From Shigella phage phi25-307: DNA of 64,000 nt. The position numbers and the translations under genes were made by a program. Position 1 is the first letter of the stretch. The number at the start of each line of letters is the position of its first letter. Below the pieces are notes generated by a model. That model had not been told where the DNA came from, searched no databases, and worked only from the letters and a program-made list of their open reading frames with translations. The stretch is taken from sequence record MG589383. One strand, written 5' to 3'. Below are positions 1 to 64,000 of this stretch, one piece after another.

Positions 1-275
1 CGTATGACGGTGATAATCAGATAACAGTTTTTGATGTAACATTTGCTTATCGCGTTATGCAATCAGGTGCTGTAAATAGACAGGCTGCTTTAGAATGGCT
101 GGAATCAGGACTTATTAGTAGTGTTTCAGGAATGTTTGGAAATAACCAGAATGATTCTGGTCTAGGAAGTGCAGTATCAAGACTTTCTAGATTAGGTGGG
201 ACCGCTGGAGGTGTGTCTAATATAAACACATTGACAGGTGTGGTGAATTCTGCGTCAAGAGTTTTAGGACTATAA
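1..275 (+). CDS. 3' end of a late structural gene, probably baseplate gene 54 (partial, 5' end outside window)
   Basis: Open frame from the window edge to TAA at 273-275; plus-strand orientation and position just upstream of alt match gene 54 in T4 order. Identity is by synteny only. Confidence 0.4.
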   Translation, partial: YDGDNQITVFDVTFAYRVMQSGAVNRQAALEWLESGLISSVSGMFGNNQNDSGLGSAVSRLSRLGGTAGGVSNINTLTGVVNSASRVLGL

Positions 276-280
276 AGAAA

Positions 281-303
281 AAAGGGAGACGTTGTCTCCC
301 TTT
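281..303. terminator. Bidirectional intrinsic terminator hairpin between convergent genes
   Basis: Perfect hairpin GGGAGAC-GTTG-GTCTCCC at 284-300, flanked by A-run on one side and T-run on the other; sits between the plus-strand stop at 275 and the minus-strand stop at 310. Confidence 0.6.
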
Positions 304-309
304 AGGGGT

Positions 310-603
310 TTATTTACGGAATGAAAGGAATGCTGGTGCTCGGAATGGAGTATCATCTTTAGAGTATTTAACTAATACGACCATTGGTACCTCTGTTTCT
401 AAATGACCCGTCACTACACCGACAAAAATTTGATCAGTGTGTTCAGGGTCACGAAAGTTTTTAAGAGGTTCCATAGCAATATGGAATGCACCTGGGAATA
501 CTCGATTCAATTCGTCAATCACAGCTTCGTTAAAAGCATCATCCGCTGGGATAACATCTTCAACTACTAGTTCTTGACCATTAAAGCGAAGCATAGATTT
601 CAT
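310..603 (-). CDS. Hypothetical protein, 97 aa (alt-downstream ORF)
   Basis: ORF-track ORF 310..675 trimmed to the ATG at 603, which follows GAGGAAAA and lies downstream of the early promoter at 634-661. Confidence 0.5.
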   Translation of the reverse strand: MKSMLRFNGQELVVEDVIPADDAFNEAVIDELNRVFPGAFHIAMEPLKNFRDPEHTDQIFVGVVTGHLETEVPMVVLVKYSKDDTPFRAPAFLSFRK

Positions 604-633
604 AACGTTTTCCTCATGTTGTTGATGGGATGA

Positions 634-661
634 TAGTATCACACATCCATGTGTTTGTAAA
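634..661 (-). promoter_or_regulatory. Early sigma70-type promoter (-35 TTTACA, 17-nt spacer, -10 TACTAT) inside a GGATG/CATCC inverted repeat
   Basis: Minus strand reads GTTTACAAACACATGGATGTGTGATACTATCATCC. Confidence 0.5.
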
Positions 662-2749
662 CTATCCTTGGACAAATTTAAACGGAACTGATTCTAAATC
701 CATTAAAGATGCTAACAATTTCAATCCTTTAGGAGCACTAGTTTTTTCTACAAATGAGGAGAACGATATCGGCTCATCTGATTCGATTTCACCCGTCATA
801 GCAACCACCTCACCTGTTTCCATGAGAACATCACCGTCGTAAATGACAGCTTCGTCCAACTGGTCCGAGGACATGACTTCAGCTTGAATAAATTTAAGGT
901 TGGATTCTAAACCTGCACCAGTGTCAGATGACGCATCTGTAATTTTATTTATCTGCAAGAGAATGCCTCTAGGCAAAATAATTTCTTGCTCATTAGGGTG
1001 ATTACTCAACTGTCCAGGATAAATCACGTTAACTTTATGGGCGCCATCAATAGCCCATCCAACGTTAACACGGATTTGGTCTGGTGCATGCATAGCTGTT
1101 CTTACTTGACTAGGAGAAATAGTAACACCTTCGTCATTATTGTCAATGTTAAGCTCTTTGCGAACTTCTTCAGGAGCAAGTCCAAGGGCAACGTTCTCTT
1201 TAAACCCACCGAAAATAATAGGAGCTAGTGAAGTGGAAACATAGTTTCTGAAGTAGAATACCTTATTTTTAACCATTGCTTCGTAAATAGGCATTCTGAT
1301 AGACTGAGCTCTATATAACGTTAGTCCTTCAGGTAAACGGTCTCCATTTAAAAACGCTGAATCAAGACCATCAATAGCGCGTTTAACTTCATCTTCATCT
1401 GCAACATCGTAAAAATCTGGTTTATAACGACCTAACAGCATATTATTGATATCGGTATACGCAGAAGAGGCATATTCACGAATAGCTCGTTTTTCAGCAA
1501 CAGAGTATTGATTAGGGACCCGATTCATTGTTATATTAAAGGTGCCTCTAGCCGATTCTCGTGCATAAGTATACATCACATTAGACAAGAACGCTGATTT
1601 ACGTTGTTTCCAAGTTTTTTCAGATACTTCAGCTAAAACGTCGTCAGCCAGTTGGAAATTATCACGTCTAAAATCTTCAAACCATTCGTCTTTAATAGAG
1701 TCTGCAATTTCATTTGCAGCTTCAACAAAAGCAGTTAATGCTTTAACAGATGTTGTTTTTTCAGTTTTAATTTTCTTAGCAAACTTTTCTAAAGTTGGCT
1801 TAATAACACTACCATAAGAAACTTCATCAGCAAATCTAAAGGATTCATCAATACGATTATAAATCTTATTTTCGATATCAGCAACTAAAGTGCCTTTTGC
1901 TGTGGACGATGCTTGGGCTAGTACGATTTCATATGCTTCAGGAAGTAATTCGGCTGTAGCTGGGCCACTAACTTCTTTAGCAGAATTTTCGTATTTCTGG
2001 AATAACTCACCTTCTTGTCGGTCAGCTTCTAAAGATTGACTTGCTGCAATAGCACGACGAGAAATTTTAGTACGAGCAATAACAGGCTTATCTTTACGTT
2101 TTTCTTCTACAGCAGCAATAGAACCAGCGATAGCCGTTTCTTTGGTGACCTTTTCGCCAGTCTTTTTACTCACATAAACTTCGCCAACATCAGAATCTAC
2201 TTTCGTGTACAACTCTGTGTTAATGTTAGGGATGCCTTTAATATCTTCAATGTTGGCATTTTTGCGAACCATCATCACATAGGTGTGTTTACCTGTGAAT
2301 TGATACATTGCCGACAATACTTTAAAACGACCACCGGTTTTAGTAGAAACTAAACGAGCAAGAAGAGTTTGAAGCTGCTGTCCGCGTCCTTTCAATTTCT
2401 TGGTAGGGAATCGGAATAGAACTGCATCCATACGAAGAGCTTTAACCTGTTCATATACTGTATTGAAAATGGTGTTGATTGCATCAATAGGAGCAGGACC
2501 AAGGCCATTTTTCAATTCAGCGAGATTGCCCTTTTCAGATAGACTCATAATAACAACATGAGCGTATTTGTCGCCAAGTTTAACTTGTTTTACAGCATCA
2601 CCTTCGGAAAGGTAAGAGAATAAGCGAACTACGATGTTTGTATCGATATCACCAATTTTCCAGACTTGTGGAACTTTAGCTTTAGGGTTCAAATTGACGA
2701 CAGGAAGACTGCCTTCAGATTCAAACACTTCATTTAATTGTTCAGACAT
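662..2749 (-). CDS. alt: Alt-like ADP-ribosyltransferase (head-packaged), 695 aa
   Basis: C-terminal ART motifs in order: R (LYRAQSIR), STS (YVSTSLAP), E-x-E (NEQEIILPRG); size close to T4 Alt (about 682 aa); position between gene 54 and ligase as in T4. Confidence 0.8.
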   Translation of the reverse strand: MSEQLNEVFESEGSLPVVNLNPKAKVPQVWKIGDIDTNIVVRLFSYLSEGDAVKQVKLGDKYAHVVIMSLSEKGNLAELKNGLGPAPIDAINTIFNTVYEQVKALRMDAVLFRFPTKKLKGRGQQLQTLLARLVSTKTGGRFKVLSAMYQFTGKHTYVMMVRKNANIEDIKGIPNINTELYTKVDSDVGEVYVSKKTGEKVTKETAIAGSIAAVEEKRKDKPVIARTKISRRAIAASQSLEADRQEGELFQKYENSAKEVSGPATAELLPEAYEIVLAQASSTAKGTLVADIENKIYNRIDESFRFADEVSYGSVIKPTLEKFAKKIKTEKTTSVKALTAFVEAANEIADSIKDEWFEDFRRDNFQLADDVLAEVSEKTWKQRKSAFLSNVMYTYARESARGTFNITMNRVPNQYSVAEKRAIREYASSAYTDINNMLLGRYKPDFYDVADEDEVKRAIDGLDSAFLNGDRLPEGLTLYRAQSIRMPIYEAMVKNKVFYFRNYVSTSLAPIIFGGFKENVALGLAPEEVRKELNIDNNDEGVTISPSQVRTAMHAPDQIRVNVGWAIDGAHKVNVIYPGQLSNHPNEQEIILPRGILLQINKITDASSDTGAGLESNLKFIQAEVMSSDQLDEAVIYDGDVLMETGEVVAMTGEIESDEPISFSSFVEKTSAPKGLKLLASLMDLESVPFKFVQG

Positions 2750-2784
2750 AGTGTTTTCCTTTTAGTAATAATTTATATTTATGC

Positions 2785-2805
2785 CAAAAAGAGCCCGAAG
2801 GCTCT
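2785..2805 (-). terminator. Intrinsic terminator (UUCG-loop hairpin plus U-run)
   Basis: AGAGCC-CGAA-GGCTCT hairpin at 2790-2805, followed on the minus strand by TTTTT; abuts the stop of ORF 2805..2993. Confidence 0.6.
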
Positions 2806-2993
2806 TAATCCACAATCGGGAGCAAAGTACGATAAACTTCAAAATTAGGGCCTTTTTCGTACCCATTAACGTTATCTACGAAAACCCGATACGAATTTTC
2901 ATTAGGAAAATCTAATATAATCTGAGAGCAAGAGGTGGAAACATCTCCACCATCCTTCTTAGCTACAATAACTGTTTCTAAATAAGCTTTCAT
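2805..2993 (-). CDS. Hypothetical protein, 62 aa
   Basis: Start trimmed to the ATG overlapping the ligase stop (TAATG at 2991-2995); ends at the terminator hairpin. Confidence 0.45.
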   Translation of the reverse strand: MKAYLETVIVAKKDGGDVSTSCSQIILDFPNENSYRVFVDNVNGYEKGPNFEVYRTLLPIVD

Positions 2994-4486
2994 TATAAAC
3001 CTGTCTGGGACCACGGTCCAAATACGTCTTCAAACGAATCCGCTTCTGTTTTATCAAAACGGAACCCTTTAATAATTGGAAGGAAAATACCTACAGTACC
3101 TTCACGGCCTTTAGAATGAACCCAACCATTACATTCACAATCAGCGATACGTCCAATTAATTTACCTTCACGAGCTTCGGTCATTAATCGTTCACGGTCT
3201 AAATCATGACGCTCGTCTAAAGGAATAAGAACCTTTACACCGTCAACTGTTTTATGAGTTGTATCTTTAAACCCTGAACCACAATCGGTTGTAATACGAC
3301 GACAACGTGATACGAGTTCGACACCACCTAATTTGTTAGGGTCTTTAGAGTGTTCATAGTATCCTACAACTTCTAAAGCGATATCAATAACTTCTTTAAA
3401 TTTAATTAGGTTCTTAGAGCGTTTGTTTTCCCAATATGAATCACGGTTTTTAAGGATAATACCTTCAAGACCTTGGTCAACATATTTTTTATAAACTACT
3501 TTAGCTTCGTCAAGATTACGAACTAACTGATTTTCAATTGGTTCAATTCGCTTAAAGCCTTCAGCCATATTTTCAAGAGCAGCAAAACGAACATCGTATT
3601 TCTGACCTTTAATTTTGCCGTCAGAATAGACTTCATCTAAAGGAACATAGTCCCAGGCTTGAAGAACCATACCTTCCGCTTCTTTAGGAGAAATAGTCCC
3701 TTGAAGAGATTTATTTGCTAAACCATTTGAAGTGCTACGGTCTGCAACTTGTACTTCTTCGGATTCTTCATTATCACCAAATAAGAACGACAGGTCATTT
3801 CCTGAGCTCACAGCCTTTTTAATATCGAATGAATGATAAACTAATTCACCGTCGATTAAAACCCCATTAGGGTGTCTTTCACGAGCTTCTTTAGTCATTT
3901 CCATTAGTTCATCCGCTAATAGAGTAAGACCATGGTATTCGTTACCAGCACGAGAAAAGAATTGAACACCATCATCGCGAACTTCAGCGAAACAACGAGC
4001 ACCATCTGCTTTTAATTGGGCAAATGCGGGCCATTTAATATTTTTAGTAATCAATTTCTCATCATATGCAGATGCTAACATCTGTGGTTGCAATTGAATA
4101 AGTCCAGGCCACACCTTATTCGCGATAGACACTGAAGCACCTACTTCAAGGTCGCGCATCATTACACGACGAAGGACTTCTACATCATCAGGTTTACCAT
4201 CAGCGATATAACCCATGAGCTCTTTAATTGCAGCATTACCGGTGAGTTTACGAGTGGCTAATGTGAACTCAATAAAATCCAACATGTCATCTAATTCAAG
4301 AAGACCATATGCTTGAGACCTTTCACCCGGTCCTGGCCATTTCTTAATATAATACTGGATACCACGTGCATATGTTAAACGATACACACGTTCAAGTAAT
4401 TTGTTGTCCTTATTTTTCTTAAGGATTTCTTGTTTTGTTTTAGTAGAACCGATCGCAGCTATTTGGTTTAAAATATCTAAAATCAT
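2993..4486 (-). CDS. 30: ATP-dependent DNA ligase, 497 aa
   Basis: Adenylation motif KADGAR; N-terminal region closely resembles T4 gp30 as remembered; size and position between alt and rIII match T4. Confidence 0.92.
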   Translation of the reverse strand: MILDILNQIAAIGSTKTKQEILKKNKDNKLLERVYRLTYARGIQYYIKKWPGPGERSQAYGLLELDDMLDFIEFTLATRKLTGNAAIKELMGYIADGKPDDVEVLRRVMMRDLEVGASVSIANKVWPGLIQLQPQMLASAYDEKLITKNIKWPAFAQLKADGARCFAEVRDDGVQFFSRAGNEYHGLTLLADELMEMTKEARERHPNGVLIDGELVYHSFDIKKAVSSGNDLSFLFGDNEESEEVQVADRSTSNGLANKSLQGTISPKEAEGMVLQAWDYVPLDEVYSDGKIKGQKYDVRFAALENMAEGFKRIEPIENQLVRNLDEAKVVYKKYVDQGLEGIILKNRDSYWENKRSKNLIKFKEVIDIALEVVGYYEHSKDPNKLGGVELVSRCRRITTDCGSGFKDTTHKTVDGVKVLIPLDERHDLDRERLMTEAREGKLIGRIADCECNGWVHSKGREGTVGIFLPIIKGFRFDKTEADSFEDVFGPWSQTGL

Positions 4487-4752
4487 TTGATGTCCTCGAT
4501 TTTGGTTACGGTTCTATTATAAGCCACTTCATCTAGAAGCGATTTCAGCGTTTTCTGATAAGTGGTAATCCATTTACCGAGACCTTCAACATAATATTCT
4601 GAAATGTAGATGAACCCTTGTTCAACACACTCTTTAAATATTTCTGCGTCTTTTACTGAACGAAACATTGGCCAGTCTCGAAAGAACATGTTAACGTGAC
4701 CGTAGTCACGCGTTGTGTTTTTGCCATCTGTAATATCATGAACTACAAACAT
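4483..4752 (-). CDS. Hypothetical protein, 89 aa (30.1 position)
   Basis: ORF with ATGA overlap onto the ligase start; no recognisable motif. Confidence 0.5.
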   Translation of the reverse strand: MFVVHDITDGKNTTRDYGHVNMFFRDWPMFRSVKDAEIFKECVEQGFIYISEYYVEGLGKWITTYQKTLKSLLDEVAYNRTVTKIEDIK

Positions 4753-4761
4753 AATTAACCC

Positions 4762-5586
4762 TTAACAATTTGTAGACCAAGTCCATTTGGACGAATCTAA
4801 AGGAAAGTTTTGAATCGTCCACCATGGCTGCATATCGGTTGGTCCTGGGGTTCGCCAGGTATATGGAGTACGTGTTGTCGAGGGGCCACCAATTTGATTA
4901 GGCCATGCACCTGGACTTGTTGTACCAGATTCTTTAAGCAAATCCGCCAATCGTTTTAAAAGGTCTTCACGATCTGAATCTGAATTATGCTCGGGTGGAA
5001 CCAAACGAGATTCAATATCATCCCACGTGTGTACACGTTGTGCAGTACGAGGAATGGCATCACGTTCACCACGAGCCAACCAATAAATCGGTACATTAAG
5101 AATTTCTGCTGCATGGTCACAATGATGAGCTAAATCGTCAACGTAACAAATCACGTTATATTTTGTTTTAGCTAGTTCGAATAATTGTTCCTTTGAAGAA
5201 TCATGACCACACATCATTACTTCAGAGAAAGCGCCTGGGAACAAAGCATTCAAATTAAATTGTCTATTCAATCGAGCATCAATTGAATCACCTAGCGCCG
5301 TCACGGCTACAAAATTATAGTCTTCTTTTAGTTTATTGATAACTCGAAGAGCATCCGAATAAGGCGCTAAGTAACGAATAAAATCAGAGCTATTATATTT
5401 TTCTATTAATTGTTTACCAAGGTTATCGTCGGTATTGAACAGTTTACCAGGAGAAATAAATTTTTCGTCCTGAATCATTTTTAAAATATGTTCTAATGGA
5501 AGATTATATTTTTGGGCAAAATAAGGAAGTCCAGATTGCCAGCTTAAACATACACCATCAATATCAGTCAAAATAGTAGGTTTCAT
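4762..5586 (-). CDS. HAD-superfamily phosphatase-like protein with a low-complexity P/T/W-rich C-terminal tail, 274 aa (30.2 position)
   Basis: HAD motif I DIDGV near the N-terminus, later VTALG and YVDDL motifs; last ~70 aa are Pro/Thr/Trp-rich; ATGA overlap with the upstream NADAR gene. Confidence 0.5.
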   Translation of the reverse strand: MKPTILTDIDGVCLSWQSGLPYFAQKYNLPLEHILKMIQDEKFISPGKLFNTDDNLGKQLIEKYNSSDFIRYLAPYSDALRVINKLKEDYNFVAVTALGDSIDARLNRQFNLNALFPGAFSEVMMCGHDSSKEQLFELAKTKYNVICYVDDLAHHCDHAAEILNVPIYWLARGERDAIPRTAQRVHTWDDIESRLVPPEHNSDSDREDLLKRLADLLKESGTTSPGAWPNQIGGPSTTRTPYTWRTPGPTDMQPWWTIQNFPLDSSKWTWSTNC

Positions 5587-6050
5587 AAAGAGTCTCTTAA
5601 TAGGTTTAACACATCAATAAATTCAGCTTCGGTTAGTATTGTATCATCTTTTGTTAGACCGCTAGCCATGCTGTGCTTCAAAATTTTTCCTTTAGAGGCT
5701 TGTAAGGCATCACGAAACCCCTTGTTTTGGATCGCGGCTTCAAAATATGCATTTGTGTATAATTCTTTCCACGCTTCGGAGTATCTTGAAAATGGAACTC
5801 CTAACCAGAAGAGAGTTCCACGGTCCTGAGCTCTTGCATAAGACCTTCCAGCTTGCTGTGCAGCCAATCCAGACATCCCAAATATGCGTCTTTGTTGTTC
5901 AACATTTTTCACCTTACATCCTTGGAGAAATCCTTCAAGTCCTCCGAATTGAATACCATCCATAACGAAAGGCCATTGAGCAAAGTTACTTAATGCACAT
6001 GACGGCCATTTGAAATTGCTTCTTATTTCTAATTCAGACATCTTTAACAC
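5583..6050 (-). CDS. NADAR / YbiA-like domain protein, 155 aa (30.3 position)
   Basis: Motif LSNFAQWPFVMDGIQF...EGFLQGCK matches the FSNFAAWP...DG...E.YFQA.KF core of E. coli YbiA as remembered. Confidence 0.6.
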   Translation of the reverse strand: MLKMSELEIRSNFKWPSCALSNFAQWPFVMDGIQFGGLEGFLQGCKVKNVEQQRRIFGMSGLAAQQAGRSYARAQDRGTLFWLGVPFSRYSEAWKELYTNAYFEAAIQNKGFRDALQASKGKILKHSMASGLTKDDTILTEAEFIDVLNLLRDSL

Positions 6051-6252
6051 TTATAATTTCAACATCAGCCCAATGGCCATATCCAGGTATACGGTCTTCG
6101 ATAGATAAATTTCCGTCATTTTTAGGCATTTTAATTGACGTAACGTATGGTTCTAAACGGTTTTCTGCATAATACGGAAAAACGTCTGTTACACGATAAG
6201 TAACTTCGATCATTTCCGTACCAAACAATTTCTGGATTAATTTATTCAACAT
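6034..6252 (-). CDS. Hypothetical protein, up to 72 aa (start uncertain)
   Basis: ORF overlaps neighbours at both ends; the true start may be the internal Met (MIEVTYR). Confidence 0.4.
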   Translation of the reverse strand: MLNKLIQKLFGTEMIEVTYRVTDVFPYYAENRLEPYVTSIKMPKNDGNLSIEDRIPGYGHWADVEIISVKDV

Positions 6253-6439
6253 GTTTCAACCCTTTAATAGGAGATAACTCTTTACCCATACGTATGTCAG
6301 AAGTCCAATCAACCCATTGAACAGCATACGCTTCATTGATAATTCCAGCGCCGGTTTTAAATTCAGGGAGAACTTTAAAAATCACCCCAGGAATTCCAAC
6401 ACCTTTTAATTGAACTGTTTGTGCTATTAAAAATTTCAT
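6242..6439 (-). CDS. Hypothetical protein, 65 aa
   Basis: ORF directly downstream of the early promoter at 6464-6493. Confidence 0.45.
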   Translation of the reverse strand: MKFLIAQTVQLKGVGIPGVIFKVLPEFKTGAGIINEAYAVQWVDWTSDIRMGKELSPIKGLKHVE

Positions 6440-6463
6440 ATTTTTCCACTTACTAAAGAAATC

Positions 6464-6493
6464 ATTATACTCTAATCCGTCCTTGGATGTAAA
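6464..6493 (-). promoter_or_regulatory. Early promoter (-35 TTTACA, -10 TATAAT)
   Basis: Minus strand reads GTTTACATCCAAGGACGGATTAGAGTATAAT. Confidence 0.5.
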
Positions 6494-7108
6494 CTACTTA
6501 ACGAAATTAATTTCTACTGGATGAACAACAGGTTGAGCAGTGATATATTGAGTAATTGCTTTCATGACTAGAGCTTCAGAACCAGGATTTTTCTCAACGA
6601 ATTCACGTGCTTGGTTATGAGCTTCAAGTTCACTTAGTAAACCACTTCGTTGGCATCCACGGTCTTGAGTACCCTGTTCAGATAAAAAGACGACGATGTA
6701 TTTTTCATCGTCATACGGTTTAGACGGTTGAGCAAATGTTCCTTTACTTCCAAAAGGAGAGTTATGACGCCACATCACGCCGTGAGGAGTTTCAACCTTC
6801 ATATATTCGTGCGGGCCATTTTTCTTAGTTTCTTGATGTGGAACTTCGTGGACCTTAGGGTTAGGACATTCAATAAAATGCTCATCTAAATCGGTCGAGA
6901 ATATTAAAGTAAAACAATTACTGAATTTACCAACACCTGCCTGATAAATTTTACCTTCAGAAGTTCTAATTTCACAAACCGAGCCGGCATCAGTAACTTC
7001 TAAAACTTCAAAAGGCTCGATAAGGTCATATGAGAACATGTTTTTAAGGCGTGGAGTAATATCCCCATTTTTAAAATTCATTTTATAAAAAGTATTAACT
7101 TTAAACAT
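6494..7108 (-). CDS. Hypothetical protein, 204 aa
   Basis: Long ORF preceded by GAGGAAA and the intercistronic hairpin at 7121-7136. Confidence 0.6.
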   Translation of the reverse strand: MFKVNTFYKMNFKNGDITPRLKNMFSYDLIEPFEVLEVTDAGSVCEIRTSEGKIYQAGVGKFSNCFTLIFSTDLDEHFIECPNPKVHEVPHQETKKNGPHEYMKVETPHGVMWRHNSPFGSKGTFAQPSKPYDDEKYIVVFLSEQGTQDRGCQRSGLLSELEAHNQAREFVEKNPGSEALVMKAITQYITAQPVVHPVEINFVK

Positions 7109-7120
7109 AATTTCCTCAGT

Positions 7121-7136
7121 GGGAGCCGAAGCTCCC
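7121..7136 (-). promoter_or_regulatory. Intercistronic UUCG-tetraloop stem-loop (no U-run) immediately upstream of an SD
   Basis: GGGAGC-CGAA-GCTCCC; on the minus strand it is followed by ACTGAGGAAATT-ATG. Confidence 0.4.
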
Positions 7137-7143
7137 AGTTAAA

Positions 7144-7509
7144 TTAGATATCGAATTCGTTAAGAACTACATCAAAGATTGCTTCGAGATGTTCAGGTTT
7201 AGCTCGGTTACTCAGGATATGACGAATCCAAGTTTTAACCAGAAGTTTACGATTATCACCGTTCCAGCAAGGATGAGTACCTAAATCACGTTGACGGAAA
7301 TCGTCATCTAATGCAATTTTGAAGTTGGAACCTTCCATCGTGATTGAAACCGTGATGCCATTTTCAAATCGCATATAAACGTAATTAGGAGTCATATACT
7401 GCTCAATTTCACATACTGAACCGTTATTATGTTTCCATAAGCAAATCGTATCAATAGAACCAGCAATACCGTTAGAAACATATTTACGTTCGAAGTTGAT
7501 GTAGTTCAT
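7144..7509 (-). CDS. Hypothetical protein, 121 aa
   Basis: ORF downstream of the promoter cassette at 7539-7578. Confidence 0.6.
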   Translation of the reverse strand: MNYINFERKYVSNGIAGSIDTICLWKHNNGSVCEIEQYMTPNYVYMRFENGITVSITMEGSNFKIALDDDFRQRDLGTHPCWNGDNRKLLVKTWIRHILSNRAKPEHLEAIFDVVLNEFDI

Positions 7510-7538
7510 TTATTCTCCAGATGTTTAAGTTGTTTGTT

Positions 7539-7578
7539 GGTACAGGTCTATAATAACAAAACCTGTACCAAAGTAAAC
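7539..7578 (-). promoter_or_regulatory. Early promoter embedded in a perfect 9-bp inverted repeat (PeSL-like cassette)
   Basis: Minus strand GTTTACTTTGGTACAGGTTTTGTTATTATAGACCTGTACC; arms GGTACAGGT / ACCTGTACC flank the -10 TATTAT. Confidence 0.55.
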
Positions 7579-7582
7579 ATTT

Positions 7583-7954
7583 TTATTTGATTTTTGTCCA
7601 CTTAGCTGAATCAATAACACCTTTTGCTTTAATCTTCTCGATTAATGACTCTGCACGATTTCTAGCATTTTCGTACCATACAACATCTTCAGAGTAACCA
7701 GTCTCTTCATCTTCGTAAGTTTTAGAACGAATACAACCATAAACTGTAGAATTCAGACGGTAAATTTCACCAGTGAAAAAGTTTTCGATTTCGATATGAT
7801 AACAAAAATCGTCTGAAGGGCCATCAGGAGTTGTACAATAAACTACATCACCTTGAACCGAACGAACCATCCACTGTAACTCGTTAACAACTTGAGATTT
7901 ATATCCATCATGGTCACGGCATTTAATTGTAGCATTTAAATTGATAGTGTTCAT
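7583..7954 (-). CDS. Hypothetical protein, 123 aa
   Basis: ORF downstream of the promoter at 7996-8024. Confidence 0.6.
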   Translation of the reverse strand: MNTINLNATIKCRDHDGYKSQVVNELQWMVRSVQGDVVYCTTPDGPSDDFCYHIEIENFFTGEIYRLNSTVYGCIRSKTYEDEETGYSEDVVWYENARNRAESLIEKIKAKGVIDSAKWTKIK

Positions 7955-7995
7955 TTTATTCTCCGGTTGTTTTATTGATTAGGTGGTACAAGTCT

Positions 7996-8024
7996 ATAGT
8001 AACACATCCTACAGGAGAGTAAAC
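7996..8024 (-). promoter_or_regulatory. Early promoter (GTTTAC, 17-nt spacer, TACTAT)
   Basis: Minus strand GTTTACTCTCCTGTAGGATGTGTTACTATAGAC. Confidence 0.5.
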
Positions 8025-8054
8025 ATCTTTTTTAAACTTTTTCTGCCCTAAACG

Positions 8055-8079
8055 CACAAAAGGGAGACCGAAGTCTCCC
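8055..8079 (-). terminator. Intrinsic terminator (GGGAGAC-UUCG-GUCUCCC plus UUUUGUG)
   Basis: Hairpin at 8062-8079, identical in sequence to the one at 23041-23058; lies just after the stop of ORF 8085..8264. Confidence 0.65.
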
Positions 8080-8084
8080 TAAAA

Positions 8085-8264
8085 TTATGCAACAACCTTT
8101 CCAAAACGAGAAGCATCATCTCGAAGAACTGCACGTGCTCTGCGCATGATCTTCTCAACGGTTTGATTAATACGAGAGTTCGACCCACGCTTGTATCCAG
8201 CGCGTTTAGAGGTACCATCAACTTTCTTTTCAACTGCTTTCTTTGCTTTAGCTTGTTTTGCCAT
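8085..8264 (-). CDS. Small basic Lys/Arg-rich protein, 59 aa (below the ORF-track size cut-off)
   Basis: Hand translation MAKQAKAKKAVEKKVDGTSKRAGYKRGSNSRINQTVEKIMRRARAVLRDDASRFGKVVA; ATG preceded by AAAGAGAA; stop is followed directly by the terminator. Preferred over track ORF 8048..8233, which is in another frame. Confidence 0.45.
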   Translation of the reverse strand: MAKQAKAKKAVEKKVDGTSKRAGYKRGSNSRINQTVEKIMRRARAVLRDDASRFGKVVA

Positions 8265-8531
8265 TATAAATTCTCTTTAAATGAAAATGCAGGACTTATT
8301 GTCATTGCCTGCTCAAGCCCTCAAGGGGAATATAGGTTTTGGATATTTAACGACAGGATAACCATAAACCCGTCATCATACCGACCACGACTTAGACAGA
8401 TAACCTTTTTCTGACGCGTGATAGTACAAAATACATTCAAGAGGTACACCGTAAAATTGTCGGGGCGGTACTTCAAAACATACCGATTCGCAAATCGATA
8501 ATCAGACAATTCGACGGCTCCTCGATTTAAC

Positions 8532-8780
8532 TTACTTCAGGGTAATAACAAAATGACGAACTGCTTTACGTGCTGCAGAAGCCAGAGGCTTAGCATATTT
8601 CAATTCATCTTTCTGGACCAGGATATCGCGAAGATCGGCTTGTGCTGGATTCAGATGTTTGAAATACTGTAAGATTTCAAGAGCTTCAGCTTCAACATCA
8701 ATAGATGCGCCGTAATTGTCATGGCCATTATTCCATGCATGGCGTTGCAGTTCAAGAGCGTGTTGTAATTGTTTAGTCAT
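8532..8780 (-). CDS. rIII: rIII lysis-inhibition accessory protein, 82 aa
   Basis: Same length as T4 rIII; sequence (QLQHALELQR...WNNGH.NYGASIDVEAEALEIL.YFKHLNPAQ) matches remembered T4 rIII; located upstream of gene 31 as in T4. Confidence 0.8.
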   Translation of the reverse strand: MTKQLQHALELQRHAWNNGHDNYGASIDVEAEALEILQYFKHLNPAQADLRDILVQKDELKYAKPLASAARKAVRHFVITLK

Positions 8781-8896
8781 TTTAAATTCTCAATTCGAGA
8801 TAATATTTAGTAGCCACGTTCTTCTGAATTTCACCTTCTTTCGACAAGTCTCTCAGTTGTAGGCTACCGCTTAGAAGAATGTTCTCTTCATATAGT

Positions 8897-8904
8897 TATT
8901 TATA
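8897..8904 (-). promoter_or_regulatory. Candidate late promoter TATAAATA upstream of rIII
   Basis: Minus strand reads GATATAAATAACT, immediately downstream of the gene 31 stop. Confidence 0.35.
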
Positions 8905-9237
8905 TCACTTATAAAGACACGGAATAGCTTTATAGTGGCATGTTACGAATTTCTGTTTAATTTCTTTAGGTTGTTTAAGTCCCAAAGCCACAAATGGATG
9001 CGGAACGTTTCGAATTTGACCAACTGGCAGAGAAGTCAAATCACCAACTTCAACAAAACCTTCAGGAACATCAGGACCTACAGAATGAACTACACATAGT
9101 TCAGGAACTTCACCTTGAACACGTTTACCAATCACAAGTCCTGATTCGGTAACTTCTTCATCACCTGCTTGAGCGGGTTCAGAAACCAGAATGACATATT
9201 CACCAACAGCACGAATTGGGAGTTGTACTTCAGACAT
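8905..9237 (-). CDS. 31: Co-chaperonin gp31 (GroES analogue), 110 aa
   Basis: Near-identical in remembered sequence to T4 gp31 ([34 protein letters not shown]...[11 protein letters not shown]). Confidence 0.9.
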
Positions 9238-9267
9238 CTTATTTCCTTGTTGTTTGACGATAGATTA

Positions 9268-9292
9268 ATAATACTATACTATTCGTAAAGCA
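9268..9292 (-). promoter_or_regulatory. MotA-dependent middle promoter for gene 31 (MotA box TGCTTTA, 12-nt spacer, -10 TATTAT)
   Basis: Minus strand ATGCTTTACGAATAGTATAGTATTAT; followed by AAGGAAAT and the gene 31 ATG. Confidence 0.45.
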
Positions 9293-9294
9293 TA

Positions 9295-9591
9295 TTACAT
9301 AAGAAGCAAACGTTCCACCGGAGTACCATCAACCGAAATTACTTTATCAAGGCGGAAAGAACGCCACTGACCTAACTTGGTGTCGAATGCTCGAACTGAT
9401 TCACGAGGTTCATAACGAACTTCTGTTGCCGGATTGTTATTTTCGTATTTGACTTCAAGTTCATCACGGGAGGCAAACATCGTACGAACATCACCGTTAG
9501 CCTTTTCAAATACAACACAATGAACGCCTACAGACAGAATAGTTTTAATACGTTCACGAAGAACCATAGTTTCTTGTTCAGTTAAAATCAT
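9295..9591 (-). CDS. Hypothetical protein, 98 aa (31.1 position)
   Basis: ORF between cd and gene 31; no recognisable motif. Confidence 0.55.
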   Translation of the reverse strand: MILTEQETMVLRERIKTILSVGVHCVVFEKANGDVRTMFASRDELEVKYENNNPATEVRYEPRESVRAFDTKLGQWRSFRLDKVISVDGTPVERLLLM

Positions 9592-9593
9592 AA

Positions 9594-10175
9594 TTATTCA
9601 CCACAAAAGTTTCGGATTTGTTCCCAATTCAGAGAACGAAGATTATTACGAGAGTACTGAATTACTTCAATACCGGCTTGTTTTAGAATGTCTGCCCAAT
9701 TTTCAGGAGATCTGTCATATAATTCTGCGTATACAACCTTTTTAATACCTGACTGCGTAATAGCTTTAGTGCAATCAGGACATGGAGAAAGTGTCGTATA
9801 CAACGTAGCACCTTCAATAGAATTACCTTTACGAGCTGCAAACAAAATGGCATTCAATTCAGCATGGATTTCGTTATTAGCAGACCATGCACTATGAGCG
9901 GCCCGATGTTCTTTAGCCAAAACAAAATTATCCACCCGTCCAAATGCTGTAGTGCCTTCTTTATGTCCGGCAACGATGACCGGGCTTGGTTTATTCTTCA
10001 ACCAACCGTTTTCGGATGCATGTTCACAACAGTTAACGCCACCTGCTGGTGAGCCATTATATCCAGTAGAGATAATGCGTCCATCTTTTTCAATGACGGC
10101 ACCAACTTTCCATGAACAACATTTTGATTCTTGAGAAATCAGATATGCAATCTGAAGGTATGTGCTAGCTTTCAT
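9594..10175 (-). CDS. cd: dCMP deaminase, 193 aa
   Basis: Zinc-binding deaminase motifs HAELNAI and PCPDCTKAI; same length as T4 Cd. Confidence 0.9.
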   Translation of the reverse strand: MKASTYLQIAYLISQESKCCSWKVGAVIEKDGRIISTGYNGSPAGGVNCCEHASENGWLKNKPSPVIVAGHKEGTTAFGRVDNFVLAKEHRAAHSAWSANNEIHAELNAILFAARKGNSIEGATLYTTLSPCPDCTKAITQSGIKKVVYAELYDRSPENWADILKQAGIEVIQYSRNNLRSLNWEQIRNFCGE

Positions 10176-11167
10176 TATTGAACCTTATTAATATAAGTTA
10201 ACAGCTCTTTAGTTTGTTCCCAACCGATGCACGCATCGGTAACGGAAACGCCATAGGACATATTATCAGAAATTTTTTGATTTCCTTCATGTAGGAATGA
10301 TTCTATCATAATTCCTTTGACCAAATCATTAGCTGCTAAATTTTTACCAATACCAATTTGATTGCTATAATACCCATCAGCGTTTGCGTGGCTACAGTCA
10401 ACCATTACATAATGATTCAGACCTAATGCACTTGCTTTGTTAGAAGCTTCTTGAATATCAGAAGAATGATAGTTCGGGCCGTTAGTCCCGCCACGCAATA
10501 CGATATGCGTATTCTGATTACCTTCAGCTTCAACAATGCCTACAGTACCATCGACGTCCATACCCATATACCGATGAGGCCAGGCGGCACTATACATCGC
10601 GTCTGTAGCTACTTTAATAGAACCATTGGTTGCGTTCTTGAAGCCTACGCACATCGGTAGACCTGAAGCAATTTCACGATGTGTCTGACTTTCAGTCGTA
10701 CGGGCGCCAATAGCAACCCATGAGAAAATACCAGAAAGATACTTAATCGTGAATGGGTCTAATACTTCAGTTGCTAATGGAAGTCCCATACGTAGAAGTT
10801 TACGACACAATGTTCGTGCAACTATAAGACCGTGGTTCATATCAAAACTTCCGTCAAGATATGGATCATTTACAAGACCTTTCCAACCTACGGTAGTTCG
10901 AGGCTTTTCAAAATAAACGCGCATCACTAACAGAACATTAGGAAGACGAGTTTGAAGTTCAGCCAGACGTTTGCCGTATTCAACAGCAGCAATAGGGTCA
11001 TGAATTGAACAAGGACCTACAACAATAAGTTTGCGTGGGTCTTCACCGTTCATAATCGAATTAACTTGTTCGCGATGAGAAGCCACTTGTGATGCGTAAG
11101 CTTCCGACAAAGGAATAATCTCAGCCAGTTCTTTTGGAGAAATAAGTTTTCTGACGATAGGTAACAT
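10175..11167 (-). CDS. 3-deoxy-D-arabino-heptulosonate-7-phosphate (DAHP) synthase, class I alpha (AroG/AroF/AroH-like), 330 aa
   Basis: Long runs shared with remembered E. coli AroG: VVGPCSIHDP, MRVYFEKPRTTVGWKGL, IGARTTESQ.HRE.ASGL, VGFKN, ILRGG, SHAN, VTDACIGWE. Stop overlaps the cd start as TAATG; own SD TAAGGA. Confidence 0.9.
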   Translation of the reverse strand: MLPIVRKLISPKELAEIIPLSEAYASQVASHREQVNSIMNGEDPRKLIVVGPCSIHDPIAAVEYGKRLAELQTRLPNVLLVMRVYFEKPRTTVGWKGLVNDPYLDGSFDMNHGLIVARTLCRKLLRMGLPLATEVLDPFTIKYLSGIFSWVAIGARTTESQTHREIASGLPMCVGFKNATNGSIKVATDAMYSAAWPHRYMGMDVDGTVGIVEAEGNQNTHIVLRGGTNGPNYHSSDIQEASNKASALGLNHYVMVDCSHANADGYYSNQIGIGKNLAANDLVKGIMIESFLHEGNQKISDNMSYGVSVTDACIGWEQTKELLTYINKVQ

Positions 11168-11287
11168 AACAATCCTTAGGAGATATAAACAGATTCTGAT
11201 TCAACAATACCTTTAACCGGATTAGACAGGCTAAGTTGGTAGTGCTCAGATTTATGACCATTCTCGATAGTAATGAGATAGCTCTCA

Positions 11288-11524
11288 TTATAGTGTTCCA
11301 TATACTCGAGTTGCTTCAACAAGACCATCACTGCCTAATTTAAGATTAGTAATTTGGTCACCATCTTTAGGATTAACGATTATGAGAAAAGAACGTGGAG
11401 ATTCTTTAATAACTCGTAATGTTGCATCTTGGAAACGTTCAGACACTTTATTGATGAGTGCTTGAGCAAATTCTTTTACTTTAATCTGAAATTCGTGTAC
11501 TGTAATTGGGTTTTCACTTAGCAT
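11288..11524 (-). CDS. Hypothetical protein, 78 aa
   Basis: ORF downstream of the promoter at 11553-11582. Confidence 0.55.
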   Translation of the reverse strand: MLSENPITVHEFQIKVKEFAQALINKVSERFQDATLRVIKESPRSFLIIVNPKDGDQITNLKLGSDGLVEATRVYGTL

Positions 11525-11552
11525 TTCTATTTCCTCATTTGTTGGTAGAGTT

Positions 11553-11582
11553 ATAGTATCACAACTCCACCATGTTGTAAAC
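11553..11582 (-). promoter_or_regulatory. Early promoter (GTTTAC, 18 nt, TACTAT) in an imperfect inverted repeat
   Basis: Minus strand GTTTACAACATGGTGGAGTTGTGATACTATAACTCTACC. Confidence 0.5.
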
Positions 11583-11584
11583 CA

Positions 11585-11860
11585 TTAAATTGCTTTGCAT
11601 TCAATTTTTTGTGTACCGAAATTGATATCACATTGGATAACTAAATCGCCGTCAAGATCAAATACCACTATGACGTGTGCAGACCCAGGGAGAAGAGTAA
11701 TAGCAATAGAATCTACTTGGTCTGGGAGCAAAGCATTGAGTACATGAGTTAGTTGAGCATGAACTCTGAGTTCGGCTGCATTATCAAGCACTTCAAACAT
11801 ATTATTAGCAATAATCTGACTGAAGACTACCTTTACAATTTCAGAATAAGTTGGGAACAT
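11585..11860 (-). CDS. Hypothetical protein, 91 aa
   Basis: ORF in the cd-pseT interval. Confidence 0.55.
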   Translation of the reverse strand: MFPTYSEIVKVVFSQIIANNMFEVLDNAAELRVHAQLTHVLNALLPDQVDSIAITLLPGSAHVIVVFDLDGDLVIQCDINFGTQKIECKAI

Positions 11861-11867
11861 AATTACC

Positions 11868-12092
11868 TCAGTGTACAGTATTTACTTTAACTCGAACAAC
11901 AAATCGCTCGGTCGGTTCACCTACAGGAACAAACTCTACATGATATTCACCTTTGTAACGAGTATTCAGATCATTACGAATTCCTGCGAGTTTGTTGATT
12001 AATGTAGGACTCATATTAAGTCCCACTAGTTTACGAAGCATTTTGTATGCTTCATCTTCGATTTCATGATGTTTATCGTACATAGTTTTCAT
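11868..12092 (-). CDS. Hypothetical protein, 74 aa
   Basis: ORF in the cd-pseT interval. Confidence 0.5.
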   Translation of the reverse strand: MKTMYDKHHEIEDEAYKMLRKLVGLNMSPTLINKLAGIRNDLNTRYKGEYHVEFVPVGEPTERFVVRVKVNTVH

Positions 12093-12263
12093 TTAACCAT
12101 TCAATTGCCTGGTCGACGTTATCAAATATACCGCCGTCCAACCATTCTTCATGTTCATAGTCCAGCACATCAATACCGAACCGTCCATTTACTAAAGGCC
12201 ATACTACAAACAAATATTCTTTATGCTGTTCGATGGCCTCAATCACTTCATATAATCGTTTCA

Positions 12264-12264
<1 letters not shown>
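12073..12264 (-). CDS. Hypothetical protein, 63 aa
   Basis: ORF whose ATG overlaps the pseT stop as TAATG. Confidence 0.5.
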
Positions 12265-13350
<1,086 letters not shown>

Positions 13351-13351
<1 letters not shown>

Positions 13352-13650
13352 TATTTTATTCCTAAGAAAATTTCAAGAATACGAATGTTATGCTCGCGCC
13401 GGTCTTTATTAATTTCAGCAACGTTTTTATTAATTGACGTACTTCTAACGTTTGAAGAAATAAATTTAATCATATGACTTTTGAGTTGTTGCAAATCCAA
13501 CCCTTTTTCTTTAGCAGCTTTACGAAGAGCTTTACCTGCTTCATCTAGTGCCTTTGCTGCATCTTTGTCATAATTGCCGAGTGACATTCCACGACAGATA
13601 TCAATATACTCATCAGACCGTTTGATGTAATTCTCTAGTAATGTTTTCAT
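13351..13650 (-). CDS. Hypothetical protein, 99 aa
   Basis: ORF downstream of the promoter at 13689-13719. Confidence 0.55.
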
Positions 13651-13688
13651 TTAGATTTCCTCAATTATCCATAGGAGCATTATACTCT

Positions 13689-13719
13689 GCTCCTGAGAGT
13701 TTGTAAACTATTTTACTAA
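13689..13719 (-). promoter_or_regulatory. Early promoter (GTTTACA, 18 nt, TATAAT) with AGGAGC/GCTCCT inverted repeat
   Basis: Minus strand GTTTACAAACTCTCAGGAGCAGAGTATAATGCTCCTATGG. Confidence 0.55.
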
Positions 13720-13932
13720 AGATTCAATATACTCGTGAAGAGCTTTAGTCGCTACTGCCCACTTATTCTGATATTCATTTTTCAGATTAGCACGAGACTG
13801 AACTAACAATCGGTCATTAGTCGGAGGCAAAGATTCTAATCGTTGAATCTGGCGCCCATAAATCATAGCCGCCATTTCAGATTCATAGATAAGCCCTTTA
13901 ATGTATTCATGTTGTTCTTTAGTCATTGGCAT
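13708..13932 (-). CDS. Hypothetical protein, 74 aa
   Basis: ORF in the pseT-alc interval. Confidence 0.5.
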   Translation of the reverse strand: MPMTKEQHEYIKGLIYESEMAAMIYGRQIQRLESLPPTNDRLLVQSRANLKNEYQNKWAVATKALHEYIESLVK

Positions 13933-14213
13933 TTTTCCTCTTTTAAACCACTACGATAATAACATATCATAGTCTTCTGGTCATGTACATATCTTTTTAC
14001 ATCGTTTAACCAGATACGAAATTCTTGAGAGTCTTCAAACGGCATTCCAACCCACGGATTACCATCAATAACCTTTACTTGCCATTTCTGGTTATATTCA
14101 ACAATAGATTCAGGCCATGGCGGATGTAAAGTTTCTTTAGGGCTTAAGGGCACATCCTGGGCACATCCAGCCAAAATACTAATAGATAATACAACTGCGG
14201 TTAATTTAATCAT
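13923..14213 (-). CDS. Predicted lipoprotein, 96 aa
   Basis: N-terminus MIKLTAVVLSISILAGCAQ: signal peptide with lipobox LAGC. Confidence 0.55.
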   Translation of the reverse strand: MIKLTAVVLSISILAGCAQDVPLSPKETLHPPWPESIVEYNQKWQVKVIDGNPWVGMPFEDSQEFRIWLNDVKRYVHDQKTMICYYRSGLKEEKCQ

Positions 14214-14566
14214 TCTGAGAGCTTCCTGAGGTCTTCTGCAAAGGAATCGAAGGACTTGTTGATTTGTTTTTCGACCAATCCTGGTTTACTTGCCACCACG
14301 TTCTTCTTCTTCGAATCCTTACGGAGCTTTTCATTTTCGGCCTTAAGTTGGTCAACTAAAACACGGTTCTTATAAGTCATTTCTTCGATTGACTGATACT
14401 GAACCTTGAAGTCGTCTAATACTTTAGCATTGTTTTTAGCGGTCTCTTTGACAGAAGCTAATTCAGTATTCAACGAATCAACTTTGTTGTTTAAGACAAC
14501 TATTGTTACCGTAGAAACTAGAGCAAAAGCTGCTACTATAGTATAAATCGGATTTACTTTAAGCAT
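14210..14566 (-). CDS. Membrane-anchored coiled-coil protein, 118 aa
   Basis: Hydrophobic N-terminal helix (IYTIVAAFALVSTVTIVVL) followed by a charged helical region. Confidence 0.55.
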   Translation of the reverse strand: MLKVNPIYTIVAAFALVSTVTIVVLNNKVDSLNTELASVKETAKNNAKVLDDFKVQYQSIEEMTYKNRVLVDQLKAENEKLRKDSKKKNVVASKPGLVEKQINKSFDSFAEDLRKLSE

Positions 14567-15054
14567 GTTTTAATAATCTCAATGATTTCATCTCGGGATA
14601 ATCCATTGATAAGAACGGTTTTCGGACCATCGCACTGGATTTTGTACGATTCAAACAATACACACAACTCTTCTGCTGTATGATACGGACTTGAAATTCC
14701 GAGGCGGTTGAATTTGTCGGTAAGAGGGTCGCAAATAATGTAGAATTTTATACCTGCGATATGTACATTTGGTTGACTAATATTAATGAACACATTAGCG
14801 TCATATTTAGTCAAATTGTTTTGAAGAAATTCTACCATGGCATTAACTGCTTCTGGCATCGCTTCACGTTTCTCTTCGGTGTAACGTGTTGAATATTCCT
14901 TTTGCTTTAACTTCTTTTTAGCATTTTTGGCCAGTGTAACACGTAGGTCAGTAAGATAACCAACTGGACGTCCTTTCTTAAAGACCCTGATTCCATCTGA
15001 AGAATCACCAAATGCTGCCACAACCATATCGTTAGTAATCAATTGCATATTCAT
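14554..15054 (-). CDS. alc: Alc-like inhibitor of host transcription, 166 aa
   Basis: Start set at ATG 15054 (MNMQLITN...), preceded by GAGGAG and the early promoter at 15085-15114; size and position (between the pseT cluster and rnlA) match T4 alc. No motif check possible. Confidence 0.55.
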   Translation of the reverse strand: MNMQLITNDMVVAAFGDSSDGIRVFKKGRPVGYLTDLRVTLAKNAKKKLKQKEYSTRYTEEKREAMPEAVNAMVEFLQNNLTKYDANVFINISQPNVHIAGIKFYIICDPLTDKFNRLGISSPYHTAEELCVLFESYKIQCDGPKTVLINGLSRDEIIEIIKTCLK

Positions 15055-15084
15055 AATTTTCTCCTCGTGATGTTGATAAAAGCC

Positions 15085-15114
15085 ATAGTAACACCATCCT
15101 TGGTGTTTGTAAAC
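15085..15114 (-). promoter_or_regulatory. Early promoter (GTTTACA, 18 nt, TACTAT)
   Basis: Minus strand GTTTACAAACACCAAGGATGGTGTTACTATGGC. Confidence 0.5.
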
Positions 15115-15116
15115 CA

Positions 15117-16250
<1,134 letters not shown>

Positions 16251-16266
16251 TCAGTTAGTTTTTTAA

Positions 16267-16296
16267 ATTGTACCACAATCCTTGTGGCGTGTAAAC
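16267..16296 (-). promoter_or_regulatory. Early promoter (TTTACA, 17 nt, TACAAT) with CCACAAGG/ATTGTGG inverted repeat, upstream of rnlA
   Basis: Minus strand GTTTACACGCCACAAGGATTGTGGTACAAT. Confidence 0.5.
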
Positions 16297-16706
16297 TACT
16301 TTTTCTTATGTTGGATATTCCAAGGCGGGTTGAACTTTTTGATAAAAAGCGGTTCTTCAAGGTCCATTGTTGCGATGGTCATTGAACCAAGTTCGTTGGT
16401 GACTGAAAGGTCAAAACATTGGCGGGCCCAGAATTCAACCTTTTTGCCTTGCATTAAGGCATCCAAAATCATAAGTGATTTTCTTGAATCTGAAGTCTGG
16501 TCTTTTCGATTTATGGCTGTTCGATAATAGTTAATGCGTTTCTTTAAATTCTTGGTTTTACCAATATACACAAGTTCGTCATCTATAGCAATAGCGTATA
16601 TGACATTTTTCTTATTAGGGACATCAACTGTTTTAATTGTTGCATCTTCTAATAGCTCCAATTCTGTATATTTAATAAAGGAATATTCGGCGGCAATATC
16701 TTTCAT
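16296..16706 (-). CDS. denA: Endonuclease II (GIY-YIG family DNA endonuclease), 136 aa
   Basis: Same length as T4 DenA and a close match to its remembered sequence (VIYAIAIDDELVYIGKTKNLKKRINYYRTAINRKD...PPWNIQHKKK). Confidence 0.92.
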   Translation of the reverse strand: MKDIAAEYSFIKYTELELLEDATIKTVDVPNKKNVIYAIAIDDELVYIGKTKNLKKRINYYRTAINRKDQTSDSRKSLMILDALMQGKKVEFWARQCFDLSVTNELGSMTIATMDLEEPLFIKKFNPPWNIQHKKK

Positions 16707-16710
16707 AATA

Positions 16711-16730
16711 AAGTGGGACCGAAGTCCCGT
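16711..16730 (-). promoter_or_regulatory. Intercistronic UUCG-loop hairpin between nrdB and denA
   Basis: GGGAC-CGAA-GTCCC, followed on the minus strand by ACTTTATT and the denA ATG. Confidence 0.4.
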
Positions 16731-16732
16731 CC

Positions 16733-17920
16733 TTAGAAATATTTTTTGTATGAATTGATTACATTTTGGTCTACATCATTATCAATTTGTGCGACAAGAT
16801 AAGAACTGATTTCAACTTCCTGAGGAGCTGCTTGAACTAAATCAGAGTTCAGATATTCACGAATCCAAGGATATGGATGCTTGGTCGGAGCATCAGTGAT
16901 TGGGCATGGTAAACCACACTGTTTCATACGAGACACAGTCAAGTAATCAACAAAAGCACACATACTCTGCGTATTGATACCTGGGCATGTACCGTTTTTA
17001 AAGAGGTGTGCAGCCCATTCCTTCTCTTGTCTATTTACTTCCATAAAAATGTCAACTGCTTCTTGTTCACATTCTTTAGCAATTTGAACCCACTCATCAC
17101 CATCAGTACCAGATTGAAGTTGACGGATAATGTACTGAGTACCCTTGAGGTGGAGTTGTTCGTCACGAGCAATGAACTTCATAATCTTTGCATTACCTTC
17201 CATAATTTCCATATTTTTATGGAAGTTGAAAGTACATGCAAATGATACGTAAAAACGAATAGCTTCTAAGGCATTGATAACATGCAAACAGAGATAAAGA
17301 GACTTCATTAAATCACGCTTGGCGTTAAACATTATTTCTTCATACATCTCAATATCATTCTGCTGGCATGAGCCTATTGAACGCTCATAATCTTCCTTAG
17401 CGTTTTCCCAATAACGAGTTTTAACCAGAACATCATCGTAATATTTACCTATTGATTCAGCTCGTTTCATGATTGCTTCGTCTAATACAATTTCATCAAA
17501 TACCTTAGATGGGTCCGTATAAAGATTTCGCATAATATGAGTATACGAACGAGAGTGAATAGTTTCACTGAATGTCCATGTTGCAACCCACGTATCTAAT
17601 GAAGGGTCAGAAATCAGTGCCATAAGTACCGCAGATGGGGCCCTGCCTTGGATAGAATCTAATAATGATTGATACTTAAGATTGTTTGTAAAGATGTCCT
17701 GTTGGAACTGAGGAAGCTTATTGAACTGCGCAGAGTCCAACATCAAGTTTACCTCTTCTGGGCGCCAAAAAAACGATAATTGCTTTTCGGTCAAATCTTC
17801 AAAAACTTTATGGCGTTGAATATCATAACGCGCAATACCAAGACCAGAACCAAAGAACATCGGTTCATTCAAAACATCAACTTGTTGTGTGTTAAAAACT
17901 GTACTCATTATATTTCTCAC
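16733..17920 (-). CDS. nrdB: Ribonucleotide reductase small (beta) subunit, 395 aa, uninterrupted
   Basis: Class Ia RNR beta-like sequence with a single continuous ORF (no intron); position denA-nrdB-nrdA as in T4. Confidence 0.88.
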   Translation of the reverse strand: MRNIMSTVFNTQQVDVLNEPMFFGSGLGIARYDIQRHKVFEDLTEKQLSFFWRPEEVNLMLDSAQFNKLPQFQQDIFTNNLKYQSLLDSIQGRAPSAVLMALISDPSLDTWVATWTFSETIHSRSYTHIMRNLYTDPSKVFDEIVLDEAIMKRAESIGKYYDDVLVKTRYWENAKEDYERSIGSCQQNDIEMYEEIMFNAKRDLMKSLYLCLHVINALEAIRFYVSFACTFNFHKNMEIMEGNAKIMKFIARDEQLHLKGTQYIIRQLQSGTDGDEWVQIAKECEQEAVDIFMEVNRQEKEWAAHLFKNGTCPGINTQSMCAFVDYLTVSRMKQCGLPCPITDAPTKHPYPWIREYLNSDLVQAAPQEVEISSYLVAQIDNDVDQNVINSYKKYF

Positions 17921-17960
17921 TTAGTTTAACTCATCCATGAGTAAATTATAATCAAAAGTC

Positions 17961-20216
17961 TTAAAGCTTACAAGCAGAACAATCTTCAGCTTTAGGTGTT
18001 TCTAATTCGTAGTCATCTGTACCTGACCCATCACGAGTGTTATGATAGTAGAGGTTTTTTCCGCCAAAGTACCAGAAGTAAAGTAGATCGTCAAGCATTA
18101 CTGACATTGGTACTTTACCTTTCTCAAATACTGCAGGGTCATAGTAAGTATTAGCAGAAGCAGATTGGCACACCCATTTCAACATGATAGCAACTTGGGT
18201 CAAATAAGGTTTATTACCTTTCTTAGCAAGTTTCCACGCGTAGTCGTAAAGACTCATGTTATGTTCTATATTAGGAACAACCTGACGGAAGTTGCCTTCT
18301 TTAGATTCTTTAATACTTACTGGACCGCGTGGGGGCTCAATCCCGTTTGTAGAGTTTGATACTTGACTGCTTGACTCACAAGGCATGAGTGCAGACAACG
18401 TTGAGTTACGAATTCCATGTTCTTTGAGTTCAGCTCGAAGTTCTTCCCAGTCACAGACGTAGTTCGGGGCTGCGATTTGGTCAATCTTTTTATTGTACCA
18501 GTCGATAGGTAATTCGCCTCTAGACCATTTAGTGTCTGAATAATACTCGCAACATCCTTTTTCTTTGGCGAGTTTGATTGAAGCTTTGATAAGGCCATAT
18601 TGCAATCTCTCAAACAATTCATGAGTCAAATCGTTAGCGTCTTCATATGAAGCAAAGTTGGAAGCTAACCATGCGGCATAGTTCGTAACACCAACACCGA
18701 GGTTTCGACGCTTTTTAGCTTTTAAAGCTTCTGGAACCGGATAATCTTGATAGTCTAACAGGTTATCAAGTGCACGTACTTGTACTTCAGCAAGTTCATT
18801 AATTTTATCTTGGTCTTGCCAATCAAATTTATCTAATACAAAAGCAGATAATGTGCATAAACCAATTTCAGCATCAGGACCATTCACATCATTAGTTGGA
18901 ATAGCGATTTCACAACATAAGTTACTCTGACGAATTGGAGCTTTTTCACGAATAAATGGAGTGTAGTTATTCGTGTTATCAACAAACTGTGGATAAATTC
19001 GAGCAGTGCCAGAACGTTCAGTCATGAACAATTCAAAGAGTTCTAGTGCTTTTATTCTTTTCTTTCTGATTGTTGGGTCTTTTTCAGCTTTCTCATAAAG
19101 CTCACGGAATTTATCTTGATCTTCAAAGAACGAGTAGTATAGTTCGCCTGACATTTCGTGAGGGCTAAATAAAGTAATATAATCATTTTTACCAAGGCGT
19201 TCCATCATAAGGTCATTAATCTGAATTCCGTAGTCCATATGACGAATACGGTTTTCATCCACGCCTTTGTTATTTTTCAGAACTAATAGGTTCTCTACTT
19301 CTAAGTGCCACATCGGATAATACGCTGTAGCAGCACCACCACGAATACCACCTTGAGAACAAGATTTTACTGCAGTTTGGAAATGTTTCCAGAATGGAAT
19401 AACACCTGTATGTCGAACTTCACCCATACCGATCTTAGAACCTTCTGCACGAAGCATACCAACGTTGATACCGATACCAGCTCGTTTAGAAATATATTCA
19501 ATAATTGATGCTGAAGTTTTGTTAATAGATTTTAACGAATCACCGGCTTCAATAACTACACAACTAGAGAACTGGCGAGTTGGAGTACGAGCACCTGCCA
19601 TAATTGGAGTAGGCAATGAAACTTGATGAGTAGAAACGGCATCATAAAAACGAATAATATGTTTCAAACGGTCGTGAGTTTCGTCTTGATGTAAGGCCAT
19701 ACCAATAGCCATGATAGCAAACTGTGGAGTTTCATAAATCTTCCCAGTTGTTTTATCTTTAACTAGATATTTTTCTTTAAGCTGCATAGCACCAGCATAA
19801 GTCAGGTCAAAGTCTCGTTCATGTTTAATCTGTGAATCGAGATAAATGATTTCTTCTGCTGAATATTGAGACAACAACTCAGGGTCATATTTGCCTTCAT
19901 TAACACAGTAAGAAATATGGTCGATAAAAGCAGGTGGTTCAAACTGTCCGTATACATCTTTACGAAGTGCAAACATTAGCCCTTTGGCGGCGACATACTG
20001 ATAATCAGGTTCTTCGACAGAAATCAAGTTAGCTGCAACTTTAATACAAATCTTCTGAATATCTTTGGTGCTCATCCCATCGACAAGATGGGTCTTAATT
20101 TCTTCGTACAATTCATATGGATCAATTTGTGTTCCTTCACATTGCCAAGTTAAGACTTGAATAATTTTCTGTGCATCAAAATTTTGGGATACACCACTGC
20201 TCTTAGTTACTTGCAT
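17961..20216 (-). CDS. nrdA: Ribonucleotide reductase large (alpha) subunit, 751 aa
   Basis: Class Ia RNR alpha features (ATP-cone-like N-terminus, CEIAIPT and conserved Cys-containing segments); size close to T4 NrdA (about 754 aa). Confidence 0.9.
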   Translation of the reverse strand: MQVTKSSGVSQNFDAQKIIQVLTWQCEGTQIDPYELYEEIKTHLVDGMSTKDIQKICIKVAANLISVEEPDYQYVAAKGLMFALRKDVYGQFEPPAFIDHISYCVNEGKYDPELLSQYSAEEIIYLDSQIKHERDFDLTYAGAMQLKEKYLVKDKTTGKIYETPQFAIMAIGMALHQDETHDRLKHIIRFYDAVSTHQVSLPTPIMAGARTPTRQFSSCVVIEAGDSLKSINKTSASIIEYISKRAGIGINVGMLRAEGSKIGMGEVRHTGVIPFWKHFQTAVKSCSQGGIRGGAATAYYPMWHLEVENLLVLKNNKGVDENRIRHMDYGIQINDLMMERLGKNDYITLFSPHEMSGELYYSFFEDQDKFRELYEKAEKDPTIRKKRIKALELFELFMTERSGTARIYPQFVDNTNNYTPFIREKAPIRQSNLCCEIAIPTNDVNGPDAEIGLCTLSAFVLDKFDWQDQDKINELAEVQVRALDNLLDYQDYPVPEALKAKKRRNLGVGVTNYAAWLASNFASYEDANDLTHELFERLQYGLIKASIKLAKEKGCCEYYSDTKWSRGELPIDWYNKKIDQIAAPNYVCDWEELRAELKEHGIRNSTLSALMPCESSSQVSNSTNGIEPPRGPVSIKESKEGNFRQVVPNIEHNMSLYDYAWKLAKKGNKPYLTQVAIMLKWVCQSASANTYYDPAVFEKGKVPMSVMLDDLLYFWYFGGKNLYYHNTRDGSGTDDYELETPKAEDCSACKL

Positions 20217-20279
20217 ATATTCCTCAGTATAGGTTGATAGACATTACTCCAAACGGGATAGTATTTATCCCGTTAATTT

Positions 20280-20304
20280 ATTATACAACTTTTAAACTGA
20301 AGCG
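20280..20304 (-). promoter_or_regulatory. Candidate middle promoter for nrdA (MotA-box-like CGCTTCA, 12 nt, TATAAT), followed by a 9-bp-stem leader hairpin
   Basis: Minus strand ACGCTTCAGTTTAAAAGTTGTATAAT, then AACGGGATA...TATCCCGTT at 20251-20273. Confidence 0.35.
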
Positions 20305-20559
20305 TTAATTATCCTCAGCAATAATTTCTTCGTATTCTTTAGGTGTCAAGACTGTGATATCGAAATAAACCAACGGTTCTTTTTCTATACCGTAACCACC
20401 ACAAAATTCACGATATTCATAAATTCGTTCATGTGAATAGCAAATGAATCGTTCACCTTTAATTGTGATTTCACTATTCGGTGAAGGGATATCCAGTTCG
20501 GTAGGATTTTTCATTTCAAAAATTGTGGTGCCATATGAATTAATAAAACGTAAAATCAT
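20305..20559 (-). CDS. Hypothetical protein, 84 aa
   Basis: ORF between td and nrdA. Confidence 0.5.
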   Translation of the reverse strand: MILRFINSYGTTIFEMKNPTELDIPSPNSEITIKGERFICYSHERIYEYREFCGGYGIEKEPLVYFDITVLTPKEYEEIIAEDN

Positions 20560-20560
20560 T

Positions 20561-21421
20561 TTATACCGCCATTTTAGCTTTGATAGCTGGATGTGATTCG
20601 TAATTTTTAAGAACGAAATCAGAATGTGTCATTGTTCCGGTAACCCAGTCCATTTGGATTTTTGTAGGCCAATTCTCAAAATTACTAGGCCAATTAATTT
20701 CAAGAGAACATAACTCTTTAGGTTCACGACGAAGAACTTCTTTGCATTGTTCTACATGATTGCTGTAGATATGCGTGTTGCCGCCTGAGAACACTAAATC
20801 ACCTGGGGTAAGGTTACACATCTTCGCTACAATATGCGTCAAGGCAGCGTACGAGGCAATGTTGAACGGCAGGCCTAAGAAAACATCTACACTGCGTTGA
20901 TACCATTGTAAATCAAGATGACCATTACGCACATTGAACTGATAGAACATATGGCAAGGAGGAAGAGCCATTTGATTTATTTCAGCTGGATTCCAGGCAG
21001 AAACAATTTGACGACGATCAGTTGGTAATTTTTTAATACGGTCGATTGTTTCAACTAATTGGTCTACACCACCAAAATCACGCCATTGCTTACCATAAAT
21101 AGGACCAAGTTCGCCACTATGATATCCAAGGTCTTTTGCCTGATTTTCATAGTTATCGTCCCAAATAGTTTTACCTTGAATAAGACTACCATGAGTACGA
21201 ATACGCAAATCATTAACATTGGTAGAACCAGACATGAACCATAATAGCTCGGCAATACAAGCTTTCCATGCTAATTTCTTAGTTGTTACCGCAGGGAATC
21301 CTTTAGTCAGATCCCAACGTAATTTAGTTCCGAACAGGGCAATAGTGCCGGTACCTGTACGGTCGTCTGTTTCGTAGCCATTTTCTAAGATATCTTTAAT
21401 TAGGTATTGGTATTGTTTCAT
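20561..21421 (-). CDS. td: Thymidylate synthase, 286 aa, uninterrupted
   Basis: Same length as T4 Td; active-site region ALPPCHMFYQF and LGLPFNIASYA; continuous ORF (no intron). Confidence 0.95.
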   Translation of the reverse strand: MKQYQYLIKDILENGYETDDRTGTGTIALFGTKLRWDLTKGFPAVTTKKLAWKACIAELLWFMSGSTNVNDLRIRTHGSLIQGKTIWDDNYENQAKDLGYHSGELGPIYGKQWRDFGGVDQLVETIDRIKKLPTDRRQIVSAWNPAEINQMALPPCHMFYQFNVRNGHLDLQWYQRSVDVFLGLPFNIASYAALTHIVAKMCNLTPGDLVFSGGNTHIYSNHVEQCKEVLRREPKELCSLEINWPSNFENWPTKIQMDWVTGTMTHSDFVLKNYESHPAIKAKMAV

Positions 21422-22005
21422 TTATAAACGCTCTCAGTAATTTCGGTGAGTTCATCGATTCTGTAGTAATGAGATTCTACCATAGAACGTTGAAGCATAA
21501 TATCTTGGACGAAATCTTTATCAAGTTGAACATCGGAATTAACACGACATTTCTTAATGATTTTAGTCATCACGATTTCATCGGCATAAGGCAGTGCTTG
21601 TTTTAATAAAGCAGGACCACCAATAACCGAGACATTAACATGTTCAGTAGAAAGTTTAAACGGTACGTCAGTTGCAGGGCTAAACAGGTTAATTTCACCA
21701 CCTGTTACCAAGGTAATAAATTCAGATTGGGTGATATAGAACCGTGCAAGTTCGTTGGTTTTAGTCCTAGGCAGTTTTCTGGCCATATCAGTGACAACCA
21801 CATGAGTGCGATCTGGTAGTAGACGAGGTAATGATGCAAAAGTCTTAGCACCCATAACCATTACAGTGTTTTTAGTGCGAGCAACAAAGTTACTCATATC
21901 TTGTTTGATATGCTTCCATGGAAGTCCATCACCTAATCCAAAAGCATATTCCAGTTTATCATCAACCGTTTTAGACGGTGCGCATGCGAATACTAATTTA
22001 AGCAT
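21418..22005 (-). CDS. frd: Dihydrofolate reductase, 195 aa
   Basis: Start trimmed to ATG 22005 (MLKLVFACAPS...); DHFR-like GLGDGLPW near the N-terminus; 4-nt overlap with the td start. Confidence 0.8.
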   Translation of the reverse strand: MLKLVFACAPSKTVDDKLEYAFGLGDGLPWKHIKQDMSNFVARTKNTVMVMGAKTFASLPRLLPDRTHVVVTDMARKLPRTKTNELARFYITQSEFITLVTGGEINLFSPATDVPFKLSTEHVNVSVIGGPALLKQALPYADEIVMTKIIKKCRVNSDVQLDKDFVQDIMLQRSMVESHYYRIDELTEITESVYK

Positions 22006-22246
22006 TTTTAAGTCCTTTAATAACTTTTTGGATTTGTGATTTAGAAGAAACCAAATCAGTCTGGATTTGACAGCCGTCGGTCGGGTCAAATGTTGTAACA
22101 CAAACACGAGGTTTTGTTGTGTATCGACCAGACAAATCAAATGCGTCACCAATGAATTCGGCTAAATCCGGATGGTCCAAATTAACTGAAGTATAAACTT
22201 CATATCCGACATCAGCGCCTTGAGAGTATTCAACAACAACATTCAT
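21998..22246 (-). CDS. Hypothetical protein, 82 aa
   Basis: ORF overlapping the frd start by 8 nt. Confidence 0.5.
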   Translation of the reverse strand: MNVVVEYSQGADVGYEVYTSVNLDHPDLAEFIGDAFDLSGRYTTKPRVCVTTFDPTDGCQIQTDLVSSKSQIQKVIKGLKNA

Positions 22247-22248
22247 AA

Positions 22249-22497
22249 TTATTTCCTCAGATTTTTCTTAACAACTTTCCAATCGGCTTTAAACGATTCA
22301 ACATCAGAGTGGTGAATCCAGAATCCTGCACTTTCACCATCTTCGTAGAGTGGACATCCATCACATTCTTCGTTCCAACCCATTTCACGTAAAGCTTCTT
22401 CGGCTTGTTCAAGGAGTTCAGCGTCTTTACCAACTATGGTAAAGTACCATTTACCTCTAACTTCTGAATCTTTGATGCTCTGGCGTTGCAATCTCAT
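22249..22497 (-). CDS. Hypothetical protein, 82 aa
   Basis: Start trimmed to ATG 22497 preceded by AAGGAG; the track start at 22512 is a GTG inside the SD. Confidence 0.5.
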   Translation of the reverse strand: MRLQRQSIKDSEVRGKWYFTIVGKDAELLEQAEEALREMGWNEECDGCPLYEDGESAGFWIHHSDVESFKADWKVVKKNLRK

Positions 22498-22520
22498 TTT
22501 ATTCTCCTTCACTTTTATTT

Positions 22521-22559
22521 GATAGGACTACTATAACATAGCCCTATCTTGTTATAAAC
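22521..22559 (-). promoter_or_regulatory. PeSL-like early promoter cassette (family B)
   Basis: Minus strand GTTTATAACAAGATAGGGCTATGTTATAGTAGTCCTATC; shares ATAGTAGTCCTA(T/C) with cassettes at 42443, 42964 and 62711. Confidence 0.55.
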
Positions 22560-22951
22560 TACTTTTTAAAAGTTTTTTGCAAAAGTTTGATGATTTCGTC
22601 GACGTTGGTTTCATCTACGATACAATGTATTTTTGTTACACCTAAAGCTATACCTTTGTTGGTAGATTGAGGCTTTACTAAATCTACCTCAGTAAAGTAT
22701 TTGAACTCGTCAGGATAAATCTCAAAATAAGTTTCAATTTCACCAGCGGCAGAACATACAGTACCGTCTTCCATAGTTACACTTACTACGTTTGGCGTAT
22801 CGTCATCATAATCAGGTTCCATTCCGTTTACAACAAAACTAGGCCCGTGGAGTTCAATCAATTTTAACATCTTAGCGTTATTGTGTGGCGCTTCTTGAAC
22901 AAAGTCGTCTTTAAACAAAGGGTTAATGATATAAGATTTTCCGATTTCCAT
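22559..22951 (-). CDS. Hypothetical protein, 130 aa
   Basis: ORF downstream of the promoter at 22981-23009. Confidence 0.55.
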   Translation of the reverse strand: MEIGKSYIINPLFKDDFVQEAPHNNAKMLKLIELHGPSFVVNGMEPDYDDDTPNVVSVTMEDGTVCSAAGEIETYFEIYPDEFKYFTEVDLVKPQSTNKGIALGVTKIHCIVDETNVDEIIKLLQKTFKK

Positions 22952-22980
22952 TTTGATTTCCTCATGTTGTTGATAGAACT

Positions 22981-23009
22981 ATAATATCACATCTAGGGAA
23001 GAAGTAAAC
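22981..23009 (-). promoter_or_regulatory. PeSL-like early promoter cassette (family A)
   Basis: Minus strand GTTTACTTCTTCCCTAGATGTGATATTATAGTTCTATC; near-identical to the cassette at 52392-52420. Confidence 0.55.
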
Positions 23010-23032
23010 AACTTTTTTGGCAATTTACAGAT

Positions 23033-23058
23033 ACTCAAAAGGGAGACCGAAGTCTCCC
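23033..23058 (-). terminator. Intrinsic terminator after gene 32
   Basis: GGGAGAC-UUCG-GUCUCCC hairpin followed by UUUUG on the minus strand. Confidence 0.7.
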
Positions 23059-23064
23059 GATTTA

Positions 23065-23964
23065 TTATAGACCAGCTAACAGGTCATCGAGGTCGCCATC
23101 GTCAGAAGACGAGGAACTCATGAAGTCATCTTCAGTTTTTGCAGAACTAAAGGCTTCCATGTCTTTATCAAAATCGTCGAGGTCAGAAGCAACTTTATCT
23201 GCAACAGAAGCTGCGGCAGCTGCTGCACCACCAAGAGCGGCAGTACCAAGAACTTGAGTAAATTTAGTATTCAATTCTTCAAACGATTTGAACTTATCTT
23301 TAGAAGTCATTTCAGAAAGGTCAACCATTTGTTCGAACAATTCTTTCTGGAAAGATTCATCATCAATGTTTGGAATCGCAGATTGATTCAGGAATTTAGA
23401 TTCGTCATAGTTACTGAAACCAGAAACCTGTTTAACTTTCAGCACAAAGTTAGCACCTTCCCATGGGCAAGTTACATCAACAGGAGTTTCACCCATTTCA
23501 GTATCGACTGCAATCATTGCATTGATTTTGTCCCAAATCTTTTTACCAAAACGGTATTTGAATACTTTACCTTCATTATCTGGAGCTTGTGGGTCTTTAA
23601 CAACCAGGATATTAGCCCAATAAGAAGTTTTACGTTTCAGTTGAGAATATTCTGTTTTGTTTGTATTGTACAGATCATTTTTACTAATGTACTGACATAC
23701 TGGACAAGAGTCATAATCGCCGTGTGTAGATGAACAGGTTTCAATATACCATTTGCCGTTTTTCTTGAACCCGTGGTTAACAAGAATTGCAAACGGAAGT
23801 GCGTCATCTGTTTTTGCCGGCAGGAAACGAATTACCGCTTGACCATTACCGGATGCATCGAGTTTCAGCTTCCATTCACCTTTATCTTCTGAAGAGAAAC
23901 CTTTGTTACCATTCAGTTTAGCCATCTGAGCTGCGAGGTCTGCGGTACTTTTACGTTTAAACAT
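23065..23964 (-). CDS. 32: Single-stranded DNA-binding protein gp32, 299 aa
   Basis: Close match to remembered T4 gp32 ([36 protein letters not shown]...), acidic C-terminal tail, size about 301 aa. Confidence 0.95.
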
Positions 23965-24035
23965 TTTATTTGCCTTTATTTAGATTAATTAAATTTTACA
24001 GTTGGTTGCTACGACACTTATACCTCGTAGCTGGT
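23965..24035 (-). promoter_or_regulatory. Gene 32 leader: AU-rich unstructured tract plus upstream hairpin (candidate autoregulatory translational operator)
   Basis: Minus strand GCTACGAGGTATAAGTGTCGTAGC hairpin (24008-24031), then AACCAACTGTAAAATTTAATTAATCTAAATAAAGG before the ATG. Confidence 0.5.
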
Positions 24036-24041
24036 ATGATT

Positions 24042-24049
24042 TATTTATA
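24042..24049 (-). promoter_or_regulatory. Candidate late promoter TATAAATA upstream of gene 32
   Basis: Minus strand TTTATAAATAAATC. Confidence 0.4.
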
Positions 24050-24078
24050 AAGTAATTTTAACACACAAGAAATAAAGC

Positions 24079-24732
24079 TTAATACTTACATGATTTGATT
24101 GTTTCTATGAACAATTTCTTAGCAGCATTTCCATCGATTTGAAGTATTTTTCGATATGCCTTTAATTTGGTAGAATAATTTTGCCAGACTAAATTGTCAG
24201 TAAGTTCGTCGTGCTTATCTATAATATTCAAAAATGAGTCCAACAATAAGAAAGTCTCAAATGAGATTATATTGCTTTGTAGCAATTTGAATATGTAGCT
24301 CGACTGAACGTTGTTATTATAATCAAATATCTCTTGAAGCGCACTAACTTCAACTTTCTTACTGAAATAGTAGATGTTACGTACGTCTTCAGCAAACGTC
24401 TCCTTGGCTTGTTTGAGACGTCCAATATATTCCCTATAGAAAACTAATGCATCAGCGTCTGATATCTCACCAATCCATGCGTCTTGGTTAGCAACTAAGT
24501 TGCTTATGAATATCAAGGTGAGTTCCTTCAATTTATATTTCTCTGCTAGTTTTTCAAAGAAATATTTATCTCGGCGTTTTTGATACGCATTATCCGAAAC
24601 ACGCATGCACCAGTTATATTTGATTACGTCATACCGACCACCAAAGTGGTTTTTGCACATCAAGTATAGTTTATATACTGATTTACCGTTAATATAACGT
24701 TCTCCGTCAGGAGGCATGCGTATTTTAATCAT
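24079..24732 (-). CDS. 59: Helicase loader gp59, 217 aa
   Basis: Same length as T4 gp59 and a close match to its remembered sequence (GERYI.GKSVYKLYLM...DVIKYNWCMRVSD.AYQKRRDKYFF). Confidence 0.9.
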   Translation of the reverse strand: MIKIRMPPDGERYINGKSVYKLYLMCKNHFGGRYDVIKYNWCMRVSDNAYQKRRDKYFFEKLAEKYKLKELTLIFISNLVANQDAWIGEISDADALVFYREYIGRLKQAKETFAEDVRNIYYFSKKVEVSALQEIFDYNNNVQSSYIFKLLQSNIISFETFLLLDSFLNIIDKHDELTDNLVWQNYSTKLKAYRKILQIDGNAAKKLFIETIKSCKY

Positions 24733-25408
24733 AGTTCCATCCAGGCCATTTTGAAGATTTAAGTCTATACGTAACTAGAGATGCAGAAATATTAAAAACA
24801 TCCGAAACTTCTGTGCATGACGAGTATTTTATACCATCAATAATTATAGGTTTTTGTTTTTTAATAGTTCTTTCTTTAGAATGCGGCTTTGAATTTGCTA
24901 TTCTAAGAGCTTCTTTGGTTGAATCAGGCATCGGCTTATTCGTTTTTCGCCCTTTTCGGACTTTACTCAAAGCTAATTTATGAGCTTCAGATAGTTTCTT
25001 ACCCTTATTAGGGGATGGTATTTTTCTTTCTAATCTGGTTTTAGATACTTTAGCCTTAGTCTCTTCAGATCTAGGTTTACCTAATTTAGAAAGTGAAATA
25101 GCCCTTTTAGCTTCATCACTTTGTTTTTTACCAGGGCCACCTTTACCACCGGGAACTAAGTTATAAGTATCAGTTCGCAAAACAAAATCTTCATTAACCA
25201 ATTCTGCTTCTTTTTTATAGGCGTCCTTGTCATTATCATATTCATAAAGAATTTCGGTATAAAAATTTTTTAGTCCATATTTAGCTTTGGCCGCTAATAT
25301 AGCGCGGCCTGATCCAATATACCAATCTTTCTCTTTATGTTTTTTGTGTACGCCTATATAAATTTTACCATTTATTTTATTGGTAGTTTTATACACAACG
25401 TATTTCAT
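24725..25408 (-). CDS. GIY-YIG homing endonuclease (Seg-like), 227 aa
   Basis: N-terminal GIY-YIG module VVYKTTNKINGKIYIGV..., basic C-terminal half with repeated K/R-rich DNA-binding-like segments; free-standing between gene 59 and gene 33. Confidence 0.8.
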   Translation of the reverse strand: MKYVVYKTTNKINGKIYIGVHKKHKEKDWYIGSGRAILAAKAKYGLKNFYTEILYEYDNDKDAYKKEAELVNEDFVLRTDTYNLVPGGKGGPGKKQSDEAKRAISLSKLGKPRSEETKAKVSKTRLERKIPSPNKGKKLSEAHKLALSKVRKGRKTNKPMPDSTKEALRIANSKPHSKERTIKKQKPIIIDGIKYSSCTEVSDVFNISASLVTYRLKSSKWPGWNYD

Positions 25409-25743
25409 AATAAGAAATCTAACGTATTAGTTTTTTCACCACGAGCAACTGATGGGCGAAGCATGTTTTCGTCAATTGCTTCGCTTGTAATTTTTTCAAC
25501 AATTCCTGTAGGAATAAATTTAGCAAATTGTGTTTCTGGAATAGAATTTTCTTCCAAGAAAGCAGTTGTTGCTTCTAAATAAGACATACCAAATCGTTCA
25601 ACCATGGATTCGATAATGAATCCGTTTTCTTGTCGGTCAAGTAATTTAGCGATATCATCTTTATCGTGTTTTACTGCTAATTCTTGTTCAGATAAACCGG
25701 CCTCATCAACCGGTTTAATATCACTTAGTGAAAACTGTGTCAT
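25405..25743 (-). CDS. 33: Late transcription accessory protein gp33, 112 aa
   Basis: Same length as T4 gp33 and close match to remembered sequence (FSL.DIKPVDE.GLSE.EL...LLDRQENGFIIE.MVE.FGMSYLEATTAFLEENSIPETQFAKFIP). Confidence 0.9.
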   Translation of the reverse strand: MTQFSLSDIKPVDEAGLSEQELAVKHDKDDIAKLLDRQENGFIIESMVERFGMSYLEATTAFLEENSIPETQFAKFIPTGIVEKITSEAIDENMLRPSVARGEKTNTLDFLL

Positions 25744-25990
25744 AAAGCTCGACTACCTCTTCGTTTTCAGCTTCAAATTGATCACGAGCGTCTTTATGAT
25801 AAAGAGCTAACAAACGATTAAACATTTTTCCATCGACGCCAAGCTCTTCTTTAGCACGAGTACGAATGTCTTTAATCAGTTCATTATAACCAGAAATTTT
25901 AAGTTTGTTATCGGAAGCTTCTTTGACTAGTTTAGCCAGTTCTTCACCATGCACATCTTGATTAAATTCAACTGCTTCTTTCTTAGCCAT
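25721..25990 (-). CDS. dsbA: Double-stranded DNA-binding protein DsbA, 89 aa
   Basis: Start trimmed to ATG 25990 (preceded by GAGG), giving the T4 DsbA length of 89 aa; position between 33 and rnh. Confidence 0.75.
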   Translation of the reverse strand: MAKKEAVEFNQDVHGEELAKLVKEASDNKLKISGYNELIKDIRTRAKEELGVDGKMFNRLLALYHKDARDQFEAENEEVVELYDTVFTK

Positions 25991-25997
25991 GTTTACC

Positions 25998-26915
25998 TCA
26001 GAATTCATTAATTACACTTGTTAATTTAGAAAGACCAGATTTTACAAAGTATGAATAAATCTTGCCTTTAGGTTGTGGTTTATATGAGTTATAATACTCT
26101 ATAATGGTTGAAGCAATATTATCAGGGATATAATCAAAATCAATGAGAACCAAATTTTCTTGATACCGTTTATATTCTTCTGCACTTAATAATACTTCGG
26201 CTTGAGAACGGTCATTGGCAATTGCTTCAATAATCGTTGTTTTCATGCTCGGAGTTCGTTCACCATCAACTCGAGTAAACCAGAAGTCACCACGAACTCG
26301 AACAGATGCAACGCCATCTTTACGGTCACCTTTAAGAATTTTAGTCATGCAATCAATTTCAGCAGAACCGTTCTTAATTTTAACCCATTTTTTCTGTGGT
26401 GGCGACCACTGTTTAACGTTAGGATATTTGTGTAATTGTGTAAAGTCACCATCTGATGCAACAATACATACCTTATGACCAGCTAATGACAAATATTTAG
26501 TTAATACACCGATATGGTCATCCGCTTCATACTTGTCAATATCCATTACAACGTATGGCATGTATTTCTTAATCTCATCAACAACTTGATGGAGTGCAGT
26601 AAAATATCCTTCCCAATCCCACTTTGAAGCTTCACGATCGGTTTTACGATTTTTCTTGTAATAGTAAGCAAAGTCACGACGCCAATAACCTGAAGTAGCA
26701 TTATCCATACACAATACAAATTTTGTATAGCCTTGCTTACGGAACATCACCACGTTTTTACGAATTGAATTCAAGATTACATGGCGAACCATCGGAACAG
26801 TAATTTTATCGCCGTCTTCAAAGTTGTTTAATGCGGCTGCCAATGCAATGTTACTAAAGTCGGCAAGTGCAATACCTTCTTTGTAATCTTCATCCAACAT
26901 CATTTCTAAATCCAT
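25998..26915 (-). CDS. rnh: RNase H (5'-3' exonuclease, FEN-1 family), 305 aa
   Basis: Same length as T4 RNase H and a close match to its remembered sequence (YKEGI...VRH.ILNSI..., DIDKYEADDHI.VL, SSDGDFTQLHKYPNVKQWSP). Confidence 0.92.
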   Translation of the reverse strand: MDLEMMLDEDYKEGIALADFSNIALAAALNNFEDGDKITVPMVRHVILNSIRKNVVMFRKQGYTKFVLCMDNATSGYWRRDFAYYYKKNRKTDREASKWDWEGYFTALHQVVDEIKKYMPYVVMDIDKYEADDHIGVLTKYLSLAGHKVCIVASDGDFTQLHKYPNVKQWSPPQKKWVKIKNGSAEIDCMTKILKGDRKDGVASVRVRGDFWFTRVDGERTPSMKTTIIEAIANDRSQAEVLLSAEEYKRYQENLVLIDFDYIPDNIASTIIEYYNSYKPQPKGKIYSYFVKSGLSKLTSVINEF

Positions 26916-26947
26916 ATGAACCTCTTGTTCAGTTAGTCAACTTGACT

Positions 26948-26977
26948 ATAGTAACATACTCATTTGAAAGCGTAAAC
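26948..26977 (-). promoter_or_regulatory. Early promoter for rnh (GTTTAC, 18 nt, TACTAT)
   Basis: Minus strand GTTTACGCTTTCAAATGAGTATGTTACTATAG. Confidence 0.45.
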
Positions 26978-26980
26978 TGG

Positions 26981-26988
26981 TATAAATA
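26981..26988 (+). promoter_or_regulatory. Late promoter TATAAATA for gene 34
   Basis: Exact TATAAATA 31 nt upstream of the gene 34 ATG, in the divergent rnh/34 intergenic region. Confidence 0.6.
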
Positions 26989-27018
26989 AGTATTATTGAA
27001 ACAATAAAGGAAAAACGA

Positions 27019-30000
27019 ATGGCCGACATCAAACGTAAGTTCAGAGCCGAAGACGGTCTGGACGCCGGTGGCGACAAGATTGTTAACGTAGCATTAGCCG
27101 ACCGTACAGTAGGTACTGATGGCGTAAACGTTGACTTCCTGGTACAAGAAAACACCGTTCAAGTATATGATTCTACGCGTGGATATAACAAAGGATTTGT
27201 TGTTCTTTATGACAACCGTTTATATCAAGCAATAAATGATATCGTGTCTCCTTCCGGGGCATTTAACCTTTTACAATGGCGCACAGTTCGTACCGATGCA
27301 CAATGGATAACTGTCGCTTCTGGGACTTATCAACTTTCTTCAGGTGAATCGATTTCGGTTAACACTGCTGCCGGCAATGATATGGTTTTCACATTGCCAA
27401 GTACGCCGGTTGATGGTGATACTGTTGTTTTGGCTGATATCGGTGGAAGAACCGGGACAGTTAAAGTACAGATTAACGCGTCTGTGCAGAGTATTTTAAA
27501 CTTTAGAGGTGAACAAGTTCGTTCAGTTTTAATGACGCGACCACGTTCACAACTAGTGTTTGTGTTTAGTAATCGTTTGTGGCAGATGTATATCATTGAT
27601 TACGGTAAAGAATCAATCACTGTTACACCAGCGGCACCATATCAAGCACAAGCAAATGATTTTATCGTTCGTCGTTTTACTAGTGCAGCACCAATCAACA
27701 TTACACTTCCACGTAATGCTAACAATGGTGATATAATCAGCCTAGTCGATTTAGATAAATTAAACCCACTGTATCATACAATTGTTAAAACATTTGATGA
27801 TACAACGTCTATTGGTGAAGTCGGGACTCATATTGCCGAAGGCAGAAATGACTCTGACGCGTTTTTTGTTTTTGATGCTGCAAATAGTTTATGGCGTATA
27901 TGGGAAGGCGACCAGAAATCGCGTCTTCGTATTATCCGTGCGGATTCAAATATTCGTCCAAATGAAGAAGTTCTTATTTTTGGCACAAATAACGCTGCAA
28001 CCGGAACTATTAATCTTACGCTGCCTACCGGAATTTTGAGTGGTGACACTGTTAAAATTTCAATGAACTACATGCGTAAAGGCCAAACAGTAAAAATTAA
28101 AGCTGCCGAAGGTGATACAATTGCTTCTTCTGTTGCGTTGCTTCAGTTCCCTAAACGTTCTGAGTATCCACCTGATGCTCAATGGGTCTCTGTTACTGAA
28201 CTAGAATTCAATGGCACTACTTCATATGTTCCTGTATTAGAATTATCGTATATCGAAGACACCGTTGCTGGTACACGTTATTGGGTTGTGCAACAAAACG
28301 TCCCAACTGTAGAACGTGTTGATGCTGGAACTGATGCTACACGAGCTCGTTTAGGTGTTATTGCTCTTGCTACTCAAGCGCAAGCAAACGTTGATTTTGA
28401 AAATTCTCCGGCTAAAGAAGTTGCTATTACTCCTGAAACGTTGGCAAATCGTACAGCAACTGAAGCTCGACGTGGTATCGCTAAAATTGCTACAACAGCA
28501 CAAGTTAACCAGAATTCCACAGCATCATTTGTGGACGATACTATTGTTACGCCTAAAAAACTAAATGAGCGTACAGCAACTGAAACTCGTCGTGGTCTTG
28601 CTGAAATTGCTACTCAGGCTGAAACAGATGCTGGTCTTGATGACACAACGATTATTACACCTAAGAAATTGCAGGCACGTCAGGGTTCTGAAACACTATC
28701 TGGTATAGTTAAATATGTATCAACTACTTCTGCTACTCCTGCTGAAACTCGTGGGGCTGCAGGCACTAATGTTTATAATAAAACCGTAAATAATTTAACT
28801 ATTTCTCCTAAAGCCCTTGACCAATATAAAGCAACTTACGCCCAACAAGGTGCAGTAATTTTAGCTATTGATAGTGAAGTAATTGCTGGACAATCTCAGT
28901 CTGGATACTCTCATGCTGTAGTAACTCCTGAAACACTACATAAGAAAACTTCTACTGATGGACGTATTGGTTTAATTGAAATTGCTACGCAAGCAGAAAC
29001 TAATGCTGGGACTGATTATACACGTGCAGTAACGCCTAAGACGTTAAATGATAGGAGAGCGACGGAAGGATTATCCGGCATAGCCGAAATTGCTACGCAA
29101 GTTGAATTTGATACTGGAACTGATGATACTCGTATCTCGACTCCACTGAAAATTAAAACTCATTTTGATTCTTCTGACCGTACCAGTGTTAATTCTGATT
29201 CCGGACTTATTGAAGAAGGAACCTTGTGGAACCATTATACTCTTGATATTTCTAAAGCAAATGAAACACAACGTGGTACACTTCGCGTAGCGACCCAGGC
29301 AGAATCTAATGCAGGAACTTTAGATGATGTTCTTATTACTCCTAAAAAGCTTTTAGGGACTAAGTCCACTGAAACGTCTGAAGGTGTAATCAAGGTTGCA
29401 ACCCAGTCTGAAACTGTGACTGGAACGTCAGCGAACACTGCTGTATCTCCTAAGAATTTAAAATGGATTGTGCAGAGTGAACCAACATGGGCTGCTACTA
29501 CAGCAATTCGCGGATTCGTTAAAACTTCATCCGGTTCTATTACATTCGTTGGTAATGATACAGTCGGTTCTACACAAAACTTAGAGCTATACGAGAAAAA
29601 TAGCTATGCAGTATCACCGTATGAATTAAACCGTGTATTGGCAAATTACTTGCCATTAAAAGCAAAAGCTGCTGACGCAAATTTATTAGATGGCCTAGAT
29701 TCATCTCAGTTCATTCGTAGGGACATTGCACAGACGGTTAATGGTTCACTAACCTTAACCCAACAAACGAATCTGAGTGCCCCTCTTGTATCATCTAGTA
29801 CGGCTACGTTTGGTGGTTCGGTATCTGCTAATAGTACATTAACTATTTCTAATACAGGTGCTTCAACTCGCTTAATATTTGAAAAAGGTCCACAAACTGG
29901 AAACAACCCTGCTCAGGCGATGAATATCCGTGTATGGGGTAACCAATTCGCCGGCGGTTCTGATACATCTCGTGCTACGATATTTGAAGTTGGTGATGAA

Positions 30001-30894
30001 ACATCTAACCACTTTTATTCACAACGGGATAACCTTGGTAATATTACTTTCAGCATCAACGGTACAGTTCGGCCGATTAATGTTAATGCATCCGGAACAT
30101 TGAATGCTAATGGTGCGGCAACATTTGGACGTTCGGTGACAGCACAGGGTGAATTTATAACCTATAGTGCAAACGCATTCAGAGCAATTAGTGGTAATTA
30201 CGGATTCTTTATTCGTAATGATGCTGCTAATACCTATTTTATGCTTACTGCATCAGGTGATCAGACTGGCGGATTTAATGGATTACGTCCTTTAGCTATT
30301 AATAATGCATCCGGCCAAGTAACGATTGGTGAAGGCTTAATCATTGCCAAAGGTGCTACTATAAATTCAGGTGGTTTAACTGTTAACTCGAGAATTCGTT
30401 CTCATGGTTCTAAAACTGCTGATTTATACACTCGTGCTCCTACTGCTGATACAGTCGGATTCTGGTCAATCGATATTAACGATTCAGCCACTTATAACCA
30501 GTTCCCGGGTTATTTTAAAATGGTTGAAAAAACTAATGAAGTGACTGGACTTCCATACTTAGAACGTGGCGAAGAAGTTAAATCTCCTGGTACACTGACT
30601 CAGTTTGGTAACACACTTGATTCGCTTTACCAAGATTGGATTACTTATCCAACAACTCCAGAAGCACGTACAACCCGTTGGACACGTACATGGCAGAAAA
30701 CTAAAAATTCTTGGTCGAGTTTTGTTCAGGTATTTGATGGTGGAAACCCTCCTCAACCTTCTGATATTGGTGCTTTACCTTCTGATAATGCAACAATCGG
30801 AAACTTGACAATAAGAGATTTCTTAAGGATTGGTAACGTCCGCATTATTCCAGACCCTGTGAATAAATCTGTTAAATTCGAGTGGATTGAATAA
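27019..30894 (+). CDS. 34: Long tail fibre proximal subunit gp34, 1291 aa
   Basis: First gene of the plus-strand late operon; size close to T4 gp34 (about 1289 aa); repeated ...TPKKL/TPETL... motifs in the shaft region. Confidence 0.9.
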   Translation: MADIKRKFRAEDGLDAGGDKIVNVALADRTVGTDGVNVDFLVQENTVQVYDSTRGYNKGFVVLYDNRLYQAINDIVSPSGAFNLLQWRTVRTDAQWITVASGTYQLSSGESISVNTAAGNDMVFTLPSTPVDGDTVVLADIGGRTGTVKVQINASVQSILNFRGEQVRSVLMTRPRSQLVFVFSNRLWQMYIIDYGKESITVTPAAPYQAQANDFIVRRFTSAAPINITLPRNANNGDIISLVDLDKLNPLYHTIVKTFDDTTSIGEVGTHIAEGRNDSDAFFVFDAANSLWRIWEGDQKSRLRIIRADSNIRPNEEVLIFGTNNAATGTINLTLPTGILSGDTVKISMNYMRKGQTVKIKAAEGDTIASSVALLQFPKRSEYPPDAQWVSVTELEFNGTTSYVPVLELSYIEDTVAGTRYWVVQQNVPTVERVDAGTDATRARLGVIALATQAQANVDFENSPAKEVAITPETLANRTATEARRGIAKIATTAQVNQNSTASFVDDTIVTPKKLNERTATETRRGLAEIATQAETDAGLDDTTIITPKKLQARQGSETLSGIVKYVSTTSATPAETRGAAGTNVYNKTVNNLTISPKALDQYKATYAQQGAVILAIDSEVIAGQSQSGYSHAVVTPETLHKKTSTDGRIGLIEIATQAETNAGTDYTRAVTPKTLNDRRATEGLSGIAEIATQVEFDTGTDDTRISTPLKIKTHFDSSDRTSVNSDSGLIEEGTLWNHYTLDISKANETQRGTLRVATQAESNAGTLDDVLITPKKLLGTKSTETSEGVIKVATQSETVTGTSANTAVSPKNLKWIVQSEPTWAATTAIRGFVKTSSGSITFVGNDTVGSTQNLELYEKNSYAVSPYELNRVLANYLPLKAKAADANLLDGLDSSQFIRRDIAQTVNGSLTLTQQTNLSAPLVSSSTATFGGSVSANSTLTISNTGASTRLIFEKGPQTGNNPAQAMNIRVWGNQFAGGSDTSRATIFEVGDETSNHFYSQRDNLGNITFSINGTVRPINVNASGTLNANGAATFGRSVTAQGEFITYSANAFRAISGNYGFFIRNDAANTYFMLTASGDQTGGFNGLRPLAINNASGQVTIGEGLIIAKGATINSGGLTVNSRIRSHGSKTADLYTRAPTADTVGFWSIDINDSATYNQFPGYFKMVEKTNEVTGLPYLERGEEVKSPGTLTQFGNTLDSLYQDWITYPTTPEARTTRWTRTWQKTKNSWSSFVQVFDGGNPPQPSDIGALPSDNATIGNLTIRDFLRIGNVRIIPDPVNKSVKFEWIE

Positions 30895-30902
30895 GAGGTA
30901 TT

Positions 30903-32030
30903 ATGGAAAAATTTATGGCTAAGTTTGGACAAGGATACGTCCAAACGCCATTTTTATCGGAAAGCAATTCAGTACGATTTAAATTAAGCATAGCGGGCTC
31001 TTGCCCGCTATCAACATCTCCTGCTTATATTAAGTTCCAGGATAATCCACTTGGGTCCCAGGTTTTTTCTGTTGGATTAAACGTTCGTGTAATAAATCCT
31101 ACAACAGGTGCAGTAGTTGAATCTAAGTCATATAATTTCTCTACTGAAAACGACACAACGTCAAGTGCATTTGTTACTTTCATGGACACATATGCTTCAA
31201 ATTTTATATTTGCTCTTGTTACTAACGCTAAAACAAACTTTCCGCCTGAAGTTCTTACATGGTTTAATAAAGCCGGAAGTTCTGCTATTCCATTAGCTCA
31301 ACAAGTTTTAAATATAGTGGACATTTCTTATTCGGCATTTTATATTTCTGGTAAGAATGCTATAGCACTAGAACATATTAAGTATAGTAATAAGAAAACT
31401 TCAACCGACTATAGTACACCACTTGATGTTGTGTATGACACGATCGACGATATTGGTGCTACCGGCTTCCCTAGTCGTACGTATGAATCGACAGACACAT
31501 TTTTATCTGCCGTTGGAGGTACTAATAATGAAATTAAAAGGATGCCTACAACATCCCTTATTACACCTCTCGCTGGGTATAAATTGAAGCCTGGAGATTT
31601 CCTTTATATGAAATTCCAACTAATGGCTGATGCCGATTTGTTAGCACAAGGGACGACACGACTTTCTATTCGTTTCTTTAAATCTCCTTCTACTTCACCT
31701 ATTTCATTTAAGGATACAAACTTTGATGGGGCTGCAGGTGAATGGAAGATATATGAAGACTACATAGAAATTCCTGCTGGTGCTGACGGGTTCACGATTT
31801 ATTGTTATCGTACAGCTCCAGTCGGGCAAGGTGGATTAAGAAACGTTATATTCACTGAAGTATCATGTAATGGAAGCGTTTCAAAACCTGCTGAGTTTGG
31901 TGTAAATGGTATTCGTGTAAATTATGTTTCAGAATCTTTAAGTGCCCCAGACATAATGACATTACCTACTCAATCTTCAACTGATACTGGTAAGGTATTT
32001 GGTCAAGAATTTAAAGAAGCATCAGAATAA
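30903..32030 (+). CDS. 35: Long tail fibre hinge protein gp35, 375 aa
   Basis: Position and size match T4 gp35 (about 372 aa); SD GAGG before the ATG. Confidence 0.8.
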   Translation: MEKFMAKFGQGYVQTPFLSESNSVRFKLSIAGSCPLSTSPAYIKFQDNPLGSQVFSVGLNVRVINPTTGAVVESKSYNFSTENDTTSSAFVTFMDTYASNFIFALVTNAKTNFPPEVLTWFNKAGSSAIPLAQQVLNIVDISYSAFYISGKNAIALEHIKYSNKKTSTDYSTPLDVVYDTIDDIGATGFPSRTYESTDTFLSAVGGTNNEIKRMPTTSLITPLAGYKLKPGDFLYMKFQLMADADLLAQGTTRLSIRFFKSPSTSPISFKDTNFDGAAGEWKIYEDYIEIPAGADGFTIYCYRTAPVGQGGLRNVIFTEVSCNGSVSKPAEFGVNGIRVNYVSESLSAPDIMTLPTQSSTDTGKVFGQEFKEASE

Positions 32031-32035
32031 ATTTA

Positions 32036-32060
32036 GGGAGACTTCAGTCTCCCATTTTTG
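32036..32060 (+). terminator. Intrinsic terminator after gene 35
   Basis: GGGAGAC-TTCA-GTCTCCC hairpin followed by ATTTTTG. Confidence 0.7.
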
Positions 32061-32068
32061 TATAAATA
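32061..32068 (+). promoter_or_regulatory. Late promoter TATAAATA for genes 36-37-38-t
   Basis: Exact TATAAATA directly after the terminator, 25 nt upstream of the gene 36 ATG. Confidence 0.6.
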
Positions 32069-32092
32069 TGGTATACATATAAGGAGACAACT

Positions 32093-32758
32093 ATGGCCGA
32101 TTTAAAAGCTGGTAGTACAACTGGCGGCGCCGTTATATGGCATCAAGGTAATTTCCCTTTAATGCCAGCAGGTGATGACGTCCTGTATAAAACGTTTAAA
32201 CTCTATTCAGAATATAATAAACCACAAGCGGCTGATAACGATTTCGTTTCTAAAGCTAATGGTGGTACGTATGCCGCTCGAGTAACATTTAATAATGGTG
32301 TGCAAGTACCTTATGCCGTAAATAACACAAATCAAAGTGGTATTTATCCTGGCAATGGCGATGCTGCTACTTTTGATACAGCAAATATTGATATTGTTTC
32401 ATGGTATGGCATTGGTTTTAAATCATCACAAGGATCTGCAGGTAGAACTGTTGTTGTTAACACTCGTACTGGTGATATCAGCACTAAAGGTGGTATTTAT
32501 GCAACTGGTCCTGTCCGTTCTAACGCTACTGCTCCGGTTGCAGCAAATGATCTCACAAGAAAAGATTACGTTGATGGACGAATAAATATTGTTACAGATA
32601 ACGCAAATTCCCGTGTATTGCGTTCTGGCGATACCATGGCTGGTACTTTAACAGCACCAAACTTTTTCTCACAGAATCCGGCGTCTGAGGCTAATCATGT
32701 TCCTCGTTTCGACCAGATTGTAATTAAAGATTCTGTTCAAGATTTCGGCTATTATTAA
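32093..32758 (+). CDS. 36: Long tail fibre distal connector gp36, 221 aa
   Basis: Same length as T4 gp36; position between 35 and 37. Confidence 0.8.
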
Positions 32759-32766
32759 GAGGACTT

Positions 32767-35700
32767 ATGGCTACATTAAAACAGATACAATTTAAAAGAA
32801 GCAAAGTAGCAGGAGTTAATCCTACTGCAGCACAATTAGCCGAAGGCGAATTAGCGATAAACTTAAAAGATCGAACTCTTTTTACTAAAGATGACCTCGG
32901 TAATATTATTAGCCTAGGCTTTGCTAAGGGCGGGGATATTAACGGTAATGTAACTCAAAATGGAGATTATTTACAGAACGGTACATATAATCTCAATGGA
33001 AACCAGTTTGTTTATGCAGGAAAATATATTGAATTTTTACCTAAAACTGCAGGCAATGGTGCTTGGGCTAACCAACATTTGAATAAAGCCCCTATCTTTA
33101 CAGATTTAAGTTCAACTACTTCTGTTTCAGAATACCATCCGCTGATTAAACAACGCTATAAAGATGGAACTTTTTCTGCTGGTACATTAGTAAACGAAGG
33201 TAGTTTTAAATTCCATTATATTGATGAAACCAGGACTTCAAAATACTGGACTTTTAATCGAAACGGTAATTTTCAAGTTGATTCCGGAAGTTTATTAGTA
33301 TCTAATGGATATTTAGTTACTCAAAGTAATATTGAAACTAAAGCTGGTTCTTTAATTGGTCCTAAAGTTATTACCAAAAATATCAATGTGAGCACTAAAT
33401 CTTGGGACACTAATATTGATACTGCATATGATTTAGTTTCATTACCTACTTGGCAGTATACTCCAACCGAAACGGATTTGGATACTAATGGTATAAACTA
33501 CCTTCGTAAATTCCGCGGACATGTTTCTTCTGCTATTTTCCATGAAGTTGCTGATGCTCGTTCAGGTAAACCACAGAATATTTCGTATTGGACGGGACGT
33601 AATGCTGAAGTTTATCAATGGTCTTATACCACAGATGGGCGTATGTCTGTTGCTAATTCGATAGGTATAGGTCTTGCTGATGTTGGTGACCAAGGACGTT
33701 ATCCATTGGTTTCGTTTGGTAAAGGTATTGCAATTGGTGACAATGATACTGGTATTAAATGGGTTCGTGACGGGGTTATCGATTTAGTTGCGAATGGTAT
33801 TTCTGCCGGCACTATTCTTAATAACGGTATTAACAGTACTAAAAAATTGATGGTCGGTTATAGCCGCGATTCTGGTACTACTTGGGATTTCCCAAATAAC
33901 AACCAAGCAATGTTTACCGCACGCACCGATGTTGATGGTAATAATAACGGCGATGGTCAGACTCATATCGGTTATAACAGTAATTCTAAAATGTATCACT
34001 ATTTCCGTGGTACAGGTCGTATGGCTGTTGGTATGTCCCAAGGTCTCCTTGTTGAACCAGGAATTTTAGATATTAGCACTGGTTCAAATACATTAAGTTT
34101 GCGTGCTGACGGTACTGTTGCTTCTGTTCAAACGTTAAAGCTTAATAATGGATTATATTTTAATGGTGATGGAACTAATGCTTCTTTAGTTTTTAAAGCA
34201 GCTTCAGGTATTGATGGCACTAAGCAAATTATGTGGGAAGGTGGTAAGCGTGCTGGTCAAAATAAAAGTTATGTGACAGCTAAAGCTTGGGGTAATTCAT
34301 TTAACGCATCTGGCGATCGTAATCGTGAAACAGTTTTTGAAGTAGCTGACGGACAAGGTTATTACTTTTATGCGCAGCGTGTAGCTCCCGCTTCAGGATC
34401 TACTGTCGGACCAATTCAATTTAGAATTGCTGGAGCATTATTAACCGGTGGTGGTATTACATCATCCGGCTCGATTGTTACAGAATCAAGTTTAGTTGCT
34501 AATAACGGATTATCTGTAAATGGCCAGGCTAAATTTGGCGGAACAGCTGATGCATTAAGAATTTGGGATGCCGAATATGGCGCTATTTTCCGTCGTTCAG
34601 AAACAGCATTACATATTATCCCGACCAATAAAGATGCTGGTGAATCTGGTGGAATAAGCAATCTGCGCCCATTGAGCATCGCACTTAACAACGGTATGGT
34701 TCAAATGCGTCATTCTGTCACGTTAGGTGATGATGGTGCAGGCGGTAATATGATTACTGTGGACAACGATAACAAACTTGTTGTTGTTACTAGTCATAGT
34801 CGTATTTCTCCTAATTACCGTATGCAGGTAGGACAAGCAGCTTATATTGATGCTGAATGTACTGACACCGTTCGCCCGGCTGGTGCAGGGTCTTTTGCTT
34901 CACAAAATAATGAAAACGTTCGTGCTCCGTTCTATATGAATATTAATCGCACAGATACAAGTACTTACGTTCCTATTTTAAAACAACGTTATGTTCAAGG
35001 AAATAGCTGTTATTCTTTAGGTACTTTAATAAATGGCGGTAACTTCAGAGTTCATTATCATGAAGGTGGAGACGGAAGTTCAACAGGCGCAACTATAAAA
35101 GATTTAGGCTGGGAATTTACACGTTCTGGTGATTTTATATCTCCTAAGCGCATTTCTGCTGGGGGTTCAGTTTATTTAGGCACAGACGGTAACATTACTG
35201 GTGGTTCTGGTAATTTTGCCAACTTAAATAGTACAATTGAATCACTTAAAACTGATATTGTTTCAAGTTATCCTATTGGAGCTCCGATTCCTTGGCCTAC
35301 TGATACACCTCCTGAAGGTTACGCCATAATGGAAGGTCAAACATTTGATGCTGGCTTGTATCCTAAGTTAGCTGCTGTGTATCCTTCCGGCTCTCTGCCT
35401 GATATGCGTGGTCAAACTATCAAGGGTAAACCATCTGGGCGTGCTGTATTAAGTACAGAAGCAGACGGTGTTAAGTCACATAGCCATAGTGCAAGTGCAT
35501 CAAACACGGATTTGGGTACTAAAACCACTTCTAGTTTTGATTACGGTAGCAAAACGACTTCAAGCTTTGATTATGGTACTAAGACCAGTAATACCACTGG
35601 CAACCATAACCATACAGTGAGTGGTAATACTAGTTCCGCTGGTGCTCACCGACACGCGCGTTCAGGCCCTCAGATTCAATACGGCGTACACACTAGCATA

Positions 35701-36024
35701 TTCTATGATGGATACAATAGTGCTGGTCCAAATGGCAACGCTAAAATCACTGGAACCGTGAGTGGTGCTACTGCATCGTCGAATATGGCCAAAACTTCTT
35801 CAGACGGTGCCCACACCCATAGTTGGTCTGGTACTACTAGCACCACAGGTAACCATGCCCACACCGTAGGTATTGGCGCCCATACTCACACCGTAGGTAT
35901 TGGCGCTCACACCCATTCGGTTGCAATTGGTTCACATGGTCATACAATAACTGTAAATGCCACAGGAAATACAGAAAACACAGTTAAAAACGTTGCTTTT
36001 AACTATATCGTTCGTTTAGCATAA
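32767..36024 (+). CDS. 37: Long tail fibre distal subunit / receptor-binding protein gp37, 1085 aa
   Basis: Large Gly/Ser/Thr-rich fibre protein ending in a His-box tip (GNHNHT, GAHRHA, GAHTHS, GNHAHT, GAHTHT, GAHTHS, GSHGHT) and the T4-like C-terminus NYIVRLA. Confidence 0.9.
35515..35592 (+). repeat. In-frame tandem 30-nt coding repeat in the gp37 tip ([11 protein letters not shown])
   Basis: GGTACTAAAACCACTTCTAGTTTTGATTAC / GGTAGCAAAACGACTTCAAGCTTTGATTAT, then a partial third copy. Confidence 0.7.
35866..35919 (+). repeat. In-frame tandem 27-nt coding repeat in the gp37 tip ([10 protein letters not shown], His-box)
   Basis: GTAGGTATTGGCGCCCATACTCACACC / GTAGGTATTGGCGCTCACACCCATTCG. Confidence 0.7.
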
Positions 36025-36057
36025 GGAGAAGGGACTTCTGTCCCTTTTTATAATATG
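36023..36057 (+). promoter_or_regulatory. Gene 38 translation initiation region with SD and AUG separated by a hairpin (split ribosome-binding site)
   Basis: AAGGAG at 36023-36028, hairpin GGGAC-TTCT-GTCCC at 36031-36044 plus T-run, ATG at 36055; the hairpin would bring the SD close to the AUG and may also terminate some gene 37 transcripts. Confidence 0.5.
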
Positions 36058-36606
36058 AAACTCTATCACTATTATTTTGACACTAAAGAATTTTACAAAG
36101 AAGAAAATTATAAACCATTAAAAGGCGTAGGATTTCCAGCTCATTCGACACCAAAAAAACCTTTAGACCCTAAAGAAGGCTATGCTGTTGTATTTGATGA
36201 ACGCGAACAAGAATGGGTATATGTTGAAGACCATCGTGGAAAAACAGTATGGACTTATGATAAGCAAAAAATTGTTATTGACACTCCAGGTGCTCTTCAA
36301 AATGTTACTACAGAAGAACCTGGTGAATTTGACATTTGGACCGGCGACGGGTGGAAGGAAGATGAAGCATATAAACGCGTAGTTCAACGTGATAAGAAAA
36401 TTCATGAACTCTATAAATTATTCAGTGTTTTAAGTTCTCTTATTGACGCAGAGGTTGCTAATAGAGAAGAAAAACGAAAATTTAAAGAGCTCAAAAAATT
36501 CTTTGCCCTTTTAGAAAAACATGAACATCTTGGTGGTGAATTCCCTAAATTCCCTGACCTTGAAAACAAATCTATTGTCAAAGCGATTATAAATATCTTT
36601 AAGTAA
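36055..36606 (+). CDS. 38: Tail fibre assembly chaperone gp38 (T4 type, not the T2-type adhesin), 183 aa
   Basis: Same length as T4 gp38 and close match to remembered sequence (YHYYFDTKEFYKEENYKP.KG.G.PAHST.KKPL.PKEGYAVVFDE...FALLEKHEHLGGEFP). Confidence 0.9.
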   Translation: MKLYHYYFDTKEFYKEENYKPLKGVGFPAHSTPKKPLDPKEGYAVVFDEREQEWVYVEDHRGKTVWTYDKQKIVIDTPGALQNVTTEEPGEFDIWTGDGWKEDEAYKRVVQRDKKIHELYKLFSVLSSLIDAEVANREEKRKFKELKKFFALLEKHEHLGGEFPKFPDLENKSIVKAIINIFK

Positions 36607-36615
36607 GGAGGTATT

Positions 36616-37275
36616 ATGGCAACACCAAAAGTATCATTTTCGCCTAGTGATATTCTATTTGGGTTGCTAGATCGTATTTTCAAAGATAACGCTACTGGAA
36701 AGGTTTTAATGTCTCGAGTAGCGGTAATTATTCTTTTGTTCCTAATGGCACTAATATGGTACAAAGGAAGTATTTTGCTGGATTATTATGTAAGAGCTAA
36801 GTATGATACTTATACTGAAATAATCCAAAAAGAACGAGCTTTACGTTTTGAATCTGCGGCTCTAGAACAACTGCAAATAGTTCATATCTCATCTGGTGCA
36901 GATTTTAGTGCTGTGTATTCTTTCAGACCTAAAAACTTAAATTATTTCGTCGACCTTATAGCTTATGAAGGCAAACTACCTAGCACAATTTCTGAAAAGT
37001 CCCTTGGCGGATTTCCGGTGGATAAAACGGCCAATGAATATATAATTCATTTAAGTGGCCGTCATTTCTCATCTAAATCAGAATTTGCATTTTTGCCTAC
37101 AAAATCTAAGACCGCCGAACTTTCTTATATGTATAGTTGCCCATACTTTAATTTGGATAACATCTATGCTGGGACTGTGACGATGTATTGGTATAAGGGG
37201 AGTAATATACTTGAGGAGGATCGCTTAGCGGCTATATGCAACCAAGCGATCCGAATACTAGGAAGGGCTAAATAA
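36616..37275 (+). CDS. t: Holin T, 219 aa
   Basis: Close match to remembered T4 holin (SFSPSDILFG.LDR.FKDNATGKVL.SRVAV..LLF.MA..WY...), single N-terminal TM segment and large periplasmic domain; SD AAGGAGG. Confidence 0.92.
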   Translation: MATPKVSFSPSDILFGLLDRIFKDNATGKVLMSRVAVIILLFLMALIWYKGSILLDYYVRAKYDTYTEIIQKERALRFESAALEQLQIVHISSGADFSAVYSFRPKNLNYFVDLIAYEGKLPSTISEKSLGGFPVDKTANEYIIHLSGRHFSSKSEFAFLPTKSKTAELSYMYSCPYFNLDNIYAGTVTMYWYKGSNILEEDRLAAICNQAIRILGRAK

Positions 37276-37548
37276 TTAGTTGTTAGAATACATCGCTAAA
37301 TGACGATAAATATTTTCAAAACCTTCATTGAATTCACTAATCAGTGTTTTCTTTTCTTCGGCAGTTAAATTTGTAATTAGTTTTCTGAACGAATTCTGAT
37401 TTAGCTGCCGACCATCTTTTTTAATTCCAATCTCATTCAAGAAACCGATGAAACTTGCTCGGTCTTCAACAATATCTTCCCTAGAGAATTTAATCAAAAT
37501 AGAAGCAATAGTAATAATTTCACGTACGATTTCAATGTCTTTATTCAT
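37276..37548 (-). CDS. asiA: Anti-sigma70 factor AsiA, 90 aa
   Basis: Same length as T4 AsiA and close match to remembered sequence (REIIT.ASILIKFSREDIVE.RA.FI.FLNEIG...NQNSFRK). Confidence 0.92.
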   Translation of the reverse strand: MNKDIEIVREIITIASILIKFSREDIVEDRASFIGFLNEIGIKKDGRQLNQNSFRKLITNLTAEEKKTLISEFNEGFENIYRHLAMYSNN

Positions 37549-37582
37549 AACGTTTTATTCATTCCACTTAATTGATAGGAGT

Positions 37583-37612
37583 ATAGTACCACTATCAGTG
37601 TTGATTGTAAAC
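37583..37612 (-). promoter_or_regulatory. Early promoter for asiA (TTTACA, 17 nt, TACTAT)
   Basis: Minus strand GTTTACAATCAACACTGATAGTGGTACTATACTCC. Confidence 0.5.
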
Positions 37613-37756
37613 GGCTTTTTCTACGCTTTTAACGTAATTGGTGTAGTCTTCCTGTTCGTACGAGTGTAAGGCCAAGAACGGAGCTAATAGTTCATTATAG
37701 ACTAAAGCCTCACGCTCACGTTCGGCCTCTACTACGTTCTGAAGATTATGACTCAT
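37595..37756 (-). CDS. Hypothetical protein, 53 aa
   Basis: Track ORF 37595..37810 trimmed to the ATG that overlaps the upstream stop (ATGAGTCATAA). Confidence 0.4.
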   Translation of the reverse strand: MSHNLQNVVEAEREREALVYNELLAPFLALHSYEQEDYTNYVKSVEKAVYNQH

Positions 37757-38132
37757 ACTGTTCCTTATAACTATCAATGTAGTCCTGTATGTCGAAGAAT
37801 GATATTTCATATTCTAAGGCATTAAGAGCCTGTTCTTCAGTGTAGTCAGAACCAAATACAATAGTGATTTCACCAGGTTTAGAATGACTGAAATCAACAC
37901 TAAACTCAAGTCGAGAGCAGACTTCATCTTCCATATCTATGATAACACTACGATACACTTCTCGGTTAACCTGATAAAGCTCTGCAAGTTCTTCGCATCG
38001 AATAACAAGTTCAGTGGCAGGATTTTCTTTGATTTTAGTAAGCATAGTCTTTACCCTTATGTTTTTGTTTGCGTTTAGATTGAAGTTCTGATTTCTTCTT
38101 GTCCTTATGGACGGAAGCCTTATTGAAATCAT
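37746..38132 (-). CDS. Hypothetical protein, 128 aa (start uncertain)
   Basis: ORF with ATGA overlap onto the upstream gene; an internal Met at 38045 is an alternative start. Confidence 0.5.
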   Translation of the reverse strand: MISIRLPSIRTRRNQNFNLNANKNIRVKTMLTKIKENPATELVIRCEELAELYQVNREVYRSVIIDMEDEVCSRLEFSVDFSHSKPGEITIVFGSDYTEEQALNALEYEISFFDIQDYIDSYKEQYES

Positions 38133-38347
38133 GTTTTGCTACAAAATTGTTCATAATGCTTTATAACCTCGTTTAAACATTTGTCTGTGAAAGAAAACTT
38201 TTTAGCCACAGAACATTCGATAATGTGCTCTTTCAAATCTTTAGAGTCAGTATAACCCATCTCAGTAATAAAGTGGCGAATTAAAGCTTTATTCTTATCA
38301 TTAACAGAATTAAAATAATCTGCTTTAGAATCAATTATTCTCATCAT
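38129..38347 (-). CDS. Hypothetical protein, 72 aa
   Basis: ORF in the asiA-motA interval. Confidence 0.5.
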   Translation of the reverse strand: MMRIIDSKADYFNSVNDKNKALIRHFITEMGYTDSKDLKEHIIECSVAKKFSFTDKCLNEVIKHYEQFCSKT

Positions 38348-38612
38348 CTAATTTCCTTAATTGATATTGCAACGAGCCAATAATTTCTTCGTTCATTTTA
38401 ATATACATGTCGCGCAAGAAAGGTTTTAACCCATCACGAATAATTGCTAATGTATCACCTTTACATAAATTAACCAAATAAGGATGGTCTAAAGCATCCC
38501 AACCAGGCTGATTAGCATACATACCATAATTTTCTTCCATCATATGATTAAGACGTTTGATATCTTGGATACGTGATTCAATAGCATCTTTCTGGAGTTG
38601 TTTAATATTCAT
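38331..38612 (-). CDS. Hypothetical protein, 93 aa
   Basis: ORF in the asiA-motA interval. Confidence 0.5.
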
Positions 38613-38874
38613 TAATAAAGGTCCTCTGAATAAAGTTCTTTCTCGCTTCCGCCACGTTCAATTTAAACCTATTAGCTGCACATACTATAACACGTTGAAC
38701 TTTTTGGTCATTATTCCAATAGCACGTTTGCCAACAGATTTCAGGAACTTCATTCATTATATCATCAGCAGAATAATTATAACCGTAGGACTGGAATTTT
38801 TCTGCTAGACTTTCAGGAGTCTCACGAGACAAGGCCAAATCTAATAGCTCTAAACGTTCTTTAAATGATTTCAT
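38602..38874 (-). CDS. Hypothetical protein, 90 aa
   Basis: ORF in the asiA-motA interval. Confidence 0.5.
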
Positions 38875-39200
38875 TTAAACCATTCCTTAATACGTTGCCA
38901 AATAGATTTTTGTGCTTGTTTATTTACACCAATCGAACGAATAACTGGTTGTGACTGCTGATATTCTTTATAATCTTCTTTATAGATTTCGTAAGCGGCA
39001 TCAACAAATGAACTGATCGCTGCCATGTAGTTTTTACGAAGGCCGAATGGTGCGTCATTATTTTCACGAATAACCATATATTGGCCTGCTTTAATCTTTA
39101 CAATTGTCCCTAAATAAGCCCCGTGGTACCAAATATCCCATCCTTCCTGAGTAGGTTCTGCACATTTACGAAGTTCGTTAATAATATTCAGCTTATTCAT
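38871..39200 (-). CDS. Hypothetical protein, 109 aa
   Basis: ORF immediately downstream of motA. Confidence 0.55.
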
Positions 39201-39210
39201 TATGTATTCC

Positions 39211-39843
39211 TCACAGTACGTTAGTTACAAGGGTAATGATTTCTTTGGACACATTAGGGAAGTCAATGTAAGTATATTTACCACCGATCTTAATCTTAAC
39301 ATCATTTTCAAGAGAAGTAAACAGCTTTGATTCAGTTTCTGACATGTTATATGCAAATATTCTAAGACAACCGTCTCGACGAATTTCGATCTGACGAATA
39401 CCTAGAACTCGTTTTGCAAATCGAACTTCCAAGTTACTACGGTTTTCACCAATTTCTTTAACTTCAACTTTATCTTTAATATTTTCAAAAACAAAGTTTG
39501 CTAATTCATGCATTTCGGGAGTAACTCCACGTGCTTTTCTAGTGTTACGTTTCTGAAGAAGTTCTGGAGCATTTTCTTGGGCAAAGAGGTCTGCAGCTTT
39601 TTGGATAATATCCATTGCTTCGCCTGTTGCTATAAGTCCATCACCAGATTTTTCGACTAAACCTTTCTTAATCAATACACCAATGTTAGAGTTAACAACC
39701 GATGCATTGTATTCCGCTTCCAGAGCTTCACGGACATTGGCAGCAGTGGTGAAGTTGTTCTTAATGATATAAACCATTATTGCAGCAGTTTTTTCATTCA
39801 GAGCGTTTTCGGAAGCTTTGATGATGTAAGCAACTTTAGACAT
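39211..39843 (-). CDS. motA: Middle transcription activator MotA, 210 aa
   Basis: Size close to T4 MotA (211 aa); close match to remembered sequence (IIKAS...LNEKTA, NSNIGVLIKKGLVEKSGDGLI.TGEA.DII, QENAPELL.KR.TRKAR). Confidence 0.9.
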   Translation of the reverse strand: MSKVAYIIKASENALNEKTAAIMVYIIKNNFTTAANVREALEAEYNASVVNSNIGVLIKKGLVEKSGDGLIATGEAMDIIQKAADLFAQENAPELLQKRNTRKARGVTPEMHELANFVFENIKDKVEVKEIGENRSNLEVRFAKRVLGIRQIEIRRDGCLRIFAYNMSETESKLFTSLENDVKIKIGGKYTYIDFPNVSKEIITLVTNVL

Positions 39844-39882
39844 TTTATTTCTCCAATTTGGTTGTTTTGTTTTGATAGGTCT

Positions 39883-39911
39883 ATAATATCATGTTTGAAG
39901 CACATGTAAAC
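39883..39911 (-). promoter_or_regulatory. Early promoter for motA (GTTTAC, 17 nt, TATTAT)
   Basis: Minus strand GTTTACATGTGCTTCAAACATGATATTATAGACC. Confidence 0.5.
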
Positions 39912-39929
39912 TGTTTTGTGAGAAAAATG

Positions 39930-39952
39930 CACAAAAGGGAGCCGAAGCTCCC
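39930..39952 (-). terminator. Intrinsic terminator downstream of gene 52
   Basis: GGGAGC-UUCG-GCUCCC hairpin followed by UUUUGUG on the minus strand. Confidence 0.6.
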
Positions 39953-40028
39953 TAATCGTGTTTGTCCAACCAATACAGCCAAATCACTAGTGCAGCTATT
40001 GCACCGAGAAATCCTAAGGCTAGGGCAC

Positions 40029-41354
40029 TCAAAGTGCCTCCAAGTCTTTAGTGTACTCTGTCACAACATCAGTAGACTTCCAATACTCATTTTCTTCTTT
40101 CTTAGCTTTAGCTTCTTCTGCCAGTTTACGTGCTTCGTCGGAAGTGATATGGAAGATGTTAAGGCCTACCAGTTTATCGACATGTTCTTTATACATTTCG
40201 ATTTGTGCTAGCTCTTCAGTCAAAGCTTTACGAGTCTTGCCCTGAATCACAATTTCGCCACTGATAACTTTTTTGATGAAGTGTGCCTTAGCAAAAGCCA
40301 GTTTAAATGCTTTTTCAGATTCAAGGATTTTGTTGTCAATACGTTTCTGAACGTAAGTCTTACGGACTTCAACAAAATCTTTGATTAAGTCCACTACGTT
40401 ATCATAGACGGCTAATTTACCCTTTTCATTAATCACTGTGATGTTTTGTGAACGACGTTCGATGAGACTAAAATCTTTCATGATTTTTTCATGACGTAGC
40501 TCTTCATCATCAGGAAGCGAGTACTCTTTACGGAACTTCACCTTAAACCCAAAGCCGTGTTCACCACAATCATCTTCCCATGAGATTAGACCTTTGTCTT
40601 CCAATGGGTCAAGAACCTTACTCACATACGTTTCACGGTCGAATTTATATGGGATTTCAGTTATCTGCATTTGAGTGCGAGATGTGAACTTATATGTTCC
40701 GTGAATCTCATAACGCCCATCAACTTCGTGTACTTCACCACGGAATTCCGGGAATTCAACTTTTGGCTTAGTGACATTTTTACCTTGAAGAGCTTGTAAT
40801 ACGGCCTTTTTTACCGATTTAAAACTATGAGGCAGAATATTTGTTGCGTAACCGGTTGCAATACCAGAGACACCATTCAAAAGAACTGTCGGAATAATAG
40901 GAAGATAGAATTTTGGTGGAATGTGTTCTTTATCTTCATGGGCTGGAGCATATTCAGTATCTTTATATACGTTATAGAAATTTTTACTTACACGAGCAAA
41001 AATATAACGAGATGCTGCAGCTTTTTGGACTGTTCGAGAACCAAAGTTGCCTTGGCCATCTAACAGTGGATAGTTGTTGTTCCATGTGTTAGCCATCAAT
41101 GCACCTGCATCTTGTGCAGAAGATTCACCATGGTGATAACCTAAATCTGCAACACCGCCTGCAATTGACGCAAGTTTATGAAATTTTTCTTTATTACCAC
41201 GAGCCAAATCTAACGCACGATGAACCACAAAACGTTGAACCGGCTTAAATCCATCAATCATGTTTGGGATTGCACGGTTTTCAACGGTGTACATCGCGTA
41301 TGCTAAGGCTTCGTTATCAATAATACTTTTTAGATTACGAGAATTCAATTGCAT
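40029..41354 (-). CDS. 52: DNA topoisomerase II medium subunit gp52, 441 aa
   Basis: Size close to T4 gp52 (442 aa); GyrA-like N-terminal region with near-identity to remembered T4 gp52 (IDNEALAYAMYTVENRAIPNMIDGFKPVQRF). Confidence 0.95.
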   Translation of the reverse strand: MQLNSRNLKSIIDNEALAYAMYTVENRAIPNMIDGFKPVQRFVVHRALDLARGNKEKFHKLASIAGGVADLGYHHGESSAQDAGALMANTWNNNYPLLDGQGNFGSRTVQKAAASRYIFARVSKNFYNVYKDTEYAPAHEDKEHIPPKFYLPIIPTVLLNGVSGIATGYATNILPHSFKSVKKAVLQALQGKNVTKPKVEFPEFRGEVHEVDGRYEIHGTYKFTSRTQMQITEIPYKFDRETYVSKVLDPLEDKGLISWEDDCGEHGFGFKVKFRKEYSLPDDEELRHEKIMKDFSLIERRSQNITVINEKGKLAVYDNVVDLIKDFVEVRKTYVQKRIDNKILESEKAFKLAFAKAHFIKKVISGEIVIQGKTRKALTEELAQIEMYKEHVDKLVGLNIFHITSDEARKLAEEAKAKKEENEYWKSTDVVTEYTKDLEAL

Positions 41355-41358
41355 ATTT

Positions 41359-41499
41359 TCACCATATTAATGAACGAATAGCCATTATAACATCTGAAAT
41401 GAAAAGCACTACTTGGATTAGCCCAAACATCACACCATAGTACAGAACCGTAAGCAACAACAAGAGCCCGAAGGCTCCTGCTAAGATTTTCTTAATCAT
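41359..41499 (-). CDS. Small hydrophobic protein, 46 aa (52.1 position; uncertain)
   Basis: Hand translation MIKKILAGAFGLLLLLTVLYYGVMFGLIQVVLFISDVIMAIRSLIW; a UUCG hairpin (41463-41478) lies inside it, so it may be a terminator region rather than a gene. Confidence 0.3.
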   Translation of the reverse strand: MIKKILAGAFGLLLLLTVLYYGVMFGLIQVVLFISDVIMAIRSLIW

Positions 41500-41644
41500 T
41501 ACTCGCCTTTAATACGTTAAAAAGAGCTAAGACCGCTAAGGTACCTTGTGACACAGCCTGTTGAAATACTGTTGTTTCGCCTGTAACTAAAGTGTTAACG
41601 AATAAAAACGACCAACACAGCAATGCAATAATCCATGCTACCAT
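41492..41644 (-). CDS. ac: Ac-like small membrane protein, 50 aa
   Basis: Hand translation MVAWIIALLCWSFLFVNTLVTGETTVFQQAVSQGTLAVLALFNVLKASND; SD GAGGT; size and position (between ndd and 52) match T4 ac (51 aa). Confidence 0.5.
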   Translation of the reverse strand: MVAWIIALLCWSFLFVNTLVTGETTVFQQAVSQGTLAVLALFNVLKASND

Positions 41645-41670
41645 TTTAATTACCTCAAAAATAAATTAAA

Positions 41671-41689
41671 GGCCTAGCTTAATAGGCCT
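41671..41689 (-). terminator. Stem-loop after ndd (AGGCCUA...UAGGCCU) followed by AU-rich run
   Basis: 7-bp stem; minus strand continues TTAATTTATTTTT. Confidence 0.45.
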
Positions 41690-41696
41690 GTATAAA

Positions 41697-42143
41697 TTAG
41701 TAACTCTGCAGAATGAATTTGAAGTTATCAGCCAGAAGACGGTTCATTTCAGTGAGTGTTTGATATTCTGATGTATGGTTGCGAGTGAATGCCAGAGCCA
41801 ATTGACCTTTACCGTAACCAGTAGTCAGGGGTTTCATGTTCTTAGCTGCAACAAAGATTACATCATATTCAATATTGTTAGTGCCCATGGTACGGGCTAG
41901 TTGCGAACGGCCTTGACGAATGTGAGAAAGAATTGCATCTAACCCTTGTTTAGAACGTTGACGTCCTACAAAGAATCGTGCTGCTACTTGACGCCAATCA
42001 GATGAACCTTTAACAAAGAAGTAAAAACCTTCACGAGAACGAAACTCTTTAGAAACTTCAGAACCGTATTCGCCATTACGAACTACTGCAACAACTTCAC
42101 CGCCAACTGCCAGAAGGTCTTTACGAGTTAAATATTTGGACAT
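41697..42143 (-). CDS. ndd: Nucleoid disruption protein Ndd, 148 aa
   Basis: Close match to remembered T4 Ndd ([63 protein letters not shown]). Confidence 0.9.
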
Positions 42144-42188
42144 GCTAATTTCCTCAATTGATTAATGATTTTATTATCCAATGAGAGC

Positions 42189-42218
42189 ATTATACTCTGC
42201 TCTCAAGAGTTTGTACAA
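42189..42218 (-). promoter_or_regulatory. Early promoter for ndd (TTGTACA, 18 nt, TATAAT) with GAGAGCA/TGCTCTC inverted repeat
   Basis: Minus strand TTGTACAAACTCTTGAGAGCAGAGTATAATGCTCTCA. Confidence 0.55.
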
Positions 42219-42220
42219 TT

Positions 42221-42421
42221 TTATTCGGCTATATCAGAACGTTCAAAAAGCTCTTCAACAGTTAAACATTCGGTGTCGTCCTCAATAAAGAATCGAGTCC
42301 AACACGTTGGGGCGATACAGTTATGAGTTTGTCCGGCGATAGAAGCTACACGAATAAGCTGCTGACCATTATTCAGAACAAATTTTTCACCAATTTCAAC
42401 ATCTTTAAAAAGCTTAGCCAT
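42221..42421 (-). CDS. Hypothetical protein, 66 aa
   Basis: ORF downstream of the cassette at 42443-42479. Confidence 0.5.
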   Translation of the reverse strand: MAKLFKDVEIGEKFVLNNGQQLIRVASIAGQTHNCIAPTCWTRFFIEDDTECLTVEELFERSDIAE

Positions 42422-42442
42422 TTTGTGTTCCTCATGTTTCAG

Positions 42443-42479
42443 TAGGACTACTATACCATAATCCTACCTTGATGTAAAC
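42443..42479 (-). promoter_or_regulatory. PeSL-like early promoter cassette (family B)
   Basis: Minus strand GTTTACATCAAGGTAGGATTATGGTATAGTAGTCCTACTG. Confidence 0.55.
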
Positions 42480-42481
42480 AA

Positions 42482-42592
42482 TTAAATTACATTAAAATAT
42501 GTTAAAGCCAACCATGTTCCAGTGAACGAACATACGATGTAAAAACCCGTATCACAAATTGTTCTTAGTACAATAAGAAGCGCATTTTTCAT
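42482..42592 (-). CDS. Hydrophobic micro-protein, 36 aa (below ORF-track cut-off)
   Basis: Hand translation MKNALLIVLRTICDTGFYIVCSFTGTWLALTYFNVI; ATG overlaps the stop of the preceding micro-ORF (ATGA). Confidence 0.3.
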   Translation of the reverse strand: MKNALLIVLRTICDTGFYIVCSFTGTWLALTYFNVI

Positions 42593-42675
42593 AAGTACCT
42601 CAATGCAATTGAAAATATTATACAAATCATAGGGATACTAAGCAACCATATTCCGATCCACATTTTAGAGCTCAT
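42589..42675 (-). CDS. Hydrophobic micro-protein, 28 aa (below ORF-track cut-off)
   Basis: Hand translation MSSKMWIGIWLLSIPMICIIFSIALRYL; ATG overlaps the stop of ORF 42672..42935 (ATGA). Confidence 0.3.
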   Translation of the reverse strand: MSSKMWIGIWLLSIPMICIIFSIALRYL

Positions 42676-42935
42676 ATCTCAACTTCCGCGAGTTCCATAT
42701 ATCCTTTGTTGATAACCTCTTTAAGGTCTTTAGAAAGAATAACACTAAAATGGTCGTTCATATGTCCATTAACTAAACGAGTTATTTCTGCTTCAGATGA
42801 CATATAAGGCACGTCTGAGTCCCAATGAGATAGACTCAAATGGGTATAAATCATCCCTTCGTCATCTGCGGTGTTGTACATTGAAACAAATTCGCCTGTT
42901 ACTTTATGTTTTGCGTAGAAAAATTTAAATTTCAT
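42672..42935 (-). CDS. Hypothetical protein, 87 aa
   Basis: ORF downstream of the cassette at 42964-43001. Confidence 0.55.
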   Translation of the reverse strand: MKFKFFYAKHKVTGEFVSMYNTADDEGMIYTHLSLSHWDSDVPYMSSEAEITRLVNGHMNDHFSVILSKDLKEVINKGYMELAEVEI

Positions 42936-42963
42936 GATGTTATCCTCTTTTAGATAGGACTAC

Positions 42964-43001
42964 TATATCATAGTCCTACTTAGTTGTAAACACTTTTATG
43001 A
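42964..43001 (-). promoter_or_regulatory. PeSL-like early promoter cassette (family B) with perfect 8-bp inverted repeat
   Basis: Minus strand GTTTACAACTAAGTAGGACTATGATATAGTAGTCCTATC. Confidence 0.55.
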
Positions 43002-43003
43002 AA

Positions 43004-43480
43004 TTAAAGATGAAGATACCACCCGTTGTAGTTGCTCTTGCGGACGATTTTCTTTAGGTCTTCATGGTCTCCCACGAACTTTATAGAATAAGAGAAGACG
43101 TCAGGTGAGGTTTCTTTGACATCTAATATAATAATGCAATCTGCGACTCGATGGTTCAAGAAGGGCCCTATATTGATTCCATTACCACCCGGATAATCAC
43201 CACTGTATCCTGTGGTAACCGAAATCCATTTAGAATCTATCTGGTGTGTCTTGACTTCTACACGAATTCCACAATACTTGGGATGGGCTAACACGTCCCA
43301 TGCATACGTGTACGGGTCTTCTACGTCTTCAATACCTTTATTAACATATCCGTCTAGCCAATTTGCTACTACATACTCTGCAAAGACCGCAACCTTACAA
43401 CGTCGAACTACGTCTTCTTTTATTTGACCTGGATCTTGTTTCAACGAGTACCGAGCAGTGTCAGCAATCTTCACCTTCAT
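43004..43480 (-). CDS. Putative PD-(D/E)xK-like nuclease, 158 aa (possibly DenB / endonuclease IV by position; start uncertain)
   Basis: D...EVK and LDVKE motifs; position between rIIB and ndd; the track ORF extends to 43624 (206 aa) and an internal Met would give 185 aa. Identity is not established. Confidence 0.35.
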   Translation of the reverse strand: MKVKIADTARYSLKQDPGQIKEDVVRRCKVAVFAEYVVANWLDGYVNKGIEDVEDPYTYAWDVLAHPKYCGIRVEVKTHQIDSKWISVTTGYSGDYPGGNGINIGPFLNHRVADCIIILDVKETSPDVFSYSIKFVGDHEDLKKIVRKSNYNGWYLHL

Positions 43481-43496
43481 TTCACTAGTCAAAAAC

Positions 43497-43784
43497 TCAT
43501 TCGACAGGATAAATGTCGGAAGATTCTTCAGTCTCAACAGTCCCAAGTTCGTCTTTACCATAGATACCTCTGATGTGTAGTTCGCCAAAATAAATGCGGT
43601 CACCTTCTTCAAGATATTCTGCATCTACAGGCGGAATTTCAATAACAACTTCGTCACATTCTAACCAGCCGTAGTGTGCATCGCCAGGATGTTTTACCAA
43701 TTTAGCACAATAAACTGATTTACACTTATGATGACCACGAAGATTAGCAATTTTGGATTCTGATACGTCAAATGGATGAATCAT
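43497..43784 (-). CDS. Hypothetical Cys/His-containing protein, 95 aa
   Basis: Start trimmed to ATG 43784, which follows the rIIB terminator and AGGGG; contains HHKCKSVYC. Confidence 0.5.
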   Translation of the reverse strand: MIHPFDVSESKIANLRGHHKCKSVYCAKLVKHPGDAHYGWLECDEVVIEIPPVDAEYLEEGDRIYFGELHIRGIYGKDELGTVETEESSDIYPVE

Positions 43785-43796
43785 AATTACCCCTAA

Positions 43797-43822
43797 AGAA
43801 AAAAAAGGGGACCGAAGTCCCC
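43797..43822 (-). terminator. Intrinsic terminator after rIIB
   Basis: GGGGAC-UUCG-GUCCCC hairpin followed by UUUUUUUU on the minus strand. Confidence 0.7.
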
Positions 43823-43827
43823 AATTA

Positions 43828-44763
43828 TTATTCTGCAAATAATTCAGTAACGTCTGAAATTACTTCATAACGACAAGTACGCATCTTAGCATCACCATAG
43901 TCAACTGGGATAGATACAACATCACGTGGATGAACTTTAACCTTAACAACTTTATCTGAGCTAGAACCAAAGTAACGAATATATGATTTAGCACAAACAT
44001 GTAGACCACGGGAACAAGTTTGTGTATCATCATCGTTAACACGAGTACGAGGCATTGAAACAACTTTACCAGGCGAGTTATCAAATGTGCCACTATAGCA
44101 ATCTAAATAGTCTTTACGAACTACTTTCCACGCATAGAAATGCCCATCTTCAGTGATTTCAATATCGTTTGCAACCAAGAAGTCGAATAAACGTTGTACA
44201 GCTTTTTCGCTTGGGTTTTCTAACAGGTTTTCAAGGAACGGCAGATAGAATTTAAAGTCTTCGCCTTTTTCCATGGAATCAATAATACGATTAACCAGTC
44301 CTGAACGAATTTCTATACCTTGATAAAATAAACTACCACCTTCAATAGTAACATTACCGTCAACAAACTTAGTAATAGCTTTCTTGATGTTAATAAGTTC
44401 GACAGCTTTACTAAGGTTTCCTGCGACCAAATTGGCTTTAATTTCTTCAAAATTTGCATGACTTGTTGGGGTCGCATTGTATGCTACGCGTCCTTCAATG
44501 ATTGAAATAAATTTAGATGACGCGTTCCATACGATTTCTGGACGATGACCTGTAATAATAGGTTCATTATTTTCTGGGACCTGTTCTTCGTCTTCAAATT
44601 CAGCTGCTTTCTCTTCAGCTTTAAAATTCTTAACAATCTTACGAAGAGTATCTGTTGAAATGCCGAAGTAATCGGCAATTTCTTTACGAGTCCATTTGCC
44701 TGATTCAACCAGGCCGTAAGCTTCTAACTGTTCTTCTTGGGACAAGCATTTAATATTGTACAT
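43828..44763 (-). CDS. rIIB: rIIB protein, 311 aa
   Basis: Size close to T4 rIIB (312 aa); extensive identity to remembered sequence (FYLPFLENLLENPS.KAV.RLFDFLVANDIEITEDG.FYAWKVVR, KVKVHPRDVVSIP). Confidence 0.95.
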   Translation of the reverse strand: MYNIKCLSQEEQLEAYGLVESGKWTRKEIADYFGISTDTLRKIVKNFKAEEKAAEFEDEEQVPENNEPIITGHRPEIVWNASSKFISIIEGRVAYNATPTSHANFEEIKANLVAGNLSKAVELINIKKAITKFVDGNVTIEGGSLFYQGIEIRSGLVNRIIDSMEKGEDFKFYLPFLENLLENPSEKAVQRLFDFLVANDIEITEDGHFYAWKVVRKDYLDCYSGTFDNSPGKVVSMPRTRVNDDDTQTCSRGLHVCAKSYIRYFGSSSDKVVKVKVHPRDVVSIPVDYGDAKMRTCRYEVISDVTELFAE

Positions 44764-44772
44764 AATGTTTCC

Positions 44773-46986
44773 TTATTTGGCCGCTTCCACGGCCTTCATG
44801 AATTTAACGATTTGAGCGACCTGTTCTTTGGAAAGAGTACCACGTCGTCCCATGTATTCTGACACAATATGATAATTGGTTTCGAATTCAATAACCATTT
44901 TATCATCATTATCGTAAGCATTATCTTTAAGCTTATCGAAAATTTTAGCACACAATTCTAACTTCTTATTCAGGTCTGTATTAGTAGCACCTGCGAATCG
45001 ATTCCATCCCCAACGATTATTTACTGTTGAGAGTTTTGCAAAGTCTTTACTGATTTCTTTGTTCTTAGAGCTAAAATACTTACTAAGGAAGTTAAGCTCT
45101 TCGTTACGAGTAATATGATTCAAATAAGGCTGTGCTCTACGACTTGGTGATACATACTCATCATAATCCACTTTGTCAATTAGCGTAATATAGTCATTAA
45201 TTGATTTTTCGAACAAGCATTCTACTTCACCAAGTTTACGAACTTTCTTAGCAATCTGTGGACGGACTACAGTGAACTCTTTAATACCTGACAAATCAGC
45301 AATACGAGTCAAGAAACTAGAATCATAGTTCAACCAACCTTTATCTGCGTCAAGACATTCGGCGTTAGAACGATTACGAATTACAACATAACCTTGAATC
45401 TCATCGGCTTTACCGGCCGGAATAAAGAGATCTTCTGATACCCAAACATCGTTTTCATTCTTAAAGAACCGATGAGCACTTGGGGATTTAGGACGAGGCT
45501 GCGATGAACGTTCTTTAACTTCAATCCACGGTTTAACTAATGCAAGAATTTCAGAGGTCTTATAAAATTTAAGGCTATCACCAGCGAAAATAACCTTTAA
45601 TCGTTCTAGAAGTTTCATTGCAACTTCATCTTCCGGATTAACGAATAATACGCTACTACCCCATCCGGAAGGAACCTTATCAACGAGTGTTGATGCATCG
45701 GTGGAAGTCAAAGCATCGTTCAGAGCACGCATCATTGGTACGCGGCCTTTCACATCGTCAATAACAATATCAATATGCTTACGACTAATACCTAGCAGGC
45801 TATTAATTGAAATAGTTGAAGACGAGCTTCCGCTTTCACGAATACGACGAAGTCGTGGATCTGAAACGATATCGTATACAACACCAAGGTTGCACCATTC
45901 AGGTCCCATTTTAAACCGTTTGTACAACTCAGAATAAGTTAGCTGTTCTTTAGAATATTTCAGTGATTCAATATTAGAACCGGCTTTTTCCATGTATTTA
46001 CGAGCAGAGTAACCAAGAGAATCGATTTCACGGAATACATGACGTGGATATTCACAATCAATCCATTTCTTAGAATCTTCAGCAAATAATTTTGCATCGA
46101 TTTCTGCAACACGTTTATGGATATTTGCTACTGTACGTTTATCAAATGACAATGCTTCACGAGACGGGGCTACATCTAGTTCACCCATAGGGAATTTAAT
46201 ATAAGCTGTAGTGCATCGCGTCATCATCCATGTTTGTTCTTTAATAACACTTCCGATTGGATATACAATACCACCATAAACAGCCATGATATTACCACGT
46301 TCACCCCATGGAGCTTCCTTGGCTAAATAAACATCATCGAATTCCGGGAAGTATTTGATATCTTTAACACCACGAACTTCTGCAATATCGCCGAGAGGAC
46401 GCATAACATATGCAATTTCAGATGCGAACTTTTCAAAATCTTCTGGGTTAACCGGTACAACTACTTCTACACCCGTACGGTCATCAGGGCCCATCTTATC
46501 TACAAAGGTTGGCTTAATCTGTGGACCGCTGTCATCTTGATAAATTACATAACCACGAACTTCACCGTTGTGATAAGACGTAAGGTTAAACGTATCGGTA
46601 TACGCTAGTGGAGCTTTAGAGCCGAGTCCGAATCCACCAATGAAATCGTTACTCGATGTTTTAGTTGAAGCAAAATATGAATTATAGATTCCTGGCTCTT
46701 CGTCATTACCTCGAATGGTGAAATCACTCATACCAGGACCAAAGTCTCGAACTACAAAACGTGGGTCTAAACGACCTGGAGCCTGAACAATAAACTTATC
46801 AGTGCAACCATTAAGAATTTGACCATCGATACAGTTTGTGATTAATTCGCGTACACAAGCCAATTCTTTGTTTGTATAAAGGTCATTAGACAAAATCTTA
46901 TAAACTTTGCTATTGCCTTGAATAGTAAATGCTGTGCTCTTATCGCCTGAACCAATAATCGTTTCTTTAGCCGTTTCAATAATCAT
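44773..46986 (-). CDS. rIIA: rIIA protein, 737 aa
   Basis: Size close to T4 rIIA (about 725 aa); N-terminal GHKL-ATPase-like region matching remembered T4 rIIA (ELITN.ID...FGPGMSDF, YNSYF.S.K..SNDFIGGFGLGSK). Confidence 0.95.
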   Translation of the reverse strand: MIIETAKETIIGSGDKSTAFTIQGNSKVYKILSNDLYTNKELACVRELITNCIDGQILNGCTDKFIVQAPGRLDPRFVVRDFGPGMSDFTIRGNDEEPGIYNSYFASTKTSSNDFIGGFGLGSKAPLAYTDTFNLTSYHNGEVRGYVIYQDDSGPQIKPTFVDKMGPDDRTGVEVVVPVNPEDFEKFASEIAYVMRPLGDIAEVRGVKDIKYFPEFDDVYLAKEAPWGERGNIMAVYGGIVYPIGSVIKEQTWMMTRCTTAYIKFPMGELDVAPSREALSFDKRTVANIHKRVAEIDAKLFAEDSKKWIDCEYPRHVFREIDSLGYSARKYMEKAGSNIESLKYSKEQLTYSELYKRFKMGPEWCNLGVVYDIVSDPRLRRIRESGSSSSTISINSLLGISRKHIDIVIDDVKGRVPMMRALNDALTSTDASTLVDKVPSGWGSSVLFVNPEDEVAMKLLERLKVIFAGDSLKFYKTSEILALVKPWIEVKERSSQPRPKSPSAHRFFKNENDVWVSEDLFIPAGKADEIQGYVVIRNRSNAECLDADKGWLNYDSSFLTRIADLSGIKEFTVVRPQIAKKVRKLGEVECLFEKSINDYITLIDKVDYDEYVSPSRRAQPYLNHITRNEELNFLSKYFSSKNKEISKDFAKLSTVNNRWGWNRFAGATNTDLNKKLELCAKIFDKLKDNAYDNDDKMVIEFETNYHIVSEYMGRRGTLSKEQVAQIVKFMKAVEAAK

Positions 46987-46998
46987 ATTTTTCTCTCA

Positions 46999-47199
46999 TC
47001 ACAAGTTACGTTTAAAAATTTCTGCTACTTCAAGAAGTTCTTCTTTAGTAGCTGTATCGGTTTGTATTTTATATCGAATTTCCTTAAAGCGTTCTTTAAA
47101 GGCTTCAGCTGATTCGATATCAAAAAATCTTTGGATAAGCCGGAATTCCCGGAGCACAGCTTTATCAAAAAGTTCCAAGTCCACGTTATATGTTCTCAT
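46999..47199 (-). CDS. Hypothetical protein, 66 aa (rIIA.1 position)
   Basis: ORF directly upstream of rIIA. Confidence 0.5.
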   Translation of the reverse strand: MRTYNVDLELFDKAVLREFRLIQRFFDIESAEAFKERFKEIRYKIQTDTATKEELLEVAEIFKRNL

Positions 47200-47224
47200 A
47201 ATATTCTCTTCAGTAGATTCCTAG

Positions 47225-47275
47225 GGCACTATTACTAAAGACCATATAATCTATCATCTTATGTGTAATAGTGCC
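47225..47275. repeat. 11-bp inverted repeat (GGCACTATTAC / GTAATAGTGCC) around a 29-nt AT-rich loop containing TATAAT
   Basis: Perfect arms at 47225-47235 and 47265-47275. Confidence 0.6.
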
Positions 47276-47291
47276 TCAGGCTATTCAGGAT

Positions 47292-48392
47292 TTACGCTGT
47301 GAAGATTTTATCCCACATCGCAACAACTGCATCTCGGTTATACTTCTTCCATACTGCTTCAGCACGTTTAACTCGAGCTTCGTATGTATCAGTGAATTCT
47401 AATACAGCTTTTGTGTAAAGCGCAACTACTTCTTTCTTAGGAGTAGAGGAATCAATTTCTACACGCACAGTATCTGGGTCGTATTCAAATGTCGCATGAG
47501 GATAATCCTTAAAAACTAACTGGATTACAGGGACACCTTTAGAGATGGCTTCAATAGAACTATTCTCTACCGTACCTGTGTCAGGACATGTATTAATAAG
47601 TGCTTTAGCTGTTTTAAGACGTTCCATGATTTCACTGTGTGGAGCATCAATAATAACAGGATATTTAGCTGGTGGTGCCCATTTGCTTGGACAGTATCCT
47701 ACACCATTTTCGCCTAGTGCTTTAATCGCTTCAAGAGCAACATCAGTACGACGCATTTTAGTGTCATAACGTTGTGCACTAATAATCAGATCAGTCGCCG
47801 GAAGAACTTCAGGTTTCTCATTCAAACAAATAACCGGATAATCTTCGGCTTCAAACAACGGATTTGCTCGCCAATAATCATAATCAATTTTGTCAGTCAG
47901 AGCTGAAGTCATATGGCAATATTTACGTTCAAATTCACGGAAGGCTTTAGTAGGAGCATAACTCTTACCGCCATTCTTATGAATTTGAATAGTCTGGTCC
48001 CAAATTTGAACAATGCCACGAGATACCGGTTCAAATGGTGTTGCCATAAAATTCTTATGAACTTTAGAGAGACCTGCGTCTTTAATTGCCTGAACGGTTA
48101 GTTTAGTCGGTTCCATAGTAACAACAAAATCGTATTCATGGATGCCGGCTAGTTCAACAATCTTACGAGCCATAGTATAACTCATACCTAGACTGAATTT
48201 AGTCAGATGACCAACAGGATGGTGTGTAACTTTCCAGTCACCAAACGTGTCATTATCAAAGCCGATATAATCAATATCAGCACCAATGGACACAAGATAT
48301 TTCAACACATTTAAATGTACTGCTTCAAGGCCACCTTGTACACGGTCAGGATTAAATGGGACTGCACGAGATGGGATAAACATAACTTTCAT
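47292..48392 (-). CDS. GT-B fold glycosyltransferase-like protein (GT4-like motifs), 366 aa
   Basis: N-terminal Rossmann start MKVMFIPS...GGLEAVHLNVLKYLVSIG.DIDYIGF and C-terminal E-x7-E-like segment TGTVENSSIEAISKGVPVIQL resemble retaining GT-B glycosyltransferases; no obvious match to remembered T4 alpha- or beta-glucosyltransferase N-termini. Confidence 0.55.
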   Translation of the reverse strand: MKVMFIPSRAVPFNPDRVQGGLEAVHLNVLKYLVSIGADIDYIGFDNDTFGDWKVTHHPVGHLTKFSLGMSYTMARKIVELAGIHEYDFVVTMEPTKLTVQAIKDAGLSKVHKNFMATPFEPVSRGIVQIWDQTIQIHKNGGKSYAPTKAFREFERKYCHMTSALTDKIDYDYWRANPLFEAEDYPVICLNEKPEVLPATDLIISAQRYDTKMRRTDVALEAIKALGENGVGYCPSKWAPPAKYPVIIDAPHSEIMERLKTAKALINTCPDTGTVENSSIEAISKGVPVIQLVFKDYPHATFEYDPDTVRVEIDSSTPKKEVVALYTKAVLEFTDTYEARVKRAEAVWKKYNRDAVVAMWDKIFTA

Positions 48393-48404
48393 AATTAAGC
48401 CTTA

Positions 48405-48436
48405 TTAAAATTAAAATGAAGCTCCCGAAGGAGCTT
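48405..48436 (-). terminator. Intrinsic terminator overlapping the HNH endonuclease stop codon
   Basis: AAGCUCC-UUCG-GGAGCUU hairpin (48419-48436) followed by CAUUUUAAUUUU on the minus strand. Confidence 0.6.
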
Positions 48437-49232
48437 AGGACATCCAACACATTTTATAACCTTTGCAGGTTCTGTTAGGATTATTTAATGCTTTCAATAT
48501 ATTAGAAGACCCTATATCTAAATACTCCCTTAATTCATAAAGATAGTTAAAATCAATAGTTTCACCTGTTTTTACACTTGTGATTCTTATAGGCCTTCTT
48601 TCATATTTAGATTTATACAACTCTCTAGTCTTAGCTTTAGTTTCTTCTGACCTAGGAGTGTATGGTTTAAATCCTTTTGTTTTAAATGTTTCCATTCTTG
48701 ATTTAGTTATTTTATCCTGGTGTTCTTTTGTTTTTACAGGTGCTTTTCGCCCATTCTCCCAAGATAACTTGTTGGCCTGTATTATTTTATCTATTGCTTC
48801 TTGCGTATGAGTTTTACCATAAAATGGATTTAATTCGCCTATACGTTGTGAAGCAATATGTGACATTAATTCTCTTGTTGCTTTAGTATGTTTTTTACCT
48901 TTAAATGGGTTGCCATTTTTAGCAATCCATTCTTTCATAAATCTAGAGTGCTCTTTAGAGAATTCTTGTTTAAGCCAATCATAATCTCTAGAATTTCTAG
49001 CTCCCATGTAAAAAGCTCTAATAGCCATAAGCATAGAACGGTTCTTATGAATTTTATAAAGCAATAAATGGGCGATAAAATGCTCTCTAGGGGTCATTTT
49101 AACTAGATTTGATTTAGCATTACTCCCACCCATAGATTTAGGCAAAATATGGTGAGTTTCAGTATAATTAGGAATAGTGCTGCGGTTTTTAGCCGCAGCG
49201 ATAAGTTTATCATAAATTTTACGATAATTCAT
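48435..49232 (-). CDS. HNH homing endonuclease (Mob-like), 265 aa
   Basis: HNH motif TETHHILPKSMGGSN...NLVKMTPREHFIAH and repeated NPF(K/Y)GK.HT NUMOD-like motifs; start overlaps the gene 39 stop (TAATG). Confidence 0.8.
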   Translation of the reverse strand: MNYRKIYDKLIAAAKNRSTIPNYTETHHILPKSMGGSNAKSNLVKMTPREHFIAHLLLYKIHKNRSMLMAIRAFYMGARNSRDYDWLKQEFSKEHSRFMKEWIAKNGNPFKGKKHTKATRELMSHIASQRIGELNPFYGKTHTQEAIDKIIQANKLSWENGRKAPVKTKEHQDKITKSRMETFKTKGFKPYTPRSEETKAKTRELYKSKYERRPIRITSVKTGETIDFNYLYELREYLDIGSSNILKALNNPNRTCKGYKMCWMS

Positions 49233-51052
49233 TATCCTAGCATCCAATCTTTACGGAGTTCAGGGTCGTTACCCATGAGCATTTCAAATAGTTCTTTCCA
49301 ATTTTCAGGAAGTTTAACTACGTCGTACACAGGGTTTTGAATCATTTCTTTATATTCATCCCGCTGAAGTGAGCCCAATCCCTTGATGTATCGAATACTA
49401 TGCTTAGGCAGTGTATCTTTGGCTTCTTCATACTCAGCTACAGTATAAAACCATTTTTGAGTTTTGCCAATTTGTGCAATAATTACAGGCGTTTTAACAA
49501 AGCGAATACGTCCTTGTTCAAACAATTCAGGCCAATTACTAAAGAAAGCAAGCAAAGCCGGATAAATACTTCCAAGACCGTCATGATCGGCATCGGTCAT
49601 AATTGCAATATTACGATAGTTCGTATTCTCTGCCTTTTCACCAAGAATAAGACCTGTGATAGCACAGATATCAAAGAGCTCTTTGTTCTTCATCATATCA
49701 GCATATGACATACCCCAGCTATTCATCACCTTACCACGTAATGGGAATCCACCGTGTAGTTCACGGTCACGAACATCAATGAGATAACCAATTGCCGAAT
49801 CACCTTCTGTTAAAAACAATGTCGTATCTGCATCTTTACCACATTGGTTAGCTTTAATATGCTTATGAACCTTAGCTTTAGTTGCCTTTTTAGCTGCTTT
49901 AGTTTCTGCAGCCTTTTCTGCTGCCAATTTACGAGCTAATGCTGCTTCAACAATAGGCATAATCAAAGCTTCATTTTTAAGAAGTGCCTGAGCAATTTTC
50001 TTAGCATCTAATTGGATATGATTACGAATATCACCATACGTTGACGTTAAACGTTCTTTAGTCTGAGAATCAAAACGCATGTTGCTCATGTCTCTAATAA
50101 ACATCAACATTGTGAGGCATTCTTTAACACGAGCTTTAGTGACTTCAATACCCTTATATTTCTTTTTAATACCGGGCAAAAGATGTTCGCAGATATCATC
50201 CATTACACATTCAACATGATGACCACCATTTTTAGTATGGATGTTATTCACATAAGTTAAATGACGGAAGCCATCTGGTGATGTTGTGAATGCTATAGAG
50301 ACTTTATCATTTTCTTGAATGATGTTATCTTCGCCAAATTGTTTAGCAAATCGTTTAAAATTACCATCAACCTTTTTACCATTAAATGTGAACTTGATAT
50401 CAGGATAAACGACTGCCAATGTTTGAAGACGGTCTAAAGTAATATCTAAATAAATTTGAGATAAATTATGCTCTTCAAATGAAGAGAAATCAGGAGTGAA
50501 GATTACTTTAGTGCCTTTACCTTTAGATTTCTTAGAAGACCATGATTTGTTTTCCATTCCGTTTGAACAGTTAACAGTGATTTCATTTTCGCCATCTGAC
50601 GTGATGCCTGTAAACAACGTAGAGAAGATATTAGTTAAACTACTCCCGACGCCGTTCATACCACCAGTCTTGCGTTCAGAGTCATCACCAAAGTTACCAC
50701 CGGCCTTTGGAATAGTCCAGGCCGCTACAGGCCCAGGAATTTGTTCACCTGTTTGGTCGGTAACTAAACCTTGAGGAATACCACGTCCGTTATCTTCCAC
50801 TGAGACTTGATTATTTTTAATTTGCACATCAATTTTATTTGCAAACTTAAATGATGTACGAATAGCTTCATCAACCGAGTTGTCAATAATCTCATCGATT
50901 AATTTAACAAGACCAGGAACATATTCAACTTGTTGATATTTACCAAACAAAAAACGCTCATGGGCTTCTTTAGCCGAAGAACCAATATACATGCCACTGC
51001 GTTTCTTAATATGTTCTACATCTGACAATACCTTAATTTCATTTTTAATCAT
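49232..51052 (-). CDS. 39: DNA topoisomerase II large subunit, single fused ORF equivalent to T4 39 plus 60, 606 aa
   Basis: GyrB-like ATPase N-terminus (HIKKRSGMYIGS, VDEAIR...DNGRGIP) and TOPRIM region in one continuous frame. Confidence 0.92.
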   Translation of the reverse strand: MIKNEIKVLSDVEHIKKRSGMYIGSSAKEAHERFLFGKYQQVEYVPGLVKLIDEIIDNSVDEAIRTSFKFANKIDVQIKNNQVSVEDNGRGIPQGLVTDQTGEQIPGPVAAWTIPKAGGNFGDDSERKTGGMNGVGSSLTNIFSTLFTGITSDGENEITVNCSNGMENKSWSSKKSKGKGTKVIFTPDFSSFEEHNLSQIYLDITLDRLQTLAVVYPDIKFTFNGKKVDGNFKRFAKQFGEDNIIQENDKVSIAFTTSPDGFRHLTYVNNIHTKNGGHHVECVMDDICEHLLPGIKKKYKGIEVTKARVKECLTMLMFIRDMSNMRFDSQTKERLTSTYGDIRNHIQLDAKKIAQALLKNEALIMPIVEAALARKLAAEKAAETKAAKKATKAKVHKHIKANQCGKDADTTLFLTEGDSAIGYLIDVRDRELHGGFPLRGKVMNSWGMSYADMMKNKELFDICAITGLILGEKAENTNYRNIAIMTDADHDGLGSIYPALLAFFSNWPELFEQGRIRFVKTPVIIAQIGKTQKWFYTVAEYEEAKDTLPKHSIRYIKGLGSLQRDEYKEMIQNPVYDVVKLPENWKELFEMLMGNDPELRKDWMLG

Positions 51053-51074
51053 GTTGTCTCCTCGTTATGAAGGT

Positions 51075-51099
51075 ATTCTATCATCCGAAATCTAAAGCA
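51075..51099 (-). promoter_or_regulatory. MotA-dependent middle promoter for gene 39 (TGCTTTA, 12 nt, TAGAAT)
   Basis: Minus strand TTTGCTTTAGATTTCGGATGATAGAAT, just downstream of the UUCG hairpin terminator at 51104-51115. Confidence 0.45.
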
Positions 51100-51100
51100 A

Positions 51101-51115
51101 AAAGGGCCGAAGCCC
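51101..51115 (-). terminator. Intrinsic terminator (GGGC-UUCG-GCCC plus UUUUUG)
   Basis: Short GC hairpin with UUCG loop directly after the stop of ORF 51116..51541. Confidence 0.5.
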
Positions 51116-51541
51116 TTATTTAAATTTAATTTTCTGAAGTGCATCAATTGCAGCCAAACGCCCTTGTTCACTTTTAACTGTAATGACCACATCGCCTGAT
51201 ACGATCACCGAACCATCAACAAATTCTATAGAGCCTTTTTTGAAATCGACAGATGTATCTGGTTCCGGAACTTCTTCAAAGAATTTAAATTCTGCACCAT
51301 AAAGCAGAATATCACCTTGCATACTATGAATAGTTCGGCCATAATCGCCTACGGCTTCTACAGCAATCACAGAAACGCCGTAACCAATCATCTCTTCCAC
51401 AATAAAATCTTTGGACAATAAAGTAGTATGCAGATTAGTATTAAGACGTTTACCAGTCGTATTAAGAATTCTCAAGAAATTATCTTCCTGTCCTTTGATA
51501 ATACGATATTTCTTACCAACTTCAAAACCTTTAAAAGCCAT
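51116..51541 (-). CDS. Hypothetical protein, 141 aa
   Basis: ORF upstream of gene 39. Confidence 0.55.
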   Translation of the reverse strand: MAFKGFEVGKKYRIIKGQEDNFLRILNTTGKRLNTNLHTTLLSKDFIVEEMIGYGVSVIAVEAVGDYGRTIHSMQGDILLYGAEFKFFEEVPEPDTSVDFKKGSIEFVDGSVIVSGDVVITVKSEQGRLAAIDALQKIKFK

Positions 51542-51543
51542 AA

Positions 51544-51723
51544 TTAACCCTTCTTAAGTAAGTCGTAAAAACCACCGTTCACATGTTTAGGAGCAGAAAC
51601 CCGACGAGTAGACAAACGATGACATTCAGGGCAAACATCGTTTTCTCGTTCAGAAATTCTTTTAATTTTTTCATATTCATGACCACAATCTTCAGATTGG
51701 CATTTATAGTCGTATAACGGCAT
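51544..51723 (-). CDS. Zinc-ribbon protein (FmdB-like CxxC...CxxC), 59 aa (below ORF-track cut-off)
   Basis: Hand translation MPLYDYKCQSEDCGHEYEKIKRISERENDVCPECHRLSTRRVSAPKHVNGGFYDLLKKG; fills the gap between flanking genes with 2-nt spacers. Confidence 0.65.
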   Translation of the reverse strand: MPLYDYKCQSEDCGHEYEKIKRISERENDVCPECHRLSTRRVSAPKHVNGGFYDLLKKG

Positions 51724-51725
51724 TA

Positions 51726-52136
51726 TTATTCCTTAAAATGTGCTTTCAACATTTGATACAAAGACCATGCCTGGTCGTTATTTTCGATAGTAATCGTCAT
51801 CACCGGAAATTCAGACAATTCGTCAAGTTCACCAGAATCTTGCTCTTCGGACGCTTGATATGGATTTTCAACTTCGTCAAAGAACTCTGCTTCATTCGTG
51901 GAGAGCCAGATAAAGTTTTCATCAAGGATATCACCGCCTGTTGCGTATCCAACCGTGCCAGTAGATGTCACAATTTTAGTAGGACGGCCAAGATGGTCAA
52001 CATCTAATACTTTAAATGGTTCCATGCCAAGACGTCGTGCATAAATCCCATTATCAGTGTGGTCTTTAATAAACTCTTCTTGGGCACGTTTATCTATAAA
52101 TTGGTACCATGAGTTAACGCGGAATTTATTAGCCAT
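51726..52136 (-). CDS. Hypothetical acidic protein, 136 aa
   Basis: Start trimmed to the ATG overlapping the upstream stop (TAATG); begins [10 protein letters not shown]. Confidence 0.5.
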
Positions 52137-52363
52137 TAGTAAGTTTCCTTCCAATAAGTTGTACCGTTTTCAGTGATTTCACGGAAGATACCATAGATAG
52201 GCATTTCATCACCGAGTTTTTCGTAAACGTAAATCACTTCTGTGTAGCATAAAAATTCGGTCCAGTTTTTCTGTACAACAACTAAATCAGGATTAAACAG
52301 AACATCTTCAAACTCATCGATGTTTGAATCAGTAGTTACGTTTTTAATGATTTGGCGTTTCAT
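52136..52363 (-). CDS. Hypothetical protein, 75 aa
   Basis: Start trimmed to ATG 52363, preceded by GAGGAG and the promoter at 52392-52420. Confidence 0.5.
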
Positions 52364-52391
52364 AATATTCTCCTCTTGTTTTGATAGGTCT

Positions 52392-52420
52392 ATAGTAACA
52401 CATCTAGAGGAGAAGTAAAC
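52392..52420 (-). promoter_or_regulatory. PeSL-like early promoter cassette (family A)
   Basis: Minus strand GTTTACTTCTCCTCTAGATGTGTTACTATAGACCTATC. Confidence 0.55.
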
Positions 52421-52424
52421 AACT

Positions 52425-52844
52425 TTATGCAAAAGATGCTGGACAATATTTTTTGATTTGGAACTCAGGAACTACCATGAACTGTCCAGCGAAAACGATG
52501 TTATAAAGCTTAACACCATCTTCTACCCAACGGTCGCTAATAAATCCGGCGATTTGCTTAGTTTTCCACGGCGTTCCATCGGTTCCCGCAGCAATAGTGA
52601 ATTCATGGTCTTTTACAACTAAAACAGACCTGCACAGTTTCCATTTGAACGCTTTTTCTTCTGGCTCAATGAATTGGCTTGAGACGTAGCCAATGTTGCC
52701 ATCGGCGTCACGAACTTTAACTTGATGTGGACTAAAGAGTCCACAACTTACAGAAAGAACTTCAACCAACTTCCCGGCAACTTTAGAGCGAGAAGCAACA
52801 GATACATATACGTAATCACCTGTAGAGAGATTTACAATATTCAT
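52425..52844 (-). CDS. Hypothetical protein, 139 aa; paralog of 52854..53309
   Basis: Shares VSVASRSKVAGKLVEV and FISDRWVEDGVKLYNIVFAGQF with its upstream neighbour. Confidence 0.6.
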   Translation of the reverse strand: MNIVNLSTGDYVYVSVASRSKVAGKLVEVLSVSCGLFSPHQVKVRDADGNIGYVSSQFIEPEEKAFKWKLCRSVLVVKDHEFTIAAGTDGTPWKTKQIAGFISDRWVEDGVKLYNIVFAGQFMVVPEFQIKKYCPASFA

Positions 52845-52853
52845 AATAATTCC

Positions 52854-53309
52854 TTAAGCTTTACGAGGAGACACATAGCGAGTGATTTCAGATTCTTTAA
52901 CAACTCGGAAGTCACCTAAGAATACGATATTGTATAACTTTTCACCATCTTCAACCCATTGGTCACTAATGAAGCCACACATAGTATCAGTTTTGCTTGG
53001 ATAACCGTATTCGTCGATGTAATCAAATTCTTTATCGGTTATAAATTCAACGCCTTTGCAAAGGGCCCATTTGAACTGTACATTAGGTTCAGTAGAAGCA
53101 AAATGAGCACTCACATGAGTTTCCAGGAATTTAGGACTTACGTAAGCGTACTGAGTATCCTGACGTCCAAAACTAGGAATGATTCGAACTTTAACTTCTT
53201 TAATACGTCCCATGCCATTTGTGCGAAGTCCGACAACTTCAACCAGACGACCTGCGGCTTTAGACCGGGATGCAGTTGATACACGCTTAATTTCACCAAT
53301 AGTAATCAT
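52854..53309 (-). CDS. Hypothetical protein, 151 aa; paralog of 52425..52844
   Basis: Start trimmed to ATG 53309 (the track start lies inside the -10 element); shares STASRSKAAGRLVEV and FISDQWVEDGEKLYNIVFLGDF with its neighbour. Confidence 0.6.
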   Translation of the reverse strand: MITIGEIKRVSTASRSKAAGRLVEVVGLRTNGMGRIKEVKVRIIPSFGRQDTQYAYVSPKFLETHVSAHFASTEPNVQFKWALCKGVEFITDKEFDYIDEYGYPSKTDTMCGFISDQWVEDGEKLYNIVFLGDFRVVKESEITRYVSPRKA

Positions 53310-53339
53310 AATTTTTCTCTCTTTGTTTAAGTTGAATTC

Positions 53340-53369
53340 ATTATACTCCATCCATCCTTGGATGTAAAC
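53340..53369 (-). promoter_or_regulatory. Early promoter (GTTTAC, 18 nt, TATAAT)
   Basis: Minus strand GTTTACATCCAAGGATGGATGGAGTATAAT. Confidence 0.5.
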
Positions 53370-53374
53370 TGGTT

Positions 53375-54052
53375 TTATCGCTGTTTTACACTTAACGGGT
53401 CAGGATTTTCAGGGACATCTTCAAGGCCAAGCGCATAACGCTGAGCATATTTTAACATCAAAATATCTTTAGCACAATCATGAATACTATCATGGGCAAC
53501 GAATCCTTTTAACGTACCCAACGGTAATGGACACATACTTAATCCTCGTGTCAACGAGTAAGCTTCGATTGCCGTACGAATATCGCGTTGAGCCCAGAAT
53601 TTAACCGGTTCTAATTTATCAGTATCAATCTCTGGTTCAGGAACACCTTCATCACGATAGAGGTCACGAATCAAATCGACTAATATCGGGAAGTCAAAGC
53701 TCATACCACGGCACCACATCTGTGATTTCCATTGGTCAACTTTATTAGCTCGACAATAATCTAAAAAGATTTTAATGCCTTCAAGCGTAGTGACATCGTC
53801 TTCAGACGGAGCCAAGTTTTTACGTGCTTCAGCCGATTGTTCTTTCCACCATTTCATAGTGGATTTAGCGAAAACTCGCTTCCCTTTCTGAGAAGCTAAA
53901 TTAAATTTAATTCGTTTACCTCGTTGAACAAGTTCTTCAAATGATTCAACAACTTCAGGGTCGGAATTATATGCAATAACCGCAAGGTCAATAACAGCCG
54001 CTTTTGATGTATTGCCGAATGTTTCAAAATCTATAATAACATCAGTGCTCAT
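53375..54052 (-). CDS. dexA: Exonuclease A (DnaQ-like 3'-5' exonuclease), 225 aa
   Basis: N-terminal DnaQ Exo I motif VIIDFETFG; size close to T4 DexA (227 aa); position upstream of dda as in T4. Confidence 0.75.
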   Translation of the reverse strand: MSTDVIIDFETFGNTSKAAVIDLAVIAYNSDPEVVESFEELVQRGKRIKFNLASQKGKRVFAKSTMKWWKEQSAEARKNLAPSEDDVTTLEGIKIFLDYCRANKVDQWKSQMWCRGMSFDFPILVDLIRDLYRDEGVPEPEIDTDKLEPVKFWAQRDIRTAIEAYSLTRGLSMCPLPLGTLKGFVAHDSIHDCAKDILMLKYAQRYALGLEDVPENPDPLSVKQR

Positions 54053-54061
54053 AATTTTCTC

Positions 54062-55375
54062 TCAAATAAAATGGACGTCAAACCGGCCACGAGTTGTGCC
54101 GACATACAATAACTGTTTAGCTAATTCTGAATCGGCATAATGGATACACGGTGTATAAACAAAGGCCGTGTCAACAGACATACCCTGGGCCTTATGGAAG
54201 GTTGATACTGGTAGTGCCTTCACCTTAGTGAACATACGTTTAGCATCCCAGAATTCGCTCCATGGAGCTTTACCACCTTTATTCCAAAATTTGTATGTTT
54301 CTGCGGTCTTAGCCAAAAACAAATTGAATTTATAAAGCTCTTCTTCAGAAGAAATAACCTTTATATCTTCGCGGATGTATTCTTCATCATCCCCATATGT
54401 TTCTACTGTAAGATTCCAGTATCGTATCATATATTCGCCCGAAACACCACGTGCTTTAACGAATGTAGACGTTTCTACAGCATCTCTAATACGAACGAAT
54501 TGGCCGTTATTGAAAAGCATTTCGGTAATATTTTTACCATCTAGCTTATATGTCTTAGTAAATGGCTCCTGTAGAACAATGACTTCGTCTTTAATAAATG
54601 GTTTTTCTGTTTCAAGAAGTTTTCGTCGAATAATTGAATTTAACTTGTCCACCGACTTATTTGTGAATGCCATCATTCGATTTTCGAAAAGGTCTTCAGG
54701 AGTTTTAACGACGTTAAAATAGTTCATCATATACGATTTAAGGTCTGTATATCCGTGAACACCATGTCCATCAACTACTTTATCGTAAATCCATTTGCCA
54801 TTACGAATATCAGTAGCAACATCAATAATTGGTGCATTGCTACGTTTAACTTCTGTAAGGTTGCATTGCACGAAGTCTTTGTGAGTGAAGAAAGGACTTA
54901 GATACGCAGTTGATTCGCCTGGGTCTACCGGACGAATCTGGCATCGGTCGCCGATGCCAATTACTGTACACCATTTAGGGATACTAGCTAACATTATTTT
55001 AAACAGAGAACGGTCGCACATTGACGCTTCATCAAATAACAGTACACGGCACAAGGCTAGGTCTGGAACCTTTTTCTGTTCAAACAATACGTTTTCTTCG
55101 TATGTAGTTGGGTTGATTTTAAGAATGCTATGAATAGTCGATGCTTCTTGTCCCGCAAGTTTACTTAGAACCTTTTTAGCGGCATGTGTAGGGGCTGCTA
55201 AAATAATACCTGATTCTCCAGAAGAAATAAGGGCTTCAACGATGAATCTAGTAAGGGTTGTTTTACCTGTACCAGCAGGCCCATTAATAGTTACGTGATG
55301 TTTCTTTTCTTTAATAGCGTTCATAACAACGTTGAAGGCGTTTTTCTGGCCTTCAGTCAAATCATCAAATGTCAT
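54062..55375 (-). CDS. dda: Dda DNA helicase (SF1B), 437 aa
   Basis: Walker A INGPAGTGKTTL, Walker B LLFDEASM; size close to T4 Dda (439 aa). Confidence 0.9.
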   Translation of the reverse strand: MTFDDLTEGQKNAFNVVMNAIKEKKHHVTINGPAGTGKTTLTRFIVEALISSGESGIILAAPTHAAKKVLSKLAGQEASTIHSILKINPTTYEENVLFEQKKVPDLALCRVLLFDEASMCDRSLFKIMLASIPKWCTVIGIGDRCQIRPVDPGESTAYLSPFFTHKDFVQCNLTEVKRSNAPIIDVATDIRNGKWIYDKVVDGHGVHGYTDLKSYMMNYFNVVKTPEDLFENRMMAFTNKSVDKLNSIIRRKLLETEKPFIKDEVIVLQEPFTKTYKLDGKNITEMLFNNGQFVRIRDAVETSTFVKARGVSGEYMIRYWNLTVETYGDDEEYIREDIKVISSEEELYKFNLFLAKTAETYKFWNKGGKAPWSEFWDAKRMFTKVKALPVSTFHKAQGMSVDTAFVYTPCIHYADSELAKQLLYVGTTRGRFDVHFI

Positions 55376-55683
55376 CGTAAAGTCCCTGCAATTGGAATAC
55401 TAACAATACGGCCTGTATCCAGGATTCGTTGATACAATTTTTGCGTCTCCGCATCTAGTTTAACGTGTTTCATTTCAAGCTTATTAAACCAGAACTTACG
55501 CGGAGTTTCGACCATTCTTAGAACTCCCATTTTTAAATCTGTTTTATACTGTGTTTTCAAAGTATCGAAAACTTTATCTGCAATATCCTTTCTAAAAAAT
55601 ACTGCAGGACGATGCTCATCAAGTGGAACCGGGACAGTAAATCCTTCCATATCTCGATAAACTATTGCATATACATAAACCAT
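55372..55683 (-). CDS. Hypothetical protein, 103 aa (dda.1 position)
   Basis: ORF with 4-nt overlap onto the dda start. Confidence 0.5.
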   Translation of the reverse strand: MVYVYAIVYRDMEGFTVPVPLDEHRPAVFFRKDIADKVFDTLKTQYKTDLKMGVLRMVETPRKFWFNKLEMKHVKLDAETQKLYQRILDTGRIVSIPIAGTLR

Positions 55684-55685
55684 AA

Positions 55686-56432
55686 TTAACCTTTAATCAG
55701 TTGGAATAATGATGCGCTAAGTGGTAAGCCACGTTTCAATTTTAATTTACCAATGAAACCGATCTTTTCAAAACGTTGCAGACCTTGGATAACTTTATCA
55801 TATGTATCGAAAAGCGATTCAGCGTCAGTTAATTTAGTTTTAGTTTTCCAGTCAGAGCCTTTAAGAAGAACGTTGAGTTTAGTAAGTTCATGGCCTTCTG
55901 CTTGATGCGAGCCATTAATGCGTGCTTTCAAAGCAACAATTCTAAGTTTAGCTTCGTCAGATAAAGGTTGATTTTTCATCATGTTCGCCATATGCTTAAC
56001 ACGATTTTCACGTTTTGCTCGGATTTTTAAAATGGTATCATAAACCTTTTTAATTTGGGCCCATTTCTTCTCGTCGAGATTAAGTTTCTCTACTTTACGG
56101 GCGGAAGGATTAGCGATACGTCTTGCAATAGCGTCACGTTTCTCAATAAGTTCTTCTAATGTTAAATCAGAACGAGCCGTGTTATATTTTTTCTTAACTG
56201 GGATAACATTACCTTTAATGTAACCGATATCGTTATTAAAACGTTCTAAGGATAATTTCTCACCTTCAACAGAGTTATTGAAAGATTCACCTGAGTAAGC
56301 GCAGACCTTTTGATCAAGAATGTTTTTAAGGTAATTAAAGTCTAAGTTAAAATCCTTAGAGCGTCTCTTCGCAGAAGCTCTGGTGTGGTCAAGACGACGA
56401 TTGATTTTGTTAATTTTATTATTTGATAACAT
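55686..56432 (-). CDS. srd: Srd-like protein, 248 aa
   Basis: Size and position (between dda and modA) match T4 srd; no motif check possible. Confidence 0.45.
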   Translation of the reverse strand: MLSNNKINKINRRLDHTRASAKRRSKDFNLDFNYLKNILDQKVCAYSGESFNNSVEGEKLSLERFNNDIGYIKGNVIPVKKKYNTARSDLTLEELIEKRDAIARRIANPSARKVEKLNLDEKKWAQIKKVYDTILKIRAKRENRVKHMANMMKNQPLSDEAKLRIVALKARINGSHQAEGHELTKLNVLLKGSDWKTKTKLTDAESLFDTYDKVIQGLQRFEKIGFIGKLKLKRGLPLSASLFQLIKG

Positions 56433-56585
56433 AATATTTTCCTCTGTCTTACGGACGTTAGGTCATTTAGCTGATATGTCCTATAATATCATGCCCTCAG
56501 GTAGTGTACACTCTTTTTTCGTAAAATGCTTTAATTTTTTATGTGTTATAATGGTTCTGAGTTCCATCCGGTTATTCCAATCCAG

Positions 56586-57194
56586 TCAGTAACCGACAAT
56601 AGACAGATTCCAGATTGTATAACGTCCATCTTGAATAATAGAATCTACACGCAGTGTAGTCCCTATAGGGAGCATAAATTCACATTCGTCAGATATAAGT
56701 CTAGCATTAGACCGTCTTGTCGCTTCAGGGAAAGCTCCATTGAACTCACAAGATGGTGCAGCCAGAATCATATTAAGCATATGTTCACGGAAGTTGAAAG
56801 CAAATGGTGCATCTTTGATGCAGAACATATTAAATGTTCCGTAAAAATTATATGAAGCGAAGTTACGTGCTACACCAAACACCGGACTAAAGCTCATTAC
56901 TCTATCAAATTTAATAATACTACCAACGCCTTTATCATCGAGTGTGGCCATAGTTTTCTTAGAGATTCCACGATACATTGTCTCAGGAACAGAAGACGTC
57001 CAATTTCTACGAACGATTGAACTTAAATCTTTTTGGATGCTGTCTGGCTTGTTTTCCATACATTGCCACAGTACACTTTGTTCAATGTCGCTGAATTGCT
57101 CATCGATTTTGTACTGAAGCATATCTTGATAATCCGGGCATTGAGCACGACGAACCATTTCTTCAATTTCACACTCGTTATACGGCATAAACAT
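56586..57194 (-). CDS. modA: ModA/ModB-family ADP-ribosyltransferase, 202 aa
   Basis: ART triad in order: R (TMYRGIS), S-x-S (VMSFSP), E-x-E (DECEFMLP); size close to T4 ModA (200 aa). Only one mod paralog is present. Confidence 0.6.
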   Translation of the reverse strand: MFMPYNECEIEEMVRRAQCPDYQDMLQYKIDEQFSDIEQSVLWQCMENKPDSIQKDLSSIVRRNWTSSVPETMYRGISKKTMATLDDKGVGSIIKFDRVMSFSPVFGVARNFASYNFYGTFNMFCIKDAPFAFNFREHMLNMILAAPSCEFNGAFPEATRRSNARLISDECEFMLPIGTTLRVDSIIQDGRYTIWNLSIVGY

Positions 57195-57222
57195 TTAGGT
57201 TTCTCCTCTGGTTGATAAAAGT

Positions 57223-57251
57223 ATAGTATCATCGTCGGTAGAGTTTGTACA
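57223..57251 (-). promoter_or_regulatory. Early promoter for modA (TGTACA, 17 nt, TACTAT)
   Basis: Minus strand GTGTACAAACTCTACCGACGATGATACTATAC, followed by GAGGAG and the ATG. Confidence 0.5.
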
Positions 57252-57380
57252 CTAAAAATTCAACATTTTTAAATGAATGATTTTGTTAGGTATTCGCGTT
57301 CTTGAAGTTCAGATTGACATGTCATGATAGACCTCCATTTAAAGATAAGCCTATCATAACACGAGAGGAGGGAATGTAAA

Positions 57381-57545
57381 CTACTTTTTAAGCTTTCCTA
57401 CTAAAGGTCCATCAGGTCCAGGTTGTTCTAACATGAATAAGGATGCTTTAAAAAGCAATGCCAACCCTTTCACCATTCGATACCATGTCTCAAAGTCTTT
57501 TTCCTTGATTTCTAGTAAGAATTTCTCTTTAAATTTCTCTTTCAT
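57381..57545 (-). CDS. Hypothetical protein, 54 aa (below ORF-track cut-off)
   Basis: Hand translation MKEKFKEKFLLEIKEKDFETWYRMVKGLALLFKASLFMLEQPGPDGPLVGKLKK; ATG overlaps the upstream stop (ATGA). Confidence 0.4.
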   Translation of the reverse strand: MKEKFKEKFLLEIKEKDFETWYRMVKGLALLFKASLFMLEQPGPDGPLVGKLKK

Positions 57546-57730
57546 TTCCAAGGACTCCATGGTGGAGGGTCGTCATAATAAGAGGCAAGGTCTTTCAGGG
57601 CTTCAACAGGTAAACTACAGCCGTGACGTTGTATAATACTATCTAGTTCATCAACAAGTTCACTACGATGCACTTTAGGAGCCTCAACTTCGGGCTCATC
57701 AAACATACTCATCAAGTCCATATTATTCAC
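57542..57730 (-). CDS. Hypothetical acidic protein, 62 aa
   Basis: ORF with 8-nt overlap onto the upstream gene. Confidence 0.5.
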   Translation of the reverse strand: MNNMDLMSMFDEPEVEAPKVHRSELVDELDSIIQRHGCSLPVEALKDLASYYDDPPPWSPWK

Positions 57731-58187
57731 CGAGATAAAAACTAGCAGGTTCAGAGAATGTTTCTAGCGCTACACCTTTTGTCTTAAAAAATTTCCAAAT
57801 AGCTCGTTGCAAATGGATTAAATCTGCTAATGATGTAATAAAGTATTTTTTGGCAAAATACTTATGGTCTCGCTTTTCAAACAGGTCTAAACGCTTTTCT
57901 GGATTCACATAAACGGCATTTTCCGTAGATTCATAACCTAAGTCCTTTATGCCTTCTTCAAGACTAAACGGAGAATTTTTAGAATGAGTAATAGCTCCAA
58001 CTCGCTCTACACGAATTTTGTAACCTTTAGGAATCTGCAATTTACAGAATTCTTCTACGATATATTGCGGATTATTTAGACTTTTGTTAATGAGAATAGC
58101 TATTTCTAGTGGAGTCTTATCTTCTACTGGTATATGTTTAAACGACTTGGCTTCAAGCAAATACATTTTAAATAACATAGCATCCAT
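57723..58187 (-). CDS. Hypothetical protein, 154 aa
   Basis: ORF in the modA-soc interval. Confidence 0.55.
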   Translation of the reverse strand: MDAMLFKMYLLEAKSFKHIPVEDKTPLEIAILINKSLNNPQYIVEEFCKLQIPKGYKIRVERVGAITHSKNSPFSLEEGIKDLGYESTENAVYVNPEKRLDLFEKRDHKYFAKKYFITSLADLIHLQRAIWKFFKTKGVALETFSEPASFYLGE

Positions 58188-58393
58188 TATAATTTCCTCG
58201 ATGGTTCACCCATATAAAGTTTTACAATACGTTCGCCTTCATCTTCGATGAGCTTCTCTTCATGTTTCTGGAATTCTTTAGCCATATTCTCTTCAAGAAC
58301 ATCCAGCCAATCTTCTGGACCGACACCATCGTCCCAGCTTTTAAACCATTTAACTATCTTGTTCATTCGCAGCTCCCTGAGCTTGAACCACAA
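58187..58393 (-). CDS. Hypothetical protein, 68 aa
   Basis: ORF whose ATG overlaps the downstream gene start region. Confidence 0.5.
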   Translation of the reverse strand: MWFKLRELRMNKIVKWFKSWDDGVGPEDWLDVLEENMAKEFQKHEEKLIEDEGERIVKLYMGEPSRKL

Positions 58394-58563
58394 TCAGAAT
58401 AACTTGACCCAGAATCACCAGGCCAAGACGATACGTATGAATGATTATAATCGGAAGAGCTTGAAGCATTAACCTGTTTTGTTTTTGGACGAACAACTTC
58501 TTCCATCATTCCGTCACCGATATATTCCCAACTTTTTTCGTGTGTATCAGGAATAGGCATCAT
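58363..58563 (-). CDS. Hypothetical Ser-rich protein, 66 aa
   Basis: Track ORF 58363..58686 trimmed to the first ATG after the upstream stop, preceded by AAGG. Confidence 0.4.
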   Translation of the reverse strand: MMPIPDTHEKSWEYIGDGMMEEVVRPKTKQVNASSSSDYNHSYVSSWPGDSGSSYSDCGSSSGSCE

Positions 58564-58576
58564 ACCTTCGCCTGGA

Positions 58577-58804
58577 TTAACAGCAAACAACTTCTTCAGC
58601 ATCGTAAGCATTAATTGTTCCTCGAACAAAACGAACACCACCGTCATCCCAACGGATTTCGGCATTAAATTTGACGTCTTCACCATCCATCATGAACGAG
58701 TGTACGACTACATCATCATAATATCCAAGGCCGTATTTCAATGAAACTTCTTGAGCAATCAAAGCACCTAATGTGTTATTAGGTTTAATCCAACGATTTA
58801 ACAT
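58577..58804 (-). CDS. Hypothetical protein, 75 aa
   Basis: Start trimmed to ATG 58804, preceded by AAGAGGAGAA and the promoter at 58833-58862. Confidence 0.5.
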   Translation of the reverse strand: MLNRWIKPNNTLGALIAQEVSLKYGLGYYDDVVVHSFMMDGEDVKFNAEIRWDDGGVRFVRGTINAYDAEEVVCC

Positions 58805-58832
58805 ATTGTTCTCCTCTTGAGTAAGTAAGAAT

Positions 58833-58862
58833 ATCTTAACACAGTTTTTAGCGGTTGTAAAC
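58833..58862 (-). promoter_or_regulatory. Early promoter (TTTACA, 17 nt, TAAGAT)
   Basis: Minus strand GTTTACAACCGCTAAAAACTGTGTTAAGAT. Confidence 0.45.
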
Positions 58863-58871
58863 TGTAGAAAC

Positions 58872-58899
58872 AAAAAAAAAGGAATCCCGAAGGATTCCT
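58872..58899 (-). terminator. Intrinsic terminator after soc
   Basis: GGAAUCC-UUCG-GGAUUCC hairpin followed by a 9-nt U-run on the minus strand. Confidence 0.75.
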
Positions 58900-58907
58900 T
58901 AAATTAT

Positions 58908-59144
58908 TTAACCGCTTACTGGTGTAGGCGTGAACATTGCTGCGTTCTTGGTCTTCCAGTCAGCAGCATCAGTTACTACCGTTGTATAAGCAGCTTTTTC
59001 AGACGGGAAAGTCTGATAATGAGAATCTGCAATACGATGTTCGTTTGAATAAATCTCAAACGGTACAGAAACTTCCATACCTTTAACTTCTTTACCTTCA
59101 CCTGCAGGATGCGTAAAGGTTTTGATGTTTACATAACCACCCAT
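58908..59144 (-). CDS. soc: Small outer capsid protein Soc, 78 aa
   Basis: Close match to remembered T4 Soc (GYVNIKTF, HYQTFPSEKAAY.TV); size about 80 aa; late promoter upstream. Confidence 0.85.
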   Translation of the reverse strand: MGGYVNIKTFTHPAGEGKEVKGMEVSVPFEIYSNEHRIADSHYQTFPSEKAAYTTVVTDAADWKTKNAAMFTPTPVSG

Positions 59145-59175
59145 AATTAACTCCTTTGTTGTTTAATTACAGGTG

Positions 59176-59183
59176 TATTTATA
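59176..59183 (-). promoter_or_regulatory. Late promoter TATAAATA for soc
   Basis: Minus strand AGTTATAAATACACC, about 32 nt upstream of the soc ATG. Confidence 0.55.
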
Positions 59184-59189
59184 ACTTAA

Positions 59190-59708
59190 TCAGTAACCAT
59201 TATCCTGGCGTTCAAAGTTGTGTTGGTTTTTCAGGTAATACAGTTTGAAGATTTCTTCAGCAGAAAGTCCTAGACCTTGGAACATATTTAGAACGAAATG
59301 TAGGATATCAATCATCTCGAATTTAATTTCAAGCTGGTCTTCAGGAGACAGTTCATCGATACGACGATTTCGATATTCAGCATGTTGTGCCTTCCACGGC
59401 TTCCATACAGAGCTAGCGGCTTTTTCACCATTGCTCATACCACCAAGTGAAGTCAGCAGTTCACGGAATTCATCATCAATATAATCTTTCTGATTACGCA
59501 GCCAATCAACAACATCACCAGCAGTAGCCAATTCATCAGGATGTTTGTTATGTTCAGGCTTGTCATTTGCCAGACGAACCTGTAAAGATTTCTGCATATC
59601 AAGCATTACCTGCAGAGGGTCTTTATCTTCGTGAATCAGGGCATTAAAATAAGCTTCTTCTGCTTTATCAACACCAGAAATAAGTTGTGAACATTCGTTA
59701 AAGTGCGC
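59190..59708 (-). CDS. 56: dCTP pyrophosphatase (dCTPase/dUTPase) gp56, 172 aa
   Basis: Start trimmed to MAHFNEC; close match to remembered T4 gp56 (DPLQVMLDMQ, FRELLTSLG, SPEDQLEIKFE..D..HFVLNMF.GLG, EEIFKLYYLKN); position between soc and 61. Confidence 0.75.
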   Translation of the reverse strand, partial: AHFNECSQLISGVDKAEEAYFNALIHEDKDPLQVMLDMQKSLQVRLANDKPEHNKHPDELATAGDVVDWLRNQKDYIDDEFRELLTSLGGMSNGEKAASSVWKPWKAQHAEYRNRRIDELSPEDQLEIKFEMIDILHFVLNMFQGLGLSAEEIFKLYYLKNQHNFERQDNGY

Positions 59709-59801
59709 CATTATTTTTCCTTTCAATTCAGTATAAGAGAGTTTAATTCTAACATTAATTTTATAAAGCGTAATAAATAATAAGGTAACTAAGGAGATAT
59801 T

Positions 59802-59999
59802 ATGTTTAAACTTCCATCGTTAATCAACGCTATTAAAGGCAATAAAAAGAAAACTGCTATCGCTGCAATAGTTGTAGGTGGCATTATTTCATGGAACTTC
59901 GGGATTGCACCATTGTTAGTTGCCCATGGTGTTATAGTTCCTTCTGTTCCATTGGATACTGTAGTTGATTTGGCCTTTGCTATTATAGGGCTTGTTTAA
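59802..59999 (+). CDS. Small membrane protein, 65 aa, plus strand inside a minus-strand early block
   Basis: Strong SD AAGGAGA 8 nt before the ATG; two hydrophobic segments (IAAIVVGGIISW, VVDLAFAIIGLV). Confidence 0.5.
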   Translation: MFKLPSLINAIKGNKKKTAIAAIVVGGIISWNFGIAPLLVAHGVIVPSVPLDTVVDLAFAIIGLV

Positions 60000-61018
60000 A
60001 TCTTAGAATAACGAGATAATCTCATTTTAGCATGCAACCCACTTGAAATATTCTGTTTCATATATTCTAAAATTTCTTGTGGTGTTGCATTTTCTTTCAT
60101 TACCATATCATTCACATCCTTTGAACTCCATGGAGCTCTATCCCAGAACATAACACGTTCGCCTGCATCTACTAATCGCTTCATACGAGCTATAGTATCC
60201 GGATGCCTAGGTTCATTATCCATCACCCATACCCGACGTTCTTTAAATGGTACCACATCTAAATCTATTGAGCCGCCTGTAATAGCGATTGCATTGGGTA
60301 TGAATAAACTATCAATAGGGCCTTCCATTACCCAGACGTCTCCTTCCTTAACACGTTCAACACCATAAATTTTTGTTGCAGACTCAAACGCTTTAATAGT
60401 GATATATTTCTGAGGAGCATCTTTACGAAGTGCACGTCCTTGGAATGACTCGGCCTTCCCGTCTTTATTAAAAATAGGAATCACTAAACGTGGTTCGGGA
60501 ATCTCTTTCTTATACGTACCAGGTTGAATCTTGTTGACCAATTTAGGCCATTCTAATGTGAACCATAATCTGTTCCATGATTCTTTAGGAATGCATCGAG
60601 ACTTAACATATTTCACAATAGGATGCTCTTCAGGCAGCTTGTCCAGACGAGAACAAGACGGCAAAGAATTTATAGTCTTTTTCTCCGGTTCTGGTTTATG
60701 TTCAGGAACCTTTTCAATCTTTGGTCCCATTCTAGCTTTTTCTTTACGAACTTCCATTAGATATTCGCGGTAAAGCTCTTCATCATACTCTTTTAAGTAT
60801 CCGGAAATTGTATTGTGGTATTGACAATTATAGCAATGTACATTACCAGGAGTACCGCCATAATACCAACCGCGAGCTTTCATTGCATCTGTCTGGGAGT
60901 CGCCACAAACTGGACAACGAAATGTTAATTTAAATGTGCTTGAATTATTGATTTGTCTAAAACGAGGTAGGTGAGAAAACGCACGATAAGCAAATTCATT
61001 ATCTATCCATTCAGCCAT
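59996..61018 (-). CDS. 61: DNA primase gp61, 340 aa
   Basis: N-terminal zinc ribbon CPVCGDS...CYNCQYH followed by a TOPRIM-like region; size close to T4 gp61 (342 aa). Confidence 0.9.
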   Translation of the reverse strand: MAEWIDNEFAYRAFSHLPRFRQINNSSTFKLTFRCPVCGDSQTDAMKARGWYYGGTPGNVHCYNCQYHNTISGYLKEYDEELYREYLMEVRKEKARMGPKIEKVPEHKPEPEKKTINSLPSCSRLDKLPEEHPIVKYVKSRCIPKESWNRLWFTLEWPKLVNKIQPGTYKKEIPEPRLVIPIFNKDGKAESFQGRALRKDAPQKYITIKAFESATKIYGVERVKEGDVWVMEGPIDSLFIPNAIAITGGSIDLDVVPFKERRVWVMDNEPRHPDTIARMKRLVDAGERVMFWDRAPWSSKDVNDMVMKENATPQEILEYMKQNISSGLHAKMRLSRYSKI

Positions 61019-61057
61019 AGTATTCTCCAGAGGCCTTAAATTAATAAGGCCATCATA

Positions 61058-61552
61058 TCACAACTTATTAATATTTACTTTAATTCGCTTTCTTTTCTTG
61101 GAAGGAATTTGTTCTGGACCTTTATTTACGACTGCACCTGTAGTTGTTCCTGATGCAATAGCTTGAGGACTACCGCCTGAATCACCAGCAACCATATCCT
61201 CAAATAAAGGGAGTTCTTTAAATATTTCTTTCTGTTGTTCTTCTGTAATGTTATAGCGTGAAGCTACAGCACTCCAGGCAGACATCATTGAGGCCATTCC
61301 ATTAAGACCTGGAACAGTGCTCATCATTCGCTTCATTGAACGAACTGAAGCATGAAAAGGTGTATACGCAGCTTTCTCTTCGGGAGTAGAAGGACGTTTA
61401 AGAACACTTCCACGTTCATCGATGATTTTGGCTTCGTATGCTTTCCATTCGGTAAAAGGTTTTTGCATTAGTCGAATAAACTTATATGCATAAACAGAAT
61501 CTATTGCAGTGTTAATAATACCCATAGGTACCTCCTGAGTATATTTAATCAA
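61058..61552 (-). CDS. Hypothetical protein, 164 aa (61.1 position)
   Basis: ORF upstream of gene 61. Confidence 0.55.
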   Translation of the reverse strand: MIKYTQEVPMGIINTAIDSVYAYKFIRLMQKPFTEWKAYEAKIIDERGSVLKRPSTPEEKAAYTPFHASVRSMKRMMSTVPGLNGMASMMSAWSAVASRYNITEEQQKEIFKELPLFEDMVAGDSGGSPQAIASGTTTGAVVNKGPEQIPSKKRKRIKVNINKL

Positions 61553-61742
61553 TTACAAAGATTGCTTTGTCACCATTTACATCTGTGACTTCATATGTAG
61601 TGCCTTCATACTGTGGAATATTCCAAATTACACCATCATTAGCTTTTACGCTAATATGGCATTGGTGTTTTGAAACAACTTCATAATCTTCAAAACTTGT
61701 AAAAACACTAATTTTAGAACCAGTGCAAATTGCAGTAGTCAT
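61545..61742 (-). CDS. Hypothetical protein, 65 aa
   Basis: ORF in the 61-sp interval. Confidence 0.5.
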   Translation of the reverse strand: MTTAICTGSKISVFTSFEDYEVVSKHQCHISVKANDGVIWNIPQYEGTTYEVTDVNGDKAIFVID

Positions 61743-61743
61743 T

Positions 61744-62403
61744 TTAACCTCGATTCATAAATGCATTAAATATTTGGTCATCAACAGAAATTTCTAATTC
61801 GACTTCAATTGCTTCAGCCTTTTCTTCAGGTGGTAATTCGTATCCACACACTACAATTTTTTCATCAATATCAAAATATACAGAAGCAATATGATTAATG
61901 TTATTTTCGGTTAAGTCTAAATCAACATCAACATCTTTTTGACCTACACTTAAAGGATAACTAATACGGGTTATTTTATTATCTTTAACAAAGAGTCCAC
62001 CGACATACTCTGTACTACGTTTGAAGTTTACACGTTTCCGAAATGAAAGATATGATGCATCTTTACCATGAGCTCGGCTCATAGGACATAATGAATAGCT
62101 AGAATAAGAGATGTCAAATCCTACACCTTCAATATGAGCCAACGTGTCATGATTAAACCAATTATAATCATATGCCAAATCCATTATATTGTAATATGTG
62201 AAAGGCACCGGATTAACATCATACGTTGTACCTTTAAAATCTGCCCAGGCAACGATTTCGTTATCTTTAACAATTACAAAAATTACACCAATATGGTATC
62301 CGTTATTATTTTCATTCGGCGTTATATTATAACATTGTGCATTAGGAAATTTACCATATTTAAACGGCGCGTTTTTGTGCATGTAATAAATCATATTATT
62401 CAC
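61744..62403 (-). CDS. Hypothetical protein, 219 aa
   Basis: ORF in the 61-sp interval. Confidence 0.55.
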   Translation of the reverse strand: MNNMIYYMHKNAPFKYGKFPNAQCYNITPNENNNGYHIGVIFVIVKDNEIVAWADFKGTTYDVNPVPFTYYNIMDLAYDYNWFNHDTLAHIEGVGFDISYSSYSLCPMSRAHGKDASYLSFRKRVNFKRSTEYVGGLFVKDNKITRISYPLSVGQKDVDVDLDLTENNINHIASVYFDIDEKIVVCGYELPPEEKAEAIEVELEISVDDQIFNAFMNRG

Positions 62404-62689
62404 CTGTGATTTCGGTTACGATATCTTTGTTATCGAAATTAGGGTCACAATACAAAACATAATTGTACTGCATGATACCGCCAGACTTAAGTTGTTCAAC
62501 AACTTTATTAACCATATTAGGACGATCTCGTTTAGTGATGTTCATGATATCAGAGAAGATTTGTTGTTCAACATCTTCTTGATTTGCAGTCATTGACCAC
62601 TCACAGAGGTCTTTATCATAACCTGCCGTAACTGGAGCTGGTGCGCATGATACTGCAAGTAAGATTGCTGCCAATGATAACTTTTTCAT
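62396..62689 (-). CDS. sp: Spackle (Sp) periplasmic superinfection-exclusion protein, 97 aa
   Basis: Signal peptide MKKLSLAAILLAVSCAPAPVTA, then AGYDKDLCEWSMTA and MQYNYVLYCD matching remembered T4 Sp; same length (97 aa). Confidence 0.85.
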   Translation of the reverse strand: MKKLSLAAILLAVSCAPAPVTAGYDKDLCEWSMTANQEDVEQQIFSDIMNITKRDRPNMVNKVVEQLKSGGIMQYNYVLYCDPNFDNKDIVTEITGE

Positions 62690-62710
62690 TTTAACTCCTT
62701 AGTTGATTTG

Positions 62711-62748
62711 ATAGGACTACTATACTATAGTCCATCTATAATGTAAAC
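62711..62748 (-). promoter_or_regulatory. PeSL-like early promoter cassette (family B)
   Basis: Minus strand GTTTACATTATAGATGGACTATAGTATAGTAGTCCTATC. Confidence 0.55.
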
Positions 62749-62752
62749 AAGT

Positions 62753-63001
62753 TTATTCTTTTTCGCGAATAATAATTACTTGTTGAGGCTGCTGAGCAGA
62801 TTTCTTTTCGGCAACGATAGACCAAATTAAAGTTCCAATCCAACCAACCATCGTCCAGTTAAAGAGTAAAGATACAAAGAAGATTGCTGTTGTGCTTTTT
62901 GTGCCACGAATAAGTGCGATTACCCAAGGCAACATGTAAATGATGATTGAACCAATACCTGCGATTAAAACTGCTACTGAACTAGCTACGAATAATTCCA
63001 T
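62753..63001 (-). CDS. Small inner-membrane protein with two predicted TM helices, 82 aa
   Basis: Hydrophobic segments LFVASSVAVLIAGIGSIIIYMLPWVIALI and AIFFVSLLFNWTMVGWIGTLIWSIV; has its own promoter (63029-63058) and SD. Confidence 0.6.
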   Translation of the reverse strand: MELFVASSVAVLIAGIGSIIIYMLPWVIALIRGTKSTTAIFFVSLLFNWTMVGWIGTLIWSIVAEKKSAQQPQQVIIIREKE

Positions 63002-63028
63002 GTTAATTTCCTCTTGATTTGTTATGTT

Positions 63029-63058
63029 TATAGTATCTTGGTTTAACTTTAGTGTAAA
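63029..63058 (-). promoter_or_regulatory. Early promoter (TTTACA, 17 nt, TACTAT) within TGGTTTA/TAAACCA inverted repeat
   Basis: Minus strand TGGTTTACACTAAAGTTAAACCAAGATACTAT. Confidence 0.5.
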
Positions 63059-63062
63059 CCAA

Positions 63063-63431
63063 TTAATTAAATTTGTTTAAACGTTCAATACACTGGATGT
63101 AGTTATTCGCGATTTGTTTCTGGGTAGGCTCTTTACCAGTTGTTTCAACATAGCGAATGAATGCGATTTCAGTAGCCTGTAAGCAATGTTCTTTAACGCG
63201 CTGTTCTTTTGACATAGCTACAGTATCAGAATCACGATAACGTTGAGCATGAGCATCAGCTTGAATCATTCGATTACCTACAGTAACCGGGTCTTCCACT
63301 TCAACTTTAGGTTGTTCATACTGTTTAACATTCGGATTGTAAATCAGTTGGCCGACGTTATTAGGAATAAAGCCATGGGCACCACATCCTGTTAATCCAA
63401 ATACCATTGCTAAAGCGATTAATTTTTTCAT
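63063..63431 (-). CDS. Predicted lipoprotein, 122 aa
   Basis: N-terminus MKKLIALAMVFGLTGCGAHG: signal peptide with lipobox LTGC. Confidence 0.6.
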   Translation of the reverse strand: MKKLIALAMVFGLTGCGAHGFIPNNVGQLIYNPNVKQYEQPKVEVEDPVTVGNRMIQADAHAQRYRDSDTVAMSKEQRVKEHCLQATEIAFIRYVETTGKEPTQKQIANNYIQCIERLNKFN

Positions 63432-63459
63432 TTCAATTTCCTCTGTAGTTGATAGAAAG

Positions 63460-63489
63460 ATAGTAACACAGTATGTGGTGCTTGTAAAC
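63460..63489 (-). promoter_or_regulatory. Early promoter (GTTTACA, 18 nt, TACTAT)
   Basis: Minus strand GTTTACAAGCACCACATACTGTGTTACTATC. Confidence 0.5.
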
Positions 63490-63491
63490 AG

Positions 63492-63704
63492 CTATTTTAA
63501 ACTTTTGCGAAATTTGCGTTTTTCTTGACGAATCTGTCGTTTAGTCGGACGTACAGCAAATTTAACGAAGTCCACTTTGCCGTGTGGAAACTTTTCAGAT
63601 GCTTCACAGTCCATCATTAGTTCCCATCCTTCCAGAATAAGAGCTTTCCATTGTGTAGTTGATGCAAATTCGTATGTTGATGGTTTAAACACAGTTGAAT
63701 ACAT
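63492..63704 (-). CDS. Hypothetical basic protein, 70 aa
   Basis: Track ORF 63492..63749 trimmed to the first ATG after the dmd stop. Confidence 0.45.
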   Translation of the reverse strand: MYSTVFKPSTYEFASTTQWKALILEGWELMMDCEASEKFPHGKVDFVKFAVRPTKRQIRQEKRKFRKSLK

Positions 63705-63705
63705 A

Positions 63706-63897
63706 TTATCCTCTGAAATCAGCTTCAAAAACTTTCTCGTCATTAACAAATGCTTTAACTAATGCTTTGTTCACTTCAGCAAGTTGTACCGCAACCCACT
63801 CGATTTCTTCACGGTCACCTGATAACATGATATCTTTAGTGAACGTATTATCATTTTTAAACCAGCCAATAAAAGTAACTTTAGTTAATTTGCTCAT
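63706..63897 (-). CDS. dmd: Dmd antitoxin-like protein (inhibitor of RnlA/LsoA-type toxins), 63 aa
   Basis: Start trimmed to MSKLTKV; FIGWFKN...FTK and AEVNKALVKAF match remembered T4 Dmd (60 aa). Confidence 0.8.
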   Translation of the reverse strand: MSKLTKVTFIGWFKNDNTFTKDIMLSGDREEIEWVAVQLAEVNKALVKAFVNDEKVFEADFRG

Positions 63898-64000
63898 ATT
63901 TCCTCGCAAAATGCCCATTCAGCGTGATAAACTGTAGCACCTTTAGTATTATTCATTTGAACTACGTCTACCGGAGAAATTACTCGATAGAGACGTGGTT
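63894..64000 (-). CDS. 3' end of an upstream minus-strand gene (partial, 5' end outside window)
   Basis: Open frame from the window edge ending ...HAEWAFCEEI with TGA overlapping the dmd ATG (ATGA); identity unknown. Confidence 0.35.
   Translation of the reverse strand, partial: PRLYRVISPVDVVQMNNTKGATVYHAEWAFCEEI

Follow-up and report, generated by a model that had tools for sequence, protein, structure and literature searches.

Composite elements joining a promoter to a stem-loop (PeSLs) have been described in T4-type phages. In RB49 and phi1 the stem-loops lie most commonly between the -35 and -10 elements or overlapping the -10, and their stems include G-T pairs; RB49 PeSLs have near-perfect TTGACA/TATAAT promoters, and GGGG...CCCC stems, and both terminator activity and mini-circles have been demonstrated for them (Arbiol et al. 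2010, PMC2839356). The same authors regard the T-even elements as analogues rather than homologues of those in RB49. The PeSLs of T4 and PST have the promoter consensus TTTACW-N17-TAYWAT, an A/T-rich upstream region, and a 3' Shine-Dalgarno sequence with ATG (Comeau, Arbiol & Krisch 2014, PMC4122927), and the accounts of T-even elements on which we draw (PMC4122927; Repoila et al. 1994, as cited in PMC2839356) describe weak, A/U-rich AGNA...TCNT stems, clustered in plastic early regions beside indels between close relatives. T4 and RB69 early promoters, including 57 predicted in RB69 with C-rich -3 to -1 positions (Nolan et al. 2006, PMC1524935), have instead been treated as polymerase recognition elements only, and the Hinton 2010 review (PMC2988021) does not mention embedded hairpins. 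We found no paper cataloguing PeSLs in RB69-like Mosigvirus.

The DNA analyzed here, a stretch of about 64 kb from Shigella phage phi25-307 (hereafter the window), comes from such an RB69-like (Mosigvirus) T4-type coliphage, a different clade from T4 and PST, and shares 96-98% identity with phages F2 and AV111. The minus strand is the sense strand of its early genes, and every promoter-like site lies on that strand, from 661 to 63488 rather than only within 22521-62748, as an earlier note had it. A position-weight scan of the window, with a matrix made from the sites themselves and a top score of 15.9 in 10 shuffled sequences, placed all 24 strong sites on the minus strand; the plus strand yielded none, and its tail-fibre module has no promoter-like sites. 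With one to three weak sites (42217, 13989, and 39321, the last within motA), the earlier count of more than 25 is about right, if slightly generous. The exact pattern TTTACA-N17-TAYWRT occurs 12 times, only on the minus strand, against 0.28 expected, which bears out the promoter type originally proposed. The cassettes are intergenic, in early, plastic regions, and they precede accessory ORFs no more often than T4-conserved early genes (motA, motB, imm, sp, cef, srd, modA, alc, and rnh). The features are as follows, with folding energies in kcal/mol.

615-664, minus strand: cassette core (-38 to +12); -35 TTTACA at 661, spacer 17, -10 TACTAT; weak hairpin GGATG/CATCC around the -10 (-5.5); the alt stop codon abuts the -35.
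6446-6495, minus strand: cassette; -35 at 6493, spacer 18, TATAAT; hairpin not significant (-5.1).
7532-7581, minus strand: cassette; -35 TTTACT at 7577, spacer 16, TATTAT; 13-bp hairpin, core GGTACAGGT/ACCTGTACC, enclosing the -10 (-18.4, z = -4.3).
7978-8027, minus strand: cassette; -35 at 8023, spacer 16, TACTAT; weak structure (-6.0); similar to the 7577 cassette (identity 0.71).
11535-11584, minus strand: cassette; -35 at 11581, TACTAT; 13-bp hairpin, three pairs G:U, enclosing the -10 (-16.9 sense, -8.1 antisense).
13661-13710, minus strand: cassette; -35 at 13707, TATAAT; hairpin AGGAGC/GCTCCT with the entire -10 in its loop (-12.2).
15067-15116, minus strand: cassette 5' of alc; -35 at 15113; spacer palindrome ACACCA-AGGA-TGGTGT (-8.8).
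16249-16298, minus strand: cassette; -35 at 16295, TACAAT; spacer palindrome CCACAA-GGA-TTGTGG (-7.6).
22512-22561, minus strand: family B cassette; -35 TTTATA at 22558, TATAGT; 11-bp hairpin ATAGGGCTAT/ATAGTCCTAT, one pair G:U (-16.0, z = -5.3; antisense -8.9).
22963-23012, minus strand: family A cassette; -35 TTTACT at 23008, spacer 16, TATTAT; no embedded hairpin (-6.1).
23041-23058, minus strand: canonical intrinsic terminator, GGGAGAC-UUCG-GUCUCCC then UUUU, just 5' of the 23008 cassette.
26930-26979, minus strand: cassette 5' of rnh; -35 TTTACG at 26976; hairpin AGTCA/TGACT 3' of the -10; no same-strand gene within 350 nt 5'.
37565-37614, minus strand: cassette 5' of asiA; -35 at 37611; moderate -10 hairpin (-8.0), not significant alone.
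39865-39914, minus strand: cassette 5' of motA; -35 at 39910, spacer 16; no embedded hairpin.
39936-39953, minus strand: canonical terminator, AGGGAGC-UUCG-GCUCCCU then UUUUG, 5' of the 39910 cassette.
42171-42220, minus strand: cassette 5' of ndd; weak -35 TGTACA at 42217, TATAAT; 7-8-bp hairpin TGAGAGC/GCUCUCA enclosing the -10 (-14.0).
42432-42481, minus strand: family B cassette; -35 at 42478, TATAGT; hairpin GTAGGATTAT/ATAGTAGTCCTAC (-14.1 sense, -7.9 antisense).
42944-42993, minus strand: family B cassette; -35 at 42990, TATAGT; hairpin TAGGACTAT/ATAGTCCTA (-13.2).
52374-52423, minus strand: family A cassette 5' of cef; -35 TTTACT at 52419; 5' hairpin arm lost (-3.4).
53322-53371, minus strand: cassette 5' of a motB paralogue; -35 at 53368, TATAAT; palindrome within the spacer.
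56465-56514, minus strand: cassette 5' of srd; -35 TGTACA at 56510, spacer 16; long leader (-7.0).
57205-57254, minus strand: cassette 5' of modA; -35 TGTACA at 57251 (-5.1).
57335-57384, minus strand: cassette; -35 at 57380, spacer 16; it would now serve only an 18-codon remnant of a modB-like gene.
58815-58864, minus strand: cassette; -35 at 58861, -10 TAAGAT; no notable embedded hairpin.
58879-58900, minus strand: canonical terminator, AAGGAAUCC-UUCG-GGAUUCCUU then U7, 5' of the 58861 cassette.
62701-62750, minus strand: family B cassette 5' of sp; -35 at 62747, TATAGT; hairpin GGACTAT/ATAGTAGTCC (-11.1).
63012-63061, minus strand: cassette 5' of imm; -35 at 63058; inverted repeat GGTTTA/TAAACC overlapping the -35 (-5.7), gone in relatives.
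63442-63491, minus strand: cassette; -35 at 63488 (-3.2).

The consensus common to these sites is the extended early-promoter consensus of T4 and RB69 (an A-rich upstream region, GTTTACA, N16-18, tgtgNTAYNAT, agNCCTATCAA, about 21 nt, GAGG, and ATG), so that their similarity goes past the generic -35/-10 hexamers. They share with the described T4 and RB69 promoters (PMC1524935; PMC2988021) the GTTTAC at -35, the A-rich UP-like element at -40 to -44, the extended -10, the C-rich -3 to -1 of RB69, and a position in front of early genes and novel ORFs. In 17 of the 24 strong sites, 28 +/- 2 nt separate the -10 from the ATG, and in 17 of 25 the stop codon of the upstream gene, contained in the A/T-rich region 5' of the promoter, falls 0-6 nt before the -35. 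Each cassette is a module of about 60-75 nt that occupies the whole intergenic gap. Every feature of published PeSLs that can be sought in sequence is present (promoter, A/T-rich upstream region, stem-loop, Shine-Dalgarno sequence with ATG at a fixed distance, intergenic position in plastic early regions, and gene-sized indels with junctions in cassettes), which supports the PeSL interpretation put forward earlier. At a probability of about 0.7, we read the cassettes as sigma-70-dependent early promoters of an RB69-like phage organized as modules, some of whose hairpins would be intercistronic RNA structures and which would also serve as recombination patches.

The main alternative is that these are early promoters and nothing more, their likeness imposed by the polymerase, their hairpins incidental or derived from local duplication, and cassette-ended indels the survivors that kept gene-plus-promoter units together. 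We consider this unlikely, although the sequence families lend it some weight. ATAGTAGTCCTAY, which defines family B, does occur in four minus-strand copies (22522, 42442, 42954, and 62711; 0.18 expected by chance; the positions first reported were off by 1, 1, 10, and 0), and CTAGATGTGWTAYTAT, of family A, was correctly placed at 22981 and 52392. To call the families near-identical or almost verbatim was nevertheless an overstatement: pairwise identity over 80 nt averages 0.58 and reaches at most 0.74 (52419 vs 23008), hardly above the maximum of 0.68-0.70 that the shared consensus yields on its own. Family B comes down to a core of about 40 nt, made of the -10 variant TATAGT, the consensus discriminator, and a complementary spacer arm, beyond which the flanks are unrelated.

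The hairpins argue the other way. In roughly one-third of the cassettes the -10 hexamer sits in the loop of a strong hairpin (7 of 24 strong sites, at -11 to -18 kcal/mol; 8 of 25 counting the weak site 42217), and the inverted repeats earlier said to bracket the -10 are therefore real. The mean minimum free energy is -8.3 kcal/mol, against -5.2 in column-permuted pseudo-sites that preserve the consensus (z = -7.7, 0/300), and the excess withstands dereplication (z = -5.6, 0/500); it falls to z = -1.8 when the strongest four sites are removed. Single-site z-scores are as low as -5.3, but about half of the cassettes fold no better than chance under this null, as promoters alone would, and some modules have a short palindrome within the spacer instead. 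Nine hairpins with differing stems share one register, are 90% paired, and carry changes on both sides at 8 of 10 pairs (0/500 shuffles), a count made on sequences that were picked for folding. Among orthologues, pairing is preserved at 22558 (G:U becomes G:C in F2, and AV111 has compatible wobble changes) and, in F2, at 37611, where G:C pair 22:36 becomes A:U; that pair is broken in 348 and ESh15. The sense strand is the more stable (mean difference -1.18 vs a null of +0.29 +/- 0.40, 0/200). Our scan of T4 independently gave the same pattern, with 8 sites in 22 kb (z = -7.5), 4 of them with hairpins of -18 to -22 kcal/mol enclosing the -10. The weak T-even type of stem occurs in phi25-307 as AGGA...TCCT and AGAC...GTCT. 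A legend in the 2014 paper places T4/PST stems "just upstream" of the promoter (PMC4122927), whereas the strong stems of phi25-307 and of our T4 scan enclose the -10, and a separate upstream terminator hairpin is found at only 3 of 25 sites in phi25-307. Since the 42478 hairpin is gone in AV111 and the 52419 hairpin has been lost in the window, the stem is dispensable at individual sites.

Under the modular reading, with promoter activity and start sites taken from homology with T4 and RB69, host RNA polymerase would initiate transcription at the A of CCTATCAA. Spacer and discriminator are complementary in about one-third of modules, which puts the -10 hexamer in the loop of a 6-13-bp hairpin. 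Its 5' arm precedes the predicted start, so that only read-through RNA from the gene before can fold into it, and it may be an intercistronic structure that closes the upstream cistron, as a 3'-end protector or as an attenuator or pause signal. With the entire gap taken up by the promoter, the hairpin would be confined to the positions left free. All 8 strong hairpins are at sites where the upstream stop is at most 13 nt from the -35 (8/17), with none at the 8 sites that have longer gaps (one-sided Fisher p ~0.02, post hoc), and none of the three cassettes preceded by UUCG terminators has an embedded hairpin.

This distribution fits a role in RNA better than one in DNA, in which a cruciform or single-strand hairpin centered on the -10 would tune opening with supercoiling, or a structure-specific nuclease such as endonuclease VII would cut and create recombination hot spots. 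The palindromes do center on the -10, and recombination junctions fall in the spacer or at the -35; yet G:U(T) stem pairs become C:A mismatches on the opposite strand (-16.9 vs -8.1 at 11581; -16.0 vs -8.9 at 22558), the overall sense bias is 0/200 against the null, and arm sequences vary between sites, so that no common protein-binding site is apparent, all of which makes the DNA role improbable. We give equally little credence to embedded hairpins being efficient terminators that isolate each module, as proposed for RB49 and phi1: they do lie directly 3' of upstream stop codons, and one RB49 stem-loop matched rrnB T1 in lowering lacZ read-through (Arbiol et al. 2010, PMC2839356), but the strong ones have A-rich tails (e.g. 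AUCAAAUCAAC) with no U-tract and A/U-rich stems unlike the RB49 GGGG/CCCC, a terminator scan picks up none of them on the sense strand while finding canonical UUCG and U-tract terminators elsewhere in the window, and T4 is known to express many of its delayed-early genes by reading through from promoters further upstream. The T4-type intercistronic UUCG intrinsic (Rho-independent) terminators, three of which precede cassettes here, likewise follow a stop codon directly and come before the next promoter, but the embedded hairpins differ from them in their larger A/U-rich loops holding the -10 and their weaker stems. Lacking a U-tract, they are not classical intrinsic terminators and are probably RNA 3'-end or attenuator structures.

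With about 25 modules in one orientation, the cassettes are also short patches of homology, and comparison with seven close relatives, including F2, AV111, 348, ESh15, EP02SG, and ECO111, suggests that they are mobile and recombine. Three gene-sized indels have both junctions in cassettes and three more have one, so that 6 of about 16 touch a cassette (homing-endonuclease indels left out). The gene shuffling proposed earlier is consistent with these junctions, but cassettes are not significantly enriched at indels over a gene-boundary null, since about 25% of gene boundaries carry a cassette, a similar share that plain promoters would also predict. The 52419 cassette is chimeric relative to AV111, 348, ESh15, EP02SG, and ECO111, which have an extra 542-bp gene between two cassettes. 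The 53368 cassette is chimeric relative to all seven relatives, in which two cassettes flank an extra 493-bp motB-like gene; the crossover lies at the -35 "TACA" with only about 4-5 nt of shared homology, mere microhomology that again suits the simpler view. Less easily accommodated by promoters alone is the 39910 (motA) cassette, which ESh15 and EP02SG have in duplicate: an extra ORFan of 235 bp sits between two copies with about 75-86 nt in common, and the duplicated stretch, of about 80 nt, takes in the first three motA codons. At 63488 the A-rich upstream region forms one junction of an indel of about 200 bp, with a DUF7279 gene here that is absent from 348, ESh15, EP02SG, and ECO111. We infer that recombination, rather than survivor bias, may have produced the indels that end in cassettes.

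In RB49 and phi1, too, crossovers within cassettes generate single-ORF indels around composite promoter and stem-loop elements with similar stem positions and G-T pairs, although phi25-307 has TTTACA at -35 and A/U-rich stems with no U-tract. Lambdoid morons and integron cassettes are comparable as single genes with their own expression signals, gained or lost in variable regions; morons, however, are not thought to move via their regulatory sequences (PMC2839356), and the phi25-307 cassettes, unlike integrons, have no integrase or attC-type site, so that exchange would use phage general recombination at repeated promoters. Because promoter/stem-loop cassettes have already been described in related phages, the finding is real but not new. 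In keeping with the published PeSL model, recombination at these patches of homology would insert or delete modules of one gene each.

By megablast, more than 100 T4-type coliphages match positions 40000-48000 over the whole query at 95-98% identity, among them F2, PHB12, AV111, and others that bear RB69 ORF names or a Mosigvirus classification. Gene names transferred from the annotation of F2, AV111, 348Ecol098PP, and ESh15 give the following layout.

Gene blocks of the window
Block 1, minus strand: alt, ligase (gene 30), cd, pseT, alc, rnlA, denA, nrdB, nrdA, td, frd, gene 32, gene 59, gene 33, dsbA, rnh
Block 2, plus strand, 27019-37275: late tail-fiber module, genes 34-38 and t
Block 3, minus strand: asiA, motA, gene 52, ndd, denB, rIIB, rIIA, gene 39, cef, motB array, dexA, dda, srd, modA, soc, gene 56, gene 61, sp, imm, dmd

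The pattern TTTACA-N17-TAYWRT occurs exactly 12 times in the window against 0.28 expected, and a two-block weight matrix trained on 21 obvious sites finds 24 strong sites, all of them minus-strand, that score 24-45 against a maximum of 15.9 in ten shuffled sequences. A reduced matrix without the spacer and discriminator recovers the identical 24 sites and adds weak ones at 42217, 13989, and 39321 (sites are numbered by the position of the -35). The last of these lies within the motA coding region (39293-39321, minus strand; TTTACT-N17-TAAGAT, reduced-matrix score 19.3) and may serve the small ORFs downstream as an internal promoter or may have arisen by chance. An earlier note had placed more than 25 promoters between 22521 and 62748; the number is close, given 24 strong sites and a few weak candidates, but the sites span a wider range, from 661 to 63488. 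They amount to about 25 copies per 54 kb of early DNA, with clusters at 6.4-8.0, 22.5-23.0, 42.2-43.0, 52.4-53.4, 56.5-58.9, and 62.7-63.5 kb, and the matrix scans find no site on the plus strand and no site in the tail-fiber block. A generic sigma-70 scan for TTGACA/TATAAT showed no enrichment over shuffles (77 vs 62, 74 vs 66, 56 vs 66); among the promoter scans, only the T4-type pattern is informative.

Similarity among the sites is not confined to the generic hexamers. Aligned on the -10, they share the -35/-10 consensus GTTTACa...TgTGnTAnTAT, a G at -36, 'ga.TgTG.' before the -10 and 'agtccTAtcaA' after it, as well as a UP-like A-rich tract (consensus aaaaAa, at about -44 to -38) inside the 3' end of the upstream ORF. 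In 17 of 25 sites, 0-6 nt separate the stop codon of the upstream ORF from the -35, often with TAG running straight into TTTACA, and in 17 of 24 the distance from the -10 to an ATG preceded by a GAGG Shine-Dalgarno is 28 ± 2 nt; promoter and leader therefore occupy the entire intergenic gap. The shared consensus is that of T4 and RB69 early promoters, and also that of the promoter-early stem-loop cassettes (PeSLs) of T4/PST. T4 and RB69 early promoters combine GTTTAC with a UP-like A tract and an extended -10, and those of RB69 are C-rich from -3 to -1 (Nolan 2006, PMC1524935), and the T4/PST PeSL promoter is TTTACW-N17-TAYWAT (Comeau 2014, PMC4122927). In hexamers and spacing, for which the yardstick is a -35 of GTTTAC(A/T), a spacer of 17 ± 1 nt, and a -10 of TAnnnT, often after TGn, in UP-like element, and in orientation 5' of early genes, the sites would thus qualify as T4-type sigma-70 early promoters, with transcription predicted to start at the A of CCTATCAA, 6-8 nt 3' of each -10; the T4 RefSeq record NC_000866 contains no promoter features to match against mapped starts. 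At 53311-53351, some GenBank annotations of relatives, like mechanical ORF calls, place gene starts at in-frame ATGs within the promoter spacer, as in cassette 53368 (ATGGATGGAG). The true start of such genes is likely the ATG about 28 nt past the -10, behind the Shine-Dalgarno sequence.

The earlier note, whose observations largely hold, was right to regard these sites as PeSLs. As defined in RB49 and phi1 (Arbiol 2010, PMC2839356), a PeSL joins an early promoter to an A/T-rich region containing the stop codon of the upstream gene, with a stem-loop and a Shine-Dalgarno plus ATG as further parts. All of these components are present here, the stem-loop at about 8-12 of 25 sites, and the cassettes fit the format of composites of about 70-100 bp that fill the intergenic gap and recur in many copies, mainly in the hyperplastic early regions. 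The RB49 and phi1 stem-loops lie mostly between the -35 and -10 or over the -10, with five positions published and G-T pairs noted, and mini-circles were found by inverse PCR (PMC2839356). Analogous T-even elements from Repoila et al. 1994 sit on T4 early promoters and have weaker A/T-rich stems (summarized in PMC2839356). PeSLs have since been extended to T4/PST and nt-1/KVP40 and proposed for probably all T4-like phages (Comeau 2014, PMC4122927), while a review of T4 prereplicative transcription is silent on promoter-embedded hairpins (PMC2988021). We found no literature naming PeSLs in RB69 or Mosigvirus. The cassettes add one more example to a known class, in a clade expected to have it.

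Within this class, two families had been described as recurring almost verbatim. The quoted motifs exist: ATAGTAGTCCTAY lies at 22522, 42442, 42954, and 62711, all on the minus strand (0.18 expected in the window), in the family B cassettes (22558, 42478, 42990, 62747), and CTAGATGTGWTAYTAT lies at 22981 and 52392, minus strand, in those of family A (23008, 52419). Compared all against all over 80 nt, cassettes have a mean pairwise identity of 0.58, and the closest pairs (52419/23008, 0.74; 62747/22558, 0.72; 42990/42478 and 8023/7577, both 0.71) stand against 0.68-0.70 reached by column-permuted pseudo-sites. MAFFT alignment shows family A members to be alike from about -45 to the ATG, and family B to share only a core of about 40 nt (GTTTA..GG..TAT..TATAGTAGTCCTA) between unrelated flanks. 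Because identity barely exceeds the column-permuted level and the B flanks are unrelated, 'near-identical' is an overstatement. The all-against-all clusters were only marginal, so we abandoned the notion of discrete families of recent copies; the families are sub-variants of one consensus, set mostly by the hairpin carried.

The proposed role of cassettes in gene shuffling can be viewed against synteny with seven relatives: F2, AV111, 348Ecol098PP (348), ESh15, TH58, EP02SG, and ECO111 5-P (ECO111).

Indels and synteny breaks between the window and its relatives (cassettes all on the minus strand)
53303-53366, both junctions in cassettes (cassette 53368): extra 493-bp motB-like gene between two cassettes in 7/7 relatives
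52361-52400, both junctions in cassettes (cassette 52419): extra 542-bp gene in 5 relatives
39835-39920, both junctions in cassettes (cassette 39910): 235-bp ORFan between two cassette copies in ESh15 and EP02SG
63488, one junction in the A-rich region of the cassette: indel of about 200 bp removing a DUF7279 gene
22558, one junction in the cassette leader: 61-nt insertion
23008, one junction in the cassette leader: end of a frd.2-like duplication
17235, 17905, 18845-18878, 20872, 24733-25405, 48446-49241, 59184-59724, no cassette: homing endonucleases or introns
Tail fibers, no cassette: mosaicism
38647-38676, 53095, 57282-57307, no cassette: in-gene deletions
8379-8530, 21424-22249, 38154-38344, 38870, 58232-58428, no cassette: gene-boundary events without promoters

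Cassette 53368 matches the upstream copy as far as GTTTACA and, from TACATCC on, the downstream one, which places the crossover at the -35. Cassette 52419 is upstream-like to mid-spacer and downstream-like from the -10, and the 5' arm of the downstream cassette's hairpin is lost. In ESh15 and EP02SG, the stretch common to both copies is about 75-86 nt long and takes in ATGTCTAAA of motA. These chimeric and duplicated cassettes are stronger evidence than junction counts. Although three events have both junctions in cassettes and three have one, about 6 of 16 non-homing-endonuclease events is not clearly above the roughly one quarter (~25%) of gene boundaries that carry a cassette, and the association is therefore not statistically decisive; junction enrichment is significant against a uniform-position null only and is lost under a gene-boundary null. 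Of the other indels, most are homing endonucleases or introns. The association of cassettes with indel junctions is suggestive.

Several variable loci deserve mention. The 57282-57307 indel was rejected as cassette-mediated and is an internal deletion of a modB-like gene via the microhomology ACAAA. About 503 bp of this ADP-ribosyltransferase gene are deleted (about 57270-57325, minus strand), and promoter 57380 now serves only an 18-codon remnant; the gene is intact in AV111, 348, TH58, and ECO111, F2 has the same deletion, and ESh15 has another partial state. The motB (PF17613) tandem array at 52425-53312 (minus strand) has two paralogs here and up to four in AV111, 348, and ESh15, with gains and losses bounded by promoters between copies. 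Between gene 59 and gene 33 sits a GIY-YIG/NUMOD3 seg-type homing endonuclease (24725-25408, minus strand; I-TevI DNA-binding domain, E = 6e-11) that 348 also has and that is missing, with clean junctions, from F2, AV111, ESh15, TH58, and EP02SG. Another NUMOD3-containing homing-endonuclease-like ORF (48435-49247, minus strand), between gene 39 and a putative glycosyl/arabinosyl-transferase gene, is shared with AV111 and absent from F2, 348, ESh15, TH58, and EP02SG. All seven relatives have 167-193 extra bp at 38647-38676 (minus strand), in an arn-region gene ('anti-restriction nuclease' in AV111), so the window carries an in-gene deletion there, flanked by a short direct repeat of 6-30 bp. 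The frd region (21424-22249, minus strand) varies among relatives, F2 having about 1.2 kb in place of 0.8 kb, and no promoter cassette lies at the junctions of this region. Its 82-aa ORF at 21998-22246 is without a Pfam match, and AV111 and ESh15 lack it.

When each site is folded as a 50-nt segment (-38 to +12), the mean MFE is -8.3 kcal/mol, compared with -5.2 ± 0.4 for column-permuted pseudo-sites that keep the consensus (z = -7.7, 0/300), -5.0 for shuffles, and -6.4 for random genomic 50-mers; a dereplicated set with one site per look-alike group gives z = -5.6 (0/500). Removing the four strongest sites leaves the remainder marginal (z = -1.8), and the structure signal thus arises from about one third of the sites. 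Seven of the 24 (7577, 11581, 13707, 22558, 42478, 42990, 62747) have the spacer paired with the discriminator around a loop that holds the -10, at -11 to -18 kcal/mol, and weak site 42217 is an eighth strong embedded hairpin. Stem-loops of any position are present in about 8-12 of 25 sites: enclosing the -10 in 8, inside the spacer in 3-4, over the -35 in 1, 3' of the -10 in 1-2, and as a separate upstream hairpin in 3. Palindromes of 4-6 bp lie within the spacer at 15113, 16295, and 53368, and others overlap the -35 at 63058 or lie downstream of the -10 at 26976. Inverted repeats bracketing the -10, noted earlier for many of the sites, are real in about a third; about half have no stem beyond chance.

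Nine hairpins, seven from the window and two from T4, align ungapped in one register with 90% paired, against 34-54% in slid registers, and with 8 of 10 pairs varying on both sides (0/500 shuffles); because they were chosen for folding, the alignment shows the same helix with different arms and is not an unbiased test. Covariation among orthologs was sampled in 4-7 GenBank relatives, a search of IMG/VR with the Ndd protein having given three loci only. In four relatives, a G:U pair of 22558 is G:C in F2 while AV111 retains pairing via wobble changes, and one G:C pair of 37611 is A:U in F2, but neither 348 nor ESh15 keeps the pairing; AV111 has lost the 42478 hairpin. Rfam covariance models had no matches in the whole window at gathering thresholds.

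The same structures occur in T4. Scanned with the reduced matrix, bases 1-22000 of NC_000866 contain eight sites, all on the minus strand (set z = -7.5, 0/300), and at four of these the -10 is enclosed by a hairpin of -18 to -22 kcal/mol, in each case more stable in sense than in antisense.

Early-promoter-like hairpin sites in T4 (NC_000866), genes assigned by position
20565-20614, minus strand: site 20611, upstream of dmd
8170-8220, minus strand: site 8217, upstream of dexA
7168-7217, minus strand: site 7214, upstream of motB
6580-6632, minus strand: site 6629, upstream of cef

Site 7214 (AACTCTTGGGACCAGAGTATAATGGTCCCG) has the frame of window sites 13707 and 42217 with different arms. Repoila et al. 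reportedly described, in 1994, a T4 early promoter of about 70 bp with an overlapping palindrome.

In regard to function, we rejected a common repressor operator, as arm sequences vary from site to site. Termination has a precedent, since one RB49/phi1 stem-loop terminated transcription in a lacZ assay (PMC2839356). For the hairpins described here, the sequence argues against classical intrinsic terminators: none of the strong embedded hairpins is followed by a U-tract, their tails being A-rich, and a sense-strand terminator scan flagged none of them, while the same scan detected canonical UUCG terminators with U-tracts elsewhere. The latter are a recurrent class distinct from the promoter-embedded hairpins, and lie directly upstream of cassettes 23008, 39910, and 58861.

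C(UUCG)G-tetraloop terminators with U-tracts, early (minus) strand
281-303
16715-16728
23041-23058
39936-39953
43807-43822
48419-48436
51102-51117
58879-58900

As between RNA and DNA, folding is stronger on the sense strand. Sense minus antisense folding averages -1.18 kcal/mol, compared with +0.29 ± 0.40 in column-permuted controls (0/200), because the stems contain G:U pairs; 11581 folds at -16.9 vs -8.1 and 22558 at -16.0 vs -8.9 kcal/mol. Since the 5' arm lies upstream of the predicted start, the hairpin would exist solely in read-through RNA from the upstream gene. A strong embedded hairpin is found in 8 of 17 sites with the upstream stop at most 13 nt from the -35 and in none of 8 with a longer gap (one-sided Fisher p ~0.02, post hoc), and in none of the three sites with a separate upstream terminator. 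We read the embedded hairpin as an end-of-cistron RNA structure. A compact genome would force such a hairpin into the next promoter, where its arms could occupy only the unconstrained positions, spacer and discriminator, and this may be why the -10 sits in the loop.

A further step, to which we give roughly one chance in five, is that the -10-enclosing hairpin is a conserved sense-strand RNA element of T4 and RB69-like phages, an intercistronic insulator that shields the 3' end of the upstream early mRNA and is neither a terminator nor a by-product. Such an insulator would protect the 3' end, for example, after cleavage at the GGAG/Shine-Dalgarno region of the next gene or after Rho-dependent release, and would be embedded in the next promoter for want of other space. 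What is new here is only partly so: strong stems without terminator tails, sense-biased and tracking the closeness of the upstream gene, and likewise in T4.

Our findings yield a coordinate-level catalog of about 25 early promoter cassettes in an RB69-like phage. Their practical value is modest, although for annotation it is useful that start codons annotated in relatives often fall inside promoters. The PeSL idea gains independent support from a third T4-type clade, with chimeric and duplicated cassettes in the motB array and upstream of motA as concrete cases, and with the caution that the often-quoted link between cassettes and indels is weak under a gene-boundary null. Because hairpins that enclose the -10, are sense-biased, and lack a U-tract occur only beside abutting genes, in T4 as well, their function is directly testable in the best-studied phage system, where RNA 3'-end protection or attenuation, termination, and DNA structure are the functions to tell apart. 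If the insulator proposal is true, these hairpins would constitute an unrecognized layer of post-transcriptional control in T-even early gene expression.

Follow-up and report, generated by a model that had tools for sequence, protein, structure and literature searches.

The closest described systems for the locus examined here are GIY-YIG endonucleases of bacteriophage T4. I-TevI, which is encoded in the td intron, is a monomeric enzyme with a catalytic head, a linker and a DNA-binding tail. SegG is encoded between genes 32 and 59 by a promoterless cassette, and its cleavage site lies in gene 32. A T4 review (PMC2988022) lists SegE among the active, mobile, free-standing GIY-YIG endonucleases. 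Concerning SegD, a title cited in PMC10448857 reports that this enzyme does not home its own gene. Promoterless, translationally coupled cassettes have been described for several T4 seg and mob genes, and free-standing T4 endonucleases often cut hundreds of base pairs away from their own gene (PMC2988022).

We examined a window of 64,000 nucleotides from Shigella phage phi25-307 (MG589383), a Mosigvirus that shares 99.3% identity with phage PHB12 across 2 kb at this locus. A sequence-only reading of the window had proposed that a free-standing, Seg-like GIY-YIG endonuclease gene (hereafter seg) is inserted between gene 59 and gene 33, with an 8-nt overlap at the start of gene 59. The local gene order is rnh-dsbA-33-seg-59-32, and the features at the insertion are as follows.

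24725..25408, minus strand: seg-like ORF, putative free-standing GIY-YIG homing endonuclease gene; ATG start, 684 nt, 227 aa
25405..25743, minus strand: gene 33 (late-transcription co-activator), upstream neighbour; Pfam Trans_coact, 5.9e-26
24079..24732, minus strand: gene 59 (helicase loader), downstream neighbour; Pfam T4_Gp59_N, 1.9e-49, and T4_Gp59_C, 6.3e-44
25405..25409, minus strand: upstream junction TATGA, left copy of a 5-bp direct repeat; sequence and empty-site alignment
24729..24733, minus strand: downstream junction TATGA, right copy of the 5-bp direct repeat; sequence and empty-site alignment
24729..25404, minus strand: 676-bp segment missing from insert-free relatives; 19-genome alignment

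The proposed placement held, both neighbours being identified by Pfam. The 8-nt overlap (24725-24732) can be read directly in the sequence, where seg ends in AAC TAT GAT TAA and gene 59 begins with ATG ATT AAA. As the ORF lies between two separate conserved genes, and in neither an intron nor an intein, it is indeed free-standing. At the other end of the ORF, the gene 33 TGA stop and the seg ATG have ATGA in common. The upstream TATGA contains both signals, and the downstream TATGA lies within the final seg codons and bears a rebuilt gene 59 ATG. No paralogues of seg were found within the window. On the far side of gene 33, relatives annotate dsbA (25721-26008 in the window) as 270 or 288 nt through alternative starts; the longest ORF for this gene in the window has 288 nt and shares 11 nt with rnh.

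The distribution of seg was then examined in related phages. A scan of IMG/VR with gp59 provided only one close relative, and GenBank phage records were used instead. Among 172 matching records, 27 contain the seg ORF, and the remainder match as two pieces that abut in the record. With a 300-bp probe of the insert-free junction, 138 records matched unbroken and the same 27 were split in two. Approximately 125 of the 138 unbroken junctions are at 90% identity or higher and belong to close Mosigvirus relatives. Overall, about one-sixth of the close relatives carry seg. In the empty genomes the two genes are joined by an ATGA common to the gene 33 stop and the gene 59 start, so that the ORF represents a true insertion. 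The insert is exactly 676 bp and appears as a gap in all nine insert-free genomes of a 19-genome alignment, with boundaries that are ambiguous within the 5-bp repeat TATGA. Both states occur within single ICTV species: mar005p1 includes the occupied WFbE185 and the empty NBG1 and G2469, and JS09 includes the occupied SSE1 and the empty ZQ3. In the BASEL collection, Bas45 PaulHMueller carries seg and the junction of AlbertHofmann is empty. The view that seg is strain-specific was therefore borne out by 27 occupied against about 125 empty close records and by the two species of mixed state, and the gene is far from universal at this site, as most close relatives are empty.

The seg cassette has in effect captured the ATGA that normally starts gene 59. 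The last codons of seg restore a ATGATTAA start, so that genes 33 and 59 both remain intact and would both be expressed.

Beyond the 27 near-identical copies, the next relatives of seg display only 47-58% identity. Homologues hold the same slot in Dhakavirus (LQ5 and AnYang), Winklervirus (CHI14 and LC53) and Karamvirus (KMB20), in a metagenomic contig (L005) related to KMB20, and in one IMG/VR genome. Every homologue in the 47-58% range whose context is visible is located between genes 33 and 59. In contrast, the two genes abut in the remaining 20 T4-like loci that were fetched with gp59 and matched gp33, as they do in T4 and T2 with nothing in between. The site is occupied in four Dhakavirus records and empty in dozens, and in Winklervirus it is occupied in CHI14 and LC53 and empty in X20. 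The 33/59 site is thus polymorphic beyond Mosigvirus, in at least Dhakavirus and Winklervirus.

The copies in Dhakavirus, Winklervirus and Karamvirus start with ATGATTAA(R), coding for M-I-K, which is identical to the start of gene 59. Their 3' ends restore ATGATTAA for gene 59, and the cassette is flanked by a 7-8-bp repeat. The repeat in Mosigvirus is 5 bp due to the loss of three bases (MIKY to MKY). In KMB20 (OL828291.1), GenBank annotates the locus at 1298-1897 as a 132-aa hypothetical protein, and the frame is open from an ATG that overlaps the gene 33 stop (MIKYVVYQ...). We rejected the possibility that this is a decayed copy, as the start is mis-annotated and an intact 199-aa ORF is present.

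The two Karamvirus-type alleles (L005, 3001-3696, and KMB20, approximately 1298-1897) are 97% identical in DNA over their first 464 nt. At the protein level, head and linker are 99% identical, but the final 45 residues only 44%. One of the two tails is 78% identical to the Dhakavirus tail, and the other 59% identical to the Winklervirus tail. This pattern in the sequences indicates that seg alleles of different genera have swapped C-terminal DNA-binding modules. Dhakavirus LQ5 (3818-4447 of the locus) and AnYang (2146 onward) also harbour a second ORF, in the 59/32 slot that segG occupies in T4, and that of AnYang is annotated as a homing endonuclease. With ORFs in both the 33/59 and 59/32 slots, gene 59 of these phages is bracketed by two such ORFs. 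The ORF list of the window contains no ORF in the 59/32 spacer.

The primary structure of the Seg-like protein was examined in detail. Three regions could be distinguished.

25133..25408, minus strand: N-terminal GIY-YIG nuclease domain, residues 1-92; 100-sequence alignment, I-TevI profile alignment and Foldseek
24884..25132, minus strand: linker of short helices with NUMOD3-type repeats, residues about 93-175; Pfam NUMOD3 and model
24731..24862, minus strand: C-terminal I-TevI-type helix-turn-helix DNA-binding domain, residues 183-226; PF20987, 5.7e-11

The GIY-YIG and NUMOD domains anticipated by the sequence-only reading were recovered to different degrees. Pfam NUMOD3 matched residues 93-122 with 20.8 bits against a cut-off of 20.4. 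For the GIY-YIG domain, the SegE_GIY-YIG model gave 22 bits, slightly under its cut-off of 25. Support for the protein as a whole came from other profiles. PHROG 314 (homing endonuclease) spans it from end to end (1.2e-55), and Pfam I-TevI_DNA-bd (PF20987) matches residues 183-226 (5.7e-11). A family profile made from 18 homologues identified solved structures of I-TevI, the DNA-binding domain 1I3J (4.2e-6) and the catalytic domain 1MK0 (9e-4), and a phmmer search with the protein itself also matched 1I3J (5e-4). An AlphaFold model, generated with an alignment of 100 sequences as input, has a pLDDT of 92 and places linker helices at residues 98-108, 115-127, 141-152 and 162-173. The top Foldseek matches of this model are both I-TevI domains (probability 1.00); the nuclease domain adopts an alpha/beta fold matching 1MK0 with a TM-score of 0.65, normalised on the target, and the DNA-binding structure matched is 1I3J_A. 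These results confirmed an I-TevI-like layout, in which a flexible NUMOD3 linker joins a GIY-YIG head to a DNA-binding tail of the helix-turn-helix type.

Residues Y6, Y17, G19, Y30, G32, F49, E67, Y82, N83, G87 and G88 do not vary among 100 homologues. When the family profile is aligned to I-TevI (1MK0/1LN0), Y6 pairs with Y6, Y17 with Y17, E67 with E75 and N83 with N90. The tyrosines of the GIY/YIG hairpin are present in VVY (Y6) and IYIG (Y17, with G19), and the metal-binding positions E75 and N90 of I-TevI are matched by the invariant E67 and N83. The catalytic Tyr/Tyr/Glu/Asn set expected of a GIY-YIG endonuclease is thus intact. H21, D28, Y30-x-G32-S33-G34 and K43 constitute motifs of the subfamily. 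One difference concerns residues 23-30 of I-TevI, the helix that carries R27, which appear as an insertion in the profile alignment. In the Seg-like protein this position is taken by a loop, K24-G34, with the motif D28-x-Y30-x-G-S-G, and T4 SegD and SegE are laid out likewise. Taking into account that SegD and SegE share this layout and that SegE is listed as active, we regard the missing helix as a trait of the subfamily and not as a sign of inactivation. H21, K22, R35 and K43 are basic residues that are candidates for a role corresponding to that of I-TevI R27.

We searched for signals that would drive expression of seg. No late promoter (TATAAATA) was found within or just upstream of seg, and the nearest is located at 24042-24049, preceding gene 32. 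Sigma-70-like hits stood only about two standard deviations above the mean of shuffled sequences (21 against 12.9, s.d. 3.6). A promoter of its own was therefore rejected. Direct reading revealed no Shine-Dalgarno-like sequence preceding the shared seg ATG. With neither a late promoter nor a Shine-Dalgarno sequence, seg seems to be promoterless and translationally coupled, and its translation is presumably coupled to gene 33 termination. At 25405-25445 there is a weak, G-U-rich hairpin in which the shared AUG is paired with upstream sequence from the 3' end of gene 33. This AUG serves seg, or gene 59 in the empty genomes, and the hairpin exists in both states. We rejected a function in masking the start codon, as the z-scores against shuffled sequences were not significant.

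Selection on seg and variation in its flanks were evaluated in Mosigvirus. All ten copies examined are intact ORFs of 684 nt. The pN/pS ratio of seg was 0.105, against 0.026 and 0.067 for gp59 and gp33, respectively, of these genomes. The intact ORFs and the low ratio show that seg is under purifying selection. Synonymous diversity was 0.10 in seg and 0.13 in gene 59, and with values this close there is no sign of a recent sweep of seg. The flanks were compared among 19 genomes, 10 with and 9 without seg. The two groups are not separated by any fixed SNP, no allele between 22.4 and 27.4 kb is private to all carriers, and no clear co-conversion tract surrounds seg in these population data. As there is no fixed difference in the alignment, we rejected carrier-specific protective SNPs as an explanation. 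G53, a phage without seg, does not differ from the window over 100 bp on the gene 59 side of the junction and 190 bp on the gene 33 side, so a nearby SNP cannot be what protects a carrier. If the target lies within this identical interval, protection of the carrier would have to come from the insertion alone.

Three patterns of association were observed in these genomes. The haplogroups of seg co-vary with the adjacent gene 59 haplotype. Gene 32 is present as two deeply diverged alleles among Mosigvirus genomes that are otherwise about 98% identical, with allele 2 in 7 of the 10 carriers and 1 of the 9 non-carriers. The window, PHB12 and WFbE185 combine seg with the allele common in non-carriers, the window having allele 1. 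Because these three carriers hold the 'non-carrier' allele, a simple model with the gene 32 allele as target was rejected. Finally, about eight substitutions are clustered at 24629-24679 (gene 59 codons approximately 18-35) in 5 of 9 non-carriers and in none of the 10 carriers. This cluster may mark a target that has diverged, or may be a gp59 variant with no connection to seg. The three patterns fit linkage or old co-conversion and prove neither. In gene 32 (23065-23964 in the window) and the 32/59 spacer up to about 24040, the alleles switch near the spacer, giving a sharp mosaic boundary. Some of the substitutions at 24629-24679 are non-synonymous.

We consider it probable, at roughly 0.7, that the ORF is a functional free-standing homing endonuclease gene of the Seg-type GIY-YIG class, as yet putative, from a lineage specialised for the 33-stop/59-start junction of T4-like phages. 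The 676-bp, promoterless cassette resides inside the rnh-dsbA-33-59 operon. When a carrier and an insert-free relative infect the same cell, the enzyme would bind the insert-free allele and cut it at or near the 33/59 junction, and the recombination machinery of the phage would mend the break from the seg-bearing genome. Repair would copy seg together with some flanking sequence into the recipient, and the carrier would be spared because the insertion splits the recognition site. The junction is one option only for the target, as free-standing endonucleases often cut hundreds of base pairs away. A cut at a distance, for example in gene 32 as by T4 SegG or deeper in gene 59, with carriers protected by variants there and not by the insertion, would agree with the usual behaviour of free-standing T4 endonucleases (PMC2988022), with the excess of gene 32 allele 2 among carriers (7/10 against 1/9) and with the substitution cluster at 24629-24679 found in 5/9 non-carriers only. 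We nevertheless find it doubtful, as three carriers (the window, PHB12 and WFbE185) have the gene 32 allele that is common among seg-free genomes and the interval from 22.4 to 27.4 kb holds no allele private to all carriers.

Several results run against homing itself: the ten carriers and nine non-carriers display neither a fixed SNP nor a clear co-conversion tract, the synonymous diversity of seg is similar to that of gene 59 so that the polymorphism could be old and driven by loss, the canonical R27 helix is missing in the subfamily, and SegD, the closest T4 protein, is reported in the cited title not to home its own gene (PMC10448857). Some of these would agree with an old resident, present at 33/59 before the four genera split and lost repeatedly through precise deletions between the ATGATTAA/TATGA repeats. 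The nuclease would then be retained for a different function, for instance cleavage of competing genomes at other sites, which has been proposed for SegD. Between genera, seg (50-58% identity) has diverged at least as far as gp33 (54-61%) and gp59 (77-79%); within Mosigvirus the pS of seg is close to that of its flanks; the cassette is bounded by direct repeats; the co-variation with gene 59 haplotypes is expected for vertical linkage; and SegD offers a precedent of a nuclease reported, in that title, without self-homing. We still judge long residence with repeated loss unlikely. In at least two other genera, Dhakavirus and Winklervirus, carriers are likewise few and scattered, so that very many independent, exact deletions over repeats of 5-8 bp would be needed. 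Continuing homing is the simplest explanation for purifying selection on a gene that has no known benefit, and the cross-genus exchange of the C-terminal module shows that seg alleles meet and recombine. The missing arginine helix and the sub-threshold Pfam GIY-YIG score could also point to a gene that has lost its mobility and encodes either a relic without catalytic activity or a protein that solely binds DNA, such as a repressor with a homing endonuclease ancestor. This is highly improbable, taking into account that T4 SegE, listed as active and mobile (PMC2988022), has the same arginine-less layout, that Y6, Y17, E67 and N83 are invariant in 100 homologues, and that 10 of 10 ORFs are intact with a pN/pS of 0.105 across the whole length.

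Within the reading of seg as a functional homing endonuclease gene, we tentatively raise a more specific proposal, which we hold to be possible at somewhat less than even odds. Seg may act as a 'start-codon-swapping' cassette, whose target is the gp33-stop/gp59-start junction itself. Insertion would destroy the target and pass the initiation signal to seg, and the re-supplied ATGATTAA would make the insertion near cost-free. The cassette would have tracked this junction through at least four genera of Tevenvirinae, with the DNA-binding module swapped as the target drifts.

Public annotations already assign the gene to this class in various terms, including 'homing endonuclease', 'segD' and, for the PHB12 protein that is 100% identical to that of the window, 'putative Seg-like homing DNA endonuclease'. 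In the literature, we found no paper describing a seg insertion at 33/59. The gene marks strain-specific content in Mosigvirus, and it is a likely hotspot of recombination and marker exclusion beside the essential genes 33, 59 and 32. Many Mosigvirus phages are in development for therapy and biocontrol. As seg-bearing and seg-free phages are both available in public collections, homing at 33/59 is directly testable. The fidelity to one site across four genera, the rebuilt gene 59 start and the swapped module also provide a natural series for following how an endonuclease reduces its cost to the host and is retargeted. The current picture of homing endonuclease biology is left unchanged by these findings.

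Seg at 33/59 is an uncharacterised example of the well-known Seg-type class, and is distinct from the characterised T4 enzymes. Among named T4 proteins, SegD is the best full-length match (36% identity, E 3e-39), and like the window protein it has a GIY-YIG head with H..D.Y.GSG, NUMOD3-like linker repeats and a C-terminal helix-turn-helix. The T4 segD gene, however, lies between genes 23 and 24 in the antisense orientation, whereas seg in the window is co-oriented with and coupled to its neighbours. SegE is 45% identical over the 91-aa nuclease domain (E 2e-22), with the same motif set and likewise without the R27 helix, but its C-terminal half is unrelated. Its gene is found between inh and uvsW and its target is uvsW, so that both site and target differ. 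The only solved structures matching the model are those of I-TevI (1MK0/1LN0, catalytic, and 1I3J, DNA-binding). The two proteins share the architecture of monomeric head, linker and tail, but I-TevI is intron-encoded and has an R27/H31 helix and a zinc finger in its linker, while the window protein is free-standing, lacks this helix, and has NUMOD3 helices in place of the zinc finger linker. In terms of location, SegG is the nearest, as its gene, also a promoterless GIY-YIG cassette, occupies the neighbouring slot in the same cluster of replication genes. SegG is encoded on the other side of gene 59 from seg and cuts in gene 32, and it sets a precedent for marker exclusion and co-conversion around genes 32 and 59.

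Follow-up and report, generated by a model that had tools for sequence, protein, structure and literature searches.

In T4, the tip of the long tail fibre protein gp37 is served by two chaperones, gp38 and gp57A, and its needle binds iron in octahedral coordination, with six histidines per layer of HxH motifs (His boxes) supplied by three chains. In the T2/T6 type of distal fibre, a gp38 adhesin of approximately 260 aa, containing glycine-rich motifs, caps a cleaved gp37. The crystallised fragment of T4 gp37 (PDB 2XGF) comprises residues 785-1026, with a collar (D10) followed by the needle (D11). The needle itself occupies residues 882-1009, with contacts between G921 and F970 and between H929 and G964 (Islam 2019, PMC6957217), and the residues needed for LPS and OmpC binding, 933-953 (I933-Y953), lie between His boxes 3 and 4 (PMC6957217). 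According to the same paper (Islam 2019, PMC6957217), the T4 host-switch mutant G938V, which stems from a 1996 study, falls within this head region.

Here we compare these systems with the distal fibre locus of Shigella phage phi25-307 (sequence record MG589383), using a stretch of 64,000 nucleotides that we refer to as the window; genes 37 and 38 and the features of gene 37 described below are on the plus strand. The gp37 region of this phage encodes the ordinary tip with which a T4-type long tail fibre binds its receptor, a known kind of structure. Within such a T4-type tip, it is probable that the two tandem repeats of gp37 are the matched halves of one extra layer of the needle shaft, and that receptor specificity resides in the head.

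A T4-type fibre tip and its chaperone gene

Gene 37 (32767..36024), recognised as an open reading frame and from the annotation of its relatives, encodes the long tail fibre distal subunit of 1085 aa. Its 5' neighbour is gp36 (32093..32758), and the gene order 34-35-36-37-38-t is that of T4, with the holin gene t following gp38. Identity to T4 gp37 is 51% across the full length, and the N-terminal half of the protein is mosaic. The final 274 aa are collinear end to end with the T4 tip structure 2XGF (phmmer E=3.1e-86, with query positions 1-274 paired with chain positions 6-242), and a BLASTP alignment to T4 gp37 was also made. Relative to T4, the tip departs in length at four points only: a second FDY unit adds 10 aa, the head gains 15 and 3 aa, and a second VGIGAHTHT unit adds 9 aa.

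T4 alignment and Pfam together place a collar domain at aa 833-903 (35263..35475), equivalent to T4 D10 (residues 811-881); the PF07484 Collar match itself covers aa 838-885 (E=8e-11, scoring 42.1 bits where the cut-off is 24) and lies directly before the needle. At the other end of the tip, T4 alignment identifies a C-terminal strand leading back to the collar at aa 1069-1085 (35971..36021; T4 1010-1026), which is almost invariant among 29 aligned homologues. The first-pass annotation of this DNA had likened the region to the T4 tip and proposed a comparison with residues 785-1026, and both the collinearity with 2XGF and the upstream Collar domain bear out this assignment to a T4-type tip.

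Gene 38 (36055..36606) encodes a protein of 183 aa that aligns with T4 gp38 without gaps at 67% identity, and that matches PHROG 105 ('tail fiber assembly', E=6.3e-50) and Pfam Caudo_TAP. Its family matches in Pfam and PHROG are to tail fibre assembly only, and it does not have the approximately 260-aa length of a T2-type adhesin. The earlier identification of gp38 as a T4-type tail fibre assembly chaperone, rather than a T2-type adhesin, therefore holds on length, T4 identity and PHROG family alike. In this role gp38 would fold the gp37 tip without becoming a component of the fibre. Since gp38 is a chaperone and not an adhesin, T4 biology would place the adhesin function in gp37 itself (Trojet 2011, PMC3157838; Islam 2019, PMC6957217), and by the same analogy the first-pass proposal that host range is set by the gp37 tip is probably correct. 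A consensus scan for a terminator between genes 37 and 38 found none. By eye, a hairpin (GGGAC-TTCT-GTCCC) followed by T5 can be seen between the two genes at approximately 36031-36049.

His boxes and tandem repeats of the needle

If the fold follows that of T4, three gp37 chains would run out along the fibre axis (the ascending strands), form the head at the far end and return (the descending strands), so that three ascending and three descending strands would make up a six-stranded needle after the collar. Metal ions would tie this needle together, each held by six histidines, with one HxH motif contributed by each of the three chains.

The gp37 of phi25-307 contains eight HxH motifs against seven in T4, three of them ascending and five descending (three and four, respectively, in T4). 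His box 1, KSHSH(S), is located at the base of the needle (35479..35487; H905/H907, aligned with T4 H883/H885), and the ascending series continues with box 2, GNHNH (35605..35613; H947/H949), and ends with box 3, GAHRH (35647..35655; H961/H963, aligned with T4 H929/H931). Box 4, GAHTH (35812..35820; H1016/H1018), is the first on the descending strand and precedes box 5, GNHAH (35854..35862; H1030/H1032); like box 2, both were placed by motif scan and T4 alignment. Boxes 6 and 7 are carried by the descending tandem repeat, and box 8 (H1057, H1059) by a diverged third 27-nt unit, VAIGSHGHT (35920..35946). The first-pass annotation had counted seven His boxes in the last ~170 aa. Seven G-x-H-x-H motifs are indeed present (first His at aa 947, 961, 1016, 1030, 1039, 1048 and 1057), but the HxH total is eight, the KSHSH of box 1, 13-21 nt upstream of that annotation's start at 35500, having been overlooked.

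Histidine is concentrated in this part of the protein: 17 residues fall in the last 185 aa, whereas the whole of the first 900 aa has 12. The histidines of boxes 1, 2, 6, 7 and 8 are invariant among the 29 homologues; those of boxes 3-5 do not appear among the invariant positions of this set because the number of modules and the length of the head vary there. Eight HxH motifs lead to a prediction of eight metal sites, one more than in T4. If T4 chemistry holds, eight sites per fibre would correspond to 24 His boxes per trimer and, with six fibres, to 48 metal ions per virion.

Two in-frame tandem repeats had also been described, at 2.3 and 2 copies. Both are real, and the figures given are close enough to those of Tandem Repeats Finder, which reports 1.9 copies of period 30 at 35521-35578 (85% matches) and 2.3 copies of period 27 at 35853-35915 (86% matches). 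The ascending repeat consists of two 30-nt FDY units (35515..35574, aa 917-936) and is followed by the degenerate start of a third (GTKT...), while the descending repeat consists of two 27-nt units, VGIGAHTHT/VGIGAHTHS (35866..35919, aa 1034-1051); T4 has one unit of each. Repeat units are 78-80% identical. The 30-nt units, at 80% DNA identity, have a longest common exact run of 8 nt, and a 20-nt exact direct repeat, CACACCGTAGGTATTGGCGC, occurs at 35860 and again 27 nt further on, at 35887. Repeat copies are 0.82 identical within one genome and 0.81-0.82 identical between genomes, with orthologous copies at 0.85-0.89. Orthologous copies are thus closer to one another than copies within a genome, and therefore there is no general homogenisation of the repeats. 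In phage VR25 the second 30-nt unit is an exact copy of the first, which points to gene conversion between the two.

Coupled copy numbers and the variable head

The two T4 contacts cited above imply that facing residues in the needle sum to approximately 1892, which in turn places the T4 FDY unit (896-905) opposite GAHTHT (984-992), with the numbering checked by alignment. Carried over to phi25-307, this geometry would put both repeats at the same axial level in the needle shaft, where a His-free 10-aa ascending unit would face a 9-aa descending His-box unit, VGIGAHxHT, to form the extra layer. Because the units differ in length, 10 aa ascending against 9 aa descending, the pairing cannot be residue for residue. 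An AlphaFold2 monomer model of the C-terminal 274 aa, built on a 29-sequence alignment, was poor (mean pLDDT 53, pTM 0.22), and Foldseek run on it ranked 2xgf_A first at a TM score of 0.24-0.29, a match driven by sequence. It is the T4 contacts quoted in the literature, together with covariation of copy number, that lead us to infer that the repeats lie opposite each other.

This covariation was examined in 254 unique complete tails, which were parsed by motif spacing with the collar motif as the anchor point. In 250 of the 254, a tail with n terminal 9-aa His-box steps has a spacing of 12+10n aa between His boxes 1 and 2. Spacings of 22 aa accompany one step (10 sequences), 31-32 aa two steps (74 sequences, the T4 form), 42 aa three steps (138 sequences, the form found both in the gp37 of phi25-307 and in lambda Stf), 52 aa four steps (26 sequences) and 62 aa five steps (2 sequences). 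Permutation of the copy numbers over 10,000 runs gave at most 128 fits against the 250 observed, a figure swollen by shared ancestry, as a needle may be passed down or swapped whole. Because the needle moves in this way, the five balanced states strictly require only about four independent coupled changes. Units of 14 aa carrying a His box are also equal in number on both strands (0/0, 1/1 or 2/2), in 253 of the 254 tails.

The exceptions to the spacing rule are individual sequences. One (L174, identical to L109, from Ca. Erwinia dacicola) has a decayed His box, and two unbalanced singletons combine 32 aa with three steps (L297) and 42 aa with one step (L264). The remaining unbalanced tail (L002, on the same contig as L252) combines 42 aa with two steps and is missing exactly one 27-nt unit. 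It belongs to a T4-like contig from IMG/VR in which the gp37-gp38-holin locus is otherwise intact, and therefore an imbalance in copy number is not necessarily lethal. Given the coupling of copy numbers across the family, however, altering one repeat alone would unbalance the hairpin.

The 52-aa segment that separates His box 3 from His box 4 (aa 964-1015, 35656..35811) forms the head, the predicted receptor-binding part, and aligns with T4 932-965. The T4 head is 18 aa shorter and the two sequences are largely dissimilar, and as a result the OmpC/LPS specificity of T4 cannot be assumed for phi25-307. Variation among relatives is concentrated here. Ten fetched alleles, which represent two genera and E. 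coli, Yersinia and Serratia hosts, agree in a tip length of 825 nt and in their copy numbers, with a DNA divergence of 11-13%, and about 55 of the 60 megablast matches listed span the length of the query. DNA diversity among the ten is equal in head and shaft, at 0.13. At the amino-acid level, on the other hand, the head has a diversity of 0.21, with 24 of its 52 positions variable, against 0.05 for the descending shaft, where 5 of 44 positions vary, and 0.09 for the ascending shaft, and on these sequence data the shaft is under strong purifying selection. Head variation takes the form of substitutions, small indels and whole-head swaps, with the His-box flanks remaining constant; in P0002, P0005 and P0006 the head is swapped and the shaft unchanged, and P0001 has 93% protein identity to the tip in the window. 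An apparent expansion of the tip by 117 nt in O157 typing phage 13 proved to be a run of N in the record.

Competing readings and relation to known needles

The first-pass annotation had regarded the repeats as hotspots of slippage-driven host-range variation; on this reading, changes in copy number by slippage, or equally by recombination, would generate host-range variants. There are several observations that would fit such a process: the 27-nt units contain a 20-nt exact direct repeat, a natural contig is short by exactly one of these units with gp37, gp38 and holin all intact, the identical 30-nt units of VR25 point to gene conversion, and copy number in the wider family ranges from 1 to 5 units. 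Furthermore, going by the title of the 1996 work of Tetart et al., duplications in the adhesin reportedly expand the host range of T4. Nevertheless, none of the ten fetched alleles shows a change in copy number and about 55 of the 60 matches listed are of the same length, the copy numbers of ascending and descending units go together in 250 of 254 tails with unbalanced forms occurring as singletons, the 30-nt units in the window match over no more than 8 bases in a row, and copies within a genome are no more alike than copies between genomes. Moreover, the repeats lie in the shaft, whereas the T4 host-range residues, including G938V, lie in the head. We consider it distinctly improbable that the repeats serve as a source of host-range variants, and this part of the first-pass annotation is not upheld.

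The coupling might also reflect nothing but the common descent of whole needle modules, the repeats being neutral relics of old duplications. The copies are old, with 20% DNA divergence between them, lambda Stf has the same architecture at 62% protein identity, and needles have been moved as blocks by recombination. Neutral inheritance is nonetheless difficult to reconcile with five well-populated copy-number states that are all balanced, with 14-aa units that are balanced independently, with the restriction of unbalanced combinations to singletons and with the strength of purifying selection on the shaft, and we judge it very unlikely to account for the repeats. That the HxH cluster and the repeats arose by chance in a His/Gly/Thr-rich sequence is barely conceivable. 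A low-complexity composition would favour this and nothing further does, whereas shuffling the last 185 aa 100,000 times gave eight HxH motifs just once, the motifs pair one to one with the solved T4 structure, and five of the eight boxes have invariant histidines, as described above.

If the repeats are indeed matched halves of an extra shaft layer, they would determine how long the shaft is and how many metal sites it has, and not receptor specificity, which would instead come from the head. Host-range engineering or prediction would then be directed at aa 964-1015 (nt 35656-35811), with the repeats left alone. The pairing rule additionally provides a simple, checkable design constraint, namely that needle length should be altered on both strands jointly. 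For phi25-307 itself the importance of these findings is small, as the tip is a standard one, with dozens of sequenced phage alleles at a distance of a few percent.

A more general proposal, which we put forward as speculation and think unlikely, is that in T4 gp37, lambda Stf and related prophage fibres the HxH needle is a ladder that evolves by whole matched rungs and might so tune the reach of the head. On the ascending strand each rung would consist of a 10-aa FDY unit or a 14-aa His unit, matched on the descending strand by a His unit of 9 or 14 aa. Were this the case, natural needles would have from 4 to 10 metal sites, the repeats might alter host range through reach across host surface layers and not through specificity, and rare unbalanced forms such as L002 would represent short-lived slippage products.

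Among the described systems, the T4 tip has the collar, the two strands of His boxes and the conserved C-terminus in common with the gp37 of phi25-307, which differs in having one more FDY unit and one more 9-aa His-box unit. Tevenvirinae gp37 tip alleles are 82-94% identical to the window at the DNA level, and those of JS09, HX01, phiD1, VIPECOMC06, phiC600P9, APCEc01, VR25 and PhiZZ30 have a tip of 825 nt with the same repeats and eight His boxes. Found only in the window are R962 in His box 3, where all relatives examined have Q, and two residues with which the head begins, Y972 and H975, where relatives have G and P. Lambda Stf presents the same needle, with His boxes 1 and 2 spaced 42 aa apart, a 14-aa unit on either strand, three 9-aa steps and eight HxH motifs. 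Its tip shows the 62% protein identity to gp37 mentioned above, although the head sequence differs, and its chaperone Tfa can be grouped broadly with the gp38 described here (Pfam Caudo_TAP, 'lambda gpK'). However, Stf is found on a siphovirus side fibre rather than on a T-even long tail fibre. Conversely, the T2/T6-type fibre tip is encoded at the same locus in related phages, whereas in phi25-307 gp38 is of the chaperone type and gp37 bears its own needle.

The gp37 tip and its locus

The 1085-aa ORF called as gp37 (32767-36024, plus strand) lies downstream of gp34 (27019-30894), the hinge protein gp35 (30903-32030) and the adjoining gp36 (Pfam Phage_T4_gp36), and is followed by the 183-aa ORF of gp38 (36055-36606) and by holin t (Pfam Phage_holin_T), the gene order being that of T4, 34-35-36-37-38-t-asiA. 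The 20 kb around the locus are 95-97% identical to sequenced Tevenvirinae such as a20, p000v, F2 and the Mosigvirus vB_VIPECOMC06, and the best identity of the gp37-gp38 segment is ~93-94% (to HX01, PNJ-6 and JQD51). Overall, gp37 is 51% identical to its T4 counterpart, its N-terminal half being mosaic and its C-terminal third well conserved. Two observations concern the neighboring sequence. gp35 exceeds the Pfam gathering score for an ILEI domain (PF15711; 30.0 bits vs 27; aa 58-129), an unexpected family name on a phage fibre protein. Between the gp37 stop and the gp38 start, a hairpin (GGGAC-TTCT-GTCCC) followed by TTTTT occupies 36031-36049; a terminator is annotated at this site in some relatives, and a consensus terminator scan reported none there.

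The T4 gp37 tip structure (2XGF) aligns end to end with the last 274 aa of gp37 (E=3.1e-86), and this collinearity upholds the T4-type tip identification of the first-pass annotation. All the sequence-level defining features of the T4 gp37/lambda Stf (side tail fibre) tip family are present, and on this basis the tip is a member of that family, predicted to share its trimer fold and metal binding. An AlphaFold2 monomer model of the tip was of unusable quality. Seven GxHxH motifs were found as annotated (first His at aa 947, 961, 1016, 1030, 1039, 1048 and 1057), but the count of seven His boxes (HxH) rises to eight with KSHSH (H905/H907, nt 35479-35487), which lies just upstream of the region originally noted, at 35500-36024, and is aligned to H883/H885, His box 1 of the T4 needle. 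T4 has seven. Of the histidines of gp37, 17 fall in the last 185 aa and 12 in the first 900, and eight HxH were reached in 1 of 100,000 shuffles of those 185 aa; the clustering is therefore not due to chance. A ninth HxH, in RVHYHEG (35047-35067, aa 761-767), precedes the needle by ~140 aa and is conserved in T4, as RVHYHGG (T4 740-746).

The downstream gp38 is 67% identical to T4 gp38 over 183 ungapped residues and matches PHROG 105 'tail fiber assembly' (E=6e-50) and Pfam Caudo_TAP. These matches bear out its annotation as a T4-type chaperone; it is not an adhesin of the T2/T6 type. Chaperone-type gp38 supports the view, which follows the biology of T4 (summarised in Trojet et al. 2011, PMC3157838), that the adhesin would be carried by gp37 itself.

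Repeats in the needle shaft and their proposed pairing

Both in-frame tandem repeats reported at first pass are real: Tandem Repeats Finder returned 35521-35578 (period 30, 1.9 copies) and 35853-35915 (period 27, 2.3 copies). In codon register, on the plus strand, these are two 10-aa FDY units on the ascending strand of the shaft (35515-35574) and two 9-aa VGIGAHTHT units on the descending strand (35866-35919), the latter followed by a diverged VAIGSHGHT. The window tip differs from that of T4 in length in exactly three places: the second FDY unit between His boxes 1 and 2 (+10 aa), insertions of +15 and +3 aa between boxes 3 and 4, and the second VGIGAHTHT unit (+9 aa). In T4 gp37 the collar comprises residues 811-881 and 1010-1026 and the needle 882-1009, with inter-strand contacts G921-F970 and H929-G964 (Islam et al. 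2019, PMC6957217), so that the numbers of facing needle residues sum to ~1892. With T4 numbering verified, this sum sets the T4 FDY unit (896-905) opposite GAHTHT (984-992), from which we infer, using published contacts rather than coordinates, that the two repeats of the window lie on opposite hairpin strands at the same height. Jointly, they would add one shaft layer, with one additional His box.

If the two repeats form a single layer between them, a change in the copy number of one should go with a change in the other. Complete tips were drawn from 120 database proteins, three IMG/VR scans, one GTDB genome scan, T4 and ten phage records, giving 254 unique sequences after removal of duplicates, with 4 to 10 HxH per chain. 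His boxes 1 and 2 are spaced by 22, 32, 42, 52 or 62 aa, values which pair with 1, 2, 3, 4 and 5 terminal 9-aa His-box steps (n=10, 74, 138, 26 and 2, respectively; the window is in the commonest class, 42 aa and 3 steps). This pairing holds in 250 of the 254 tips, against a maximum of 128 in 10,000 permutations, and the 14-aa-spaced His units are equal on the two strands (0/0, 1/1 or 2/2) in 253. The exceptions are each singletons: L002 (= contig L252; 42 aa, 2 steps), L297 (32 aa, 3 steps), L264 (42 aa, 1 step), L174 (identical in sequence to L109, Ca. Erwinia dacicola), where a 2-aa deletion decayed one His box, and L302, which lost the second ascending His box. Needles are inherited or exchanged as blocks, making the 254 sequences non-independent and the strictly required coupled changes only about four. 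All the well-populated states are nonetheless balanced, and each unbalanced state occurs once only, which argues that balance is under selection. The pairing rule was not found stated in the literature searched, outside which the T4 tip structure paper lies; we regard it as a tidy constraint and claim no novelty.

The same tip is also encoded by low-coverage GTDB contigs of ~48.4-48.5 kb (L082-L093, L115, L128) from unrelated bacteria, for example Pseudomonas, Shewanella, Neobacillus, Paenibacillus, Chromatium and Leeuwenhoekiella. One of these, L086 (NZ_JAFGYY010000031.1, 48,442 nt), matches phage lambda J02459 19703-23470 at 100% identity, and the contigs are, judged by this match, lambda DNA contamination.

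Copy-number stability and the likely seat of host range

The first-pass annotation proposed that the repeats are slippage hotspots driving host-range variation. In its favor, loss of a single unit does happen: the T4-like contig L002 (IMGVR_UViG_3300030021_000020), with gp37, gp38 and holin intact, is missing exactly one 27-nt unit. In its needle, two FDY units on the ascending strand stand against only two 9-aa steps, one VGIGAHTHT unit being absent; its head is a different one, and it is the sole unbalanced variant in the window's own allele group. However, ten alleles from two genera, with E. coli, Yersinia and Serratia as hosts (JS09, phiD1, APCEc01, O157 typing phage 6, Ge15, PhiZZ30, VIPECOMC06, phiC600P9, VR25 and the window), all span 825 nt with identical copy numbers despite DNA differences of 11-13%, and ~55 of 60 among the megablast matches listed have the same span as the query. 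Identity between units is 80% for the 30-nt repeat, whose longest run of identical bases is 8, and 78% for the 27-nt repeat, whose units nevertheless share an exact 20-nt direct repeat (35860 and 35887). Two copies from one genome resemble each other (0.82) no more than two from different genomes (0.81-0.82), whereas orthologous copies are closer (0.85-0.89), which indicates no general homogenisation. Loss of one unit is rare and without spread, and the hotspot proposal is not supported.

In VR25 (L001 1501-2325), in the region equivalent to 35515-35574, the 30-nt units are identical, giving a 38-nt exact repeat, while in its close relative Ge15 they have diverged; this looks like gene conversion, with copy number unchanged. 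An apparent 117-nt tip expansion in the similarity match to O157 typing phage 13 (L081, KP869111.1) was mimicked by an N run in the gp37 tip of that record.

Host range is more likely set in the head, between His boxes 3 and 4. Across the ten alleles the tip regions are alike in DNA diversity (0.11-0.13) but not in amino-acid diversity: this reaches 0.21 in the head, where 24 of 52 positions vary, as against 0.05 in the descending shaft, where 5 of 44 do, and 0.09 in the ascending shaft. Unrelated heads sit on an unchanged shaft in the database relatives P0002, P0005 and P0006. In T4, binding of LPS/OmpC needs I933-Y953, within the head, where the same paper also places G938V, a mutant whose host is switched to Yersinia pseudotuberculosis (Islam et al. 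2019, PMC6957217). The otherwise window-type tip of Escherichia phage vB_Eco_F31 (L170, OP870147.1 159194-160026) has five residues duplicated in tandem (QGGVPQGGVP) where the head begins; this is the only indel among the fetched alleles, and it is not in the shaft repeats. Particular to the window are R962 (35650-35652), which makes His box 3 read GAHRHA (the residue is Q in all ten relatives and in P0001-P0006), and Y972 (35680-35682) and H975 (35689-35691), with which its head begins QYGVHTS vs QGG(V/I)PTS in relatives.

The head of the window (aa 964-1015) exceeds that of T4 by 18 aa and is for the most part dissimilar to it, so T4 is no guide to its receptor. The shaft, with both repeats and eight His boxes, is an architecture common among sequenced phages and in lambda: it is the tip of T4, the model phage, that is the shorter variant, one rung below the window, and lambda Stf belongs to the same, commonest copy-number class.
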